A stretch of 64,000 bases of DNA from an uncultured Nitrososphaerota archaeon (lineage in GTDB: Archaea; Thermoproteota; Nitrososphaeria; Nitrososphaerales; Nitrosopumilaceae). A model generated the notes under the pieces. The model did no database searches. It saw only the letters and a program-made list of their open reading frames with translations, and was not told the DNA's origin. Positions 1 through 64,000 of the stretch are shown piece after piece; positions within the stretch are counted from its first letter, which is position 1, and each line of letters opens with the position of its first letter. The position numbers and the translations under genes were made by a program. The stretch lies in NCBI GenBank assembly GCA_963722115.1, contig CAVRLU010000009.1, forward strand, positions 29,457 to 93,456, written 5' to 3'.

Positions 1-1
1 T

Positions 2-109
2 GAAATTTTTAAAGTTGATTTGAATAAACTTAATAAAATTATGGAAAGCGACGATAATTTTAAAAATGTAGTTGATGGACTAACCGAACTAGATCAATTT
101 CTGAACTAA
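2..109 (+). CDS. 3' end of a gene entering from the left edge (EIFKVDLNKLNKIMESDDNFKNVVDGLTELDQFLN*), function unknown
   Basis: Frame 2 is open from the window edge to TAA at 107-109 and overlaps the convergent stop of the next gene. Confidence 0.45.
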   Translation, partial: EIFKVDLNKLNKIMESDDNFKNVVDGLTELDQFLN

Positions 110-612
110 GATTGAGGTTTAACGCGATTTTTAATAAGATACATCATACCAACTGCAAGTCCAGCAAGACCTGCCATAAGTACTATGAATCCGGAAATAT
201 CTGCTAATTCTATGCCTTCTGGATAATATCCTATTATTCCAAGAATTTGAATTTCTCTCTGTCCTTGATTATCTATTTGTAAGGTATAATTTCCAGAGGT
301 AGATATCTTGAAAATTTCCTGAATTGGACTTTTTGTTACAGATTTTGTTATTATTGTATTGCCACTAGGATCAATTACAATTGCTTTGATATTGTCATCA
401 TTTTTTAAATCGGTTACCTGAATAGCATATACTCCTTTTGGATTGTTGTTTGGGTCCATTCCTTTTGTAATGGTCATTTGTGTCCCGACACTAAGGGTCT
501 TTTGTTCATTTACAAGATTTTCAGAAGTTGTTTGAGATTGATATGCTGTTATGGCAATTCCAACCAATACCAATATTCCACTTGCTATTATGATTGTTCT
601 AGGTTTTACCAC
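106..612 (-). CDS. Hypothetical membrane protein with N- and C-terminal TM helices around a beta-rich extracellular domain
   Basis: 168-aa ORF; hydrophobic stretches IIIASGILVLVGIAI and FIVLMAGLAGLAVGMMYLI. Confidence 0.7.
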   Translation of the reverse strand: MVKPRTIIIASGILVLVGIAITAYQSQTTSENLVNEQKTLSVGTQMTITKGMDPNNNPKGVYAIQVTDLKNDDNIKAIVIDPSGNTIITKSVTKSPIQEIFKISTSGNYTLQIDNQGQREIQILGIIGYYPEGIELADISGFIVLMAGLAGLAVGMMYLIKNRVKPQS

Positions 613-682
613 AATGCATCTGAATTCTGACCCTTAGTTAAACTTAGTATGAAAATGTCATGATTTATCAATCATAATTGGT

Positions 683-3600
683 ATGAATTATTCGACAACA
701 TTATCTTGTACATCTGCTAACATTAGAAAGTTGTACAAAATTCTGTTAATTCTTTTAGTTTCTTCAATGATTGTACCTACAATGACACTGCCTAATGTAA
801 AAGCCTATTCTGATCATCCTAATCTTTTTGTCTCTGCAGAAAACAGTCTTTTTAATAATTATTTTTCTGGCCCAATGGTAGTTGAAGTTATGGTAAGTGA
901 AGCTAATAATCAATTAGATCAAGCATTAGGGGAACCAAATGTTTCTGTAGGTGGAAAACGTCTTCGAATGGTTCAAGGCTCTGATGGTAATTGGCATGCT
1001 TTTTTTGCAAATACTGACAAAGCACAACAAGCTGATCAAGCAGCACTCTCTGGGTCTCCAGGTCAGAGTATTGACTTTGGAGTTTTCTGTTCTGGTTCTA
1101 CACCTTCATCTGTTTTAGGAATTGATGTTTCACAAACTGACGGTGTGGCAATACCTGATTCTGCAGGATTGTCTGGTACGACTCAAGGAACTGCTGGCTT
1201 TAATTCATGTACTGGTAATCCGACAACTCCATCAAGTCAAAATAATGTTGTACGAAATACTCCCTCTCTGAACACAAATCCACAAGTTCCAGTTGGTCAA
1301 GTAGGAATTAATCCAAACGTCTGGCCTCTCATTCAACTTTTTACTTTTAGTAATACTGTTCACATAGAATATGATGGTTCAACAGGTACTCAAAGTGTAG
1401 ATCTTAATTATTCTGACATTCCAAATATTTCATTAAAACTTGACAAAGACGCATATCCAGCTGGTTCGGATGTTTTTGCAACAATAAATGATATTGAGTT
1501 GAGCATAGATCCTACATCGAGGAATTCGTGGACTTTCAATGTTGGTTCTCCAGCAGCTACATTCTATCAGGCCTTTTCAGAATCAGGTAGGAGTGCAAGC
1601 GGATTGGTGAATCTATTACCTTACCTGAGTAGTCTTGGATTCAAAGATAATGGAAAATTAAGTATGGATACATCAGATGTTGTTAATCTGAAAACTAATT
1701 CTGTTCAAACAAGTTCATCCCTTACTGGTGGATACAACCAGTTGGTAACTTTTGTAGAAACAGGGCCACATACTGGAATTTTTGAAGTCTCCTATAGTAG
1801 TATATCTACCATAGGAACACTACCAACTGCTCCTAGGTATCACGCAGGTTCAATTACTTATAATCTTCAAAGTGCGTCTATTGTTTCAGGTACTTCTACC
1901 GCGAGCCTCACTGTTGGTACTGGTCAGAGTCAATTCAATCCAGGTCAAAGAGAAACAATCACTCTAGTAGATGACACTCAAAATCTTAACTCGAATCAGA
2001 TTGATCAACTAGATGTTTTTAGAAGTTCAGCAAAAATACCGACCTTGAAGATTGGAAATCCAATTACGTTGAGTAGTTCTTCTGATGTTAGATTCTATCC
2101 TAATTCCATAGGTTTTTCAAATCCTCTTTCTATTTCATCCACTGTATTTGATGCTAATTCCTTGCGGTTGATAGTAGATACTAGAACTCAATCAATGCCA
2201 AGTTTCCAGAAAATCACAATAAATCTTGGTATTTCAGCCCAGTCTCTTAAGGACCTGCTCATAGATACAAGTCAACCCAATTCGGGCGGAACTAACTGGA
2301 TTAATTATGATCTGAGGTCTTTTCAACAACAACTTGGCATAACATCATTTTCTGGTACTAGCATGACATTATATTTTGGCTCTGTTGGAGGCCCATCCGT
2401 ACAAATTTTAGCACCAGGAACAATTGTTTTGGGTAATGGTCTAGTTCAGATAAGTGACGCTACAGTGGCGTCAATCAAATCAATGTCATCAAATCTACCA
2501 GTGTATTTGGAAATTAATTTCAACACTCACGGTAGTTTCTCAAATCCAAGCAATACTCAACCAATAGTGTTTGATCTCCTTTCTTTTGGAAGCAATAATA
2601 ATCAACTAGTGAATAATGCTATTTACCGGGCAGAACTACAAGAAACATCTGCCAATTCTGGTGTATTTTCTGGAACAATGGAGTATGCGGTAACAAATCA
2701 ATTAAATCAGTTTGATCCTAATCTGATTAAGGGTCTTAGTACTTTTGGAAGTAATATTAAATTTCTTGTAAATAATGACCTTACAGATGCTAACGCAATA
2801 CACTTTTCAATTATAGGTACTCAAGGAGGAACAACAGTACCTGTAACATCTCAACATAATCTTCCTACGCATACTGGTATAGTAGCACTCGATTCACCAA
2901 ATTATAGAATTGGTTCAGTTGTTACAATCACAGTCACTGATCCAGATCTAGCTACTGATGCTAATACTGTTGTAACTTATTCAAGTGTAAATGCTCCTGG
3001 CTCTCCAGCAGATGATACTGTTGGAGATAGTAGTGGAAACATACTCCTAGAAGTTTGGATTAAGGGATTTAGATTTCAACATTGTACAATAAACGGAGTT
3101 ACATATGGCGGACTTGCTGCTACGGGTTTTACACTAACTGAAACTGGACCAGGTACCGGAGTATTCCAAGGCCTTTTTAAAATGCCCTCACAGATATGTA
3201 GTGAGGATAGAACTAACCTGATATCTCCTGTTGGAGGTAGTGTTCAGGCATGGTATCATGATTTTAGAGATGAATTTGGTAGATCAGTTATAATAAGTTC
3301 CACCGTTGCAATACCTGCCAAAACACAGCCTACTACACAACCTACAACAACCACAATACAATACAATACCATCTCCAAGTCAACTCAAATTAGTGATAAA
3401 TCAGGAAGACCATTACTTCAAAATCCACATGTTGGGCAAACAATAAATTTTCAGAGTATGATTACAAACAAATACTATTCTAATTATCAGAAAATCTCTT
3501 ACATTGTTCAGGTAAAAGATAGTAACAATAAAGTAGTTTTCCTAAAATGGTCTGAAGATAATCTTGTAAATCTATCAACTACAAATGAAGAAATTCAATG

Positions 3601-3712
3601 GACACCAACATCGTCTGGGGTTTACACTGCCGAAGTCTATGTCTGGGATGGAATGGACTCTTTAGTTCCACTCATAGATAACAATCAATACAAAATTCAA
3701 GTTATCCCATAA
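683..3712 (+). CDS. Large secreted S-layer-like / cell-surface glycoprotein of thaumarchaeal type
   Basis: 1009 aa; signal peptide; Ser/Thr/Asn-rich; recurring ETGxxTGxF-like motifs (ETGPHTGIF, ETSANSGVF, ETGPGTGVF); Thr/Gln linker; C-terminal Ig-like domain (YIVQVKD...WTP...YTAEVYVW). Confidence 0.65.
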   Translation: MNYSTTLSCTSANIRKLYKILLILLVSSMIVPTMTLPNVKAYSDHPNLFVSAENSLFNNYFSGPMVVEVMVSEANNQLDQALGEPNVSVGGKRLRMVQGSDGNWHAFFANTDKAQQADQAALSGSPGQSIDFGVFCSGSTPSSVLGIDVSQTDGVAIPDSAGLSGTTQGTAGFNSCTGNPTTPSSQNNVVRNTPSLNTNPQVPVGQVGINPNVWPLIQLFTFSNTVHIEYDGSTGTQSVDLNYSDIPNISLKLDKDAYPAGSDVFATINDIELSIDPTSRNSWTFNVGSPAATFYQAFSESGRSASGLVNLLPYLSSLGFKDNGKLSMDTSDVVNLKTNSVQTSSSLTGGYNQLVTFVETGPHTGIFEVSYSSISTIGTLPTAPRYHAGSITYNLQSASIVSGTSTASLTVGTGQSQFNPGQRETITLVDDTQNLNSNQIDQLDVFRSSAKIPTLKIGNPITLSSSSDVRFYPNSIGFSNPLSISSTVFDANSLRLIVDTRTQSMPSFQKITINLGISAQSLKDLLIDTSQPNSGGTNWINYDLRSFQQQLGITSFSGTSMTLYFGSVGGPSVQILAPGTIVLGNGLVQISDATVASIKSMSSNLPVYLEINFNTHGSFSNPSNTQPIVFDLLSFGSNNNQLVNNAIYRAELQETSANSGVFSGTMEYAVTNQLNQFDPNLIKGLSTFGSNIKFLVNNDLTDANAIHFSIIGTQGGTTVPVTSQHNLPTHTGIVALDSPNYRIGSVVTITVTDPDLATDANTVVTYSSVNAPGSPADDTVGDSSGNILLEVWIKGFRFQHCTINGVTYGGLAATGFTLTETGPGTGVFQGLFKMPSQICSEDRTNLISPVGGSVQAWYHDFRDEFGRSVIISSTVAIPAKTQPTTQPTTTTIQYNTISKSTQISDKSGRPLLQNPHVGQTINFQSMITNKYYSNYQKISYIVQVKDSNNKVVFLKWSEDNLVNLSTTNEEIQWTPTSSGVYTAEVYVWDGMDSLVPLIDNNQYKIQVIP

Positions 3713-3728
3713 TAGAAATCTTGAATTT

Positions 3729-4886
3729 TCAAAAATTGTATTTGCTTTTGTATGGCGATACTGCGCGTAATTCCCGAACAACTTTTTTTAATATGTCTAC
3801 GGTTTCATCAATTTCTTGTTCTGTATTTGTTATTCCAACTGTAAGACGTAAAGACCCTGTAACTTGCTCATGTGAAAATCCCATTGCTTTTAACACATGT
3901 GATGCTTTTTGGATCTTTACAGAACAAGCAGAACCTGTAGATGCAGATATTTTATTTTCATCTAATTTTATTATTAGATCCTCTCCACTTACACCCAGAA
4001 AAGTAAAGTGAGTGTTATTGGGAATTCTCATGTCTGGATGTCCATTAAGTGTAGTGGATGGTATTTCAGATAAAACTCGTGAGATCAGTCTCGTAGTTAA
4101 TTTTTTGAAATGCACCATATTCTCACTCACATTATCCTTTGCTAATTTGCATGCCATTCCAAATCCAACAATGCTTGCTACGTTTTCTGTACCGGATCGT
4201 AATCCTCTTTCTTGACCTCCTCCTAAAATCAGAGGAGATATTTTTATACTGTTTCTGATATATAATGCTCCAACGCCTTTTGGACCGTTTATTTTATGAG
4301 ATGATATTGAAAGTAAATCAATTCCAAGTTCCTTGACGTCTATGGGTGTCTTTCCTACTGCTTGAACTGCGTCTGTATGAAAAATAATGTTTCTCTCTCT
4401 TGCAATCTGAGCTATCTCCTTTATGGGCTGTATTGTACCAACTTCGTTATTGGCATACATTATTGTAATCAGACAGGTATCACTTGAAATCTCTTTTTTG
4501 AGATCATCTGGATTTATGATACCGTATTGATCTACGGGAAGAAAAGATATTTTATATCCTTCCTTTTCAAGACGTCTACAGGGTTCAAGAATTGCATCAT
4601 GCTCAATGGATGATGTTATGATGTGTTTCCCTTTGCTTTCTAATGCTATTCCATAGATTGCAGTATTGTTTGATTCTGTTCCTCCAGAAGTTATGAGTAT
4701 TTCATTACTATCTGCATTGATGAGTGCTGCAATTCTTTTCCTTGCATTTTGAATTGCGGTATTTGCAAGCCTACCATGTCTATGTATGGAAGAAGGATTT
4801 CCGTATTGTTCTCTGAAATAAGGTAACATCTCTTCGATGACCTTTTCATGAACTGGTGTAGATGCGGCATTATCTAAGTAAATCAA
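3729..4886 (-). CDS. iscS: Cysteine desulfurase (IscS/NifS type)
   Basis: IYLDNAAST, GNPSSIH, SSHKINGPKG (PLP lysine), STGSACS (catalytic Cys). Confidence 0.93.
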   Translation of the reverse strand: MIYLDNAASTPVHEKVIEEMLPYFREQYGNPSSIHRHGRLANTAIQNARKRIAALINADSNEILITSGGTESNNTAIYGIALESKGKHIITSSIEHDAILEPCRRLEKEGYKISFLPVDQYGIINPDDLKKEISSDTCLITIMYANNEVGTIQPIKEIAQIARERNIIFHTDAVQAVGKTPIDVKELGIDLLSISSHKINGPKGVGALYIRNSIKISPLILGGGQERGLRSGTENVASIVGFGMACKLAKDNVSENMVHFKKLTTRLISRVLSEIPSTTLNGHPDMRIPNNTHFTFLGVSGEDLIIKLDENKISASTGSACSVKIQKASHVLKAMGFSHEQVTGSLRLTVGITNTEQEIDETVDILKKVVRELRAVSPYKSKYNF

Positions 4887-5683
4887 TCTGTTATCACATT
4901 GAGTTTACCTGATCGATATCCACTAGGATCAACTAAGACTGTTTTAAATCCCAATTGATTCATGTATTCCTTTAGCACTAACATCTTTTTTTCGTCACTG
5001 AGAAAAATAATTTGATTTTTATCTACTTCTATATTGGCACTATTTCCAAAGTCTCTAACTCTTACTTGTCTTACTCCGAAAAGTTGTTTTATCATAATCT
5101 CACTCTTCTCAATTCTTGCAAGCTTTTCAGCCGTAACGGTATTTCCCCATGGAATGCGTGATGCTAAACAGGAATTGGATGGTTTGTCATGGACTGAAAG
5201 ACCCATCTCTCTTGCTACTCTTCTAACATCTGCTTTTTTAAATCCACTTTCCACTAGGGGACTTTGAATACCGTTTTCTTTTAGGGCTATTATTCCAGGT
5301 CTATATTCTGTAAGATCATCCAGGTTAGTTCCGTCAACGATGAGACTGATTTTTTCTATTTTTGATAGTCTGAGAAGATGTTCTGATAATTCAGTTCTAC
5401 AATGAAAACATCTATTTTGATCATTCTTTACAAAGTCCGGATTATCAAGTTCATTGTATTCAATAATTATGTGTCTAATTCCTATCTCTTGACAAACTAT
5501 CTTTGCAGATTCTAACTCTTCCTGAGAGAGTGTCTTGTAGTCTGCTGTTACAGCAATAGCTTGTTTGCCCAGGGCTTTTTGGGCGGCATATGCCACAAGA
5601 GCACTATCAACGCCACCCGAAAGAGCTATCAGAACTTTTTCTTTTCCATGAAACCAATTTACTATTTCTTCTAACTGTTTCAT
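4883..5683 (-). CDS. larE: ATP-dependent sulfur transferase LarE (PP-loop), probably [4Fe-4S] type
   Basis: ALSGGVDS PP-loop, RCFHC, DGTNLDD..YRPG, KPSNSCLASRIP. Confidence 0.88.
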   Translation of the reverse strand: MKQLEEIVNWFHGKEKVLIALSGGVDSALVAYAAQKALGKQAIAVTADYKTLSQEELESAKIVCQEIGIRHIIIEYNELDNPDFVKNDQNRCFHCRTELSEHLLRLSKIEKISLIVDGTNLDDLTEYRPGIIALKENGIQSPLVESGFKKADVRRVAREMGLSVHDKPSNSCLASRIPWGNTVTAEKLARIEKSEIMIKQLFGVRQVRVRDFGNSANIEVDKNQIIFLSDEKKMLVLKEYMNQLGFKTVLVDPSGYRSGKLNVITD

Positions 5684-6912
5684 TTTATGTTTAGTCTCCG
5701 TTTGACCTCATCTGATATCAAATCTGATGCCACTTTAAATGATAATGCTAATGATTCTGAAATCGACTTGATATCGTCTGATTCTACTTTGAAATGCTTT
5801 ACAGTCTCCTCATGTTTTACAATCTTACATCTCACCGTGAAATTTTTTCCTTGTAAGAGAATAGGTACTGTGACAATTATTCTTGGAACAATATAGCGAC
5901 TAGAGGATCTTACTCGTACACCTAAGGTACCCGTCTCTGAAACGAGTATGCTCATCAAGATATTTGTAACAGATGGATCACATATTATGGAAACAAGATT
6001 AGTTGGTCTTCCTTTCTTTGTTATAGCTCCTGTTACAGTAACATCTTTTGCACCATTTGCAATTAGCGTGTCAATCATGTACCCAATTGTTTCACCAGAG
6101 ACATCATCTAGGTTTGTTTCAAGAATTTGTACTGTATCTAATTGAAATTCATTAATTGATTCCCCTCTGACAATTTTCAAAACATTGGAAAATCCTTCAA
6201 AGTCTTTATTTCCAGCACCATACCCTATTGATTTTATTTTCATTGTTGGATAAAATTCTGAACATCTATTTACCAGATTTACAAGTAGACTTGCACCAGT
6301 AGGTGTAGTTAGTTCCTCTTTGACTTGTCCTCCACAAATTATTGTATCTGAACCACGAAATATCTCAAGTATGGCACTTGCAGGATTTGATGTAGTTCCA
6401 TGAGAGAAAGTTAGAGTACCACCACCAACTGCCACTGGTGTTGAAATAATCTGGTCTGAAAATAATTTTAGATCATCTAATGCTATAGCAGAACCAATGA
6501 TGTCTATGACAGTATCAATGCTTGATGCTTCGTGAAAATGTACTGATTCTAGTGGTTCTCCATGTATCTTTGACTCTGCATGAAGCAGTGATCTGATGCT
6601 TTCCTTTGCAAAAACTTTGGCCTTCTCAGATAATCCTATCTTGTCCGATATTGACAATATACACTCTTGAATCTCCATTCCTTTTCGTTCATGGTGATTC
6701 TCACTTGTCTCTAAAACAAGACGTGTTGCCTCTATTCCATGTTTTACAACCTTGTCAAAATCTAATTTTGTAATTTTAGAACCTTTGAGATAATCTTCAA
6801 CTGAATGTACACCGTCTATGATTTTGGACTTGTTTGCTCCTATGCTAACTAATGAAGAAAGTAACATATCTCCAGAGATTCCAGCTATCTGTGCATCTAT
6901 TACAAGCACCAT
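5680..6912 (-). CDS. larC: Nickel-pincer cofactor nickel insertion protein LarC
   Basis: AGISGDM, VHFHE, ELTTPTGA, LETNLDD, KKGRP, ETGTLGVR motifs; full-length (C1+C2 in one frame). Confidence 0.9.
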   Translation of the reverse strand: MVLVIDAQIAGISGDMLLSSLVSIGANKSKIIDGVHSVEDYLKGSKITKLDFDKVVKHGIEATRLVLETSENHHERKGMEIQECILSISDKIGLSEKAKVFAKESIRSLLHAESKIHGEPLESVHFHEASSIDTVIDIIGSAIALDDLKLFSDQIISTPVAVGGGTLTFSHGTTSNPASAILEIFRGSDTIICGGQVKEELTTPTGASLLVNLVNRCSEFYPTMKIKSIGYGAGNKDFEGFSNVLKIVRGESINEFQLDTVQILETNLDDVSGETIGYMIDTLIANGAKDVTVTGAITKKGRPTNLVSIICDPSVTNILMSILVSETGTLGVRVRSSSRYIVPRIIVTVPILLQGKNFTVRCKIVKHEETVKHFKVESDDIKSISESLALSFKVASDLISDEVKRRLNIK

Positions 6913-7039
6913 GATTTTCTAAACATACTAGAATGCATATAAATTGTAATTTGTCCATAACTTGTTTGAAGAAATACTGTATTCATAATTCTGATAAAAG
7001 ACAGTCAAGTTTAATTAGAGATTACATTGAGGGCATTTT

Positions 7040-7954
7040 ATGATTACAATTATTGGCTCTGGAAAAGTGGGTGGAGCAGCTGCATTATTTACAGCTCTTA
7101 GAAAAGTTACAGATGAAATACTGCTATTAGATGTAGTTCAAGGTCTTCCACAAGGAGAGGCTATGGACATAAATCACATGTTGGCAGAAAAAGGAATCGA
7201 TGTAAACGTTAGAGGTTCAAATGATTATTCTGAAATGAAAGGCTCTGACATTGTAGTTGTTGTTGCTGGTTCTGGCAGAAAACCTGGAATGACAAGAATG
7301 GATCTTCTAAAAATAAATGCGTCAATAGTAAAAGGTGTTGTAGAAAATATTCAAAAATATGCCAAAGATGCAATGATAGTTCCAGTGACTAACCCGCTAG
7401 ATCCAATGGCATATCTTACTTACAAAGTCTCAGGATTTCAAAAAAATAGGGTATTTGGAATGGGTGGTATGCTTGATTTGTCACGATTTACACAATTTAT
7501 ACATGAATCTACTGGTTACTCGAGAAATTCTATACGTGCACTTGTAGTAGGTGAACATGGTGAGAACATGCTCCCACTTCCAAGATTCTCTACTATATCT
7601 GGAATGCCGCTTTCTTCAATTTTATCAAAGGAGAAGATTGAAGAAATTGTACAGGGTACAAGACAAGTTGCAGCAAAGGTGATAGAACTAAAGGGTGCAA
7701 CAGTTCATGCCCCAGGAAATGCAATATCTACAATCATAGAGGCAGTGTTAAACAACACACGACAGGTTATTCCTGTAGCAACATATCTTGATGGAGAATA
7801 TGGTTACTCTGATGTCTCTATTGGCGTTCCAGCAGTTATAGGTAAAAACGGTGTTGAGAAAATAATAGAATTGGACTTGGATTCAAATGAAAAAGAGTGG
7901 TTCAAAAAGGGAGTAGAGAGCGTCAAGGGAGCCATTTCAAATCTTGAGCTCTGA
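7040..7954 (+). CDS. mdh: Malate dehydrogenase (LDH-like)
   Basis: IIGSGKVG Rossmann motif, [10 protein letters not shown] substrate loop (Arg = malate specificity), VTNPLD, GEHG. Confidence 0.92.
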
Positions 7955-7986
7955 TTAAATTTTTAACTGTATTATAATTACCAATA

Positions 7987-8787
7987 GTGTTGGATCTTAC
8001 TGAAATACTAGAATCGCTTGATCTAGGAAAGATAAGTGTACCCAAGGCTAAGAAATTGCTTTCTCTATACTCGGTAGAGAAAATAGAAAATTTTGCCAAG
8101 ATCGATATGAGTAGAAAGTTACGACGTGGAATACCCGAAGTTATATTTGCCGAAAAAAAAGAATTTTTGGATCTTAAGAAGATAATTCTTGCAACCACAT
8201 CTAAAGCAGATTCTGTCCTTGTCTCAAGAATCAACAAAGATCATTACAAGCGAATGTTGACTTTTTCTAGAAGGAACAAATTGAAAATACAGACAGGGAA
8301 AAATACTACAACTATACTTTTCTTCAAAAAATTATCTTCTACTGGAGGAAAGGTTGGAATACTGACAGCAGGAACTTCTGATGTTGGGGTTGCAGAAGAA
8401 GCAAGACTAATGTGTGAAGCTATGGGATGTCAATGTGTCTGTAGTTATGATGTTGGCATAGCTGGAATTCATAGGCTATTTCCTATAGTTAAAAAAATGA
8501 TACGTGATGATGTGGATGCAATTATAGTAGTTGCTGGAATGGAAGGGGCTCTTGCATCAATAATCTCATCATTAGTGGATATACCTGTAATTGGAGTGCC
8601 ATCATCGGTTGGATATGGTTATGGAGAAAAAGGAGTAGCCGCATTAGCATCTATGTTACAAAGTTGTACTTTGGGACTTTCTGTTGTTAATATTGACAAT
8701 GGCATCGGTGCAGGAGCATTTGCAGCTAATGTAGCAAATAGAAGTGTACGAAAAAAATCAGGCCTTAATAATTCCAAGACTTCCTAA
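7987..8787 (+). CDS. larB: Nickel-pincer cofactor biosynthesis carboxylase/hydrolase LarB (PurE-like)
   Basis: PEVIFAE, TAGTSD..VAEEA, DVGIAGIHRL, AGMEGAL, PSSVGYG, VVNIDNG. Confidence 0.9.
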   Translation: MLDLTEILESLDLGKISVPKAKKLLSLYSVEKIENFAKIDMSRKLRRGIPEVIFAEKKEFLDLKKIILATTSKADSVLVSRINKDHYKRMLTFSRRNKLKIQTGKNTTTILFFKKLSSTGGKVGILTAGTSDVGVAEEARLMCEAMGCQCVCSYDVGIAGIHRLFPIVKKMIRDDVDAIIVVAGMEGALASIISSLVDIPVIGVPSSVGYGYGEKGVAALASMLQSCTLGLSVVNIDNGIGAGAFAANVANRSVRKKSGLNNSKTS

Positions 8788-9477
8788 TTCAGAACCTATT
8801 CCGTATCCTATAAGAGCAATACCTGTACCTAGTCCTGCCATCTCTAATCCACCTCGTAGCATACTGATGTTGGCAATCTTTGATTTAATTGCACCAATGA
8901 TAAAAGATGCAGAAAGACTTACTCCAATTGCCACAAAGAGCGGAATATATCCGCTTAAAAAGAAATAGGGAATAATCGGTAGGATTCCTCCCACAAGAAA
9001 AGCACCAAACATACGGAAAGCACTCTTTAGAGGACTTCCAACTATTTCTAAATTCAATTTGAGTTCTTCTGTAAGCATTGTATCTAACCAAACTTTCTTA
9101 TCTGACGTAATCTTGCTTACAATTTTCTCTAAATCCTGACCTGTGAATCCTTTTGCCTTGTATACATCTTCTATCTCTCTTCTTTCTGCTTCTGGTACAT
9201 TATCCATCTCCCATTTCTCTCGTTCAATCTCTGAGTCTAGAATCTGTCTTTGTGATTTTACAGCAAGATAATTCTGAACAGCCATTGCTTTAGCACCTGT
9301 AAACATAGCAACCATTGCTGCAAGTATGATTATGTTGGAAGACATTGCTGCCCCTCCAACTCCAGCTACAAGCCCTAGTGAAGTGTTTATACCATCACCA
9401 AAACCAAATACGAAATCTCTTATCGAACTACTCTCTTTTTGATGTGCTTCTACATGTCTTGGTTCTACTCCACCCAT
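8758..9477 (-). CDS. VIT1/CCC1 family metal (Fe/Mn) transporter
   Basis: RDFVFGFGDG N-terminal motif, acidic cytoplasmic loop (EIEREKWE...EELKL), five TM helices. Confidence 0.88.
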   Translation of the reverse strand: MGGVEPRHVEAHQKESSSIRDFVFGFGDGINTSLGLVAGVGGAAMSSNIIILAAMVAMFTGAKAMAVQNYLAVKSQRQILDSEIEREKWEMDNVPEAERREIEDVYKAKGFTGQDLEKIVSKITSDKKVWLDTMLTEELKLNLEIVGSPLKSAFRMFGAFLVGGILPIIPYFFLSGYIPLFVAIGVSLSASFIIGAIKSKIANISMLRGGLEMAGLGTGIALIGYGIGSELGSLGIIKA

Positions 9478-9580
9478 TGTCTGTGTATGTGTAATGCCTG
9501 TTTATATGTCAAAAGTAAATAGTTTCATAATATAACAAGGTAAACGATTTATATCATAGAAAGAACTCGAAGAAAGGAGA

Positions 9581-11146
9581 ATGGCAGGAAGGAGGATAGT
9601 TCTAACTGCAGATCGCAGCCTTATGACTAATTATCGAGGTAATTTTCTGTATGGCTTTATTGCATGTGGCCCATATGAGGTAGTTCCAGAATGGGTTTTT
9701 GATAAAGTGTTTTGTCCTCCAGTTGAAACTGATCAAGTGACTGGTGAAGCAAAGGTGGCTCAAGTTGGATTAAGAAGAGTAGAATCCGCATTGTTGCAAG
9801 GTTACAAACGAGATGAGGTATTTATCGCAAACCCTGATTATTTAGAAAAATGTGTTGGACCTGATACCAAGGTAGTAGGAATAAATGTAATGGATCCTCT
9901 CGGCATGGCTCCAGTTACCACAACCATGTCACCAGAAAAACTCTCCTATGTCGCAATGAAATTTAAGAGAATGTGTGCTAAGATAATCCAACTAAAGAAG
10001 AAGTATAACTTTCATGTTGTAGTTGGTGGTAACGGTGCATGGGAACTTGCAAAAACTGATAGAATGAAAATTCATGGTATTGATACAGTTGTAGTAGGCG
10101 AAGCAGATGAATTGGCCTTAGATCTTTTTCATGATCTGGAAAAGGGTGACGCACCAGAATTGATGCATTGTTTTGTTAAAAATATTCAAAATATACCTAT
10201 GATTCAAGGACCAACTGTTAACTCACTAATTGAAGCAATGCGGGGATGTGGACGAGGCTGTGACTTTTGTGATGTCAATAAAAGATCAAAAAAAGACTTG
10301 CCGCTAGAAAGATTACAACAAGAGGCAAGACTGAATCTAGATTATGGTTTTGATTCTATTTGGTTACATTCTGATGAAATGCTTCTTTATGGTTGTGATA
10401 ACAAAGACTTTCAACCAAACTATGATGCCATAATTGAGTTGTGGAAAGGTTTGAAGTCTTTGGGTGCAAGATTTGTTGGAACCACTCATATGACATTCTC
10501 TGCTGTATGTGCTGACCCCAAACTATTACATGACATGTCTGAAGTAAACGGCATGAGCGATGAAAAATGGCTTGCTACAAATCTTGGAATTGAAACAGTG
10601 GCACCTAGAATGGTTAAAAAACATCTTGGGGTTAAGACAAAGCCATTTTCAACAGATGAATGGGGCTGGGTTGTAAGAGAAGGGGCAAGGATACTAAATG
10701 AGAATCATTGGTTCCCAGCAGCTACTATCATAATTGGTTGGCCTGACGAGACGCCAGATGAGACTCAATATACAATAGATTTGATTGAAGACTTTAGGAA
10801 AACAAGAATGCGTGGTCTAGTTGCACCATTACTGTATCAAGACTTTAACGAAAAGAATTCCATGCACTTTGGTAATCTTAATGAAGCACAATTTACACTA
10901 TTTTGGAAATCTTGGGAACATAATCTGCGAGTCATTAATGATATTATTCCTATAATAATTAGAAATAAGACATTTGGTCCACCAATGAAACTTGTTATGT
11001 ATGGTATGATAAAGGCTGGAACTTGGGCAATTATGAGATATCTGAGAGGTTTGTCTAAAGATCTGTTCAATGGTAAACTTCCAGAAGATATAATGGAAAA
11101 ATATACTCGAAGTAAATCTGTAAATGCTCCTTCTTACACTAGATAG
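9581..11146 (+). CDS. Radical SAM protein with a B12-binding-like N-terminal region; resembles the GDGT ring synthase (GrsA/GrsB) family
   Basis: CGRGCDFC (CX3CX2C) motif; N-terminus IVLTADRSLMTNY...GLRRVESAL and VVGINVMDPLG recalled as typical of Grs-like archaeal lipid-modifying enzymes. Confidence 0.7.
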   Translation: MAGRRIVLTADRSLMTNYRGNFLYGFIACGPYEVVPEWVFDKVFCPPVETDQVTGEAKVAQVGLRRVESALLQGYKRDEVFIANPDYLEKCVGPDTKVVGINVMDPLGMAPVTTTMSPEKLSYVAMKFKRMCAKIIQLKKKYNFHVVVGGNGAWELAKTDRMKIHGIDTVVVGEADELALDLFHDLEKGDAPELMHCFVKNIQNIPMIQGPTVNSLIEAMRGCGRGCDFCDVNKRSKKDLPLERLQQEARLNLDYGFDSIWLHSDEMLLYGCDNKDFQPNYDAIIELWKGLKSLGARFVGTTHMTFSAVCADPKLLHDMSEVNGMSDEKWLATNLGIETVAPRMVKKHLGVKTKPFSTDEWGWVVREGARILNENHWFPAATIIIGWPDETPDETQYTIDLIEDFRKTRMRGLVAPLLYQDFNEKNSMHFGNLNEAQFTLFWKSWEHNLRVINDIIPIIIRNKTFGPPMKLVMYGMIKAGTWAIMRYLRGLSKDLFNGKLPEDIMEKYTRSKSVNAPSYTR

Positions 11147-11480
11147 ATTTTTTCTCTAATGTTCTAATTGCGGCATCTGCGATAGTATTTGATTTAGGGG
11201 TTAAAACTACAAAATAGATCTTGTCTGATCTTTCTGCAGTTTCTACACTTTTGAATTTTTTTAAATTCATGTCAAACTCTAACAGTTTTCCATCAAGTTT
11301 TCCTTTTGTATATATCATCAAATAGGAATTTCCTGAACTTGGAGTTAATGGTATTATGGAAAAAATATATCCTTTGTACGAGTTTATTGGCAAAACATTT
11401 TTCATTGGTGGAGCCATGGTAGACATGGCAATAAATATGTCTTCAGGAGAATCAAACTCTTCAAATTCGAAATCCAACAT
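11139..11480 (-). CDS. Hypothetical protein
   Basis: 113-aa ORF whose stop overlaps the convergent radical SAM gene. Confidence 0.65.
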   Translation of the reverse strand: MLDFEFEEFDSPEDIFIAMSTMAPPMKNVLPINSYKGYIFSIIPLTPSSGNSYLMIYTKGKLDGKLLEFDMNLKKFKSVETAERSDKIYFVVLTPKSNTIADAAIRTLEKKSI

Positions 11481-11635
11481 GTGTACTTCTTTATTCTTGT
11501 ATAATAATCTATGATTTTGATATTGAATTTATGAAAATAAGTTACATGATGACTGACTCTTTTCACATTGTATGTATGTAATCTATTCTGAAGATGTGAT
11601 TTTAAAATATTTGAAAAACAAAAAAGTAGAGAGTT

Positions 11636-12640
11636 CTAGTATTTTGGCATAAATCTTAGTCCAGTCTTTGCTGAAACTGCAATTATTGATACAATTGCAA
11701 TTGCAAGTACTAGAGCTGCGATTGGTCCAAACTCTGGAACTATAACTGTTCCAATAATGTCAATCTTCGTGTCTCCTGTATGGAATGGAATGCTAAGTAT
11801 TCTGACATTTTGGTTCTTGGTCTCACTGAACTGTGTAACTGCTTTGTCACCTACTGTTACTATGAATTTGTCATCTTCTAATGTAGATGTATTTACTTTT
11901 GCTCCTGTCAAGTTTGCGTCAGGATTTGGTGGCGGTGGTATCTTTGCATCTATCATCTGACGTGGTAGGGAAACTGTTATGGAACCGTCTGCTGTGGCAG
12001 GACTTAATGTAATCTCAAGGGTGTATGTGGATGCAAAAATGTTCATGTTGGTAACAGTAGCTCCTTTGATGATATATGGAATATTGTAAATTTGATTTCC
12101 TGATTGTAGTGGATATGTTGCGTTGATTGATTGTGTCACTGTAGATGTACCAGTTCCGCCATTGAAATGGAATGTGGCACTTGCATTTGTGTACAGTCCA
12201 TATTGAACTGCTATAGTATAATTACCTGCATTTATCCAAAGTGGTCCAGTTGCTAGAAATGCTTTGGTAAAACTACCATCTGGAGCAGGTATTAACTGAC
12301 CTATTGAAACTAGGTTCTTTAATGGATTGAAAACTCTTATCGTTACGCTAGTTGCATTCTCTATATCTCTCACTTGACCTGACATGATAATTTTGTCTCC
12401 CTGATTATATGTTGGTAAATCTGTGTGGATAGACAAAGGTGATATCGTGGTTTTCATTACTCCGGTCCCAGTCTGATTAGCTTCTTGTTGTAAGTACCAG
12501 TAAGCTGTTCCATTTTTATCTGGCGGCGGCGGTCCACCTTGTACTTGTGCAAAAACTGGCGTGATAACTGGTATGGAAAATGCCATTGTTATTACTAAAA
12601 TTATAATCAAGATATTTGATCTTCTCATACTTGCTAGCAA
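11636..12640 (-). CDS. PEFG-CTERM sorting-domain surface protein 1 (start may be the ATG at 12628)
   Basis: Signal peptide, Ig-like domains, C-terminal PEFG + TM helix + basic tail. Confidence 0.9.
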   Translation of the reverse strand: MLASMRRSNILIIILVITMAFSIPVITPVFAQVQGGPPPPDKNGTAYWYLQQEANQTGTGVMKTTISPLSIHTDLPTYNQGDKIIMSGQVRDIENATSVTIRVFNPLKNLVSIGQLIPAPDGSFTKAFLATGPLWINAGNYTIAVQYGLYTNASATFHFNGGTGTSTVTQSINATYPLQSGNQIYNIPYIIKGATVTNMNIFASTYTLEITLSPATADGSITVSLPRQMIDAKIPPPPNPDANLTGAKVNTSTLEDDKFIVTVGDKAVTQFSETKNQNVRILSIPFHTGDTKIDIIGTVIVPEFGPIAALVLAIAIVSIIAVSAKTGLRFMPKY

Positions 12641-12696
12641 ATACTCAAGGATCTTGAGTATTTATGTATTGATAAAAGAAAATTTGACTTCTAGTT

Positions 12697-13533
12697 CTAG
12701 TATTTTGGCATAAATCTTAGTCCAGTCTTTGCTGAAACTGCAATTATTGATACAATTGCAATTGCAAGTACTAGAGCTGCGATTGGTCCAAACTCTGGAA
12801 TTATCTGTGTACCGATTATCTCTATATCTTGATCTCCTTGTAGGAACTGAATAGTTAGATTTCTGAAATTATTATCTGAAGATTCGCTTTGTGGTTTAAC
12901 CTCCGCCCCATCTATGAGTATTATAAACGCGTCATCTTGACCTGAATTTGTCTTTGCGTCAATCAAAGCTCTTGGTAATTGTACTGTGATGATTCCATCA
13001 TTTGTAGAATTTACTGACACAATTACGGATAAGCTCTGGGCGTCTATTGTCATGGTTTTAACAGTACCTCCACCTATGGTGTAATTTACGTTGAAAGTCT
13101 GTTGACTATTGGGATCTTTGAGCTGAAATACATTACTTGTAGGGGTAATTGAACTTTGGAAAGTAAAAGTAGCCTGTGCGGTTACATTCGGAGGGCCATA
13201 TTGAACCTTGACTGTATATAGTCCATTTGATTTCCATAATGCTCCTACAGCTTTGATGGTATCCGTATACTTACCGTCTTGTGAAACATCAATCTGTGCC
13301 ACTTGAACAAGATTGTTATTTGAATCCAATATCTGGATGGTTAATGGAGTTCCAGGGACTACTGATTGTACAGAACCTGAGATCACAATTGTGTCACCAA
13401 GTGTATATGATGATTTATCAGTATTCATTGTAATTAGTGGCGCTGTGGGAGGAGATTGTGTTTGCGCCAGAATGGGAACTGATAGTGCAGAACTTAGAAA
13501 AAATAATATCGTAAAAATTGGTAAATAACGCAT
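12697..13533 (-). CDS. PEFG-CTERM sorting-domain surface protein 2
   Basis: Signal peptide; TDKSSY..GD Ig-like domain; second domain LPRALIDAK; PEFG-CTERM. Confidence 0.9.
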   Translation of the reverse strand: MRYLPIFTILFFLSSALSVPILAQTQSPPTAPLITMNTDKSSYTLGDTIVISGSVQSVVPGTPLTIQILDSNNNLVQVAQIDVSQDGKYTDTIKAVGALWKSNGLYTVKVQYGPPNVTAQATFTFQSSITPTSNVFQLKDPNSQQTFNVNYTIGGGTVKTMTIDAQSLSVIVSVNSTNDGIITVQLPRALIDAKTNSGQDDAFIILIDGAEVKPQSESSDNNFRNLTIQFLQGDQDIEIIGTQIIPEFGPIAALVLAIAIVSIIAVSAKTGLRFMPKY

Positions 13534-13603
13534 ATCGGACTTGTCTCTCGGTTGTATATTTCCTTTACTATGTTGATAATAAAAAATGAAAAAGTAGAGC
13601 GTC

Positions 13604-14485
13604 CTAGTATTTTGGCATAAATCTTAGTCCAGTCTTTGCTGAAACTGCAATTATTGATACAATTGCAATTGCAAGTACTAGAGCTGCGATTGGTCCAAAC
13701 TCTGGAACTATCTGTGTACCGATTATCTCAATCTTCTCAGATCCTGCTTGGAATGGAATTACGATATTCCTTGTGTCTATAGTGGGTGACTCTGTAAACT
13801 GTTGTATTTGTTCACCATTGATTAGGACTGCAAAGACGCTGTCGGTTGTACCACTTTTTGCATCGAGCACTGATCTTGGAATGTTAAGAGTGATCTGACC
13901 GTCATTATTTGCTTGTATTGTAACAGCGAGGGTCTTAGATGCGATGTTCAATGTTACTCCAGAAACTGTTCCTCCATCAATACTGTAATCGATACAGTAC
14001 AATTCGCTACCTATTGTAGCTGAAAGCTGCTGTGGTGTGCAATTATTATTCGTCTCTCCGCCGCCAGGAAGTGTAAATTGTGTTGTTGTTGAAAGTAATC
14101 CCTGTTGAGCTCCTGCTTGAACATAAATGGTATATGTTCCACCAGAAGACCATAATGGACTTGAAGTGTTGATTTTACTTTGAAAATCACCATTGTTGTC
14201 CAATGTTATCTGATTTACTTCTACAATTTTTCCCGTTGGATCCGAAACTTTCATTGTAACAGCTTGTCCAGCTATTGCATTTTGGACATGTCCTGTAACA
14301 ATTACTGTTGACTGTCTGTCATAAACATCTTTGTCGGTTGACACTGCGATTGGCAGGATTTGTTGAGACCCAGTACTAGGGCTGATTTGGCTTGAATCTG
14401 CTGATTGAGCAAATGCTGGCAGAATGCCTATTACAGCTGCTGTAGCAAGAATTGCGATCAACGCATATTCTTTATGAGTACTCAT
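13604..14485 (-). CDS. PEFG-CTERM sorting-domain surface protein 3
   Basis: Same two-domain architecture; PEFG-CTERM; Cys pair in the linker. Confidence 0.9.
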   Translation of the reverse strand: MSTHKEYALIAILATAAVIGILPAFAQSADSSQISPSTGSQQILPIAVSTDKDVYDRQSTVIVTGHVQNAIAGQAVTMKVSDPTGKIVEVNQITLDNNGDFQSKINTSSPLWSSGGTYTIYVQAGAQQGLLSTTTQFTLPGGGETNNNCTPQQLSATIGSELYCIDYSIDGGTVSGVTLNIASKTLAVTIQANNDGQITLNIPRSVLDAKSGTTDSVFAVLINGEQIQQFTESPTIDTRNIVIPFQAGSEKIEIIGTQIVPEFGPIAALVLAIAIVSIIAVSAKTGLRFMPKY

Positions 14486-14510
14486 CTTATTTGCGATTAA
14501 GAAGCAAGAC

Positions 14511-14528
14511 TATTTATGTATATTTAAA
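14511..14528 (-). promoter_or_regulatory. Putative archaeal TATA-box promoter of PEFG gene 3 (TTTAAATATACATAAATA on the minus strand); same element at ~15559-15576 and partly at ~12659-12668
   Basis: AT box about 26 bp upstream of the ATG, conserved at the same spacing before gene 4. Confidence 0.55.
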
Positions 14529-14958
14529 AAAAATTCTGTTATCTAGTCGAGACTGTTATTTATCTTACCGATCGGACTTTAATTATGTTTGATAATTTAA
14601 AATATGAAAACTCATCTTTTCAAATGAACTTTCTTTTCACCCGTGACTTTGGATTTGTAGAGAATAATTTTTTAATTATGATTTTTCTTTTGTTTATTTC
14701 TATGATGTGTTTGAGAGTTTCAATCATGTTTTAGAATTGATTTAGTGATTGTTTTCTTTTGTTATTTCTTTTTATGACATACAGATGTATTTTGAACATA
14801 TTTGTTTTTGAATAATGTTTTGATGCATGAAATTGCATTTGGCATGCTTTATGGTTCTACCGACTGTAGTATTATACTTGGATTTTGAATTATGGTTATT
14901 AGTATTCTGGATTGATTTACTCAATTTTGTTGATGTTCTCATGTGGTGAAAGTTTCTT

Positions 14959-14981
14959 AAAAAATGAAAAAGTAGAGAGTT
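14959..14981 (-). terminator. Putative oligo-T terminator after a PEFG gene stop (CTCTACTTTTTCATTTTT on the minus strand); similar copies at ~11614-11635, ~13581-13603 and ~15574-15596
   Basis: Shared T-rich tract directly after the stop codon in four of the five genes. Confidence 0.5.
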
Positions 14982-15533
14982 CTAGTATTTTGGCATAAAT
15001 CTTAGTCCAGTCTTTGCTGAAACTGCAATTATTGATACAATTGCAATTGCAAGTACTAGAGCTGCGATTGGTCCAAACTCTGGAATTACTGGTGCTGTTC
15101 CTGCGAGTTGGAATATAGCTGAATTAACTCTTGCTTGTTCGTCTCCTTGCTGCGCTTGTACTGTGTATTGTCCATTCTCAAACCATAGATTACCAACGGT
15201 ACTTACTGTTTTAGTAAAGTCTCCGTTACTATCGGGGGTTACTTGAGCTGCTGTTACTACATTACCAGATGGACTGGTTATCTTCAAAGCAACATCTTGT
15301 CCTGGGTATGGATTTGCAACATGTCCAGTGATCATAATTTGTGAATTGTGATCGTAAACTGGTTTGTCAGTTGTCACAGTCATTGCAACTGGTGGTATTT
15401 GTTGAATGTTGCTGGTGTCGTTACAGTCAGGACACGCTAAGTATGGGTTGTCTGCTGCAAAAGCAGGTACTACACCTACTATAGCTGCGGTAGCAAGAAT
15501 TGCGATCAACGCATATTCTTTATGAGTACTCAT
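14982..15533 (-). CDS. PEFG-CTERM sorting-domain surface protein 4 (short, single domain, N-terminal CPDC)
   Basis: Signal peptide start identical to protein 3; lacks the second domain; PEFG-CTERM. Confidence 0.9.
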   Translation of the reverse strand: MSTHKEYALIAILATAAIVGVVPAFAADNPYLACPDCNDTSNIQQIPPVAMTVTTDKPVYDHNSQIMITGHVANPYPGQDVALKITSPSGNVVTAAQVTPDSNGDFTKTVSTVGNLWFENGQYTVQAQQGDEQARVNSAIFQLAGTAPVIPEFGPIAALVLAIAIVSIIAVSAKTGLRFMPKY

Positions 15534-15596
15534 CTTATTTGCGATTAAGCAGAATGGATATTTATGTATATTTAAAAAATGAAAAAGTAGAGAGTT

Positions 15597-16514
15597 CTAG
15601 TATTTTGGCATAAATCTTAGTCCAGTCTTTGCTGAAACTGCAATTATTGATACAATTGCAATTGCAAGTACTAGAGCTGCGATTGGTCCAAACTCTGGAA
15701 TTATCTGTGTACCGATTATCTCTATTTCCTGAGTTCCATCTGTAAATGGAATTGATAGAGTTCTATCGGTTGTTGTCTTGCTTGTCTCTTGGAAATCAGT
15801 ATTTTCTTGGCCGTCGTTTAATATGTAGAAGTGGTCATCTTGGCCATTTACTTGTGCATCAATAAGTCCTCTTGGGAGTGTTACTGTTAAAACTCCGTCT
15901 CCAGTGGTCTGTATTGATACAATAAGTGACTTTGATTGTACGTCAGCCTTTATGCCAAGGACTTTGCCATTGGTTATGCTGTATTTCACAGAAAGGTCTG
16001 TACCGTCCACTTTCATAGTGTTTCCAGCCCGTACTTGTCCACCGGCAGAACCAGCGAATTGGAAGATTGTCTGAGCTGTTCTATCAGAACTGCCAAACTG
16101 TACCATTATCTTATACGCACCTGCTGCTTGCCAGAGGGCACCAGTAGCCTTTGCGGATGTTGAAAAGGTTCTGTCAGATCCTAGAGGAATTTGATCAAAT
16201 TTGACAATATTTCCTATTGGACTTATGATCTTGAGAGTGATTGGTGTATCAGCAATGTAATCTTGTGTACTTCCTGATATTGTAATCACATCCCCATCAT
16301 TGTATGAAGTCTTGTCGGTTGTTACGGTGATTGCACCTGACGACGAAGGACTGATCATTGGACTTGGACTTGTTGTATTTCCAGATGTAGCAGTTGTAGA
16401 ATTTACCATACCTGTTGGATTCTGTAGAGCGTATGGAGAAGCAAAAACGGGCATTACTCCTATAGCGCAAAGCAGAATTGCAAGTAGCGCAAATCCTTTA
16501 AAGCGAGTACTCAT
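15597..16514 (-). CDS. PEFG-CTERM sorting-domain surface protein 5
   Basis: Signal peptide, Ser/Thr-rich spacer, two domains, PEFG-CTERM. Confidence 0.9.
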   Translation of the reverse strand: MSTRFKGFALLAILLCAIGVMPVFASPYALQNPTGMVNSTTATSGNTTSPSPMISPSSSGAITVTTDKTSYNDGDVITISGSTQDYIADTPITLKIISPIGNIVKFDQIPLGSDRTFSTSAKATGALWQAAGAYKIMVQFGSSDRTAQTIFQFAGSAGGQVRAGNTMKVDGTDLSVKYSITNGKVLGIKADVQSKSLIVSIQTTGDGVLTVTLPRGLIDAQVNGQDDHFYILNDGQENTDFQETSKTTTDRTLSIPFTDGTQEIEIIGTQIIPEFGPIAALVLAIAIVSIIAVSAKTGLRFMPKY

Positions 16515-16685
16515 CCTGGTTGGAAATGATTTTTTTTGCTATTTAAAGTTGCGGAAAAAATTATTGACAAAAGGTACTAAATTTGGCACGCTTCCAATTA
16601 GATATATATTAACCTCTCGGTGGATGCATCTTAGTTTGTGGATTAGTCATGCGTTTACAGCTAATGTTCAAAGGAGATTTTAAAC

Positions 16686-16937
16686 ATGATAAGTAAGAAA
16701 GAGAAAATACTCATTCCAGATCATATCTATGTCCCAAAACATGAGATAATAAATAAAGACGAAGCAATGAAAGTTCTTGAAAAATATCATACAAAGCCTA
16801 CTGAAATGCCGCTAATCTACGTAAGTGATCCAGCCATTAGAGGTTTAGGAGTAAAACCCGGTGATATGATAAAAATTACAAGAAAGAGTCCCACTGCTGG
16901 TGAGAGTGTATACTATAGGTACGTGGTGGAAGAATAA
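16686..16937 (+). CDS. rpoH: RNA polymerase subunit H (Rpo5)
   Basis: HIYVPKHE, DPA...GDMIKITRKSPTAG..YYRYV. Confidence 0.97.
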   Translation: MISKKEKILIPDHIYVPKHEIINKDEAMKVLEKYHTKPTEMPLIYVSDPAIRGLGVKPGDMIKITRKSPTAGESVYYRYVVEE

Positions 16938-19900
16938 TGGTAAATATTTCAAATAAACGCTGGCCTATTGTTCAAGATATTCTAAAGAGAGAAGGAATTG
17001 CAAGACAACATCTTAACTCATATGATGAATTTCTTGAAAGAGGACTTCAAAGCATTATAGATGAAGTCGGCCATATTGAAATTGAAAGTGCTGAATATCC
17101 GTATAAAATTCAGCTTGGTAAAGTAAAACTTCAACAACCACGTATGATGGAGTTGGATGGATCGATAACTCATATTGCACCAATGGAAGCACGGTTAAGA
17201 AATGTCACATATGCTTCGCCTATAATGCTTGAAGCAAGTGTTGTAGAAGATGGAAAAATTCTTGAATCAAGATACATTCACATCGGAGATATGCCCGTGA
17301 TGGTAAGATCCAATGCTTGCATATTGCATAATCTTTCTGAACAAAAACTTGTAGAACATGGTGAAGATCCAAATGATCCTGGTGGTTACTTTATCATAAA
17401 TGGTTCCGAGAGAGTTATAGTGGGATTAGAAGATCTTTCTTACAATAAAATTATTGTAGATAAAGAAACCGTTGGTGGTAATACTGTTTTCAAAGCCAAG
17501 GTTTATTCTTCTATAGTTGGTTATCGTGCAAAACTGGAATTGATAATGAAAAATGATGGTCTTATTGTTGCAAAGATTCCAGGTTCTCCTGTTGATATCC
17601 CTGTAGTTACTTTAATGCGAGCATTGGGTCTTGAATCTGATAGGGAAATTGCTGCTTCTGTATCTCTAGTAGATGACATTCAAGATGAGCTTGAGGGCTC
17701 ATTTGAAAAATCAGGTGATGTACCAACTGCAAAAGATGCCATTGTCTACATTAGTAAGAGAATTGCACCTGGTATGCTTGAAGAGTTCCAGATTAAGCGA
17801 GCTGAGACATTACTTGATTGGGGTCTTCTCCCACATCTTGGTAAACATCCTGATAACAGAAAAGAAAAAGCACTCTTTCTTGGTGAAGTTACTTGCAAAT
17901 TAATTGAATTAAAGTTGGGATGGATTTCCCCTGATGATAAAGATCATTATGGGAATAAAGTAATAAAATTTGCAGGTCAAATGCTTGCTGATCTTTTCAG
18001 AACAGCATTTAGAAACTTAGTCCGTGACATGAAATATCAACTAGAAAGATCAGGTCAGAAGAGAGGCATCAATGCAGTAGCAGCTGCTGTTAGACCTGGA
18101 ATTGTTACTGATAAAATGAATAATGCCATTGCAACTGGAAATTGGGGAAGAGGTAGAGTTGGTGTAACTCAACTTCTTGATAGAACTAACTATCTTTCAA
18201 CTATTAGTCATCTTAGAAGAATTCAATCTCCTTTGAGCAGAAGTCAACCTAATTTTGAAGCAAGAGATCTTCATGCCACACACTTTGGTAGAATATGTCC
18301 AAGTGAAACTCCAGAGGGTTCAAATTGTGGACTAGTAAAGAACTTGGCTCTATCAGCCATAATTTCTGTTAATGTCCCATCTGAGGATATAATTGAGAAA
18401 CTCTACGACTTGGGTGTGACCTATGTCTCTGATGCAAAAGATGAATTGAAAAAAGAGGGAACTAGAGTTTTTGTTGATGGTAGATTAATTGGATACTTTA
18501 AAGATGGACAGAAGCTTGTTGACTCGTTACGAGATCTCAGAAGAAATTTCAAAATTCATCCACACGTTGGAATTTTCTTGTATCAATCTAGTTTTGAAGG
18601 ATCGACTAAAAGACTCTACGTTAACTGTAATGCTGGAAGAGTATTACGTCCTCTAATTGTAATTAAAGATAATAAAATTCTCTTGACACAAGAATTGATA
18701 GATAAAGTTAGTAAGAAATTCCTTTCATGGACAGATTTGTTACATATGGGAATAATTGAATTGGTAGACGCTAATGAAGAAGAGAACTCTTACATTGCAA
18801 TTGATGAAACTGATATCAAGAAACACACTCACATGGAAGTTTTCCCATCGGCAATTTTGGGTGCAGGTGCATCAATAATTCCATATCCTGAACATAATCA
18901 GTCTCCAAGAAATACATACGAATCAGCAATGGCAAAACAAAGCCTTGGTTTCTCAACTCCACTTATGAATGCAAGTACATATGTCAGACAACACCTTATG
19001 CTTTATCCACAGACTCCAATTGTTAACACAAAAGCAATGAGTCTTCTAGGACTTGAGGACAGACCTGCTGGTCAGAATTGTGTTGTTGCAGTATTACCAT
19101 TTGATGGTTATAACATTGAAGACGCTATTGTCTTAAGTAAATCTTCAATTGATAGAGGACTTGGTAGGACATTCTTCTACAGAATCTATGAAGCTGAAGC
19201 AAAACAATATCCTGGAGGTATGAGAGATAATTTCGAGATTCCAACTGCAGAAGGAAATATTCGTGGATTTAGAGGAGACAAGGCATATAGATTATTAGAA
19301 GAAGATGGTGTGATTGCAACTGAATCAACAGTACAGGGTGGAGATATACTAATTGGAAAAACAAGTCCACCAAGATTCATGGAAGAGTATAGAGAGTTTG
19401 AAGTAAAGGGACCCTATAGAAGAGATACATCAATAGGAGTAAGACCGTCTGAAAATGGAGTAGTTGACACTGTTGTCATGACTCAATCACATGATGGAGG
19501 AAGAATGTATAAGATTAGAGTAAGAGATCTCCGAATTCCAGAAATAGGTGACAAATTTGCATCAAGACATGGTCAGAAGGGTGTTGTCGGATTGCTTGTT
19601 AATCATGAAGATCTTCCATATACTGCAGACGGAGTTGTTCCAGATGTTATGATTAACCCACATGCTTTCCCATCAAGAATGACAGTTGGAATGTTTCTAG
19701 AATCTGTAACAGGAAAAGCTGCCGCATTACGTGGAAGTAAGATGGATGGTTCTGCTTTTGTTGGAGAAAAACTTGAAGATGTAAAAGGAGTTTTAGAACA
19801 AAATGGATTCAAGTATTCTGGAAAAGAAGTAATGTATGATGGAAGAACTGGAAAACCATTTGCAGTAGATGTTTTCATTGGAGTTGTATATTATCAAAAA

Positions 19901-20284
19901 CTTCATCACATGGTTGCAGACAAGATTCATGCTAGAGCCAGAGGTCAAGTGCAAATGTTAACAAAACAACCAACAGAAGGACGTGCAAGAGGTGGTGGTT
20001 TGAGATTTGGTGAAATGGAGCGAGACTGTCTTATTGCATATGGTGCATCTATGATGCTAAAAGATAGATTACTTGATGAATCTGATAAAGCGGATATCTA
20101 TATTTGTGAAAGATGTGGATTGGTTTCCTATTATGATATTAAACAAAGAAGATTCGTATGTAGAGTCTGTGGAGATAAAGCAAAAGTTACATCTATCTCT
20201 GTTGCATATGCGTTTAAACTACTTCTACAAGAAATGATGAGTCTTGATGTCGCACCACGACTTTTGATAAAGGAGAGAGTATAA
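16937..20284 (+). CDS. rpoB: RNA polymerase subunit B (Rpo2), unsplit
   Basis: GDKFASRHGQKG, YYQKLHHMV, GGLRFGEMERD, C-terminal Zn ribbon. Confidence 0.98.
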   Translation: MVNISNKRWPIVQDILKREGIARQHLNSYDEFLERGLQSIIDEVGHIEIESAEYPYKIQLGKVKLQQPRMMELDGSITHIAPMEARLRNVTYASPIMLEASVVEDGKILESRYIHIGDMPVMVRSNACILHNLSEQKLVEHGEDPNDPGGYFIINGSERVIVGLEDLSYNKIIVDKETVGGNTVFKAKVYSSIVGYRAKLELIMKNDGLIVAKIPGSPVDIPVVTLMRALGLESDREIAASVSLVDDIQDELEGSFEKSGDVPTAKDAIVYISKRIAPGMLEEFQIKRAETLLDWGLLPHLGKHPDNRKEKALFLGEVTCKLIELKLGWISPDDKDHYGNKVIKFAGQMLADLFRTAFRNLVRDMKYQLERSGQKRGINAVAAAVRPGIVTDKMNNAIATGNWGRGRVGVTQLLDRTNYLSTISHLRRIQSPLSRSQPNFEARDLHATHFGRICPSETPEGSNCGLVKNLALSAIISVNVPSEDIIEKLYDLGVTYVSDAKDELKKEGTRVFVDGRLIGYFKDGQKLVDSLRDLRRNFKIHPHVGIFLYQSSFEGSTKRLYVNCNAGRVLRPLIVIKDNKILLTQELIDKVSKKFLSWTDLLHMGIIELVDANEEENSYIAIDETDIKKHTHMEVFPSAILGAGASIIPYPEHNQSPRNTYESAMAKQSLGFSTPLMNASTYVRQHLMLYPQTPIVNTKAMSLLGLEDRPAGQNCVVAVLPFDGYNIEDAIVLSKSSIDRGLGRTFFYRIYEAEAKQYPGGMRDNFEIPTAEGNIRGFRGDKAYRLLEEDGVIATESTVQGGDILIGKTSPPRFMEEYREFEVKGPYRRDTSIGVRPSENGVVDTVVMTQSHDGGRMYKIRVRDLRIPEIGDKFASRHGQKGVVGLLVNHEDLPYTADGVVPDVMINPHAFPSRMTVGMFLESVTGKAAALRGSKMDGSAFVGEKLEDVKGVLEQNGFKYSGKEVMYDGRTGKPFAVDVFIGVVYYQKLHHMVADKIHARARGQVQMLTKQPTEGRARGGGLRFGEMERDCLIAYGASMMLKDRLLDESDKADIYICERCGLVSYYDIKQRRFVCRVCGDKAKVTSISVAYAFKLLLQEMMSLDVAPRLLIKERV

Positions 20285-23200
20285 TGGCGCTTGAGACAAT
20301 CAAAGTAATTGACGGAATAAAATTCTCTGTATGGTCTCCAACAGAGATTAGAAAATATTCTGTTGCAGAAATTACTGCACCAGAAACCTATGATGAAGAT
20401 GGAATGTCAGTTCAGGGAGGATTGATGGATGGAAGACTTGGCACTCTGGAACCAGGACAGAAATGTCTTACATGCGGTAATACTGCCGCAAGATGTCCAG
20501 GTCACTTTGGTCACATTGAACTTGCAGAACCTGTTTTACACATTGCATTCATCGATAATATCTACAAACTCTTACTTACAACATGTAGATCGTGTGCTAG
20601 ACTAAAACTTCCTCAAGAAGAATTGGAAGAATATCATCAAATTATGAAAAAGGAAGCAGCTTACACTGTAATCTCAATTAAACATATTCCAACTGAAATA
20701 ATTGAAAGAGCCAAGAAAGAAAAGACATGTCCTCACTGTGGCAAGTCACAGTATGAATTGATTTTTACAAAACCAACCATCTTCATAGAAAGAACTGAGC
20801 TTGGTGAGAACAGATTACTCCCAATTACAATCAGAGAAAGATTCTCTCACATGATTGACGAAGATCTCAAATTGTTGGGATATGATCCTACTACAGCAAG
20901 ACCAGAGTGGTTTATTCTACAAGTTCTTCCGGTTCCACCAGTTACAGTAAGACCATCGATTATTCTAGAAACAGGAATTAGATCTGAAGACGATTTAACT
21001 CACAAACTCGTAGATATTATCAGAGTAAATCAAAGACTCAAAGAAAGTAAGGAAGCTGGAACGCCTCCACTTATCGTACAAGACTTGGTTGATCTTTTAC
21101 AATATCACGTTACAACTTACTTTGATAATGAAGTATCAGGAATTCCACAAGCTCATCACAGATCAGGAAGGCCTCTCAAAACTCTCACTCAAAGATTAAA
21201 AGGAAAAGAAGGAAGATTCAGAGGTTCATTATCTGGAAAAAGAGTTGACTTTTCAAGTAGAACTGTTATCTCACCTGATCCTAACTTGCAAATTTCTGAA
21301 GTAGGAGTTCCAGAGGCAGTTGCAACTAAACTAACAATTCCAGAAGTTGTTACTGAATGGAACATTGAAAGACTGAAAAAACTTGTCATAAATGGACCCA
21401 GCAAGTTTCCAGGAGCTAACTATATTGTAAGACCTGATGGAGTAAAAATCAGACTTGATTTCGTTGAAGATAGAGAAACCATTGCAAATAATATTGAAAT
21501 CGGATATCTTGTAGAAAGACACCTATCTGATGGTGATATTGTAATGTTTAACAGACAACCATCATTGCACCAAATGTCCATTATGGGTCATTATGTTAGA
21601 GTATTACCTGGCAAGACCTTTAGACTACATCCATCAGTCTGTCCCCCTTACAACGCTGACTTTGATGGAGATGAGATGAATCTTCACGTACCTCAGAGTG
21701 AAGAAGCAAGAGCAGAAGCTATTCTCTTAATGCGTGTACAAGATCAATTGATTTCTCCAAGATACGGTGGTCCTATAATTGGTGCATTACGTGACTTCAT
21801 TACTGGTGCATATCTGCTTACAAAGGATGATACTACTTTAACACCACAGGAATTTGCAAATCTTGCAATGTTGGGTGGTTATGATGGAACATTCCCAGAA
21901 CCAGCAGTAAAAGCAAAAGGTGGGTCACTTTATAGTGGTAAACAACTCTTCTCGCTTTTCTTACCAAAGGACTTCAATTATGTTATAACTTCAAAATGGT
22001 CTAAAGGAACAAAGGGTCCTGTAAAAGATGTTGTAATTAAAAATGGTCAACTGGTAAGTGGTGTAATTGACAAAGCATCAATTGGTGCAGAAGAACCTGA
22101 TAGTGTTCTACATAGAATTACAAAAGATTATGGATATGAAGAGGCAAAGAATTTCCTTAACTCCATCTTGATCATGCTAAAACAATTCATCACTGGATAT
22201 GGATTCAGTTATGGTTATGCTGATCTTGAACTTGCAACAAAGACAAAAGATGGAATTCTTGAAAATATTCAAGAATCATATGATAAAGTATATGATTTCA
22301 TATCTCAAGCAAAGAAGGGTACGCTACAACTCAGTAGGGGTCTTTCTGCTGAAGAAGCATTAGAGGCTCAAATTGTAAATGAGACTTTCAAAAGCAAGAG
22401 ATAAAGCTGGAAACTCTGCAGACAAATCTTTTGATGAGACTAATGCAGGAAGAATAATGGCAACAACAGGTGCTAGGGGTTCTTCATTAAATATTGGCCA
22501 AATGGCAGGTGCATTAGGTCAACAATCCATTAGAGGTAGAAGAATTCTCAAAGGTTACAGTAACAGAGCATTACCACACTTCAAAGAACATGATGCTAAT
22601 CCAGATGGTAAGGGATTTGTAAAGTCTAATTATAGAGAAGGATTGTCTACTTTGGAATTCTTCTTCCATGCTATGGGAGGAAGAGAAGGTCTTGTCGATA
22701 CTGCAGTTAGAACACAGCAAAGTGGTTACATGCAAAGAAGACTCATCAATGCACTTGAACATCTTAAACTAGAATATGATGGAACAGTACGAGATCCTCA
22801 TGGCCACATAATACAATTCCTTTATGGTGAAGATGGAATAGATGTAGCAAAAAGTGATCATGGTGAAGCATTTAGAATTGCTAGATTAATAGAATCTGAA
22901 AGCATCATTGATTCAGGAAAGAAAGCTACTAAGGAAGAAATTACAGAACTAGTGAAAAAATATGCAAAGACATTCAATCCACGTTTATCAAAAACTGTGC
23001 TAGAAGCCTTACTCGAATCAAAACTTAGCAGAGACGGTGTTGATAAAGTCTGTAAAAAAGCATTAGAACTTTATGATAATGCAAAAGTTGAACCTGGTCA
23101 AGCAGTTGGTGTAGTCACAGCCCAATCAATAGGTGAGCCGGGTACTCAGATGACACTTAGAACATTCCACTTTGCAGGTATCAGAGAAAGAAACGTAACT

Positions 23201-24079
23201 CTGGGACTTCCAAGATTAATTGAACTTGTAGATGCAAGAAAGAAACCAGTAACACCAACAATGGATATCTACTTGGAAGAAAATTACAAAAAATCAAAAG
23301 AAAAAGCAATTAAAGTAGCTAGAGAAATCTTACACACCAAAATTAGTGCATTAATCTCTAGTACCGAAACTGATTATTCTACAAAGATTAAACTTAATCT
23401 TAATCAAGATAAGCTAAGAGAAAGAGCATGTACAATTGAGAATGTAGTGGATGCATTACAATCTTCCAAGAAAAAGTTTGAAATTGAGCCAAGTGGAAAT
23501 TCTATTACCTTGACACTGCCAGAAGAATCTGATACTCAAACTGTTCTTGCAATGAGAAACAAAATACTTTCGACTACTGTTAAAGGTGTTACTGATGTAG
23601 AACGAGTAACAATCGTGCAACAAGGAGAAGAATGGGTTATACAAACTTCTGGCTCTAACATAGCAAAAGTATGGGAAATAGATGGTATAGATAAGAAAAA
23701 TATCCGAACTAACAATATCTTTGAAATAGCAGGTAGCTTGGGTATAGAGGCGGCACGAAATTCGTTGATAAATGAATTAAATTCCACACTTACTGATCAA
23801 GGTCTAGAAGTTGATGTGAGATATCTTATGTTAGTGTCTGATTTGATGTGTTCTAGAGGATATCTACAACAAATTGGAAGACATGGAATTGCTGGAACAA
23901 AGACAAGTGTACTTGCAAGAGCTGCATTTGAAATTACTGTTCCAACAATTGCTGAAGCTGCACTAGCGGGAGAAGTTGAAGAGCTCAAAGGAGTAACAGA
24001 AAACGTTATAGTGGGAGCAAATATTCCTATAGGCACAGGAACAGTTGATCTTTACATGAAGGTGGTTGAAGATGGTTAA
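20284..24079 (+). CDS. rpoA: RNA polymerase largest subunit A (Rpo1, fused A'/A''), broken by one extra base at ~22384
   Basis: NADFDGD catalytic motif; the two ORFs join as IVNELSKARDKAG when the A in AG(A)CT is removed; span = 3n+1. Confidence 0.95.
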
Positions 24080-24389
24080 ACTATTAGAAAAAGTAATCAA
24101 AGACGCAATTGAGGATGGTAAATGCTCTTTTGGTACTAAAGAAGCAATTAGCACAATTAAAAATTCAAAGCTGATTGTCTTATCGCATTCAATTTCAGAA
24201 GAAACACTTGAAAAAGTACAAGAAGCTGCTAAAAGTTCAAAGGTTCCAACTCTGAATTATAATGGATCTTCAGTTGAACTTGGTAGACTATGTGGAACAC
24301 AATTTAGAATTTCTGCACTATCGCTTAAGACTCTGAGCGATACTAATCTAAAAGCAATCACAAAAGAACTTGAAATAGAGACGAAATAA
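24072..24389 (+). CDS. rpl30e: 50S ribosomal protein L30e
   Basis: GK..FGTKE, GSSVELGRLCG; conserved position after rpoA. Confidence 0.9.
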   Translation: MVKLLEKVIKDAIEDGKCSFGTKEAISTIKNSKLIVLSHSISEETLEKVQEAAKSSKVPTLNYNGSSVELGRLCGTQFRISALSLKTLSDTNLKAITKELEIETK

Positions 24390-24430
24390 TCCAATGTCCT
24401 TTTCCTCACATATTTTCTATCAAGATTTAA

Positions 24431-24922
24431 ATGTCCCACAAAGAGATCGAGTTTAAAAAAGGCATGACGGAAACAATCAAACTAACAACAGATCAGATAA
24501 AACTAATGTCACTTTTTCAGAATGTGACTGGAGCTACGGCAAGAGATTGTATTGAAGATGAAAAACAGGACCGAGTCATATTTGTAGTAAATCAAGGTAA
24601 GATGGGATTAGCAATTGGTAAAGGTGGTTCTACAATAAAGAATTTACAAAATGTAGTAAAAAGAAATGTTGAACTTGTAGAATACTCTGAAGATCCAGCT
24701 GAATTTCTTAAGAATATGCTGAATCCAAAGTTAGTTTCTGAAGTAAAAATAAACAAAAGATTGGATGGTTCACTCCAAGCAATCATTCTAGTTGATGCAA
24801 AGAAGAAAGGAATTGTAGTTGGTAGAGAAGGTCGTAATGCAGAAAAAGCAAGACTATTAGCCAAGAGATACTTTCAAATTTCTAGTGTTCTTATACAGAG
24901 TCCGGAGAAAATAATGGAGTAA
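24431..24922 (+). CDS. nusA: Transcription factor NusA (archaeal, KH domains); start probably the ATG at 24464
   Basis: GLAIGKGG and [12 protein letters not shown] motifs; conserved synteny. Confidence 0.93.
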
Positions 24923-24927
24923 ATGGT

Positions 24928-25365
24928 ATGGCAAAATCACCACTAGGTCTATTTGCAGGAAGAGTTCTAAAGGATAAAAGAAAACGCCAGAAATGGTCTA
25001 TAGGTACTTACAAGAGAAGAGAATTAGGTCTTGACAAGAAGGCCAGTCCGCTTGGAGGTGCACCACAAGCTCGTGGTATAGTTTTAGAAAAAGTTGGAAT
25101 AGAAGCGAAGCAGCCCAACTCTGCAGTAAGAAAATGTGTTCGAGTTCAACTCATAAAGAATGGTAAAACAGTTACTGCTTTCCTTCCTAGAGACGGCGCA
25201 CTTAATTTTGTTGATGAACATGATGAAGTACATGTAGAAGGTATGGGCGCATCCATGGGAGGAGCACTTGGTGATATTCCTGGTGTAAGATGGAAAGTCT
25301 TCAAGGTAAATGGAACTTCACTTAAAGAGCTTGTTTACGGAAAGAAAGAGAAGCCCAGGAGATAG
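24928..25365 (+). CDS. rps12: 30S ribosomal protein S12 (uS12)
   Basis: [24 protein letters not shown]. Confidence 0.98.
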
Positions 25366-25368
25366 AAA

Positions 25369-25968
25369 ATGACAGAAACACAGAATCTTTTACTTTTTAG
25401 AAAATGGGATATATCTAATATTGATGTTAAAGATCCAGGTCTGAAAAATGTGATATCTCTTAAACAAGGAATAATGCCTCTGTCTTTTGGCAGATCAGCA
25501 CTTAAACGATTCAATAAATCTGAAGTCAACATTACTGAACGACTGATTAACAAACTATCTCACTTTGGAAAGAAATATGCAAAAAACACTGGTAGAATGG
25601 GTGGAAAGAAAATTCGCGCAATCAATACAGTAAAGGCAGCATTTGAAATAATACATCTTAAAACTGGAAAAAATCCTGTTGAAGTCTTGATACGAGCAGT
25701 AGAACATTCTGCGCCTAATGAAGACACAACCAGAATAGTTTATGGTGGAACTGTTTACCACGTTTCAGTAGATGTTGCTCCACTAAGAAGAGTTGATCTT
25801 GCATTGAGATTCATAGCAGAAGGTGTTAGAGATGCATCATTTTCTAATCCAAAAGCAGTAGAGGAAAATCTTGCAGAGCATTTGATACTTGCTTCTGTAA
25901 ATGACATGAATGCTCCCTCTGTTAAGAAGAAAAATGAATTAGAAAGAATTGCAATGGCCTCTAGATAA
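25369..25968 (+). CDS. rps7: 30S ribosomal protein S7 (uS7)
   Basis: NPVEVL, VDVAPLRRVD, KKKNELERIA. Confidence 0.97.
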   Translation: MTETQNLLLFRKWDISNIDVKDPGLKNVISLKQGIMPLSFGRSALKRFNKSEVNITERLINKLSHFGKKYAKNTGRMGGKKIRAINTVKAAFEIIHLKTGKNPVEVLIRAVEHSAPNEDTTRIVYGGTVYHVSVDVAPLRRVDLALRFIAEGVRDASFSNPKAVEENLAEHLILASVNDMNAPSVKKKNELERIAMASR

Positions 25969-25995
25969 AGAGCACGTTTTTTTAAAAATTATAGA

Positions 25996-26098
25996 TAGCC
26001 CGAGGCAGATTCGAACTGCCGTCCCCAGGTGTCCTCTCGTAAGATCCAGAGCCTGAGATCCCTAACCCAAAATTGTTTGGCCACTAGACTATCGGGCT
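25996..26098 (-). tRNA. tRNA-Gln(CTG) with two 15-nt introns (canonical 37/38 at 26031-26045; non-canonical near 21/22 at ~26062-26076)
   Basis: Acceptor AGCCCGA/TCGGGCT, T-arm GGCAG-TTCGAAT-CTGCC, anticodon stem TCAGG/CCTGG with CTG; removing both inserts gives a 73-nt cloverleaf. Confidence 0.88.
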
Positions 26099-26129
26099 AC
26101 CGAGACGACTGGTATTTCTTGAGAATATA

Positions 26130-26450
26130 TTATTTTGTACTTGCCTCACGGACTGCAGTAGCATAATCACAATTTGCTCCAAGTCTCATGTAAGGAATTA
26201 ATCTATAATGAATGGAATAGATCTTGTTTTCTTTGTATAGAATTCCTTTTAACAAAAGCGAAACAAAGCCTCCTGCAATCCGAGATGATGGAATATTCAA
26301 TTCCTGACATACCTGATCACGTTTTTTCTTGTATTGTTGAGTGGTAAAGCTAATTGTGTTTAATTCCAAAATTAATGGCCACATGACTTTTTCCCAGACA
26401 AATCTACGGTTTTGAGTAGCAGATGCATACTTTCCCTTCTCTTCTAGCAT
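26130..26450 (-). CDS. Hypothetical protein, possibly winged-helix DNA-binding
   Basis: 106-aa basic ORF with a helix-helix-beta hairpin pattern (SLLLKGILYKENKIYSIHY). Confidence 0.55.
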   Translation of the reverse strand: MLEEKGKYASATQNRRFVWEKVMWPLILELNTISFTTQQYKKKRDQVCQELNIPSSRIAGGFVSLLLKGILYKENKIYSIHYRLIPYMRLGANCDYATAVREASTK

Positions 26451-26487
26451 TGATAACGTTCAAAAAGTTCTGATCTCCATTTATTAG

Positions 26488-27189
26488 TTGATGGTATCAA
26501 AAATAGAAGAGGCATTAGAGCTATTATCGAAAAACTGGAAAATTGAACCTATTATTCTAGATTTTATTCTGGGTAAAAAAACAGATGTTGCAGATTTTCA
26601 GATTAAAGTAAATGATGTAATTTTTCATATTCCATATCTTAGAGATGAAAATGGATATGTATTGTGGAAATGTTATTGGCCTGACTGTCATAATTGTTGT
26701 AATAGACAAGGAAGACTTCCACTTACAAGTAATGATCTAATAACAATAAGCAAGAATCTAAAGTACGACAAAGTTTCTGATTTTATAAAAAAAGAGACCA
26801 ATATCTCTACTTGGGAAGAAAAGGGACCAGAAGGAAATTCAGTGGTAATGACTATGATAAATCTAAAACGTAAAGAAGATGAAAAAGAGTCAGAAGATGG
26901 AACTTATGTCAGATGTAGATTTCTTGATGAAAAAGGTTACTGTGGACTTCATCCATCGAGACCAGGAGTGTGTTATCTTTACCCATTCTCATCATGGCTT
27001 GAAAATGAAAAAGGAAAAGCCAGAGTACATGCCACATTTCAATTTACTGGGGATTGTCCAGGATTTTATTTTGCGAAATCTCACGATGAAATGAAAGAAG
27101 TTTTACTTGAATATTCAAAAATGATCTATGATTATACTATGAATTCAAATAGAACAACAAGAGAAAATTTCGGTTACGTAAGTATGTAA
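26488..27189 (+). CDS. YkgJ/UPF0153-like cysteine-cluster protein
   Basis: C...CHNCC, CRFLD..GYCGLH..RPGVCYLYPF, CPG motifs. Confidence 0.85.
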   Translation: MMVSKIEEALELLSKNWKIEPIILDFILGKKTDVADFQIKVNDVIFHIPYLRDENGYVLWKCYWPDCHNCCNRQGRLPLTSNDLITISKNLKYDKVSDFIKKETNISTWEEKGPEGNSVVMTMINLKRKEDEKESEDGTYVRCRFLDEKGYCGLHPSRPGVCYLYPFSSWLENEKGKARVHATFQFTGDCPGFYFAKSHDEMKEVLLEYSKMIYDYTMNSNRTTRENFGYVSM

Positions 27190-27191
27190 TT

Positions 27192-28199
27192 CTAAGCTCT
27201 TGCCACTTTCATCATATCTGTCATCTTGATCTCCATTCCAAATCTATTCTCATTTTTCTTCATATATCTGTAAATGGATAACATATCGAAAAAATTCTTC
27301 ATTATTCCAAATTTGCTTTCCATTTTGTTTCTTACAAAATCTAATACTTTGGAATAAATCGCAAATTTTTCAAGTACCATCTGTCTATATCTTTCATTAT
27401 TTCCTAATGTTTCAACAAAAATATCGCCACAAGTCATACTTGGAATTATTCCCTCACCAAGTAATGGGTAAACCGTTCCTATTGATTCTCCAACTCCTAT
27501 TACCTTTCCATGATAGAATGGTTCACAAAGATTTGGGGTAGCAAGACGTATCGGTCTTCCAACTGTCTTTAGTACTTTGCCTCCGTATTTTTTTAAGAAT
27601 GCGTTAGTTTCTACAATGTGATTTCTATTTTTGTCTCCGGCACCAATGTGGGCAATTTTATCACCTAGTGGGAAATACCAGAAATACCCACTGATGGAAG
27701 AAAATGGTTTAAGATAAAAATCATCAAATGGTACCTTGTCTTCATATTCTACTTTATATTGAAAAGTTGGCAGATGAAAATCCTTCTCAAGTCTTGGTAA
27801 GTATGATCTATGAAAACCTGTAGAATCGACAATCATGTCAAATTCAGATTCTAGATCTGGTAATTTTGGGGCAACTCCATAATGTATCTTACATCCTCTT
27901 GCCATGTCTTTTATCAATCCAATCTTGTTGTAAGTACAAAGTCCTTTGAGTTTAATTTGGAATCTTTCTAAACCCATGTCAACATACATTTGTTTTCCAT
28001 CATGAATTACATAATCGTTAAAATCAAGTCCGACCTTTTTAGAAAATTCTTGCATTGGTGCTTTTGATGTCCCCCACGCACATATGGAATCATGATTCTC
28101 TAGTGTAGATCTTTCAAAACCTACTACCTCATGTTGATTCTTCAATCTTGCAAGTAGATATGCTCCTGCAACTCCTATTCCAACTACTGCAATCTTCAA
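27192..28199 (-). CDS. FAD-dependent oxidoreductase, geranylgeranyl reductase-like
   Basis: GIGVAG dinucleotide motif, GYFWYFP, GESIGTVYPLLGEGI. Confidence 0.75.
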   Translation of the reverse strand: MKIAVVGIGVAGAYLLARLKNQHEVVGFERSTLENHDSICAWGTSKAPMQEFSKKVGLDFNDYVIHDGKQMYVDMGLERFQIKLKGLCTYNKIGLIKDMARGCKIHYGVAPKLPDLESEFDMIVDSTGFHRSYLPRLEKDFHLPTFQYKVEYEDKVPFDDFYLKPFSSISGYFWYFPLGDKIAHIGAGDKNRNHIVETNAFLKKYGGKVLKTVGRPIRLATPNLCEPFYHGKVIGVGESIGTVYPLLGEGIIPSMTCGDIFVETLGNNERYRQMVLEKFAIYSKVLDFVRNKMESKFGIMKNFFDMLSIYRYMKKNENRFGMEIKMTDMMKVARA

Positions 28200-28244
28200 A
28201 CGATCTTATACCTAAAATTACCTAATAAAAACATGCGGCAGTTA

Positions 28245-31133
28245 CTATTCTATTAAGATGGCTGGTTTGTATGGTCTAGCTGTTCTTGATTTATTTTTTG
28301 GATCATATTTGTCTTGATCTGATTCTGCAAATACTTGGGATGTAATCCTAAATTCTGCTTGTACGAGTGAATTCAACTCAGAAAGAATTTTCTTTTCATC
28401 GATTAGACCAATTCTATTTTTTGATTCTCTCTCTTCTTGGGATTCTGATAAAATATCATTAACTGTTTTTTTAACAAAATCAGGATCTTTCTTTATTTCC
28501 TCTGTTTCCTTGTCTGCAATGAGTGATTTTATTAGAGTGCCAATGTTTACCTCACCTTCAACTACTTTAGATAAAATTTTCTGATAGGCCTTTACTTTCC
28601 ATGTCGCCGGTGTGTAAATTGTTATTTTCTTAGGAATAATCTTTGTAACCTTGATTATATTTTTGATGTCCTCCATCGTATTTTTTAGTAGATTTTCAGA
28701 TTGAATTGATCCGAAATCAATACTATCAGCATGATATGTAGGCCAAGAAGACTTTGATGCAATACCTGGATTTCCTAATCTGTACCACATCTCTTCTGAG
28801 GCATATGGTGCAAAAGGTGACATCATTGCTACTCTTATGGAAAATATTTCATGCAAAATTCCTAAGAAATCCTCACGTTTCTTTGCGGTAACTCGTTTCA
28901 TATACCATTGAAGATCTGACTCAAACTCGTAGAGTATGAAATGTAGTGCTTCTCTTAATCGCATTTTTTGTATTGATGAAGTTGTCGCGAAAATCAATTG
29001 TTCAATCTTACTTTTTATCCATCTATCTTCCTGTTCAAGTTTGATATTCTGAGCAGATTTGTATTTTGAACATTCATCTAACATACTCTCTAACTTGTTC
29101 TTTATTCCCTTGACTGCTTCTTGGTTGAAATCTGCATCTTGTAATAGCTCTGCTGAAATTAAAATTGCAAGCCTTATGGAATCAGCACCGTGAATTCTTA
29201 TGGCATCTCTAAGGGGAATTATATTTCCTTCAGATTTTGACATCTTTTTTCCATCCATGAGAACTGAACCATTGACCACAATTTCTTCAGGCCAGTATTC
29301 TTTCGGAAATATTGCTATGTGGTTGAAAATAAAAAATGTTAGATGATTTGGTACTAGATCTCTACCTGAATGTCTTGCATTAACTGGATAAAAATACTGG
29401 AATTCTTTTTTTATCTTTTCTAGTAGAATGGGTGTTATTTTACATTGAGATGAGACCGTTTCTGAACTTCCTTTGTTCAAAAATATGTGATCGAAAAAAA
29501 TATCGGATGTGTTTTCTGATGTAATTTCTTTACTGTTCACATATTTTGCTATTGTGTAATATGCCATGTAAATTACTGAATCTGATAAACTCTCTATTAT
29601 CCAGTTTTTATCCCAAGGTAATTTTGTTCCTAATCCGTGTTGTCTTGCACATGCTCGCTCACGGAGCCAATCTACTACATTATTGAATTCGTTTCTAATT
29701 TCTTCTGGTAAAATCTTCATCTCATTTATCCATGAATGTACTTTTATTTTCCATTCTGGATCTGAATAGTTAAGAAACCATTGGTTGTTGAGTATTTTTA
29801 CTACACATTCTGCACCACATCTGCATCTCACGGGTGTCTCATTTAGTTCGTATAGAATATCGGCATTTCCAGTTTGTAGAAGCCATTTTTTTACTTCATC
29901 TTTTGCTTCTGAGACTGTCTTGTTTACAAATTTTCCAGTATTTTGTTTTAATCTGCCACTGTAAAATTCCTTTGAGTAAATCTCCTTGGTAGCTTCTTCT
30001 AACTTAGGACTATTCTGATTTTCAATTTGAAGTCTAATTATTACATCTTGAGCAGGAATTTCTCCATAGCCTTCTGTTGCAATTATTGGTATGGCGTTAA
30101 TATTCTGAATCTCAGAAAGATTAGGATATTTTGTAAATTCTTTTTTCAGATCTTCTAAAGCTTGATAGTCAAAAGGAGCATGTGCCGGAACTGACATTAC
30201 TATGCCTGTACCATTCTCGCTTTTGACAAAACTTGCAGGTAGAATTAGAACTAGATCATTTCTTTCAGGAACTTGAACTTTTTTACCTATTAGTTCTTTA
30301 CCTGATATTTTATCTAATCTTGCTATTGTTTTATTGTGAAATTCTAACTTTCTTGCACACTCGCTGGTTACTATCCATTTTTCATCATTGACTTGTACGA
30401 TTTCATAAACAAATTCTGGATTTATCCAGATGTTTGTTACCCCGAAAATAGTCTCAGGTCGTAATGTTGCAGTGGGGATGATGTACTTCTCATACTTGAA
30501 TTTGATAATTGTATATTCTGTAAAACTTGGCTCTACATCTCCCTGAGTATCGTGTTGAGAGACAGGATTCTGATCCTTTGGACACCATCCCACCGGATGA
30601 GTACCCTGAATTATTAGATTTTTCTCTTTTAATTTTCCAAATTGCCATTCAATAAACTTACTATATACAGGATCTATTGTGGTAAATTCTCTTCTCCAAT
30701 CTATTGAATAACCCATCTCTTTCATTCCAGCCTTTATTTCTTGGTGGAAATAATCTGCAATTTTTATTGGCTCTGAAAATTCTCTTATCTTCTCATCTGG
30801 AACCTTGTATATATTGCGAAATGTTTCTAATAATTTTATGTCGTTGTCTTGAACTCTTCTAGCCATACCTAGAATGGGAGTTCCAGTGTAGTGAAACCCC
30901 ATGGGAAATAATACATTATAGCCCATCATACGCATAAATCTTGCATGAACATCTGCTAGTGTGTATGTTCTTCCATGTCCAACATGTTGTGGGGAATTGG
31001 GGTATGGATAAGCTACCGTTACAAAGAATTTTTTTTCATTATTAGGATCAGTCTCAAAATATTTCTCAGTTTCCCATCTGTGTCTCCATTTTTCTTCAAG
31101 TGAAGTCCAATCCATCCTACTATCTTTCTCCAA
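28245..31133 (-). CDS. leuS: Leucine--tRNA ligase (archaeal type)
   Basis: AYPYPNSPQHVGH (HIGH), KMSKS, ATLRPET editing domain. Confidence 0.96.
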   Translation of the reverse strand: MEKDSRMDWTSLEEKWRHRWETEKYFETDPNNEKKFFVTVAYPYPNSPQHVGHGRTYTLADVHARFMRMMGYNVLFPMGFHYTGTPILGMARRVQDNDIKLLETFRNIYKVPDEKIREFSEPIKIADYFHQEIKAGMKEMGYSIDWRREFTTIDPVYSKFIEWQFGKLKEKNLIIQGTHPVGWCPKDQNPVSQHDTQGDVEPSFTEYTIIKFKYEKYIIPTATLRPETIFGVTNIWINPEFVYEIVQVNDEKWIVTSECARKLEFHNKTIARLDKISGKELIGKKVQVPERNDLVLILPASFVKSENGTGIVMSVPAHAPFDYQALEDLKKEFTKYPNLSEIQNINAIPIIATEGYGEIPAQDVIIRLQIENQNSPKLEEATKEIYSKEFYSGRLKQNTGKFVNKTVSEAKDEVKKWLLQTGNADILYELNETPVRCRCGAECVVKILNNQWFLNYSDPEWKIKVHSWINEMKILPEEIRNEFNNVVDWLRERACARQHGLGTKLPWDKNWIIESLSDSVIYMAYYTIAKYVNSKEITSENTSDIFFDHIFLNKGSSETVSSQCKITPILLEKIKKEFQYFYPVNARHSGRDLVPNHLTFFIFNHIAIFPKEYWPEEIVVNGSVLMDGKKMSKSEGNIIPLRDAIRIHGADSIRLAILISAELLQDADFNQEAVKGIKNKLESMLDECSKYKSAQNIKLEQEDRWIKSKIEQLIFATTSSIQKMRLREALHFILYEFESDLQWYMKRVTAKKREDFLGILHEIFSIRVAMMSPFAPYASEEMWYRLGNPGIASKSSWPTYHADSIDFGSIQSENLLKNTMEDIKNIIKVTKIIPKKITIYTPATWKVKAYQKILSKVVEGEVNIGTLIKSLIADKETEEIKKDPDFVKKTVNDILSESQEERESKNRIGLIDEKKILSELNSLVQAEFRITSQVFAESDQDKYDPKNKSRTARPYKPAILIE

Positions 31134-33829
31134 TAACTAATTTCTCAATAGTAAGGAGGGCATCTTTTATTTTTGATAGATTTTTTCCTCCCCCCTGGCC
31201 AAATGTGTCTCTTCCACCCCCTGAGCCACCAAGCACTTTAGATACATCCTTTACTAGATCTCCTGCTTTCTTGGTCAAAATTGCTTCAGAACCGCAAAAC
31301 GCAATTATCTTGATTGTTTCATTTTTTATTATTAATGCACAATAGATCAACGATTTTTCAATCTTAGTTGCCATCTCTCCTGTAGATATGTGAAATTCTT
31401 CATCAAGTTCTTCTTCAACTGTGCTGTAAAGTTTAACCTGTCCAATATTCTTTGCCTGAGCAATAGCCTCTTTTGCAGATGACTCTGAAGTTCTTTTCAT
31501 TAATTGCTTTAATTTTCTTTTTGCATCATCAGAATCCTTCATTACGTGTTCAAACGATTCTATCATCTTTTCTTTGCTTGAACCAAGTGATTTTACTATA
31601 TGTGAAATCTTTCTATCTTGAGTTTGAGTATACTTTAGTGCCGCCTCACCAGAAACAAATTCTAGTCTTACTACTCCATCTTGGATTCTCTCAGCTTTTG
31701 TAATTTTTATTAATCCTAATTCGCCCGTCTTTTTAACGTGAGTTCCACCACAAGCTTCCACATCAAATCCTTCTATGTTGACAATTCGTACTAGTTTTAC
31801 TGGAACTACTCCACCCTGATAAATTCTAAAACCATACTCTTGTTCAGCTTCGCCTCTTTCAAACTGATTGATTAATATCGGAATATTTTTTCTTATAGTG
31901 CTATTTGCAAGATCTTCTATCTTCATTATTTCTTCTTCTGTGAGATTTGAATGGTGAGTGATGTCAAGTCTTGCATAATCTACATCCTTGAATGCAGAAT
32001 GCTGCCATATCCATGAACCTAATATGTTTCTCGAAGATGCGTTTAGTACATGAGTACTGGTATGATTACGCGTTATTCCAAATCTTCTTGTAGAATCAAC
32101 TTTACATTTTACAATCATGCCTTCTTTTGGCGTAGAATCTTTTATCTCATGTAATACAACATTTCCATGTTTGGTAACATCTATCACATCAAATTCAGAA
32201 ATTTTTCCATGATCTGGCTCTTGTCCACCTCCTCTTGCATAAAATGACGTTTTATCCAGTACGACAAATTTATTATTAATTACTCGAAGAACTTTGGCTT
32301 CAAATTCATGAGGATCATCTTTGTAATACAGCAATTCTGTATCGGGTATTCCCTCCAAATTCAGTTCTTGCTTTTTTTCAGTTTTCTCAGATTGATGTAA
32401 ATCTGTTAATCTTTCATAGAACGTTGAAGGAATTTCTGGAATTATCTGAGCTTCTTTGAGGAAATCTGGAGTTATACCGTCTGACTCGTATAAGCGAATA
32501 AGATCATCTACTGACAATTTCTTATTCTGTGTCTTGAGATTAGTTGCCATGTTTTTCATTCTAACTCTAGATTCATTGTAACGACTCTTTTCTACCTCGA
32601 TTATTGTTTTAACATCATTACGAGTTTGTTCAAGCTCTGGGTAAGTTGATTTTAGATAATCTATATGTAGATCAATCAAGTCATTGAGATCAAAATTCCA
32701 CCTAAATCTATCAATCGTAGCAAGTGTTCTCCTTAGAATCATTCTCAAGTTGTATCCTCCTCCAACATTACTTGGCAATGCACCGTCCGAAATTGCAAAA
32801 ATGAGGGTTCTCAAATGATCAGCTATCGTGTATATGCCTTCAAGTGGTGAAATTATCTTATTTTGTTTTGTTTCATCTAGACCAGCAATTCTTGCAGCAG
32901 TTTTTCTGACTATTGAGATGTCTTCTGATTCTGATAGAGACTTTTGCAACTGCCATGAAGTATTTTGAAATTATGCTTGAATCTATGTCAATACCTATTT
33001 TTTGTATCATGTATTTTGTTATGGGTCCAAAACAGCAATCATATGCAGTTGGAGTTCCCATTGTTATCCATGCAAATCTTTCAAGGCCTGCTCCCATGTC
33101 TATGATCTTTTGATCTAAAATGGAATAGTTGTTCAAATCTCCTTGGAATTCAGTAAATACTGCATTACCAAGTTCTAAACCTCTTACAAAATATTCCAGT
33201 GATGAACCGAAAGATCCCCCACCTGCCCAGACATCTTCAACAAATACTATTTCCTTTTTATTAATTCCTAATCTATCTGTAAGAAGTTTAAAATCAAGTT
33301 CTACACATCTATCCTTCCAATATCCTTGTGAATTTGGTATACTGTGTTGTCCTATCATACAAAAACTAGAAAAATGTCTTCCAGTTACTCCAACATTCTC
33401 AATATCTTTGAATCTAAGACAAGTCTGAGGGACAATTAACGGATTGGCAGGAAATTCAAAGACAACTTTGGAACCCATCACTCTCTGAAAATCCACAATT
33501 GATGCAATCGTAAAATAAAGATCATCACGCCATCTGCAAACTACTGGATATCTTCCAACTGATTTATGATTATTCTGTACAAAAAAAGATTCTACTTCTT
33601 TCCATGCTTGTGTATAATCAAATCTCTTGTTTGTAGGAGGGTCTCCAATGAAGGAATAACTATTTTCTATATGATCAGGACACAAATTTAGGTTATCATC
33701 CAGAGTCCAAAAATATCTTCTACATTTACTGCATGATTTTCTTCTAAATCCCTCATTTTCAAATAATGCAACTTTATAGTATCTATCAGGATCAGTGGAA
33801 AACTTTGAAAGGATCTGATCTTTTTCCAT
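31120..33829 (-). CDS. alaS: Alanine--tRNA ligase, broken by one extra base at ~32940
   Basis: VGVTGRH, DMGAGLER, HTSTH and CGGTH editing motifs, DHHA1 GGG tail; frames join (AVAKALSESED) on deleting one base; span = 3n+1. Confidence 0.95.
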
Positions 33830-33906
33830 TTCACAATTTTTTCTTCTGACTGATATTAAGCATTCTGAAGCAACACATTAAATATGATTTATTAGAAAAG
33901 TTTCTC

Positions 33907-34413
33907 ATGTTCCAAAGGAAGGGTTGGAAAGAAGGAGACTTTGTCTTTGCATCCAAGCCCAATGGTGAGTATAGCGATATCATTGTAGGCATTGTAACAG
34001 GAGTAGAAAATGCAAATATTGGTGTTAATGGAATTGTGATAAATCCTGTAGGTTTGAAGAATAAAGTATCACAGGGAAAATCTGGTCCTCAATCAGTTGA
34101 GATTCTGAAAAATCCTAATCCAAAGGAGTGTATCTTTGCCTTGATCTATAGAGTTGAATACAATAATTTCACTGGAGTGTTTGATGTCAATAATGATCCA
34201 GTTGAAAAAATCCATAAAAATATTCATAATATTATTTCTGGTTGGGTTAGGGAATCAATTCCTGAATTGATTAACAATGTTCTTTCTTTACCTGATGGTT
34301 CAGAAAGGGATCAAGCAAAACGAATCCTAAAACAAAGAATGGATACACTTTATGATAAAGAATTGAAGAAATACATGTATTCAATCTGTAGAGGTCTTAA
34401 GATCTTAAACTAG
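33907..34413 (+). CDS. Hypothetical protein
   Basis: 168-aa ORF filling the gap between alaS and rpl12. Confidence 0.7.
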   Translation: MFQRKGWKEGDFVFASKPNGEYSDIIVGIVTGVENANIGVNGIVINPVGLKNKVSQGKSGPQSVEILKNPNPKECIFALIYRVEYNNFTGVFDVNNDPVEKIHKNIHNIISGWVRESIPELINNVLSLPDGSERDQAKRILKQRMDTLYDKELKKYMYSICRGLKILN

Positions 34414-34488
34414 AAAAGGCATTTTTAATTTATTTTTTCTTGAAGGCTCCATAGTTTTATATTATGCCTCTTGCAAAATTTGTTTACA

Positions 34489-34788
34489 ATGGAATACGTA
34501 TACGCTGCGTTGCTTTTGCACAAACAAAAGAAGGAAATCAACGAAGCAAATATTGCTAATGTTGTAAAGGCTTCTGGTGCTGAAGTAAATGAGGCACAAG
34601 TAAAAGCACTTGTAGCTGCACTAGCAGATGTGAACATTGAGGAAGCAATCAAAGCTGCCCCAGTAGCAGTTGCTGCACCAGCCGCACCATCAGGTGGAGG
34701 AGCAGCAGAAGGAAAGAAGGAAGCTGAATTACCATCTGCAAAGACCGAAGAACAGGCTATGGAAGGTCTTTCCGCACTATTCGGTTAA
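34489..34788 (+). CDS. rpl12: 50S ribosomal stalk protein P1/L12
   Basis: [11 protein letters not shown], Ala-rich hinge, C-terminal GLSALFG. Confidence 0.97.
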
Positions 34789-34860
34789 AACTGTAATTTT
34801 TATCCCCTTTTTGTAATTTCTTAAAAACATTATTTACTATAGTCTTGGTTACCTTGTTAT

Positions 34861-35493
34861 TTGACTGAATTATCGTCTCCGATTCAAGTTATTGTCTTGA
34901 TATTGGATTTGTTTGGAACGATGGCTTTTGCTGTCACAGGTGCATTCAAAGCAATAGAACACAAGGCAGACATTGTAGGAATTATTATTCTTGCAACAAT
35001 AACTGGTGTTGCGGGTGGAACTATACGGGATATCATCCTTGGTCATTTCCCACCTCACTCTATTTCTGATCCAAATTATGTAATTATTACTACAACTACA
35101 GGTGTTGTCATCTTCTTTCTCTATCCTAAAATGCAAAAACACTGGAATCTATTTCTAAAATTTGATGCTCTTGGATTGGGAGTATTCACTGCGATTGGTG
35201 CCACCTTAGCATATCAATTATTTGGAATGAACTTTCTTGCCATGGCCATGGCAGGAATGGTGACAGCTGTAGGAGGGGGAATTCTGCGAGATATGTTTGT
35301 AAACGAAATACCCATGGTTTTTGTTAAAGAGCTTTATGCATCAGCAAGTTTCCTAGGTGTTGTTGTTTTTTATATTCTTTTAATCACTAAATTTCAAATT
35401 GAAGTGGCAACAATCGGATCGATTGTAGTCACTGCTATGCTAAGGCTAGTTGCTATGAAATACAATTGGAATTTGCCCAAAGTGCGTGGATAA
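34861..35493 (+). CDS. Trimeric intracellular cation channel family (UPF0126) membrane protein
   Basis: Duplicated GGGxxRD motifs (AGGTIRD, GGGILRD), DALGLG, ELYA. Confidence 0.88.
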   Translation: MTELSSPIQVIVLILDLFGTMAFAVTGAFKAIEHKADIVGIIILATITGVAGGTIRDIILGHFPPHSISDPNYVIITTTTGVVIFFLYPKMQKHWNLFLKFDALGLGVFTAIGATLAYQLFGMNFLAMAMAGMVTAVGGGILRDMFVNEIPMVFVKELYASASFLGVVVFYILLITKFQIEVATIGSIVVTAMLRLVAMKYNWNLPKVRG

Positions 35494-35502
35494 TTTTCTA
35501 AA

Positions 35503-36370
35503 TTATTGAGTGCTATAGTTCTTTAGCTTTCCTGATAGTGATTTGGCTTGTCCATGAGCTCTCTGAATCGTTGATTCCTTAGTGTCTTCAGTAAGGAAAC
35601 CTGATTCTACTGCAAGTGATCTTGCCTGTTGAGCAGCTCTTGAAAGTATGATGTTGACGTTCTCCTTGGTTACATATCCTATCTCTATGGATAATGCTAA
35701 TGCTTCTTGATGGGCCTGAGCAAAAGCCGCTCTGTATTTTTCTAGGTCTACTGTTAATTCTTCTTCATTGTAAACTATCTTCTCCTCCAAGGCGGAGTTT
35801 AGTACTATGCCTGCCTCTACTGCCTTGACATCAAGACTTACTAAGTAAGGTGGCCAATTTTGCAGATATGGTATCGCCTTTCTTTGCAGCTACTGAATCC
35901 TTGGTTATCCAAACTGTTCCTTGATCAATCTTTGTTGAAACTCCAGCTTCTTTGAAATCTGTAAGAATTGGTCCAGGAGTAATTCCTGTGTTACCTGCTT
36001 TAATTACAACGTCTATGCTTGCTTTATCTCCACCTCTTGCAGCCATCATTATTTTATTTTTACCTAGTAAAATATTCAGTCTGATTGGACTCATATTTGT
36101 AAACATCAAAACACATTGTCCGACTAACTTTTCGGCAAGTTTTTCAAGTCCTGGAATCTTTAGTGTAGAAAGTGACTTTTGCGCAACTTTGTCTTTAATG
36201 CTTACGATTTCTACTTCCCCTTTGAATTTTTTTCTTAATGGTAATAATTGTGAAGATCTTACTTTTTCCATTCTAACTAGTGCTACAACTTTGTATTTAT
36301 TTGGTAATTCTTGAAGCTGCTGATACATCTGCATTTTCTTTTGAGGATATTTTGTTCTATTCTGATGCAT
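35503..36370 (-). CDS. rpl10: 50S ribosomal protein L10/P0, broken by one extra base at ~35836
   Basis: AGNTGITPGP motif; frames join as LLSKLDVKAVEAGIVL when the base is removed; span = 3n+1. Confidence 0.93.
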
Positions 36371-36371
36371 C

Positions 36372-37031
36372 TTACTTCGTTCCTGATTGTTGTACTGGCT
36401 TGATTATTTTTCCCATGCTTGTCTTAATCATTATTTTTTTGATATTCTTATCACCACTTGGTAATTTCTTTTCTATTGTGTTAATTACCGCATTAGCATT
36501 TGCAAGTAAATCCTCATCAGACATTGTTTCATCTCCTATCTTACATGCCAACGAAAGAGAATTTTTCAATTTCACTTTGATTGAAGATCTGAATCTTTCC
36601 AATATTGAATCAATTGGAGCATTGAATGGAAGTGGTGTAGGCATCTTGCCTCTAGGACCCATGAATTGACCTAATGTCTTACCTACATTTGCCATGACAG
36701 AAGTATCTGCAAGGAAAAAGTCATAACCATTAATTAATTTGCGTGATTCTCTCTTGTTTGTACCCATTTGTGTTATCTGTGCACTATCTATTACCATGTC
36801 TGCATTAGCACTCTTTGCTTTTACACCGAGATCTCCAGAAGCAATTACACAAATTTTAGCTGATTGATTCATCTTTTTTGGTAATTGAACTGTCTCAGTT
36901 ATTGCAAATCCTTTCTTCACATCTACATCTTTGAAAGTCATGATTAGCTCTACTGACTGCTTGAATTTTCTTGCCTTTGTACTCTTTTTAGCCTCTGTTA
37001 TCATCTGAGATATCTGGGACTCTGTAATCAT
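36372..37031 (-). CDS. rpl1: 50S ribosomal protein L1
   Basis: RKFKQSVEL, GPRGKMPTP, KTSMG. Confidence 0.96.
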   Translation of the reverse strand: MITESQISQMITEAKKSTKARKFKQSVELIMTFKDVDVKKGFAITETVQLPKKMNQSAKICVIASGDLGVKAKSANADMVIDSAQITQMGTNKRESRKLINGYDFFLADTSVMANVGKTLGQFMGPRGKMPTPLPFNAPIDSILERFRSSIKVKLKNSLSLACKIGDETMSDEDLLANANAVINTIEKKLPSGDKNIKKIMIKTSMGKIIKPVQQSGTK

Positions 37032-37198
37032 TACGAGAATCTTCCTGATTTGCCTATTTAAAATCCTTTAGCGACAAAATCATTCGAGAAATGCTAACAT
37101 TATAAAATTTTCATGTTGTTTAACTTATCTTGAAATAAGAATACTTTTGGCAAAAGGAACTTACATTTATTAAATACTAATAAAAAGAAGTCGCAAAG

Positions 37199-37658
37199 TT
37201 GCACAAATTCGATGAATTAGATATGAAAATAATTACTGAACTTAGTCGAGACGGTAATGCTTCAGTTCCTAATCTCTCAAAAAAACTTGGAGTAAATACT
37301 TCGGTTCTGTATAGTAGAATAAAGAGGCTTGTTAAGAAAAAATTAATCAAGAAATTTACTATTGTTGTTGACGAGTCTCTGATTGGTATAGGAGTAAGAG
37401 CTGACTATGGGTATTAACAGGGATCCAAAGTTAAAGGACCAGATCCATAAAGCATTGATAAAAACTCCTGAAATAGTTGCAATATCTGAAGTTACTGGAC
37501 GTTTTGATATTCTGTTAACTCTGAGGGCGCAGAACCTTGAAGAATTACATACTGTGGCTATAGAAAAGATAGGTAAAATAGAAGGAATTCAAAATACTGA
37601 AACTTTTGTTGAATTGCAAAGAACTGATAAGGATCCAGTTTATTCTGTAATTGAATAA
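37199..37658 (+). CDS. Lrp/AsnC family transcriptional regulator, broken by one extra base at ~37403
   Basis: N-terminal HTH (DELDMKII...RIKRL) and C-terminal EVTGRFD domain; joins as GVRATMGINR; span = 3n+1. Confidence 0.9.
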
Positions 37659-37659
37659 T

Positions 37660-38142
37660 TTACTTGAATTTATCGTCCCACTTACCTGCTTCTAATTCGG
37701 CTGTTGCCTCTTTAGGATTTTTACCATCTATTTTTACTCCAAGTGCCAAGCAAGTTCCGATTATTTCTTTTGCAGCAGATTTGATATTTAGTGCATAGGA
37801 TGAATCTATTTTTAACTTTGCAACCTTGATAACGGAATCTGATGATATTTCTCCAACCCATGTTGCACCAGAAGTTCCTGATCCTTTTTGAATGCCAGCC
37901 TCTTTTAGAATTAAAGCTGCAGCAGAAGGAATTCCTACTTCCACTGTCCATGTCTTTGTCTTCTTGTCTACATTGACTGTAACTGGTACTTTCATTCCCT
38001 CGAAATCTTTAGTTTTCTCATTTATTGCAGTGACTATTTGTAAAATATTAACGCCCAATGGTCCCAATGTTGGACCTAATGGAGGACCAGCACTAGTCTG
38101 GCCTCCTGTGACAAGTGCAGAAACACTTTGCATATCTGCCAT
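37660..38142 (-). CDS. rpl11: 50S ribosomal protein L11
   Basis: GPPLGPTLGPLG, GMKVPV, EIIGTC. Confidence 0.97.
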   Translation of the reverse strand: MADMQSVSALVTGGQTSAGPPLGPTLGPLGVNILQIVTAINEKTKDFEGMKVPVTVNVDKKTKTWTVEVGIPSAAALILKEAGIQKGSGTSGATWVGEISSDSVIKVAKLKIDSSYALNIKSAAKEIIGTCLALGVKIDGKNPKEATAELEAGKWDDKFK

Positions 38143-38181
38143 GATATTTTTCTTCCATCTTTACTGTAAATTTAATCCTTG

Positions 38182-38638
38182 CTAATGAGTTGATGGTTTA
38201 AGATAATTTGCATCAACAGTAACTGGTAATTGATATGGCGCATCAAGTAAAATTACAGTAGCCTCTTCTTTATCCTGATCTACTCTTGTAACTGTAGTCT
38301 TTCATACCTTTGAAGGGACCACCAATAATCTCAACAACTTGATCCACGACTAATTCTGAAACTGTGGATTTCTTTACCAAATATCCTTCTATGTCCTTGA
38401 ATGTTAATTCTCCTCTTAGTTGGCCTCTAATGTGTCTAATTCCCTGTAATGCATCAAATGCCGCGTTGGCATCTATGGCTTCAACAACAACATATCCTTT
38501 GAGATTCTCAAGAAGAAGAACTGATTGTATGTTGAGTTTTTTTAGTTTAATTCTGTTTTCTAGTAAACCCATAACAACTTTCTCTTGACCCCCCGTGGTT
38601 CTAACTGCGAAAAAGTGTGATTTTGTTTCTTGTGCCAT
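38182..38638 (-). CDS. spt5: Transcription elongation factor Spt5/NusG, broken by one extra base at ~38298
   Basis: NGN domain plus KOW (VEIIGGPFKG); continues MKATVTRVDQDKEEATVILLDAPYQLPVTVDANYL to TAG at 38182 after correction. Confidence 0.93.
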
Positions 38639-38639
38639 T

Positions 38640-38825
38640 CTATCTATGTCCTAAATTAATAACGGCAAATGTGAATTGAATTATGAACCCGATTGCACCA
38701 AGTGTAGCCATGCCAAGAACTACTAATCTCAGGTGTTCCATGTAATCTTCTTTATCTGACTTTTTGGCAAGTTTCATGGTGTTGACCATGTCCTTAAGCA
38801 TCTGTTTTGGGTTTACCTTTACCAT
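38640..38825 (-). CDS. secE: Protein translocase subunit SecE/Sec61-gamma
   Basis: LAKKSDKEDY plus single TM GAIGFII; lies upstream of spt5. Confidence 0.9.
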   Translation of the reverse strand: MVKVNPKQMLKDMVNTMKLAKKSDKEDYMEHLRLVVLGMATLGAIGFIIQFTFAVINLGHR

Positions 38826-38864
38826 TGGAGGACGTTAATAAAGTGTCCTTATAATTCTTATTTT

Positions 38865-39641
38865 ATGCAATTACTCATAGCATACCAATCGGATCCTGCG
38901 GGTTCTAACATGACATCATTCATTTCAAAACAAATGAAGATGAAAGATGAGATTTATCGTGGAAATAATTTTGATCTTGTAATAATACCGACTCCTGTAA
39001 TATCTGCTGACTGGCTTGAAGAAAAATATCATTATGACGGTTACGTGTTTTTATCAAAACATGCATCTGAGAGTGGAACACTTGCGTTGACTTGTCACAG
39101 TACTGGAAATTTTGGGGATGCTATGTTTGGTGGATTTCCCAGGCAGGTGGCAATACCGCATCCACACCTACAGAAATCATACATGAAACGATTATGGGAA
39201 GAAAGAGATAATTTCCCAAAATTTGACATAACAATAGAGGCAACTCATCACGGACCTACCGCCCTGAGTAAACCTACTTTGTTCATCGAAATAGGTACAA
39301 CTGAAAAAGAATGGACTGATAAAAAATTGTGTGAAAGTGTAGCAAAAATCGTCCTAAAAGAAATGTCTGAATCACAAAAGAAATATGATGTGGCCATATG
39401 TTTTGGAGGTACACACTATCCTAGTAAATTCAATAAAGAATTACTCGAGGGTGATTTTGCACTGGGAACTGTTATTCCAAAACATGGTTTAGATGATCTC
39501 GACAAAAGTCTTTTTGATCACGTTATAGAGCAAAATGATGAAGCTAAATTTGCATTGGTAGACTGGAGTGGACTTGGAAAGAATAAACAAAAAATTATTG
39601 AGATGATAAATTCAACTGATTTGGAGATGATAAAGATTTGA
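38865..39641 (+). CDS. dtdA: D-aminoacyl-tRNA deacylase (archaeal DTD2)
   Basis: DPAG, SKHAS, LTCHSTGN, EATHHGPT, FIEIG, GGTHY. Confidence 0.92.
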   Translation: MQLLIAYQSDPAGSNMTSFISKQMKMKDEIYRGNNFDLVIIPTPVISADWLEEKYHYDGYVFLSKHASESGTLALTCHSTGNFGDAMFGGFPRQVAIPHPHLQKSYMKRLWEERDNFPKFDITIEATHHGPTALSKPTLFIEIGTTEKEWTDKKLCESVAKIVLKEMSESQKKYDVAICFGGTHYPSKFNKELLEGDFALGTVIPKHGLDDLDKSLFDHVIEQNDEAKFALVDWSGLGKNKQKIIEMINSTDLEMIKI

Positions 39642-39934
39642 ATCTTGAACATGAGATATATACAAAACTCTTACAAGTACCAAAAGGAAAGGTAACAACT
39701 TATTCCGAGCTTGCAAAAGCAGTGGGTCTAAAAAATGGACAACGTGCTATTGGAAGAATAATGAACAAAAACCCATTTCCTGTTATTATTCCCTGTCATA
39801 GAGTGATTTTGTCCAATGGTAAGATTGGGGGTTATGCGTGGGGTGAGAAGATTAAGACTAACATGTTATCTCGGGAAGGAATTAAAATAAAGAATGGAAA
39901 AATTCTAGATACTGATAAAATCTATAGATTCTGA
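39638..39934 (+). CDS. ogt: O6-methylguanine-DNA methyltransferase family protein
   Basis: VPKGKVTTY, RAIG, IPCHRV active site. Confidence 0.88.
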   Translation: MNLEHEIYTKLLQVPKGKVTTYSELAKAVGLKNGQRAIGRIMNKNPFPVIIPCHRVILSNGKIGGYAWGEKIKTNMLSREGIKIKNGKILDTDKIYRF

Positions 39935-39936
39935 AT

Positions 39937-40386
39937 CTATTTCTTGGAACGAACTTCTTCTATTAGGCTACGAAGGTGAGCCAAATTTCTTACCTGGTTT
40001 CCACCGACTTGTTTGTAAAGTTTCCAATAGCTTGTATTTGCTATTTCTTTTCTTGATTTTGAAACTTTTAGTTGGTGTCTCATTGCTCTTATTCTCTTTA
40101 CATAAACTTCCTTCTTTCCCACTCTCGATCCTTTTCTTCCCTTCTTGGAACCTTGTTTAGTTCCACGTTTGCGTCTTTGGGCTTTCTTAAAATGTGCTCT
40201 TCCTTTTGAAGTTCCTACGATTGGTTTTATTTGAATTGTTCCTGCAGTTATCAAACTTCTAATGTTGTCACGAGTGATTGCATCTGTAACATCGTCTAGA
40301 TATTCTGGATCAAATCTTACTCTACCAGCTCCTACTCCAAGAATTCTGGAGACAAGTAGCCTTTTTGATTTAAGATTTACTACCAC
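39937..40386 (-). CDS. rpl19e: 50S ribosomal protein L19e
   Basis: DAITRDNIRSLI, GSKKG. Confidence 0.95.
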   Translation of the reverse strand: MVVNLKSKRLLVSRILGVGAGRVRFDPEYLDDVTDAITRDNIRSLITAGTIQIKPIVGTSKGRAHFKKAQRRKRGTKQGSKKGRKGSRVGKKEVYVKRIRAMRHQLKVSKSRKEIANTSYWKLYKQVGGNQVRNLAHLRSLIEEVRSKK

Positions 40387-40777
40387 TCGCTGACACCCTT
40401 GCGTTGAATACTTTGAAGTTCTTCTCTATTGCTTTTGTAATTATTTCAGTTCTTTTCTTTTTTCCTACTCCATGAGCAAATCTAATCCCATCTTTCTTTG
40501 GATCAAGTCTCTCCAAGTCTTTTAAGTTGTAAACTAAATTATCAGTAAATCCTGAAGGGTGTAATCCTCTTGCTATTTTTGGTCCGCCATATCCGACTCG
40601 TACTAAAGCTGGCCATCCTTTCTTCTGTTTTCTTTGATGATTATCCATGCCTTTGGGTTTTCTCCATGTTTCTGCAAGTTTTGAATATCTCCAGCTCTCT
40701 TGTCTGACAAAGATTGGCCTATGCTCAGCCACCTTCTTTCTAAGTTCAAGAGCTTCTTTATTGATCGGCATGTACAC
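40370..40777 (-). CDS. rpl32e: 50S ribosomal protein L32e
   Basis: FVRQESWRY, WRKPKGMDN, RGLHPSG. Confidence 0.96.
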   Translation of the reverse strand: MYMPINKEALELRKKVAEHRPIFVRQESWRYSKLAETWRKPKGMDNHQRKQKKGWPALVRVGYGGPKIARGLHPSGFTDNLVYNLKDLERLDPKKDGIRFAHGVGKKKRTEIITKAIEKNFKVFNARVSASGSKS

Positions 40778-40824
40778 GACTCTGACTAAATTTTACAATA
40801 AATACGTTTCTTGTTTCGTCATTT

Positions 40825-42477
40825 ATGATCCGAAGAGATAATAAGGAATTTCATAAGAAATCGTCTTACCCGATGATAGAGGATTTGGAACCTACGATCA
40901 CGCGTCATGTTGTATCTCAATTGGAGCAAATGGGAATTAGGCCTGCAAAGATACAGCGAAATTTACCAGTCAAGACCTTAATTGATTTAATTGAAGAAAA
41001 GAACGAGGGAATTCTTACTGCAAATGGGGCTATGGCAGTAAAAACTGGCAAATATACGGGAAGGTCTCCAGATGATCGTTTTATAGTAGATGATGAACAA
41101 ACCCACAATACTGTTGATTGGGGTAAAATCAATCACCCATTTCCAGAAGATAAATTTGATAAGATATTTGAAAAGATAAAAAAATATGTCGATAACAAAG
41201 ATGTTTTCATCTTTGATGGATTTGTAGGAGCAGACCAAGAACATAGATTGGCAATCCGAATCATAACTGATCATCCATGGCAGAGTCTGTTTGTAAGACA
41301 ACTCTTCATTAGACCAACCGTTTCAGAGCTTGAAGCACATAAACCAGAGTATACAGTTATTGCATTAAATGATTTCAAGGCAATCCCTGAAATAGATGGC
41401 ACAAGAACTGATGCATTCATTCTTCTTAATTATACAAAAAAAGTTGTTTTAATTGGAGCTACATCATATGCTGGAGAAATAAAGAAAGCTATGTTTTCAG
41501 TGATGAATTACATTTTGCCATCACATGGTGTCTTTCCAATGCATTGTTCTGCTAACATTGGAAAAAATGGTGATACGGCTTTATTCTTTGGTCTTTCAGG
41601 TACGGGAAAAACTACACTATCCGCAGATTCAAATCGTAATCTAATAGGTGACGATGAACATGGTTGGTCAGATAAAGGAGTTTTTAATTTTGAAGGTGGA
41701 TGTTATGCAAAGTGCATAAACCTCAACAAAGAAGCTGAGCCACAAATCTGGGATGCAATAAGATCTGGAGCAGTTTTGGAAAATGTTGTGATTGACAAAA
41801 ATACCATGATGCCAAATTTTCATGATGGAAGTATTACTGAAAATACTAGGGCCGCTTACCCTCTTGATTGCATTCCTGGCGCAGTAATACCCAGTCTTGG
41901 AGGAAATCCACAAGTTATAGTATTTCTCACTGCAGATGCATTTGGCGTATTACCGCCTATAGCTAGACTGACAAAAGAAGGAGCAATGTATCATTTTATG
42001 TCTGGGTATACAAGTAAACTTGCAGGTACGGAAAGAGGAATTACTGAACCAAAAGCAACCTTTTCAGAATGTTTTGGCGCTCCTTTTATGTCAAGACATG
42101 CATCAGTTTATGCAAAATTGCTAGGGGAAAAAATTACAAAACACAAGACAGTGGTTTATTTGATAAATACTGGTTGGTCAGGTGGACCCTATGGAATTGG
42201 AAAAAGAATGAATATTCATTATACTAGAAGTATGGTTACCGCAGCACTCTCTGGGCAGTTAAATAAGGTGAATTACAGACACGACTCAGTCTTCAACTTG
42301 GATGTTCCAACTACATGTCCGGATGTTCCATCTGATGTGTTGAATCCAAGGAATACTTGGTCTGATAAAGATGCTTATGATGTCTCTGCAAAGAAACTAG
42401 CTCAAATGTTTGTAGATAACTTCAAAAAATTTGGCAATGTTTCTTCAGAAATACAAGATGCTGGACCACATACCTAA
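40825..42477 (+). CDS. pckA: Phosphoenolpyruvate carboxykinase (ATP)
   Basis: TGRSPDD, GLSGTGKTTLS, IGDDEHGW, NFEGGCYAK, TENTR. Confidence 0.96.
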   Translation: MIRRDNKEFHKKSSYPMIEDLEPTITRHVVSQLEQMGIRPAKIQRNLPVKTLIDLIEEKNEGILTANGAMAVKTGKYTGRSPDDRFIVDDEQTHNTVDWGKINHPFPEDKFDKIFEKIKKYVDNKDVFIFDGFVGADQEHRLAIRIITDHPWQSLFVRQLFIRPTVSELEAHKPEYTVIALNDFKAIPEIDGTRTDAFILLNYTKKVVLIGATSYAGEIKKAMFSVMNYILPSHGVFPMHCSANIGKNGDTALFFGLSGTGKTTLSADSNRNLIGDDEHGWSDKGVFNFEGGCYAKCINLNKEAEPQIWDAIRSGAVLENVVIDKNTMMPNFHDGSITENTRAAYPLDCIPGAVIPSLGGNPQVIVFLTADAFGVLPPIARLTKEGAMYHFMSGYTSKLAGTERGITEPKATFSECFGAPFMSRHASVYAKLLGEKITKHKTVVYLINTGWSGGPYGIGKRMNIHYTRSMVTAALSGQLNKVNYRHDSVFNLDVPTTCPDVPSDVLNPRNTWSDKDAYDVSAKKLAQMFVDNFKKFGNVSSEIQDAGPHT

Positions 42478-44510
42478 TTCTGTCTACCTCTTATTGTTGA
42501 CCCAACTATGACTGTAATAATTAGAATTGAAGAAATAATTATTACTTGTTTAATGTGAATATGTAAAATCTCTTCAAAATCAATATTTTTTGTAACCTGA
42601 TTTATCATCAATGTTTGATAGGCATGATCAGTTTTATTTCCTATCTTAATGTCTGCCTGTATCCAATATTCGCCTGTACTATAAACCGATAAAGTTCTAT
42701 TATTGTACGGAGTGATTGCGGTTGTTTTTACGTCATGTGAACCAGATCTGATTAGAGAAATCTTTGCATATGACCATTTTTCAGGATAGTCTATTGAAAA
42801 ATTAATCCGTCCATTATTCTGATTTACGTTTAATGTTCCCTTTGTTAAATGAATGAGAACAGGAATTCGATACAAAGTTTTTGAATCATCCACTGTTATG
42901 AATCCATCAAAATTGCCTGTCTTTTTTGTATTATCTGTAACTTGAGCATTTATTGTATTATTGATTACTGAATAATTGAAGGCAAGACTTGATTCACTAG
43001 ATGAAAATCGAACTTTTAATTTTGGAATGACTGAATCACTAATTGAACGTAATTTCAACGTCTTAGTTTCATTAGTGTGATCATAAGATAGATTGAAAAC
43101 TATACTATGGGGAATAATTATCAGATTTGCAGATTCTGCTCTAGTGACGTTTAGTCTTCCACTGCCAACCACTTCAATTGGAAGTATATTGCCATAAGCG
43201 TCTGTAACGGGATCAGTTGTTGTTGTTATGAGTGATGCTATAGATAATGGATCTAAATTAGGATATTTTTGTAATAATATGGCAACAGCACCAGTAACAT
43301 GTGGCGCAGCTATGCTTGTTCCACTTGTTATATTGTATTTTCCCCCCAGCGTTGTAGTGTTTACAAAAACTCCTGGAGCAACAAGATCAGGCTTTACATA
43401 AAAAACCGAAACTGGTCCACGTGAACTAAATGGTGCTACAAAATCTGGGTGATAAAATATGTTAAAGTGACCTACGGTGTTATTACTTAATGTTGATTTT
43501 AATTTAAGCCCATCTTCACCTGATATGGAAATGACTGGAATTCTTGGATGATAATCTCTAGTAGAATTAGGTCCTATGAGCTCACCAAAAAAAATTCCGT
43601 TTTTATTGTTGAATACTACTAGTCCTATTGCCCCACGGTCTGCAGCGTTTTTCTCTTTTTCTGAAAAAAATACTTTCTCACCCTTTGTATCACTGCCTCT
43701 TTGCTCAAGTAATATGGTGCCTTTGACATTGATATTTTCAAGATCTTTTAATCTTCCATATTCGCCGTAAACTATCTTACCTTCAATGGGATTTTGTAAA
43801 GCACTGACACCAAGCATTGGTATGGCATCATACTGTTTACTTTCAATCTCGAAAGTTGATACAAGACTTGATGTTATGTTGTTATATGAAGCGCCAACTG
43901 TTATCACATTGACATCTCTTCCAGGACTTCCAATAGTTTCATTATCTGGCCCATTATTTCCAGCTGCAGTAACCACCACAATTCCCTTTTTTACTGCTTC
44001 ATCTACTGCATTTTCTAATCCATCATTAGTTCTGTTTACTCCAAGGCTTATGTTTATCACATTCATCTTGTCATCTATGGCCTGAGAAATAGCTTGAATG
44101 ATATTTTCTGAGGAAACAGCTTCCCCTGTAGATGATACTTTGTATGAGAATAACTGAGATTTTGGAGCCATTCCAGAAAAATTCCCATTGGCACCAACTA
44201 TGCCAGCAACTTCGGTACCATGACCGTTAGTATCTAGTGGTTTTTCATCTGTGTTAACATAATTGTATCCTCCTACAACTCTTCCCGAAGATCCATAACC
44301 GCGTAAATCGGGATGATTAAAATCAATCCCAGTATCTATTATGCCCACTTTAACTCCCTGACCATTTAATCCGTGTTGTCTTGGGATTTGAACGCCGACT
44401 AACTGTATGCTCTTTGAAAGAAGACTTTGTTCATCCTCAATAGAATCTGAAATAAAATATGAAATGCATAACACAAAAGCAAGAGAAAAAATTAACGATT
44501 TCTCTATCAC
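42474..44510 (-). CDS. Membrane-anchored subtilisin-like S8 peptidase with PA domain
   Basis: Catalytic triad IIDTG / HGTEVAG / SGTSIAAP; PA insert; N- and C-terminal hydrophobic helices. Confidence 0.92.
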   Translation of the reverse strand: MIEKSLIFSLAFVLCISYFISDSIEDEQSLLSKSIQLVGVQIPRQHGLNGQGVKVGIIDTGIDFNHPDLRGYGSSGRVVGGYNYVNTDEKPLDTNGHGTEVAGIVGANGNFSGMAPKSQLFSYKVSSTGEAVSSENIIQAISQAIDDKMNVINISLGVNRTNDGLENAVDEAVKKGIVVVTAAGNNGPDNETIGSPGRDVNVITVGASYNNITSSLVSTFEIESKQYDAIPMLGVSALQNPIEGKIVYGEYGRLKDLENINVKGTILLEQRGSDTKGEKVFFSEKEKNAADRGAIGLVVFNNKNGIFFGELIGPNSTRDYHPRIPVISISGEDGLKLKSTLSNNTVGHFNIFYHPDFVAPFSSRGPVSVFYVKPDLVAPGVFVNTTTLGGKYNITSGTSIAAPHVTGAVAILLQKYPNLDPLSIASLITTTTDPVTDAYGNILPIEVVGSGRLNVTRAESANLIIIPHSIVFNLSYDHTNETKTLKLRSISDSVIPKLKVRFSSSESSLAFNYSVINNTINAQVTDNTKKTGNFDGFITVDDSKTLYRIPVLIHLTKGTLNVNQNNGRINFSIDYPEKWSYAKISLIRSGSHDVKTTAITPYNNRTLSVYSTGEYWIQADIKIGNKTDHAYQTLMINQVTKNIDFEEILHIHIKQVIIISSILIITVIVGSTIRGRQN

Positions 44511-44586
44511 ATGGTATCTGCATTAAGACCAGATAAAATGCATTTGCAACCAAAGCCATAAATGGCAAGAAAAACTTGTAACTCTT

Positions 44587-45210
44587 ATGGCAAAATATGA
44601 ACTTCCGAAAGTACCATATTCGTACGACTCTTTGGAACCACACATTGACGCCAGAACAATGGAAATTCATCACACAAAACATCATCAAGCATACACTGAT
44701 GGCTTGAATAATGCATTGGCAAATCTGAGCACTGAACTCCAAAACATGGAACTAACCAAGTTACTTTCAGACTTGAATCAAGTTCCAGAAAACGTTAGAG
44801 GTGCAGTGAATTTCCATGGAGGAGGTTATGAGAACCATGCTCTATTCTGGAATAATATGAAACCAAGCGGTGGTGGAAAACCAGGAGGTAGCTTAGAAGA
44901 AGCTATTAATTCTGTGTTTGGAAACTTTGATAGTTTCAAAGAAAAATTCGTAAAGGATACAATTGCTATTCAAGGAAGTGGTTGGGGTTGGTTAACCTAC
45001 AATCCACAGACAAAGAAAGTTGAGTTTACTACAATGCCAAATCAAACAAGTCCACGTACCAAAGGTTTGATCCCGTTGATGGGATTAGATGTTTGGGAGC
45101 ACGCATATTATCTAAAATACCAAAATCGACGTGCAGATTATGTAAATGCCTGGTGGAATGTAATAAACTGGGACGAAGTAGACGCAAGACTTTCAAAGAT
45201 AAAAGCATAA
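44587..45210 (+). CDS. sod: Fe/Mn superoxide dismutase
   Basis: HHTKHH, NHALFW, DVWEHAYY. Confidence 0.97.
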   Translation: MAKYELPKVPYSYDSLEPHIDARTMEIHHTKHHQAYTDGLNNALANLSTELQNMELTKLLSDLNQVPENVRGAVNFHGGGYENHALFWNNMKPSGGGKPGGSLEEAINSVFGNFDSFKEKFVKDTIAIQGSGWGWLTYNPQTKKVEFTTMPNQTSPRTKGLIPLMGLDVWEHAYYLKYQNRRADYVNAWWNVINWDEVDARLSKIKA

Positions 45211-45274
45211 TTCCTTCTTCTTTTTGTTTTATTCTATATTTTCAGAATGAATTTATAGTCATTACGAGAATTTT

Positions 45275-45703
45275 TTGCAAATGAGTGAAGAACATGCTCA
45301 AGCCTTATTGCAACAGATGCAGTCTCTAGAAGCTTATCTAAATGATTTGTTACAACGAGAAGAAACAGTGATGAGACTTTTACAAGAGGCAACAAATGCC
45401 GTTGAATCGATGAAAGTACTAACAGGTAATGCTGAATATGAAACTCTTGTACCTGTGGGTTTGGGAGTCTATGTTAAAGCAAAAATAAATCCTGATCAAA
45501 AAATGATTGTAAATATAGGCGCAGGTGCTTCAGTTGAACAAAACAAAGAATCCGCAATAAACTATATGGAATCCAGAATTAAGGAACTTGAAATGGTACT
45601 ACAACAATTAGCATCACAACGACAAGAAGTTTCCATGAAACTTGAACAGGGACAACATGAAATGAACAAACTTATACAATCAAACCGTAGTCCTCCGCAG
45701 TAA
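45275..45703 (+). CDS. pfdA: Prefoldin subunit alpha
   Basis: Coiled coils around LVPVGLGVYV...VNIGAG hairpins; lies upstream of ftsY. Confidence 0.92.
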   Translation: MQMSEEHAQALLQQMQSLEAYLNDLLQREETVMRLLQEATNAVESMKVLTGNAEYETLVPVGLGVYVKAKINPDQKMIVNIGAGASVEQNKESAINYMESRIKELEMVLQQLASQRQEVSMKLEQGQHEMNKLIQSNRSPPQ

Positions 45704-45714
45704 GGCAGTACATT

Positions 45715-47136
45715 ATGTTTGAAAAACTACGAAATGCATTTTCTGTAGCAGTTAAAAGTTTTGGAGATAAGGAGCTAAAGGAAAAAGATATTGACGAAGT
45801 TTTATTTGAACTTGAAGTTGCATTACTGGAATCTGATGTTGCAACAGAAGTTATTGATGCATTAAAAGATGATTTGAAAAAACAGTTAATCGGAACTACG
45901 GTTAACAAGGACAAGATTGCTGAAGTTGTAAAACAAGAGCTTCGAAAAAGCATTTCAAATATGTTTGATGTAGCAGGCACTGTTGATATTTTATCTAACA
46001 TTCAAAAAAAGAAGGACAAAGGAGAACCATACATTATCTCATTTATGGGTATTAATGGAACAGGGAAAACCACCACCATCGCAAAGATTGCAAATCTCTT
46101 GCGAGAAAACAAATATTCAGTTGTGATTGCTGCAGCGGATACTTACAGAGCAGGTGCAATTGAACAGATAGGTGAACATGGAAAAAGATTGAACATCAAA
46201 GTTATTTCTCAAAACTATGGTTCAGATCCAGCTGCAGTGGCTCGAGATGCAGTGCTTTATTCAAAATCTCATAAAATAGATTGTATACTAATTGATACAG
46301 CTGGAAGAATGCAAACTAGTAAGAATTTGATGGATCAAATATCTAAAATTAACAAAGTAGTAAACCCTGATCTTAAATTATTTGTAGGTGATTCATTGGC
46401 TGGTAATGACACTGTAAATCAAGCAAGAGAATTTCATAATTATACAAAGTTTGATGGGGCTATACTTACAAAAAGTGACGCAGATGCGCGTGGTGGAGCT
46501 GCTATATCCATCGTTAAAGTAACATCTAGTCCAATTCTTTACCTAGGTATTGGACAAGAGTATAAAGATCTAAAATCTTTTGATAAAGATATCTTTTTAG
46601 AAACTCTCTTTGGTCCTGCAGAAATTATTGAAGACATTCAGAAAAAAGTCTTGGAACCTAAAGTTGAACTAAAACCAGAACCTAAAGTTGAACTAAAACC
46701 AGAACCTAAAGTTGAACTAAAACCAGAACCTAAAGTTGAACTAAAACCAGAACCTAAAGTTGAACTAAAACCAGAACCTAAAGTTGAACTAAAACCAGAA
46801 CCTAAAGTTGAACTAAAACCAGAACCTAAAGTTGAACTAAAACCAGAAATCATTGTTGATAAGGAACATGAGAAACAAATTTTAGAAGAAGATCCATTCG
46901 CAGGAATTTCAACAAAAGATATTGAAAAGTATTCTAACCTCTTTGATGTACCTCCTCCTGAAAACGATGATCAAGCAAGAAAACTTGCATCAAATATTCG
47001 AAAATGGATTTCTGAAGGACGACCAAAAAAACAAGAACAACAAGTTGAGTTAAAAATTACAAAAGAAGAAATTGAAGAAACGGAAGATGAAAAGCCTAAG
47101 AAGAAGCGCTCGTTATTTGGATGGATGAAGAAATGA
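45715..47136 (+). CDS. ftsY: SRP receptor FtsY with a long repetitive C-terminal extension
   Basis: GINGTGKTTT, DTYRAGA, DTAGR, TKSDADARGG. Confidence 0.95.
   Translation: MFEKLRNAFSVAVKSFGDKELKEKDIDEVLFELEVALLESDVATEVIDALKDDLKKQLIGTTVNKDKIAEVVKQELRKSISNMFDVAGTVDILSNIQKKKDKGEPYIISFMGINGTGKTTTIAKIANLLRENKYSVVIAAADTYRAGAIEQIGEHGKRLNIKVISQNYGSDPAAVARDAVLYSKSHKIDCILIDTAGRMQTSKNLMDQISKINKVVNPDLKLFVGDSLAGNDTVNQAREFHNYTKFDGAILTKSDADARGGAAISIVKVTSSPILYLGIGQEYKDLKSFDKDIFLETLFGPAEIIEDIQKKVLEPKVELKPEPKVELKPEPKVELKPEPKVELKPEPKVELKPEPKVELKPEPKVELKPEPKVELKPEIIVDKEHEKQILEEDPFAGISTKDIEKYSNLFDVPPPENDDQARKLASNIRKWISEGRPKKQEQQVELKITKEEIEETEDEKPKKKRSLFGWMKK
46654..46845 (+). repeat. Perfect 24-bp coding tandem repeat x8 (GAACCTAAAGTTGAACTAAAACCA = EPKVELKP)
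   Basis: Directly visible; no variation between units. Confidence 0.97.
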
Positions 47137-48047
47137 AAGTAAAAACAAAAGATCTATTGACACTAAATGAGCTGAGTAAACATGAATTATTGGAAATAAT
47201 AGAAAATGCCATCAAGCTAAAGAAAGATCTTAAAAAAGGAATTTCAAAACCCCTGTTAAAAAATAAAACACTTGCTATGATTTTTCAGAAACCATCCACT
47301 CGTACAAGAGTCAGCTTTGAAACTGGAATGTTCCAGATGGGTGGACATGCTCTTAATTTATCTGCAGATGATCTCCAACTAAAAAGAGGTGAGACAATAG
47401 AAGATACAGCTAAGACACTCTCAAGATATGTTGATGTGATAATGGCTAGGGTGTACTCACATGATGAAGTAGAAATATTGGCCAAAAATGCTACTGTGCC
47501 TGTAATAAACGGACTCTCTGATTCATTTCATCCATGTCAAATCTTGGCAGATCTTATGACAATTAAAGAGAAAAAGAAAAAACTTAGCGGATTGAAAATT
47601 GCGTGGATCGGAGATGGAAATAATGTTTGTAATTCCATGATTTACGGATGTGCAAAAGCATCTATTGATATTAACATTGCAACTCCTAAAGGTTATGAAC
47701 CAAATCTGAATATAATCAAAGAATCAAAAAAATTCATTGATATTCAGTTACTTAGTAATCCAGAACTGGCGGTAAAGAATGCCGATGTTGTGGTAACTGA
47801 TACCTTTGTTTCAATTCATCATCAAGCAACGGATAGGGCAAAAGATTTTCTACCACGCTTTCAAGTAAACTCAAATTTAATGAAAAAAGCAAATCATGAT
47901 GCAATTTTCTTGCATTGTCTTCCAGCAAAAAGAGGTCAAGAGGTTACAAGTGAAGTACTTGATGGTCCACAATCCGTAATATGGGATGAAGCAGAAAATA
48001 GACTTCATGCACAAAAGGCACTAATGGCTTTACTACTCCAAGTCTAA
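47133..48047 (+). CDS. argF: Ornithine carbamoyltransferase
   Basis: PSTRTR, HPCQ, FLHCLP, EAENR; ATGA overlap with ftsY. Confidence 0.96.
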   Translation: MKVKTKDLLTLNELSKHELLEIIENAIKLKKDLKKGISKPLLKNKTLAMIFQKPSTRTRVSFETGMFQMGGHALNLSADDLQLKRGETIEDTAKTLSRYVDVIMARVYSHDEVEILAKNATVPVINGLSDSFHPCQILADLMTIKEKKKKLSGLKIAWIGDGNNVCNSMIYGCAKASIDINIATPKGYEPNLNIIKESKKFIDIQLLSNPELAVKNADVVVTDTFVSIHHQATDRAKDFLPRFQVNSNLMKKANHDAIFLHCLPAKRGQEVTSEVLDGPQSVIWDEAENRLHAQKALMALLLQV

Positions 48048-48095
48048 CGTTTATAAGAGCTTCACCAAAATTTTTTGTAAATAGGATTAGTACAT

Positions 48096-48584
48096 ATGGC
48101 ATATTCACAAATATTACGTAGATCTCGGGACGAGAAGACCAACTACAAAAAGAGAAGACATCTCTTGATGGGTAGACGAGACTTTATCACAGTCCAGATA
48201 TCAAATGAAAATACGCTGGTACAAATTCATAAACCCGAAATGGCCGGTGATAAGGTTCTTTCATCAGCTCATTCCAGATCACTTATCAATAAGGGTTGGA
48301 AGGGATCAAGAAAGAGTATACCGGCAGCATATCTTACTGGTTATCTTGCAGGTAAGAAAGCACTTGCAAGTGGAGTCAAGAGTGCAGTACTTTATACTGG
48401 TACTAGAAAATATACCCAAAGAATTGCAGCGGCATTGAAAGGAATAATAGATGCCGGACTAGATGTACCCGCAGACGCAGAAACTTTTCCATCTGAAGAG
48501 AGGATTAGTGGTAAGCATCTTAAAGTTGCAAATGAGATCGACAAAGTAAGATCTGCAATTGATAGTGAGGTTAAATCCAAATGA
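48096..48584 (+). CDS. rpl18: 50S ribosomal protein L18
   Basis: KTNYKKR, PAAYLTG, ERISGKH. Confidence 0.95.
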   Translation: MAYSQILRRSRDEKTNYKKRRHLLMGRRDFITVQISNENTLVQIHKPEMAGDKVLSSAHSRSLINKGWKGSRKSIPAAYLTGYLAGKKALASGVKSAVLYTGTRKYTQRIAAALKGIIDAGLDVPADAETFPSEERISGKHLKVANEIDKVRSAIDSEVKSK

Positions 48585-49217
48585 GTAGAACAGAACAAAG
48601 ATCAAGACCACCAAGAAGAGAACCAGAACAGGTGTGGGTTCCAAGAACCAAACTGGGAACACTAGTAGCAACTGAAAAGATTACAACGATGAAAGAAATT
48701 TATGAAAATGGTTATCGAATTCAAGAGGCCGGAATCATTAAAAAATTATTGCCAGGAATTAAAACAGAAGTAATTGATGTTGGAATTGTTCAAAAACAAA
48801 CAACCAACGGTGAATATACAAGATTTAAGGCACTTGTTGCAGCAGGTGATGAAAATGGTTGGTTAGGAATAGGACAAGGAAAATCAAAACAGATGAGAAT
48901 TGCAATTGAAAAAGCAACAAATCAAGCTCTATCTTAATGTTAGTCCGGTAAAACTTGGTTGCGGAAGTTGGGAGTGTAGATGTGAACAACCACATTCAGT
49001 TCCATTCAAAATTAGAGGAAGAGGTGGAAGTGTTACAATAGAAGTTATTCCAGGACCGAGAGGTCTGGGACTTGTAGCTGGTGGAAATATTAGAAATCTT
49101 TTGAAATTAGCAGGTTTGAAGGATGCTTGGACAAAAAGTACAGGATCGACAAACACCATGACATCTACATCAAGAGCTGTTTTGGATTGTTTGAGACAAA
49201 CATTTAGTCAGGGTTGA
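48581..49217 (+). CDS. rps5: 30S ribosomal protein S5, broken by one extra base at ~48929
   Basis: WVPRTKLG, GCGSWEC, PGPRGLGL; joins as ATNQAYLNVSPV; span = 3n+1. Confidence 0.95.
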
Positions 49218-49691
49218 ATGAAGATGGGTAAAGCTTTCTTAATAGTTAGAATGAAAGGAACGGTTAATGTTCCTTATTGGGCCAATACTACCATGGATCT
49301 TTTACACTTGGATAAAAGATTCCGCGCCACCATAATTCCAGAAAAAGATAACACAAAAGGTATGCTTGACAAGATTAAACACTACGTCTCGTGGCAGGAA
49401 ATCGATGTACAAACCACCAAAGAGTTATTGGAGAAAAAGGCACGTAAGGGTGGTTATAAAAAAATTACTCCAGAAGATATGACAAAATTAGGATTCAAAA
49501 ATACTGATGAACTTGCAAAATCCATTGCAGAGGGAACTGCTACGTTATCTAAATTAAAACCACTTAAACCATGGTTTGCTTTATCACCACCAAAACATGG
49601 ATTCAAACGAAATACAAAGAAGATGTATGGCGAAGGGGGAGTCCTCGGTAGTCATAAAGAACTCTTAGCACAAGTGAGGTTAATGATGTAA
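49218..49691 (+). CDS. rpl30: 50S ribosomal protein L30 (uL30)
   Basis: LKPWFALSPPKHGF; position between rps5 and rpl15. Confidence 0.94.
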   Translation: MKMGKAFLIVRMKGTVNVPYWANTTMDLLHLDKRFRATIIPEKDNTKGMLDKIKHYVSWQEIDVQTTKELLEKKARKGGYKKITPEDMTKLGFKNTDELAKSIAEGTATLSKLKPLKPWFALSPPKHGFKRNTKKMYGEGGVLGSHKELLAQVRLMM

Positions 49692-49692
49692 C

Positions 49693-50115
49693 ATGCCAAC
49701 AAGATTAAGAAAGACAAGAAAATACAGAGGAAGTAGACACTGTGGTTGGGGACAGATTGGTCAACACAGAGCAAGTGGCCATAAAGGAGGACTTGGCCAA
49801 TCAGGTTTGCATAAACATCATTTCATAAGAATGCTAATGACTGATCCAAAACATTTTGGTCATGATTCTACTCATCCACCACATCCAAATCTAGTTCGTA
49901 AATGGGCTAGTGTGAGAGATCTAGATGATATCTTTGCAAAATTTGGAAAACAGGAAGGCGGCAAGAAACTAATAGACCTTACTGAACTAGGCTATGATAA
50001 GCTGTTAGGAGGAGGACAGACTAAGAATGCTTATGTTGTTAAGGTGGAAAAATTCTCTGCTTCTGCCGAAGAAAAAATAAAACAATCTGGTGGAGAGGTG
50101 CAAGCAGTAGCGTGA
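49693..50115 (+). CDS. rpl15: 50S ribosomal protein L15
   Basis: RGSRHCGWG, GYDKLLGGG, FSASAEEKI. Confidence 0.96.
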   Translation: MPTRLRKTRKYRGSRHCGWGQIGQHRASGHKGGLGQSGLHKHHFIRMLMTDPKHFGHDSTHPPHPNLVRKWASVRDLDDIFAKFGKQEGGKKLIDLTELGYDKLLGGGQTKNAYVVKVEKFSASAEEKIKQSGGEVQAVA

Positions 50116-51551
50116 CAGCAGAAGAAGGTAAGGCCTCTGGCGGTTTTTTAAAAACTATTATCTCAAAAGCTGAAGTTTACATTCCACAAGTACCAAAGCC
50201 GAAAAAGAAAATCCCATTACAAGTTCGTTTGATGTGGTGTGGAATAGCATTATTTATTTACATGATTATGGGACAAACTCCTCTTTATGGAGCATCAACA
50301 CCATCCTTTGATTTTCTTGCATTTGCTAGAGTAATTTTTGCTTCACAGCAGGGTACATTGATAGAACTCGGAATAGGACCTATTGTTACTGCTGGACTCT
50401 TAATGCAACTTCTAAAAGGTTCTGAGATATTTCATCTTGATTTCAAGAAACCAGAAGACAGAGAACTATATCAAACAGCCACCAAGATTGTCACTTACAT
50501 AGTAATCATTGCCGAGTCATCACTGTATGGAATGGCAGTTTATGGACCTAGGATGCCCAATCATGAAGCTATATTCATTCTGATAGGACAGTTAATCGGC
50601 GCATCTGTGATAATCATGCTGTTGGATGAATTAGTACAAAAAGGATGGGGACTTGGAAGTGGAATTAGTTTGTTTATTGCTGCAGGTGTAGCTCAACAAG
50701 TAATTTGGAGTTTATTCAGTCCAGTTCCTGCAGGAGATGGAGGTCCAGTAGGTGTATTTGCAAATATTATACATGGTGCGATTAATCATGATTTCACTAA
50801 TCTATTCTTCCGGTCTAACCAATTGCCTGGCATATTTGGTTTACTGATAACAGCTGGAGTCTTGCTGATTCTTGTCTATACTCAGGGAATCAAGGTGGAA
50901 ATACCAATCGTATCTACAAAATATAGGGGATTCTCAGCAGTATATCCAATCAAGTTAATGTATGTCTCAAACATTCCAGTAATTTTGGCTTCTGCTCTTA
51001 CTGCTAATGCGGTGTTTGTTGGACAAATCATGTGGGCTAATTTTAATCCACGAAATGCGAATCCATTCCTGAATTTCTTGGGAATGTTTGATCCTACATC
51101 TCCATCCACTCCAACAGGTGGTATATTGTACTATGTTACTGCACCACGTGGTTTGGATATTGTCGCATTAGATCCAACTAGGGCTGTTTTGTATATTTTA
51201 TTCATGGTCGGGATTGTAGTTTTATTTGGTAGATTGTGGATTGAGCTTGGAGGTCTTTCTGCAAAGAGCGCAGCCAAAAACCTACTTGATGCCGAAGTAC
51301 AAATTCCAGGTTTCAGACGTTCAAATCAACCAGTAGAAAATCTACTTCAAAAATACATTCCATCTGTCACTATAATTGGTTCTATCATACTTGGATTGTT
51401 GGCTGGTACTTCTGATGTGCTAGGAACATTTGGATCAGGGACAGGAATGTTGTTGACAGTTGATATTTTGATTAACTATTACAATTTACTTGTTCGAGAA
51501 AGAGTCGAAGAAGTAATGCCTACGCTGGGTGCATTACTTGGCAGAAAGTAA
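50112..51551 (+). CDS. secY: Preprotein translocase subunit SecY
   Basis: LIELGIGPIVTA, KGWGLGSGISLFI, YPIKLMYVSNIP, GSGTGMLL. Confidence 0.97.
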   Translation: MTAEEGKASGGFLKTIISKAEVYIPQVPKPKKKIPLQVRLMWCGIALFIYMIMGQTPLYGASTPSFDFLAFARVIFASQQGTLIELGIGPIVTAGLLMQLLKGSEIFHLDFKKPEDRELYQTATKIVTYIVIIAESSLYGMAVYGPRMPNHEAIFILIGQLIGASVIIMLLDELVQKGWGLGSGISLFIAAGVAQQVIWSLFSPVPAGDGGPVGVFANIIHGAINHDFTNLFFRSNQLPGIFGLLITAGVLLILVYTQGIKVEIPIVSTKYRGFSAVYPIKLMYVSNIPVILASALTANAVFVGQIMWANFNPRNANPFLNFLGMFDPTSPSTPTGGILYYVTAPRGLDIVALDPTRAVLYILFMVGIVVLFGRLWIELGGLSAKSAAKNLLDAEVQIPGFRRSNQPVENLLQKYIPSVTIIGSIILGLLAGTSDVLGTFGSGTGMLLTVDILINYYNLLVRERVEEVMPTLGALLGRK

Positions 51552-52128
51552 TCGTGTAATAATTGTAGGAATTCCAGGTGTTGGAAAGACTACAGTTGTA
51601 TCACGCGTAGTAGAATTGTTAAAAGAGAAAAATGTCAAAGTAAGTGTCTCAATTTTTGGAACCGTGATGTTTGATGAAGCTAAAAAGAAAGGAGTCCAGA
51701 ATAGGGATGATCTGAGAAAACTTTCAGTTAAAGAGCAAAAAGAATTACAATCTATGGCAGCAAGAACAATAGCTTCAATCGCTGATGACGTAGTGATTGT
51801 GGATACTCATGCATTCATTTCTACACAAGAGGGATTCTATCCTGGACTTCCACATAATGTTTTAGAGATACTCAATCCTGATAGTTTTATTATGATAACA
51901 GCAAGACCTGAAGAGATCTATAATCGCAGAATGACAGATACTACTAGAACTAGAGACATAGTATCAATTGATACAATAAAAAAAGAACTTGATGTTACAA
52001 GTGCAATGCTGTCTACCTGTTCAATACTTTGCGGCTCACCAATTAAGATGGTTCTTAATACTGAAGGTAAGGTTGATGAAGCGGCTAGAGGTATCCTAAG
52101 TGCAATGGGGTTTAACAATGGAACATAG
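51538..52128 (+). CDS. adkA: Archaeal adenylate kinase
   Basis: GIPGVGKTT, VDTH, GFYPGLP; follows secY. Confidence 0.93.
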   Translation: MAESNRVIIVGIPGVGKTTVVSRVVELLKEKNVKVSVSIFGTVMFDEAKKKGVQNRDDLRKLSVKEQKELQSMAARTIASIADDVVIVDTHAFISTQEGFYPGLPHNVLEILNPDSFIMITARPEEIYNRRMTDTTRTRDIVSIDTIKKELDVTSAMLSTCSILCGSPIKMVLNTEGKVDEAARGILSAMGFNNGT

Positions 52129-52750
52129 CATATTCTTTGATTTCATAAATACAATGGCACTACAGATACCAGGTCTAAACAGGGGTCCAATGGGAAGTGC
52201 AAATCCATTGGTAAAGGGAATGATCCCAGCTGCTTTTGGAATAATGTGTATTTCTATAGGTCTTAACCTGCTTAATGCTATAATAAAACGAAAGATGGTT
52301 GATCAAGATAAATTGAAAAGATTACTCAAAGAAACGAGAGCTTGGCAAAAAGAAAGAATGGCTGCATTCAAATCAAAAGATCAAGAAAAAACGGATGAGC
52401 TTAACAAGAAATCCGCATACATGAACAAGATGAATATGGAAGTTATGCAAATGAATATGAGACCAATGATGATTACTTTTCTTCCATTGATTCTTGTATT
52501 CTATTTTGTACTTCCCCCGCTATTTTCCTATACAGTAGCCGTTTCACCAATTTCATTAAACATCATACCTGGAGGATTTTTTGAATTAACTTGTACTGCT
52601 GCAAAAGTGGCAGAATCTCAACTTCCTGGTCATCCCGACATATGTCATCATGTAAACGAAATGTATTTTTGGGCATGGTACTTCTTATCATCCGCTGCCT
52701 TTAGTGGTATCATAATGAGAGTTACAAAAACTACAATGGATACAAGTTAA
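52118..52750 (+). CDS. DUF106/EMC3/TMCO1 (Oxa1-superfamily) membrane protein
   Basis: TM + coiled coil + Met-rich RPMMITFLP + WYFL; conserved position after adk. Confidence 0.88.
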   Translation: MEHSIFFDFINTMALQIPGLNRGPMGSANPLVKGMIPAAFGIMCISIGLNLLNAIIKRKMVDQDKLKRLLKETRAWQKERMAAFKSKDQEKTDELNKKSAYMNKMNMEVMQMNMRPMMITFLPLILVFYFVLPPLFSYTVAVSPISLNIIPGGFFELTCTAAKVAESQLPGHPDICHHVNEMYFWAWYFLSSAAFSGIIMRVTKTTMDTS

Positions 52751-52751
52751 A

Positions 52752-53336
52752 TTGCTTCGTTCAGTTATAATTTCTGGTCCTCCAGCCATAGGAAAGACTA
52801 CAATCGCAAAAGGATTGGGAGAAGAGTTTGGCTTGAAATATCTCAGCGGTGGAGATGTGCTAAAAGAAATGGCCAAGGAACAAGGCTTTGAAACAGATAA
52901 TGATGATTTTTGGGACACAGATGAAGGAATGAGTTTTCTTAATATCAGAAAAGAAAATCCGGAATTTGATAAAGAAGTTGATGAAAAATTGAAAAAAATA
53001 TTTCTAACTGAAGACGTAATCATAACAGACTACACGTTACCGTGGTTAGTTAACGATGGAATTAAAATTTGGCTTGCAGGTTCGCATGAAAATAGTGCTA
53101 AACGAATGACAATGCGAGATAGTATATCAATACAGGATGCACTTGGTATAGTAAAAAAGAGATATGATGAAAATAAAACATTATACAAAAAGCTTTATGG
53201 TTTTAATTTTGGAGAAGATCTTTCTGTATTTAATAAAATAATAAACACGGATGATCTTGGACCTGAACAAGTTCTTGAACAGGCAAAAAATGCAGTGAAA
53301 TACTACTATGACACTCAAACAATTACAAAATCTTAG
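52752..53336 (+). CDS. cmk: Cytidylate kinase (archaeal)
   Basis: ISGPPAIGKTT, SGG..LKEMA, YKKLYG. Confidence 0.9.
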   Translation: MLRSVIISGPPAIGKTTIAKGLGEEFGLKYLSGGDVLKEMAKEQGFETDNDDFWDTDEGMSFLNIRKENPEFDKEVDEKLKKIFLTEDVIITDYTLPWLVNDGIKIWLAGSHENSAKRMTMRDSISIQDALGIVKKRYDENKTLYKKLYGFNFGEDLSVFNKIINTDDLGPEQVLEQAKNAVKYYYDTQTITKS

Positions 53337-54306
53337 AGTAATCGACCAGGACATCACAAATGATGCCCATGGTACGTATTATGACAAGAGATCAATTGAA
53401 CAGCTTCTCAACTATGGTTTCATTTTGTTAGACAAACCAAACGGTCCGACAAGTCATGAGACAGTAGCATGGGTAAAGAAAATATTACATGTTCCAAAAG
53501 CAGGTCATAGCGGAACACTTGATCCACAAGTATCTGGACTTTTACCAATAGGACTAGGCGAAGCAACAAAGGCCCTCATAGTTTTATTACTTGGTCCCAA
53601 AGAATATCATGCTCTTGGAAGACTTCATACACTCCCACCAAAAGAAAAATTGACCGATGTACTCAAACAACTCACTGGTAAAATCTTTCAAAAACCGCCG
53701 CAGAGATCTGCAGTCTCTAGACAAACCCGAGTTAGACATGTATATGAAATTGAAGTCATAGAGCAAAAGGAAAGATTACTACTTTTGCGAATTTTATGTG
53801 AAGCAGGAACCTATGTGAGAAAAATTTTCTATGATATGGGAGAGATTCTTGGTGAAGGTGCAACAATGATTGAGCTCCGAAGAAGTAGGGTGGGACACTT
53901 CAATGAAGATTCTAATTTAGTAAAAATACATGATCTTGTTGATGCTTATGCTTTGTGGAAAGAAAATGGTGATGACAAAAAACTGAGGAGAATAATGATG
54001 CCAATAGAACTCACTCTAAGTGAGATAAAGTCAGTTGTAATACGAGACTCTGCAGTAGATGCTCTTTGTCATGGAGCTCAACTTGCAATACCTGGCATTC
54101 TTGAAATATCCTCTGGGCTTAAGCGTGGGGATTTTGTTGCAATATACACACAAAAAGGCGAGGTTGTAGCTCTTGCAGAAGCAACTCTGGATGAAGATGA
54201 GATTGTTGAAAACACCAAAGGCTTTGCCTTTAAGATTAAGAGAATCATCATGGCTCCAAACACCTATCCAAAAAGTTGGAGATCAAAGCCAGTAGTTAAC
54301 AATTAA
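53308..54306 (+). CDS. cbf5: H/ACA pseudouridine synthase Cbf5
   Basis: LDKPNGPTSHE, GHSGTLDP, CEAGTYVR, PUA domain. Confidence 0.95.
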   Translation: MTLKQLQNLRVIDQDITNDAHGTYYDKRSIEQLLNYGFILLDKPNGPTSHETVAWVKKILHVPKAGHSGTLDPQVSGLLPIGLGEATKALIVLLLGPKEYHALGRLHTLPPKEKLTDVLKQLTGKIFQKPPQRSAVSRQTRVRHVYEIEVIEQKERLLLLRILCEAGTYVRKIFYDMGEILGEGATMIELRRSRVGHFNEDSNLVKIHDLVDAYALWKENGDDKKLRRIMMPIELTLSEIKSVVIRDSAVDALCHGAQLAIPGILEISSGLKRGDFVAIYTQKGEVVALAEATLDEDEIVENTKGFAFKIKRIIMAPNTYPKSWRSKPVVNN

Positions 54307-54331
54307 AAAGGAATCAAATCAAATTTTTCAA

Positions 54332-54781
54332 GTGATACCAAAAGGCGCCGCAATATTTTTCATGGTGGGACTAGTAGCCGCTGGCGTGTTGGGATATTAT
54401 CTGTCTCAAATTGCAAATCAGGTTCCAACTCTTGTATATGAAAACGGTCCTTCTCTTACAATTATTCCTGATAAAATCAATTATCATCTTGGAGAATTAA
54501 TTCACATTAGAATAATCAATTCAGGTACCATGCCTCTTACATTTTCTGACACTTCTTATGGGTTGAAGATAACTAGGCTTGATGGAATACTAGTCTATTC
54601 ACCATTATCTGCACAGGTAATCTCTAAACTAGAACCAAGAGAAGAAAAAACATTCGTCTGGGATCAAACTAAATCCGATGGCGGCAAAACATACCAAGGA
54701 AGATACAAGGTAGTATCAAGTACCACTGAAGATGTAGGAGCCTCATTGAAAAAATCTGTTACCATAAATCTGTTGAAATAG
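54332..54781 (+). CDS. Hypothetical membrane-anchored protein with an Ig-like (BsuPI-like) domain
   Basis: N-terminal TM; DKINYHLGE...FVWDQ...GRYKV pattern. Confidence 0.65.
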   Translation: MIPKGAAIFFMVGLVAAGVLGYYLSQIANQVPTLVYENGPSLTIIPDKINYHLGELIHIRIINSGTMPLTFSDTSYGLKITRLDGILVYSPLSAQVISKLEPREEKTFVWDQTKSDGGKTYQGRYKVVSSTTEDVGASLKKSVTINLLK

Positions 54782-54825
54782 ACTTTTCTGAAATAGAAAA
54801 CAAAATACACAATTCCATACAATAT

Positions 54826-55206
54826 TTATTTTGATCTGGACCATTTTTTCATCCATTGTAAAAGATTAATCATGGATTCAACAAGTTCCTGTCCTTTGTT
54901 AGTTAATTTGTATTCTACCCTGGGAGGAATTTCATTATAAGATAATCTTTCCAGCACTCCGCTTTTTTCTAGTTCTTTTAATCGAATAGCAAGGGTCTTA
55001 CTGCTAATTCCTTTCAAAGCCTGTTTGAATTGTTTATGCCGTACTGGTTCTGTTGTACAACATAAAGGGATTAAAATCTCAAGTGTGCCTCTTTTAGTAA
55101 TTATTTTTCTCAGCTTTGACGTTTCAGACATTAACGAGGAAGCATCATACCCTTCAAAACTGCAACTATCCTGAATGATTGGAATTGTTTTTCTTTTAGT
55201 TTCCAT
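54826..55206 (-). CDS. HxlR family winged-helix transcriptional regulator
   Basis: GISSKTLAIRLKELE, EIPPRVEYKLT; divergent from the ars genes. Confidence 0.9.
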   Translation of the reverse strand: METKRKTIPIIQDSCSFEGYDASSLMSETSKLRKIITKRGTLEILIPLCCTTEPVRHKQFKQALKGISSKTLAIRLKELEKSGVLERLSYNEIPPRVEYKLTNKGQELVESMINLLQWMKKWSRSK

Positions 55207-55279
55207 CTTTACACCAACTGTAATTGTTTCTCCTTGACAACTTAAATGGTTTACTAACTAAACTAATGCTGGAGATACA

Positions 55280-55699
55280 ATGGGATTATTTGGAAAAAAA
55301 CCTGCCAAGTATGTTCTGTTTGCATGCATAGAAAATGCAGGACGAAGCCAAATGGCAGAGGGATTTTTCCGAAAGTATGCTCCAAAGGGATGGAATGCAA
55401 TGAGCGGTGGTTCAAGTCCAAAATCATACGTCAATCCGCTTGCAATACAAGTGATGAAAGAAGCTGGAGTAGACATTAGCAATCACAAGGCAAAGATGCT
55501 ATCTGAAGATCAAATCCGAATGGCAGATTTGAAGGTGAATATGGGCTGTATGGATACTATAGAATGTCCTTCTCTTATGCTTGGTAATTATGTAGATTGG
55601 GGAATTGAGGATCCTAAAGATAAATCCATAGAGAAAGTCAGAGAGATAAGAGATGAAATTGAGATAAGAGTAAAGGAACTTGTCAAGGGATTAAAATGA
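55280..55699 (+). CDS. arsC: Arsenate reductase (LMW-PTP fold), copy 1
   Basis: CIENAGRSQMAE P-loop, MGC...ECP resolving Cys pair, WGIEDP. Confidence 0.85.
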   Translation: MGLFGKKPAKYVLFACIENAGRSQMAEGFFRKYAPKGWNAMSGGSSPKSYVNPLAIQVMKEAGVDISNHKAKMLSEDQIRMADLKVNMGCMDTIECPSLMLGNYVDWGIEDPKDKSIEKVREIRDEIEIRVKELVKGLK

Positions 55700-56454
55700 G
55701 TGAAGTAATAAAAGAAAAGGTAAAGGAGAGATACGGTAAGATTGCGTTAACTGGAAACTCAGACTGCTGTTGCATGCCGGGCGAATGCAATACAAACGAT
55801 TCTCCTATTGACGCTACAAAAATAATTGGCTACGACTCAAAAGAATTAGAATCAATTCCACAAGAATCTATTTTGGGTGTAGGTTGCGGTGCGCCAATAA
55901 AATTTGCTGATCTGAAAGAAGGCGAAACTGTTTTAGATCTTGGTTCAGGTGCAGGAATAGATGCATTCCTATCTGCAAACAAGGTATTAAAATCAGGCAA
56001 AGTGATTGGCATTGATATGACTGACGAAATGTTAGAAAAAGCAAATACAAATGCACGTAATGGCAATTATACAAATGTAGAATTTAGAAAAGGAGACATT
56101 GAAAAAAATATTCCAGTCAGTGATGATACCATTGATGCAGTAATCAGCAACTGTGTGATTAATCTTACTTCAGACAAGACAAGTGCATTCAAGGAAGTTT
56201 ATAGAATATTAAGAAAGGGAGGAAGAATGGTGATCTCTGATCTAGTAACAGACAAAGAACTTGAACAAGATCAGATTAATGCAGAACAATGGTGTAGCTG
56301 TATTGATGGTGCATTGACACAAGAACATTATATTGAAAGTATCAAGAAAGCAGGATTTCATAATGTTAGTGTTCTAGACCAGAGGGTGTACATGGAAGGC
56401 GAGAAGGTAAATGGTAGAAAAATTACCAGTCTTGTAATTAAAGCAATAAAGTGA
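55696..56454 (+). CDS. arsM: Arsenite S-adenosylmethionine methyltransferase
   Basis: N-terminal CCC, GVGCGAP, VLDLGSGAG, ISNCVINL, WCSCIDGA. Confidence 0.9.
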   Translation: MSEVIKEKVKERYGKIALTGNSDCCCMPGECNTNDSPIDATKIIGYDSKELESIPQESILGVGCGAPIKFADLKEGETVLDLGSGAGIDAFLSANKVLKSGKVIGIDMTDEMLEKANTNARNGNYTNVEFRKGDIEKNIPVSDDTIDAVISNCVINLTSDKTSAFKEVYRILRKGGRMVISDLVTDKELEQDQINAEQWCSCIDGALTQEHYIESIKKAGFHNVSVLDQRVYMEGEKVNGRKITSLVIKAIK

Positions 56455-56882
56455 TTGTTATGAATTTTTTTGGGAAATCAAATGACAAAAAAAAGATCCT
56501 ATTTGTTTGCGTTGAAAATGCAGGACGAAGCCAAATGGCAGAGGGATTTTTCCGAAAGTATGCTCCAAAGGGATATGAAGCAATAAGTGCTGGAACAAAA
56601 CCCACACCAGAGATAAATCCTATTGCAGTGGAAGCAATGAAAGAAATTGGCATAGACCTTAACAAACAGAAACCTAAAATGCTAACTAATGAAATTATTA
56701 AAGATTCAATTCTGAGCGTGAATATGGGATGTATGGATAAAACTGAATGTCCTGCAGTTTTTATGAAAAACTCTGTTGATTGGAATATAGAAGATCCTAA
56801 AGACAAATCAATCGATAAAGTTAGAGAGATTAGGGACAACATTGAACTAAAGGTAAGACAACTTTGCAAAACTCTAGAATAA
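56451..56882 (+). CDS. arsC: Arsenate reductase (LMW-PTP fold), copy 2
   Basis: CVENAGRSQMAE, MGC...ECP, WNIEDP. Confidence 0.85.
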   Translation: MIVMNFFGKSNDKKKILFVCVENAGRSQMAEGFFRKYAPKGYEAISAGTKPTPEINPIAVEAMKEIGIDLNKQKPKMLTNEIIKDSILSVNMGCMDKTECPAVFMKNSVDWNIEDPKDKSIDKVREIRDNIELKVRQLCKTLE

Positions 56883-57547
56883 CAAACAGGCTATCCTCTA
56901 ACCAAAAGAGATTCTTTGCTGAATTAATTGGTACATTTGTTGTAGTAATATTTGCAACAGGTTCTGTGGTGCTGACTGTAAAATATTCTGGAACATTTGG
57001 TCTCTGGTTTGTAGCTCTTGCTCCAGCAGTTGCAGTAGCAATAATGGTCTATGCATTTGGCAAGATATCTATGGCACATTTTAATCCCGCAGTGACGGTT
57101 GGATTTTTTGTTACAAAACACATGCCAAAGAATCTCTTTCCAGTATATCTTGTTGCAGAGATAATTGGTGCATTGTTAGGTAGCATCTTTGTAAAATATG
57201 TGATAGGTACAGAAGCCAATCTTGGAGCAAACGCACCAGATTACCATTTCCAAATTCCTCTCATAGTTGGAGTTGAGATTCTAGCTACTGCATTACTAAT
57301 GGCTGTAATTATAGTAGTTGTTCATACAAAAGGACTACGAGGATTTAGTGGAATTGTAATAGGTGGAATGGTGGGTCTTGATATCTTCTTTTTGGCATTT
57401 ATTTCAGGAGCTTCCATGAATCCTGCAAGAGCATTGGCACCTGCAATAATATCTGGCTATCTTAATGATTTGTGGTTGTACTGGACTGCGCCCTTCATAG
57501 GTTCTGTAATAGTTGCTGGTATTTACAGAAAAAAGTTTGTGAAATGA
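56864..57547 (+). CDS. MIP/aquaporin family channel, probably an arsenite conduit
   Basis: Two NPA motifs (HFNPAVT, SMNPARA); last gene of the ars cluster. Confidence 0.9.
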   Translation: MQNSRITNRLSSNQKRFFAELIGTFVVVIFATGSVVLTVKYSGTFGLWFVALAPAVAVAIMVYAFGKISMAHFNPAVTVGFFVTKHMPKNLFPVYLVAEIIGALLGSIFVKYVIGTEANLGANAPDYHFQIPLIVGVEILATALLMAVIIVVVHTKGLRGFSGIVIGGMVGLDIFFLAFISGASMNPARALAPAIISGYLNDLWLYWTAPFIGSVIVAGIYRKKFVK

Positions 57548-57606
57548 TCATCTCTTACAGTAATATATAGTCGGTTTTACAACGAAATTGAATTGGCGAG
57601 ATGAAT

Positions 57607-57705
57607 GCCGGGGTCGCCTAGCCTGGTAGGGCGCGCGCCTGGAAATTAGTATACCATAAAGCGCGTACTCGCAAGGGTTCGAGAGTTCAAATCTCTCTCC
57701 CGGCG
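57607..57705 (+). tRNA. tRNA-Ser(GGA) with a 15-nt canonical intron (57645-57659)
   Basis: Acceptor GCCGGGG/TCCCGGC, anticodon stem CGCGC/GCGCG with GGA, long variable arm, T-arm GAGAG-TTCAAAT-CTCTC. Confidence 0.93.
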
Positions 57706-57748
57706 CCTTTTACAAATCCATTAATCACACCTTGTCGTTTTTACATTA

Positions 57749-59038
57749 TTGGAAAAATATGATATAGCAATAATTGGTGGAGGGTTACTTGGAACTTCTA
57801 TCTCATATTGGATTTCAAATTTGTATGATGCAAAGGTTGTAGTAATTGAGAAAGAATCCGATGTTGGAATGCATACAAGCAGCCGTAATACGGGAGTAGT
57901 ACATTCTCCATTCTATCTTAATCCGGACAAAAAAGCCAAACTTGCAAGAGCTGCATTTCTCTCTCATGAAATGTGGAAAACATTTGCTGAGAAAAAGGGA
58001 TTGCCGTGGAATATGGTGGGTACTATGGAGGTTGCACTTGATGAGGTTCAACACAAAACTCTTGAGAAGTATATGAATTGGGGTCCAAGAAATGGAATGT
58101 CAGAGAAAAATATAGAATTGTTAAGCAGTGGCGATGTCATGCAAAGAGAACCAAACATCAGATGCCACTCTGCAATTCATTGTAAAACTGATGCGGTAGT
58201 TGATTATGGAGAATTTACCAGAAAATTAAAAGAAGAATCGCAAAGAAATGGAACTAAATTTTTATTTAATAGACAACTAGAATCCGTTGAAAACCTTGAC
58301 GATTATCCAATACTTGTATTTCAAAATAAAGACAAAATTAATTCAAAGATTGTAATAAACTGCGCAGGTGGATATTCACTTGATGTTGCAAAAAAGTTTG
58401 GATTGGCAAATGATCATTCCAGTCTTCACTTTAGAGGAGAATATTGGATTGCAAGTGCCGAATACACTAATCTAGTCAAGACCAACGTTTACTCTGTTCC
58501 AAAATATCCTGATTTTCCATTTCTTGATCCACACTGGATTATCAGATCTGATGGAAAAAGTGAGGTGGGACCAAATGCAGTTCCTGTTCCAAGCCCTGAA
58601 ACTTATTCTGGCTATGTCGGAAATGTTGAAACATTCATTTCTAAACTCACAGAGGTAGTAACGGGAAGTACAAGAAAATTACTTCTTAATGCAGATTTTA
58701 TGAATTTGGTGGCAAAGGAATGGTTGAGCTCCTTATCGAAAACTGTCATGATAGAACGTATACAGGAATTTATGCCCAAAGTAAAACCAGAGTTCTTTTC
58801 AGAACGAGGCACTGCTGGAATTAGAACTCCTATCATCACTCCTGAAGGAAATTTCTTGCCAGATGTGTTAGAACTCGTGGGTCCAAATTCATATCATATT
58901 CTAAACTACAACTCTCCTGGTGCAACTGGGGCTCCTGCCTATTCTGCATATGTAGTAAAATCTATGCAGGAAAAAGGATTATTACAGTATAAAACACGAA
59001 AAACTGATTCCATTTGGGATTTTGAAACTATTATCTGA
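57749..59038 (+). CDS. FAD-dependent oxidoreductase, L-2-hydroxyglutarate oxidase-like
   Basis: IIGGGLLG, TSSRNTGVVHS, FRGEY, PFLDPH, GPNA, SPGAT. Confidence 0.8.
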   Translation: MEKYDIAIIGGGLLGTSISYWISNLYDAKVVVIEKESDVGMHTSSRNTGVVHSPFYLNPDKKAKLARAAFLSHEMWKTFAEKKGLPWNMVGTMEVALDEVQHKTLEKYMNWGPRNGMSEKNIELLSSGDVMQREPNIRCHSAIHCKTDAVVDYGEFTRKLKEESQRNGTKFLFNRQLESVENLDDYPILVFQNKDKINSKIVINCAGGYSLDVAKKFGLANDHSSLHFRGEYWIASAEYTNLVKTNVYSVPKYPDFPFLDPHWIIRSDGKSEVGPNAVPVPSPETYSGYVGNVETFISKLTEVVTGSTRKLLLNADFMNLVAKEWLSSLSKTVMIERIQEFMPKVKPEFFSERGTAGIRTPIITPEGNFLPDVLELVGPNSYHILNYNSPGATGAPAYSAYVVKSMQEKGLLQYKTRKTDSIWDFETII

Positions 59039-59094
59039 GTCTAGTAAAAGTAACTTCAATCAAGATTAATATTCTGAAATCAAAAAATGAATCT

Positions 59095-59355
59095 GTGTTT
59101 CCAGAACGTTGCTCCATTAGAAAAAAAGGGCAAGATTGTCCAATGCCGCCTGAATTTGTAATTTCTATACGATCTAAAGATGGTGAATACATGGTTGGTG
59201 TTGCATGTGACGGACACAAAAATGCATTTACAGAAAAGTTAGAGTCTCTGCAAAAAGAAGGTAAGGTTCCCCACGGAACTATTAATTTTACTGGCCTAAA
59301 ACCTGTGGGCACTAATTGCATCAGAATAGATCCTAATGATCTAATTGAACTCTAA
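59095..59355 (+). CDS. Small hypothetical protein with possible Zn ligands (C, C, CxxH, C)
   Basis: 86-aa ORF filling the intergenic space; RCSI..DCP..ACDGH..NC. Confidence 0.65.
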   Translation: MFPERCSIRKKGQDCPMPPEFVISIRSKDGEYMVGVACDGHKNAFTEKLESLQKEGKVPHGTINFTGLKPVGTNCIRIDPNDLIEL

Positions 59356-59377
59356 TTATATCCTGGTAATTATTTTA

Positions 59378-60338
59378 TCATCTAACTTGGTAAATCGGTT
59401 TTCTACCAGAGAGTGAAAGTATTAAGTTCTTGACTGCTATCTCTGCCATTTTCTTTCTTGTCTCTACAGTTGCACTACCACTATGAGGTGTTAATACGGC
59501 ATTATTCATTTTTACAATTGGATGTTTGGAATTAATTGGCTCCTTTTGAAATACATCAAGACCAGCTCCTGCAATTATTTTTCTTTTTAATGCAATAGCA
59601 AGATCTTTTTCATTTATTATTTTGCCACGAGCTGTATTGATCAAAAATGAAGTTTTTTTCATTTTCTTAAATAATTTTAAATTCACAATTTCATGTGTCT
59701 GAGGCGTATGTGGTGAGTGTATACTTACGACATCACTTGTTCTAAAAAGATTATCTAACGATACATATTTTACTCCTAATTTTTTTTCCTCTTTAATTGA
59801 TAATCTAGTTCTGTTGTGATAAATTACCTTCATCTCAAAACCTGCAGTCTCTTTTTGCCACTGCTTTTCCTATTCTTCCCATTCCGAATATGCCCAGAGT
59901 TTTTTGATATAGATCAGTTCCAAGAAATTCATAAGGACCGAATATTGTGCTCCATTTATCATTACGAATTAGTTTATCGCCCTCAGGTATTCTCCTGAAA
60001 AGAGATAACATCAAAGCCATGGTCATATCTGCAGTAGCTCGAGTCAATACTTCTGGGGTATAACCTACTGTAATACTTCTACTTGCAGCAGTCTTGACAT
60101 CTATGTGATCATATCCAACACTATAGGTAGAAATTGCCTTAAGTTTAGTTCCAGTATTAATTACGTCTGCATCTATGGAATCATACGGGTAACAGATTAG
60201 GCCATCTTTATCCTTGATTTTTGATATCAGTAACTTTTTTGGCATTGGAATCTTTCCAGTGTAGATTTCTACATCGTATTTCTTTTTGAGTTCCTTTACA
60301 GCAAAATCATGCAGTCTCCGTGTGAGTAATATTTTCAA
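59378..60338 (-). CDS. D-2-hydroxyacid dehydrogenase (glyoxylate/hydroxypyruvate reductase-like), broken by one extra base at ~59848
   Basis: VGYDHID, GMGRIG, LINTARG, AGLDVF..EP, TPHSGSAT; joins as AKRAAGFEMKVIY; span = 3n+1. Confidence 0.92.
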
Positions 60339-60470
60339 CTATTTTCAATTACTAAATGACAATTTTAAGCGTTCATGATGAAAAATTAACTAGTCACGAG
60401 TAAAAATCTACATAAAGAATTCATTTTACACCTTTACAACAACTCATTTATAATTAATCAAAGTAATGAT

Positions 60471-60611
60471 ATGCAATTGAAACACAAAGATGAGTTTGCC
60501 ATTTGTGTGCAATGTAGAAATCCTATAGAAAAATGTGTATGCGTTTGTCCATTTTGTGGAGAACGTGATAAATGTGAATGTGCCTTGTTTGATGCAGCAA
60601 CTGGCGGTTAG
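60471..60611 (+). CDS. 46-aa Cys-rich small protein ending in Gly-Gly (MQLKHKDEFAICVQCRNPIEKCVCVCPFCGERDKCECALFDAATGG); not in the ORF track
   Basis: Manual translation from ATG 60471 to TAG 60611; 8 Cys in CxxC/CxCxCxxC/CxC spacing; TTTATAA box about 25 bp upstream. Confidence 0.75.
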   Translation: MQLKHKDEFAICVQCRNPIEKCVCVCPFCGERDKCECALFDAATGG

Positions 60612-60672
60612 TATATTGTCTTTTCAAAAAAATCATAGAATTATTAATATTTGATGAGCGTCTAGATGCATC

Positions 60673-62587
60673 ATGTCTTCTATTGATCTAACTTGGGTTA
60701 TTGGCGGACCTCAAGGTGGAGGTGTCGAAACAGCTGCAAATATTTTTGCTGGCGCATGTGCAGGTTGTGGTCTGAAAGTATTTGGAAAAAGAGAATATTA
60801 TTCTAATATCAAAGGTGAGCACAGTTACTTTGGAGTACGTGTCTCTGACAAGACAATCAGATCAAATGTTAGCGGAATTACAATGCTAGTAGGATTTGAT
60901 GCTGAGACCTTATTTCGACATGCAGATGCGGTGTTTGATGATGGTGCGATAGTATATGAATCTGATTTATCTGCGATGCAAATCGACGAAGTTCATACGC
61001 TTGATGCACAATTCAAGGAACGTCTCAAAAAATATCTTTTATCAAAAAATAAACCATTAACCATTCAAGGATCACTTGATGCAGCCAAAGAGAGGGGAGT
61101 TACACTATATCCTGTGTCATTCAAAGAAATCTTGGCTAATTTATCTGATGAGACACAAAATCCAAAAATACGTGGAATGTTTCGTATGCAGAATGTCCTT
61201 GCTGTTTCTATATCTATTGGATTATTGGGACTCCAGCCTGAAACCTTGATGAAATCTGTAGGATCAATATTTTCCAGAAAAGCAGAGATTGCAGAGATGA
61301 ATAAAACTGCAGCAAATTATGCTTATAATTTTTCTACAGTAAAGTATTCTAAATTCAAATATCAATTATCTCCAATTCCAAAAGAAGAACATACGATGTT
61401 AGCTCAAGGCTTTCAATCTACAAGTCTTGGAAAGATAGCATGTGGTTGTAGGTTTCAATCATACTATCCAATTACACCCGCATCGGATGAAAGTGTATTT
61501 TTAGAATCAAATGAAATTTTTGAAGTTGAAAACAACAGACCAGGATCTACACTAGTTGTACAAACAGAAGATGAAATATCTGCAATAGGAATGATTATTG
61601 GTGCATCCTTGACAGGAGCTGAGATCTTCAACAAGTACTTCAGGTCCAGGTTTCTCTCTTATGGCAGAAGCTCTTGGTTGGGCTGGAATAAACGAAGTTC
61701 CAATTGTAGTAACTTTATACCAGAGAAGTGGTCCTTCTACAGGTCTCCCTACTAGACATGGACAAGATGATTTACAATTTGCAATTCATGCTGGACATGG
61801 TGATTTTCCACGAATTGTATATGCATCGGGTGATACTGAAGAGGGATTTTACGATACTGCAAAATGTTTCAACTTTGCTGACATTTATCAAATTCCTGTA
61901 ATACACATGATGGACAAATTCATTGCAAGTACAGTTTCCACCGTAAAAAGATTTGATCCAACCAAGATAACGATAGAACGTGGAAAACTTCTTAAAAAAA
62001 TTGAAGATCCAGGATATAAAAGATTCACACCGTCACCAGATGGTATATCTCCAAGATCAAGACTTGGACTTGAAAATGGAATATTTTGGAATACCGGCGA
62101 TGAAAGTGATGAATCAGGTCACATATCCGAAGATCCAGAAAATCGTATTTATAAAATGGACAAGCGTGAGCATAAAATGGAACTCGCACTAGACCAAATT
62201 CCTAAGGAAGACCAGGCAATAAACTATGGAGTATCTGATTTTTGTATTCTTAGCTGGGGTTCAACAAAAGGGCCCATCTTAGATGCTATTGAAATGCTCA
62301 ATAAAGCAGGCTATAAGGTTGGGTTTATTCAAATCAAAATGCTACATCCGTTTCCAACCAAATATGTCCAGTCCTTACTCTCGGGAGTTAAAAAAATAAT
62401 TGATATCGAAGCAAATCAATCTGGGCAAATGGGTTCATTACTTAATGAATATTTGGATAGGAAAGTTGACTATTACATATTAAAATACACAGGAAGACCA
62501 ATGACTTGTAATGAACTCTTTGATTCTATCAAGAAAATTATCGACAATAAAGCCGAGAAAAAACAGGTGTTAAGATATGGTGTCTAA
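60673..62587 (+). CDS. korA: 2-oxoacid:ferredoxin oxidoreductase alpha(/gamma) subunit, broken by one extra base at ~61621
   Basis: GGPQGGGV, YPITPAS, EDEISA, QRSGPSTGLPT; joins as LTGARSSTSTSGPGFSLMAE; span = 3n+1. Confidence 0.92.
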
Positions 62588-63542
62588 TGTATCTGATTAC
62601 AAAACTGAAGTACACAATGACTGGTGTCCAGGATGTGGAGATTTTGGAATAGTTAGTGCAATTCAAATGGCCCTTGCAGAAATGGAAATTCCACGACATA
62701 AAGCTGCAATATTTTCTGGAGTAGGATGTTCTGGAAAAACATCTCATTATCTTAATGTATATGGCGTTCACACTTTGCACGGTAGAGTACTTCCATTTTC
62801 ACAAGGTGCAAAACTTGCAAATCCTGAGATGACTGTTGTAGCAGTAGGTGGAGACGGAGATGGATTGGGAATTGGGGCTGGACATTTTGTTGCAGCTGGC
62901 AGAAGAAATGTGGATATGACTTATCTTATATTTAACAATGGAGTATATGGTCTTACCAAAGGACAAGCATCTCCTACACTCAAGCTTGGATTGAAAACCA
63001 AATCTCTTCCTGAACCCAATGTCAATCAATCAGTAAATCCAATCGCATTAGTTATTGCAAGTGGCTTTACATTTGTTGCAAGAGGTTATGCATATGATGT
63101 AAGACAGCTTAAGGATTTGATAATTGCAGCAGTAAAACATAGGGGTCTTTCATTTCTTGATGTATTGCAACCGTGTCCAACTTACAATGATATCAATACC
63201 AGAGATTGGTTCTCAGGAATGGATAACATCGACGAAATGACAAATAGACCAAGACCCAGAATCTACAAGCTTGAGGATATAGGCTATGATCCAGTTGTAC
63301 ATATAGACTCACCAGCAGAAGAAAATGAAAAACTAACTCAGGCCTTGATAAAGTCTAACGAGTGGGACTCAAAGATCCCGACCGGAATATTTTACAAAAA
63401 TGATATTGTTGCATCCTATGATGAAAGAATGTCAGAACGAATTCCAAACTATCTTGAAAACCCTCCAGCATATCAAGAAATTTCTGCTGATGGAAAGTCA
63501 ATAACTGACATATCTAAAATGCTTGATAAACTAGAAATCTGA
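62577..63542 (+). CDS. korB: 2-oxoacid:ferredoxin oxidoreductase beta subunit
   Basis: WCPGCG, GVGCSG, HGR, GGDGD, NNGVYGLTKGQ, QPCPTYN. Confidence 0.94.
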   Translation: MVSNVSDYKTEVHNDWCPGCGDFGIVSAIQMALAEMEIPRHKAAIFSGVGCSGKTSHYLNVYGVHTLHGRVLPFSQGAKLANPEMTVVAVGGDGDGLGIGAGHFVAAGRRNVDMTYLIFNNGVYGLTKGQASPTLKLGLKTKSLPEPNVNQSVNPIALVIASGFTFVARGYAYDVRQLKDLIIAAVKHRGLSFLDVLQPCPTYNDINTRDWFSGMDNIDEMTNRPRPRIYKLEDIGYDPVVHIDSPAEENEKLTQALIKSNEWDSKIPTGIFYKNDIVASYDERMSERIPNYLENPPAYQEISADGKSITDISKMLDKLEI

Positions 63543-63635
63543 TTGATAATTTTAGAATCCTCAGGAAACAAGTGGATGATCGTTTCCGATAATGATATAA
63601 GTTATTAGCATCTTCGTAAAAAGAGTAATTCTACG

Positions 63636-64000
63636 TTGAATCTGGAAGAAGTAAACAAGATATTTCGCAAATCTATAATTGATGGATATTTCGAACCAAA
63701 CCTTGTAAAACTTGATTTTAAAAAATCAAACGTAAAACATCCCACAATTAGAGATGACGGACTGATGCAAACTAATTTACTACATCTTTTCTTTGATATT
63801 GATACAGGTTCTGATTATCCTGATGGTGATGAGTGGTTTATGGCAGAATTTCTTTTTCCATATAGCATAAAGATTCCTGATAAACTCAAAGGTCCTGATT
63901 ATTTTAGTACTGTATCAATAGGAGAGGGGAAAAATTTTTGGAGACATAGAGAACTTATCAGATACAAGTATGGAAAATCAAAGAAACTAGAAGAATCACT
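63636..64000 (+). CDS. Hypothetical protein, truncated by the window edge
   Basis: Open frame from TTG 63636 (LNLEEVNKIFRKSII...DYPDGDEWFMAEF...) with no stop before 64000. Confidence 0.7.
   Translation, partial: MNLEEVNKIFRKSIIDGYFEPNLVKLDFKKSNVKHPTIRDDGLMQTNLLHLFFDIDTGSDYPDGDEWFMAEFLFPYSIKIPDKLKGPDYFSTVSIGEGKNFWRHRELIRYKYGKSKKLEES

What the first reader, a model, noticed from the sequence alone, without database searches (positions are those of the whole stretch)
22382..61621. All eight frameshifts are single-base insertions at an AGCT tetramer: probable footprint of AGCT DNA methylation
Seen in sequence: eight genes are split, each spans 3n+1 bases, and each is restored by removing one base within or just after AGCT. 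Plus-strand sites: rpoA AG(A)CT 22382-22386; alaS AG(A)CT 32938-32942; rpl10 AG(A)CT 35834-35838; Lrp AGCT(G) 37399-37403; spt5 AG(T)CT 38296-38300; rps5 AGCT(C) 48925-48929; hydroxyacid dehydrogenase AG(T)CT 59846-59850; korA AGCT(G) 61617-61621. Only alaS could alternatively be a homopolymer slip. AGCT is expected roughly once per 300 bp at this base composition, so 8/8 is not chance. Established: rpoA, alaS, rps5 and spt5 are essential, and modified bases cause motif-specific consensus errors in nanopore assemblies. Inference: the genes are intact and the organism modifies the palindrome AGCT (AluI-like specificity, m4C or m5C). I recall AGCT methylation being reported for thaumarchaea, which should be verified. 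Many other AGCT sites in the window read correctly, as expected for a probabilistic base-calling error. A real motif-directed editing or recoding system is much less likely but would be remarkable.
Basis: partly seen in the sequence, partly recalled or inferred. Interest (0 to 1): 0.8.

Follow-up and report, generated by a model that had tools for sequence, protein, structure and literature searches.

The report
Assembly errors at methylated AGCT, GATC
The eight broken-looking genes in this ammonia-oxidising archaeon each carry one extra letter at the word AGCT, which close relatives and most other sequencing runs of the organism lack, so the genes are very likely intact and the slips are likely long-read sequencing errors at methylated AGCT (and GATC) sites, a known kind of artefact.

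Summary
Observation confirmed. All eight +1 bases are where stated, and every relative that covers a site lacks the base. In public runs of a near-identical population, 16 of 17 covered run-site pairs at five sites lack it; the other three sites rest on relatives only. The organism is Nitrosotalea-like.

Genome-wide, 88 of 149 simple +1 frameshifts fit AGCT (null 6.5%). The slips are stereotyped: AG(A/T)CT, AGCT(G)A, GA(A/T)TC. Five nanopore-only MAGs of related organisms show AGCT slips (7 in 335 sites); finished or short-read-style records show 0 in 770.

The genome has an intact orphan beta-class methyltransferase, likely REBASE group HG19 (AGCT, m4C). AGCT m4C and GATC m6A are published for Nitrososphaerota.

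Verdict: likely base-calling artefact revealing a known methylome; methylation and platform are inferred, not measured. The scan found this before: 17 findings in at least 10 other genomes. Low interest; useful as a quality warning.

The parts
20284..24079 (+). rpoA (fused A'/A''), split by one extra base at 22384, AG(A)CT
   Evidence: base left out in runs X1, X3, X4; X2 has no depth there
31120..33829 (-). alaS, extra base at 32940, AG(A)CT on + strand
   Evidence: left out in 4 of 4 runs
35503..36370 (-). rpl10 (P0), extra base at 35836, AG(A)CT on + strand
   Evidence: left out in X1, X3, X4 but not in X2, which covers the site at depth 6.7
37199..37658 (+). Lrp/AsnC regulator, extra base at 37403, AGCT(G)A
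   Evidence: left out in X1 and X4, the 2 runs that cover it
38182..38638 (-). spt5/NusG, extra base at 38298, AG(T)CT on + strand (start coordinate derived from the 151-aa restored frame)
   Evidence: left out in 4 of 4 runs
48581..49217 (+). rps5, extra base at 48929, AGCT(C)T
   Evidence: 5 of 5 relatives lack it and read AGCT; no same-species run laid
59378..60338 (-). 2-hydroxyacid dehydrogenase, extra base at 59848, AG(T)CT on + strand
   Evidence: 5 of 5 relatives lack it; no same-species run laid
60673..62587 (+). 2-oxoacid:ferredoxin oxidoreductase alpha (korA-like), extra base at 61621, AGCT(G)A
   Evidence: 6 of 6 relatives lack it; no same-species run laid
37034..37040 (.). possible ninth, intergenic slip GA(A)TC just upstream of the ORF 36372-37031 (-); not established
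   Evidence: 11 of 14 relatives are one base shorter, but 3 of the 6 closest have the window's length

Best explanation
The eight extra bases are very likely consensus errors of a native-DNA long-read (likely nanopore-only) assembly that fall at AGCT, likely because an orphan methyltransferase puts N4-methylcytosine there, so the genes are likely intact in the cell. Steps: (1) shown: the base is absent from relatives and from 16 of 17 same-species run-site pairs. (2) shown: genome-wide the +1 slips pile up on AGCT (about 4.5% of sites) and GATC (about 0.75%) in a few fixed forms. (3) inferred: the palindromes are methylated on both strands, AGm4CT by the beta-class enzyme at G000:C21:11946-12794 (likely REBASE group HG19) and Gm6ATC by a Dam-like enzyme whose genomic region is missing from this assembly. 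(4) inferred: the modified base shifts the signal, the base-caller adds a base, reads of the two strands give the mirror forms AG(A)CT and AG(T)CT, and at low depth one form wins the consensus.
For: Same-species contigs and relatives lack the base. Against G009, 934 genes and 737 kb gave 218 frame-changing events, 177 of net +1 and 17 of net -1. Of 149 simple +1 events at least 90 nt into the gene, 88 fit AGCT (null 6.45%, p 1e-64), and 20 of the other 61 fit GATC (null 7.9%, p 2e-8); AGCT is the top 4-mer, then GATC among the rest. Forms: 51 of 88 centre A/T, 24 of 88 AGCT(G)A or its mirror; 14 of 20 GA(A)TC or its mirror. No codon-frame bias (p 0.46) and no significant coding-strand bias for the centre class (32 vs 20, p 0.13). 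5 of 5 Microflora Danica MAGs, nanopore-only per PMC12313526, show AGCT slips, mostly of the same forms: 7 in 335 AGCT sites against 0 in 770 in other records (Fisher p 2e-4). Five more relatives show 0 in 725 sites. The methyltransferase is intact, 283 aa, with SPPY, 90% identical to that of Ca. Nitrosotalea okcheonensis. PMC10609329 Table S3 gives 'Nitrosotalea species CS' HG19 (AGCT m4C) and HG3 (GATC m6A), not HG11. A Dam-like D12 gene is strong in 11 of 12 genus members. High-GC contig ends, nearly all without a G009 match (41 kb), fit a low-depth long-read assembly.
Against: No raw signal and no library record: platform and methylation are inferred. Run X2 does not lack the base at 35836. 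Runs X1 and X2 carry AGCT indels of their own where window and relatives agree (32634, 35331, 41329; AGCT read as AGTG at 24534-5) and their library is not on record; this fits the explanation only if they are native long-read runs. Seven rows of that indel table were not shown. 41 of 149 events fit neither motif. The AGCT(G)A class leans to the coding strand (20 of 25, p 0.04). The papers read describe modification-linked errors mainly as substitutions (PMC11610603) and as a small share of errors (6.5%, PMC12392509). No D12 match in G000 itself. The enzyme's specificity is not tested. In the MAG comparison overlapping loci count some sites twice, one G024 event is placed ambiguously, and the platform of the control records is judged from contig names only.
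Confidence: 0.88

Rival explanations
1. Still an artefact, but caused by something other than m4C/m6A: a sequence-context weakness of the base-caller or polisher at unmodified AGCT, or another modification such as phosphorothioate.
For: The forms depend on flanking bases (AGCT(G)A nearly always before A); modification was not measured.
Against: The two enriched motifs are exactly the two published for Nitrososphaerota. dndC (TIGR03183) was found in 0 of 31 genus genomes searched; other phosphorothioate systems were not searched.
Confidence: 0.07
2. The insertions are real scars in part of the DNA molecules: blunt cleavage at the palindrome centre (AG^CT, GA^TC), untemplated addition of one A, and resealing.
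For: The commonest forms, AG(A)CT/AG(T)CT (51 of 88) and GA(A)TC/GA(T)TC (14 of 20), are what one A added at a central blunt cut on either strand would give. X1 and X2, of unknown library type, also show AGCT indels.
Against: 24 of 88 events are AGCT(G)A, outside the centre and tied to the next base. Scars would need to be the majority at single sites in essential genes. 0 in 770 sites in non-nanopore-style records. No restriction gene beside the methyltransferase and no AGCT avoidance.
Confidence: 0.02
3. The extra bases are fixed in the genome and are removed by motif-directed RNA editing or ribosomal frameshifting.
For: Essential genes are hit; X2 does not lack the base at one site.
Against: Not conserved in any relative; absent from 16 of 17 same-species run-site pairs; 127 of 934 genes hit, spread along gene length; other nanopore MAGs have the slips at other sites.
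Confidence: 0.01
4. True pseudogenisation in a decaying strain.
For: About 14% of aligned genes carry a +1 event.
Against: rpoA, alaS, rpl10, rps5 and spt5 cannot all be lost (established knowledge); 177 insertions against 17 deletions; motif specificity.
Confidence: 0.01

Closest known systems
Modification-linked errors in nanopore reads and nanopore-only assemblies (PMC11610603, PMC12392509; passages read)
   Same: Errors at or near methylated motifs, only some occurrences affected, persisting into the consensus.
   Different: Those passages stress C-to-T and G-to-A substitutions, or a 6.5% share of errors. Here the errors are single-base insertions and make up about 72% (108 of 149) of the simple frameshifts; 0 of 40 listed substitutions restore either motif.
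HG19 persistent orphan AGCT m4C methyltransferases (REBASE cluster 383; Anton and Roberts, PMC10609329; M.TarMY3I of strain MY3 is listed as AGCT m4C in PMC11033074)
   Same: Beta-class orphan enzyme; the table lists Nitrosotalea sp. CS in this group; our protein is 90% identical to the Ca. N. okcheonensis enzyme and has 50-52% matches in 7 of 7 genomes of another family of the order.
   Different: Membership in cluster 383 was not tested by sequence; no methylome of a Nitrosotalea was found in print. That strain CS is Ca. N. okcheonensis is recalled.
HG11 AGCT m4C methyltransferases of Nitrosopumilales (M.Nca01I and M.NspBD3I are listed as AGCT m4C; their group assignment is inferred)
   Same: Same motif and modification.
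   Different: The family-wide DPPF-type enzyme of related genera, likely HG11, is only 25-28% identical and has a close match in 1 of 30 genus genomes.
HG3 orphan GATC m6A (Dam-like) methyltransferases of Nitrososphaerota
   Same: GATC is the second error hotspot; D12 gene in 11 of 12 genus members.
   Different: The gene is not in this assembly; the whole 20-kb G009 piece holding it has no match in G000.
Microflora Danica long-read MAG catalogue quality note (PMC12313526, passages read)
   Same: Reports reduced coding density mostly in archaeal, low-GC, low-coverage nanopore MAGs.
   Different: It links this to long homopolymers. Here only 1 of 41 non-motif events could be a homopolymer extension of 5 or more, and motif sites dominate.

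Membership tests
Methylation-linked nanopore consensus error | Errors concentrated at a short motif beyond chance | tested here: met
   88 of 149 AGCT, 20 of 61 GATC
Methylation-linked nanopore consensus error | Absent from independent data of the same species | tested here: met
   16 of 17 covered run-site pairs at 5 sites; 3 sites checked on relatives only
Methylation-linked nanopore consensus error | Same signature in known nanopore-only assemblies, not in others | tested here: met
   7 in 335 vs 0 in 770 AGCT sites; control platform judged from contig names
Methylation-linked nanopore consensus error | This assembly was made from unamplified nanopore reads | not testable with these tools
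   No library record; inferred from signature and high-GC contig ends
Methylation-linked nanopore consensus error | Modification signal at the motif | not testable with these tools
   No raw signal available
HG19 orphan AGCT m4C methyltransferase | Intact beta-class N4/N6 methyltransferase (SPPY before the SAM-binding motif) | tested here: met
   283 aa, PF01555 E 5e-42
HG19 orphan AGCT m4C methyltransferase | No adjacent restriction enzyme | tested here: met
   Neighbours are Alba, dehydroquinate synthase II, dehydroquinase and two small ORFs without Pfam hit
HG19 orphan AGCT m4C methyltransferase | Member of REBASE cluster 383 | tested here: inconclusive
   Indirect: 90% to the Ca. N. okcheonensis enzyme, Table S3 row, distribution; no cluster sequence was compared
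HG19 orphan AGCT m4C methyltransferase | Methylates AGCT at N4 of C | not testable with these tools
   Needs expression or methylome data
HG11 AGCT methyltransferase | Close homology to the family-wide Nitrosopumilaceae enzyme | tested here: not met
   25-28% identity; that this enzyme is HG11 is inferred
AluI-like m5C restriction-modification system | C5 methyltransferase, partner endonuclease, site avoidance | tested here: not met
   PF00145 not found in the 70% complete genome; AGCT observed/expected 1.02
HG3 GATC m6A methyltransferase | D12-class gene in the genome | tested here: inconclusive
   Not found in G000, region unassembled; strong in 11 of 12 genus members
Programmed frameshifting or RNA editing | Shift site conserved in relatives and fixed in the species | tested here: not met
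Dnd phosphorothioation | dndC gene | tested here: not met
   0 of 31 genomes searched

The most novel reading that the evidence does not exclude
The centre-of-palindrome insertions are real lesions in the DNA of ammonia-oxidising archaea: blunt cuts at AG^CT and GA^TC resealed with one untemplated A, present in a large share of molecules and tolerated or repaired later. This is excluded as a fixed genomic state, but stays open as long as the library type of runs X1 and X2 is unknown.
Probability: 0.02. Interest if true: 0.85.

Novelty: new member of a known kind. Interest (0 to 1): 0.2.

Why it matters
Practically: about 14% of aligned genes in this assembly (127 of 934) carry a +1 frameshift, mostly at the two motifs. 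Gene-loss claims, completeness scores and marker trees from nanopore-only MAGs of ammonia-oxidising archaea are therefore biased, and by motif-linked slips more than by homopolymers. The fixed forms give a simple flag for curation. Scientifically: the slips are indirect evidence that Nitrosotalea methylates AGCT and GATC, as REBASE predicts from genes, apparently with the Nitrososphaerales-type enzyme (HG19) rather than the one of its closer relatives. No new biology is needed.

Tried and rejected
Same-species runs could be laid on 22200-42199 only, so rps5, the dehydrogenase and korA are checked on relatives alone. Nanopore MAGs were compared over about 20-27 kb each, not genome-wide.

Substitution errors at the motifs: 0 of the 40 listed (of 343) differences to runs X1-X4 restore AGCT or GATC. 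Homopolymer slippage: 1 of 41 non-motif events. m5C enzyme: not found. The second PF01555 match (C10) is the end of a 204-aa ORF between housekeeping genes and was not pursued. Position 41329, first noted as a ninth site, is not a window error: relatives agree with the window.

Rows dropped before counting: of 218 events, those with net change other than +1, several gaps, under 90 nt from the reference start, or duplicates (149 kept). In one search, events under 130 nt from the start and duplicates in overlapping loci were dropped.

The supplements of PMC6329791 held no enzyme sequence. The PDB, plasmid and 50%-cluster searches named no AGCT enzyme. Literature searches for an AGCT-specific nanopore insertion error found nothing relevant; subscription papers, REBASE itself and bioRxiv supplements were not searchable.
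Full report
Observation. All eight sites are in the sequence as described. Removing one base restores full-length frames and Pfam supports the gene names. The window lies in G000, a 1.17-Mb, 46-contig assembly rated 70% complete. Its methyltransferase's closest named relatives are Nitrosotalea, so it is a Nitrosotalea-like ammonia-oxidising archaeon. Every relative covering a site has one base fewer, and G003 reads AGCT at 7 of 8. No other coding frameshift was found in the window; 557 of 640 bins were covered by two or more relatives.

Same-species data. Twenty runs hold part of the stretch, eight of them half or more. Four were laid on 22200-42199; their contigs are 95-100% alike. The base is left out at 22384 (3 of 3 covering runs), 32940 (4 of 4), 35836 (3 of 4), 37403 (2 of 2) and 38298 (4 of 4): 16 of 17. 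X2 does not lack it at 35836. X1 and X2 also have indels of their own at AGCT (32634, 35331, 41329) and read AGTG at 24534-5, where window and relatives agree. X3 and X4 show none among the rows shown; 7 rows were hidden. Library types are not on record. I infer that X1 and X2 share the error mode. The last three sites rest on relatives only.

Genome-wide test. 1911 ORFs of G009 were aligned to G000. 934 genes (737 kb) passed the filters and gave 218 frame-changing events, 177 of net +1 and 17 of net -1. Of 149 simple +1 events, 88 fit AGCT against 6.45% of 4000 simulated insertions (p 1e-64). Of the other 61, 20 fit GATC against 7.9% (p 2e-8); 41 fit neither, and 13 of those lie in contigs C40 and C45. 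The forms are narrow: 51 AG(A)CT or AG(T)CT, 24 AGCT(G)A or T(C)AGCT, 13 others; 14 of 20 GA(A)TC or GA(T)TC. About 4.5% of AGCT and 0.75% of GATC sites are hit, in 127 of 934 genes. There is no frame bias (p 0.46) and a weak coding-strand lean in one class (p 0.04). So 'all at AGCT' holds for the window but not for the genome, and there is a second motif.

Replication. Five records named MFD...bin, linked to G021-G025 by the tool, follow the naming of a catalogue assembled from nanopore reads only (PMC12313526, passages). Each shows at least one AGCT slip, mostly of the same forms, at other sites: 7 distinct events in 335 AGCT sites. Five other named genomes and 61 loci with short-read-style or uninformative contig names show 0 in 770 (p 2e-4). 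Five unnamed relatives show 0 in 725. Kin are not independent and overlapping loci inflate the site counts, so the p value is a guide only.

The enzyme. G000:C21:11946-12794 encodes an intact 283-aa beta-class N4/N6 methyltransferase with SPPY among housekeeping genes. A strong match is in 11 of 12 genus members. It is not the DPPF-type enzyme common in other genera of the family (25-28% identity), which has a close match in 1 of 30 genus genomes. It has 50-52% matches in 7 of 7 genomes of another family of the order. This fits Table S3 of PMC10609329 (rows read): Nitrosotalea sp. CS carries HG19 (AGCT m4C, shared with Nitrososphaera and Nitrosocosmicus) and HG3 (GATC m6A) but not HG11. Our protein is 90% identical to the Ca. 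N. okcheonensis enzyme; that this species is strain CS is recalled. A Dam-like gene is strong in 11 of 12 genus members but missing from G000 along with its whole region. No C5 methyltransferase was found, dndC in 0 of 31 genomes, and AGCT is not avoided.

Literature. SMRT methylomes show AGCT m4C and GATC m6A in Nitrosarchaeum BD3 (96% and 98% of sites; PMC6329791, passages) and AGCT in marine thaumarchaeal MAGs (bioRxiv 2021.05.08.442635, passages). PMC11033074 lists both motifs for several members (passages). Ahlgren 2017 was seen only as cited. Modification-linked nanopore errors are described in PMC11610603 and PMC12392509 (passages). Four searches found no paper on AGCT-specific insertions, and one found no Nitrosotalea methylome. 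The scan's notes hold 17 similar findings in at least 10 other genomes; these are unchecked notes, not support.

Mechanism and verdict. Shown: the bases are peculiar to this assembly and motif-bound, and they recur in nanopore-only assemblies of kin. Inferred: both-strand methylation of the palindromes disturbs base-calling, each strand gives its own slip, and low depth lets one into the consensus. High-GC stretches, mostly at contig ends (41 kb), fit such an assembly. The one curious point is that the commonest forms mimic a central blunt cut plus one A. The off-centre AGCT(G)A class and the absence in other records argue against real scars. Confidence 0.88 for the full explanation and about 0.95 for an artefact of some kind. 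Interest 0.2.

Noticed in passing
G000 contigs C1, C3, C9, C10, C18, C20, C21, C30, C31, C35, C39, C40, C41, C43, C45: About 41 kb of 55-71% GC sequence, mostly at contig ends (C45 1-15500, C40 1-10500), nearly all without a match in G009; C21 also ends in about 300 bp of 62-77% GC. Likely foreign DNA joined on, although contamination is rated 0.07%.
   Followed up: partly
window 24534-24535, 32634, 35331, 41329 (runs X1, X2): Contigs of two public runs carry their own indels or changes at AGCT where the window is intact; library type not on record.
   Followed up: partly
L106:2287-2541 and L289:815-1018: The same small ORF (50-55% identity) lies beside two different methyltransferases, SPPY-type in Nitrosotalea (tandem) and DPPF-type in other genera (convergent), suggesting one enzyme replaced the other at one locus. 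G011 keeps a 42-residue stretch 69% like the DPPF type.
   Followed up: partly
window 37037: Possible intergenic GA(A)TC slip; relatives differ in length, so unresolved.
   Followed up: partly
G000 and G009 genome-wide: GATC (0.79) and GTAC (0.77-0.81) are under-represented while AGCT is neutral.
   Followed up: no
L237:1461-2350: The methyltransferase gene itself is split in this long-contig MAG record (42% best segment; a 91-aa piece is 84% identical), probably by assembly errors.
   Followed up: no
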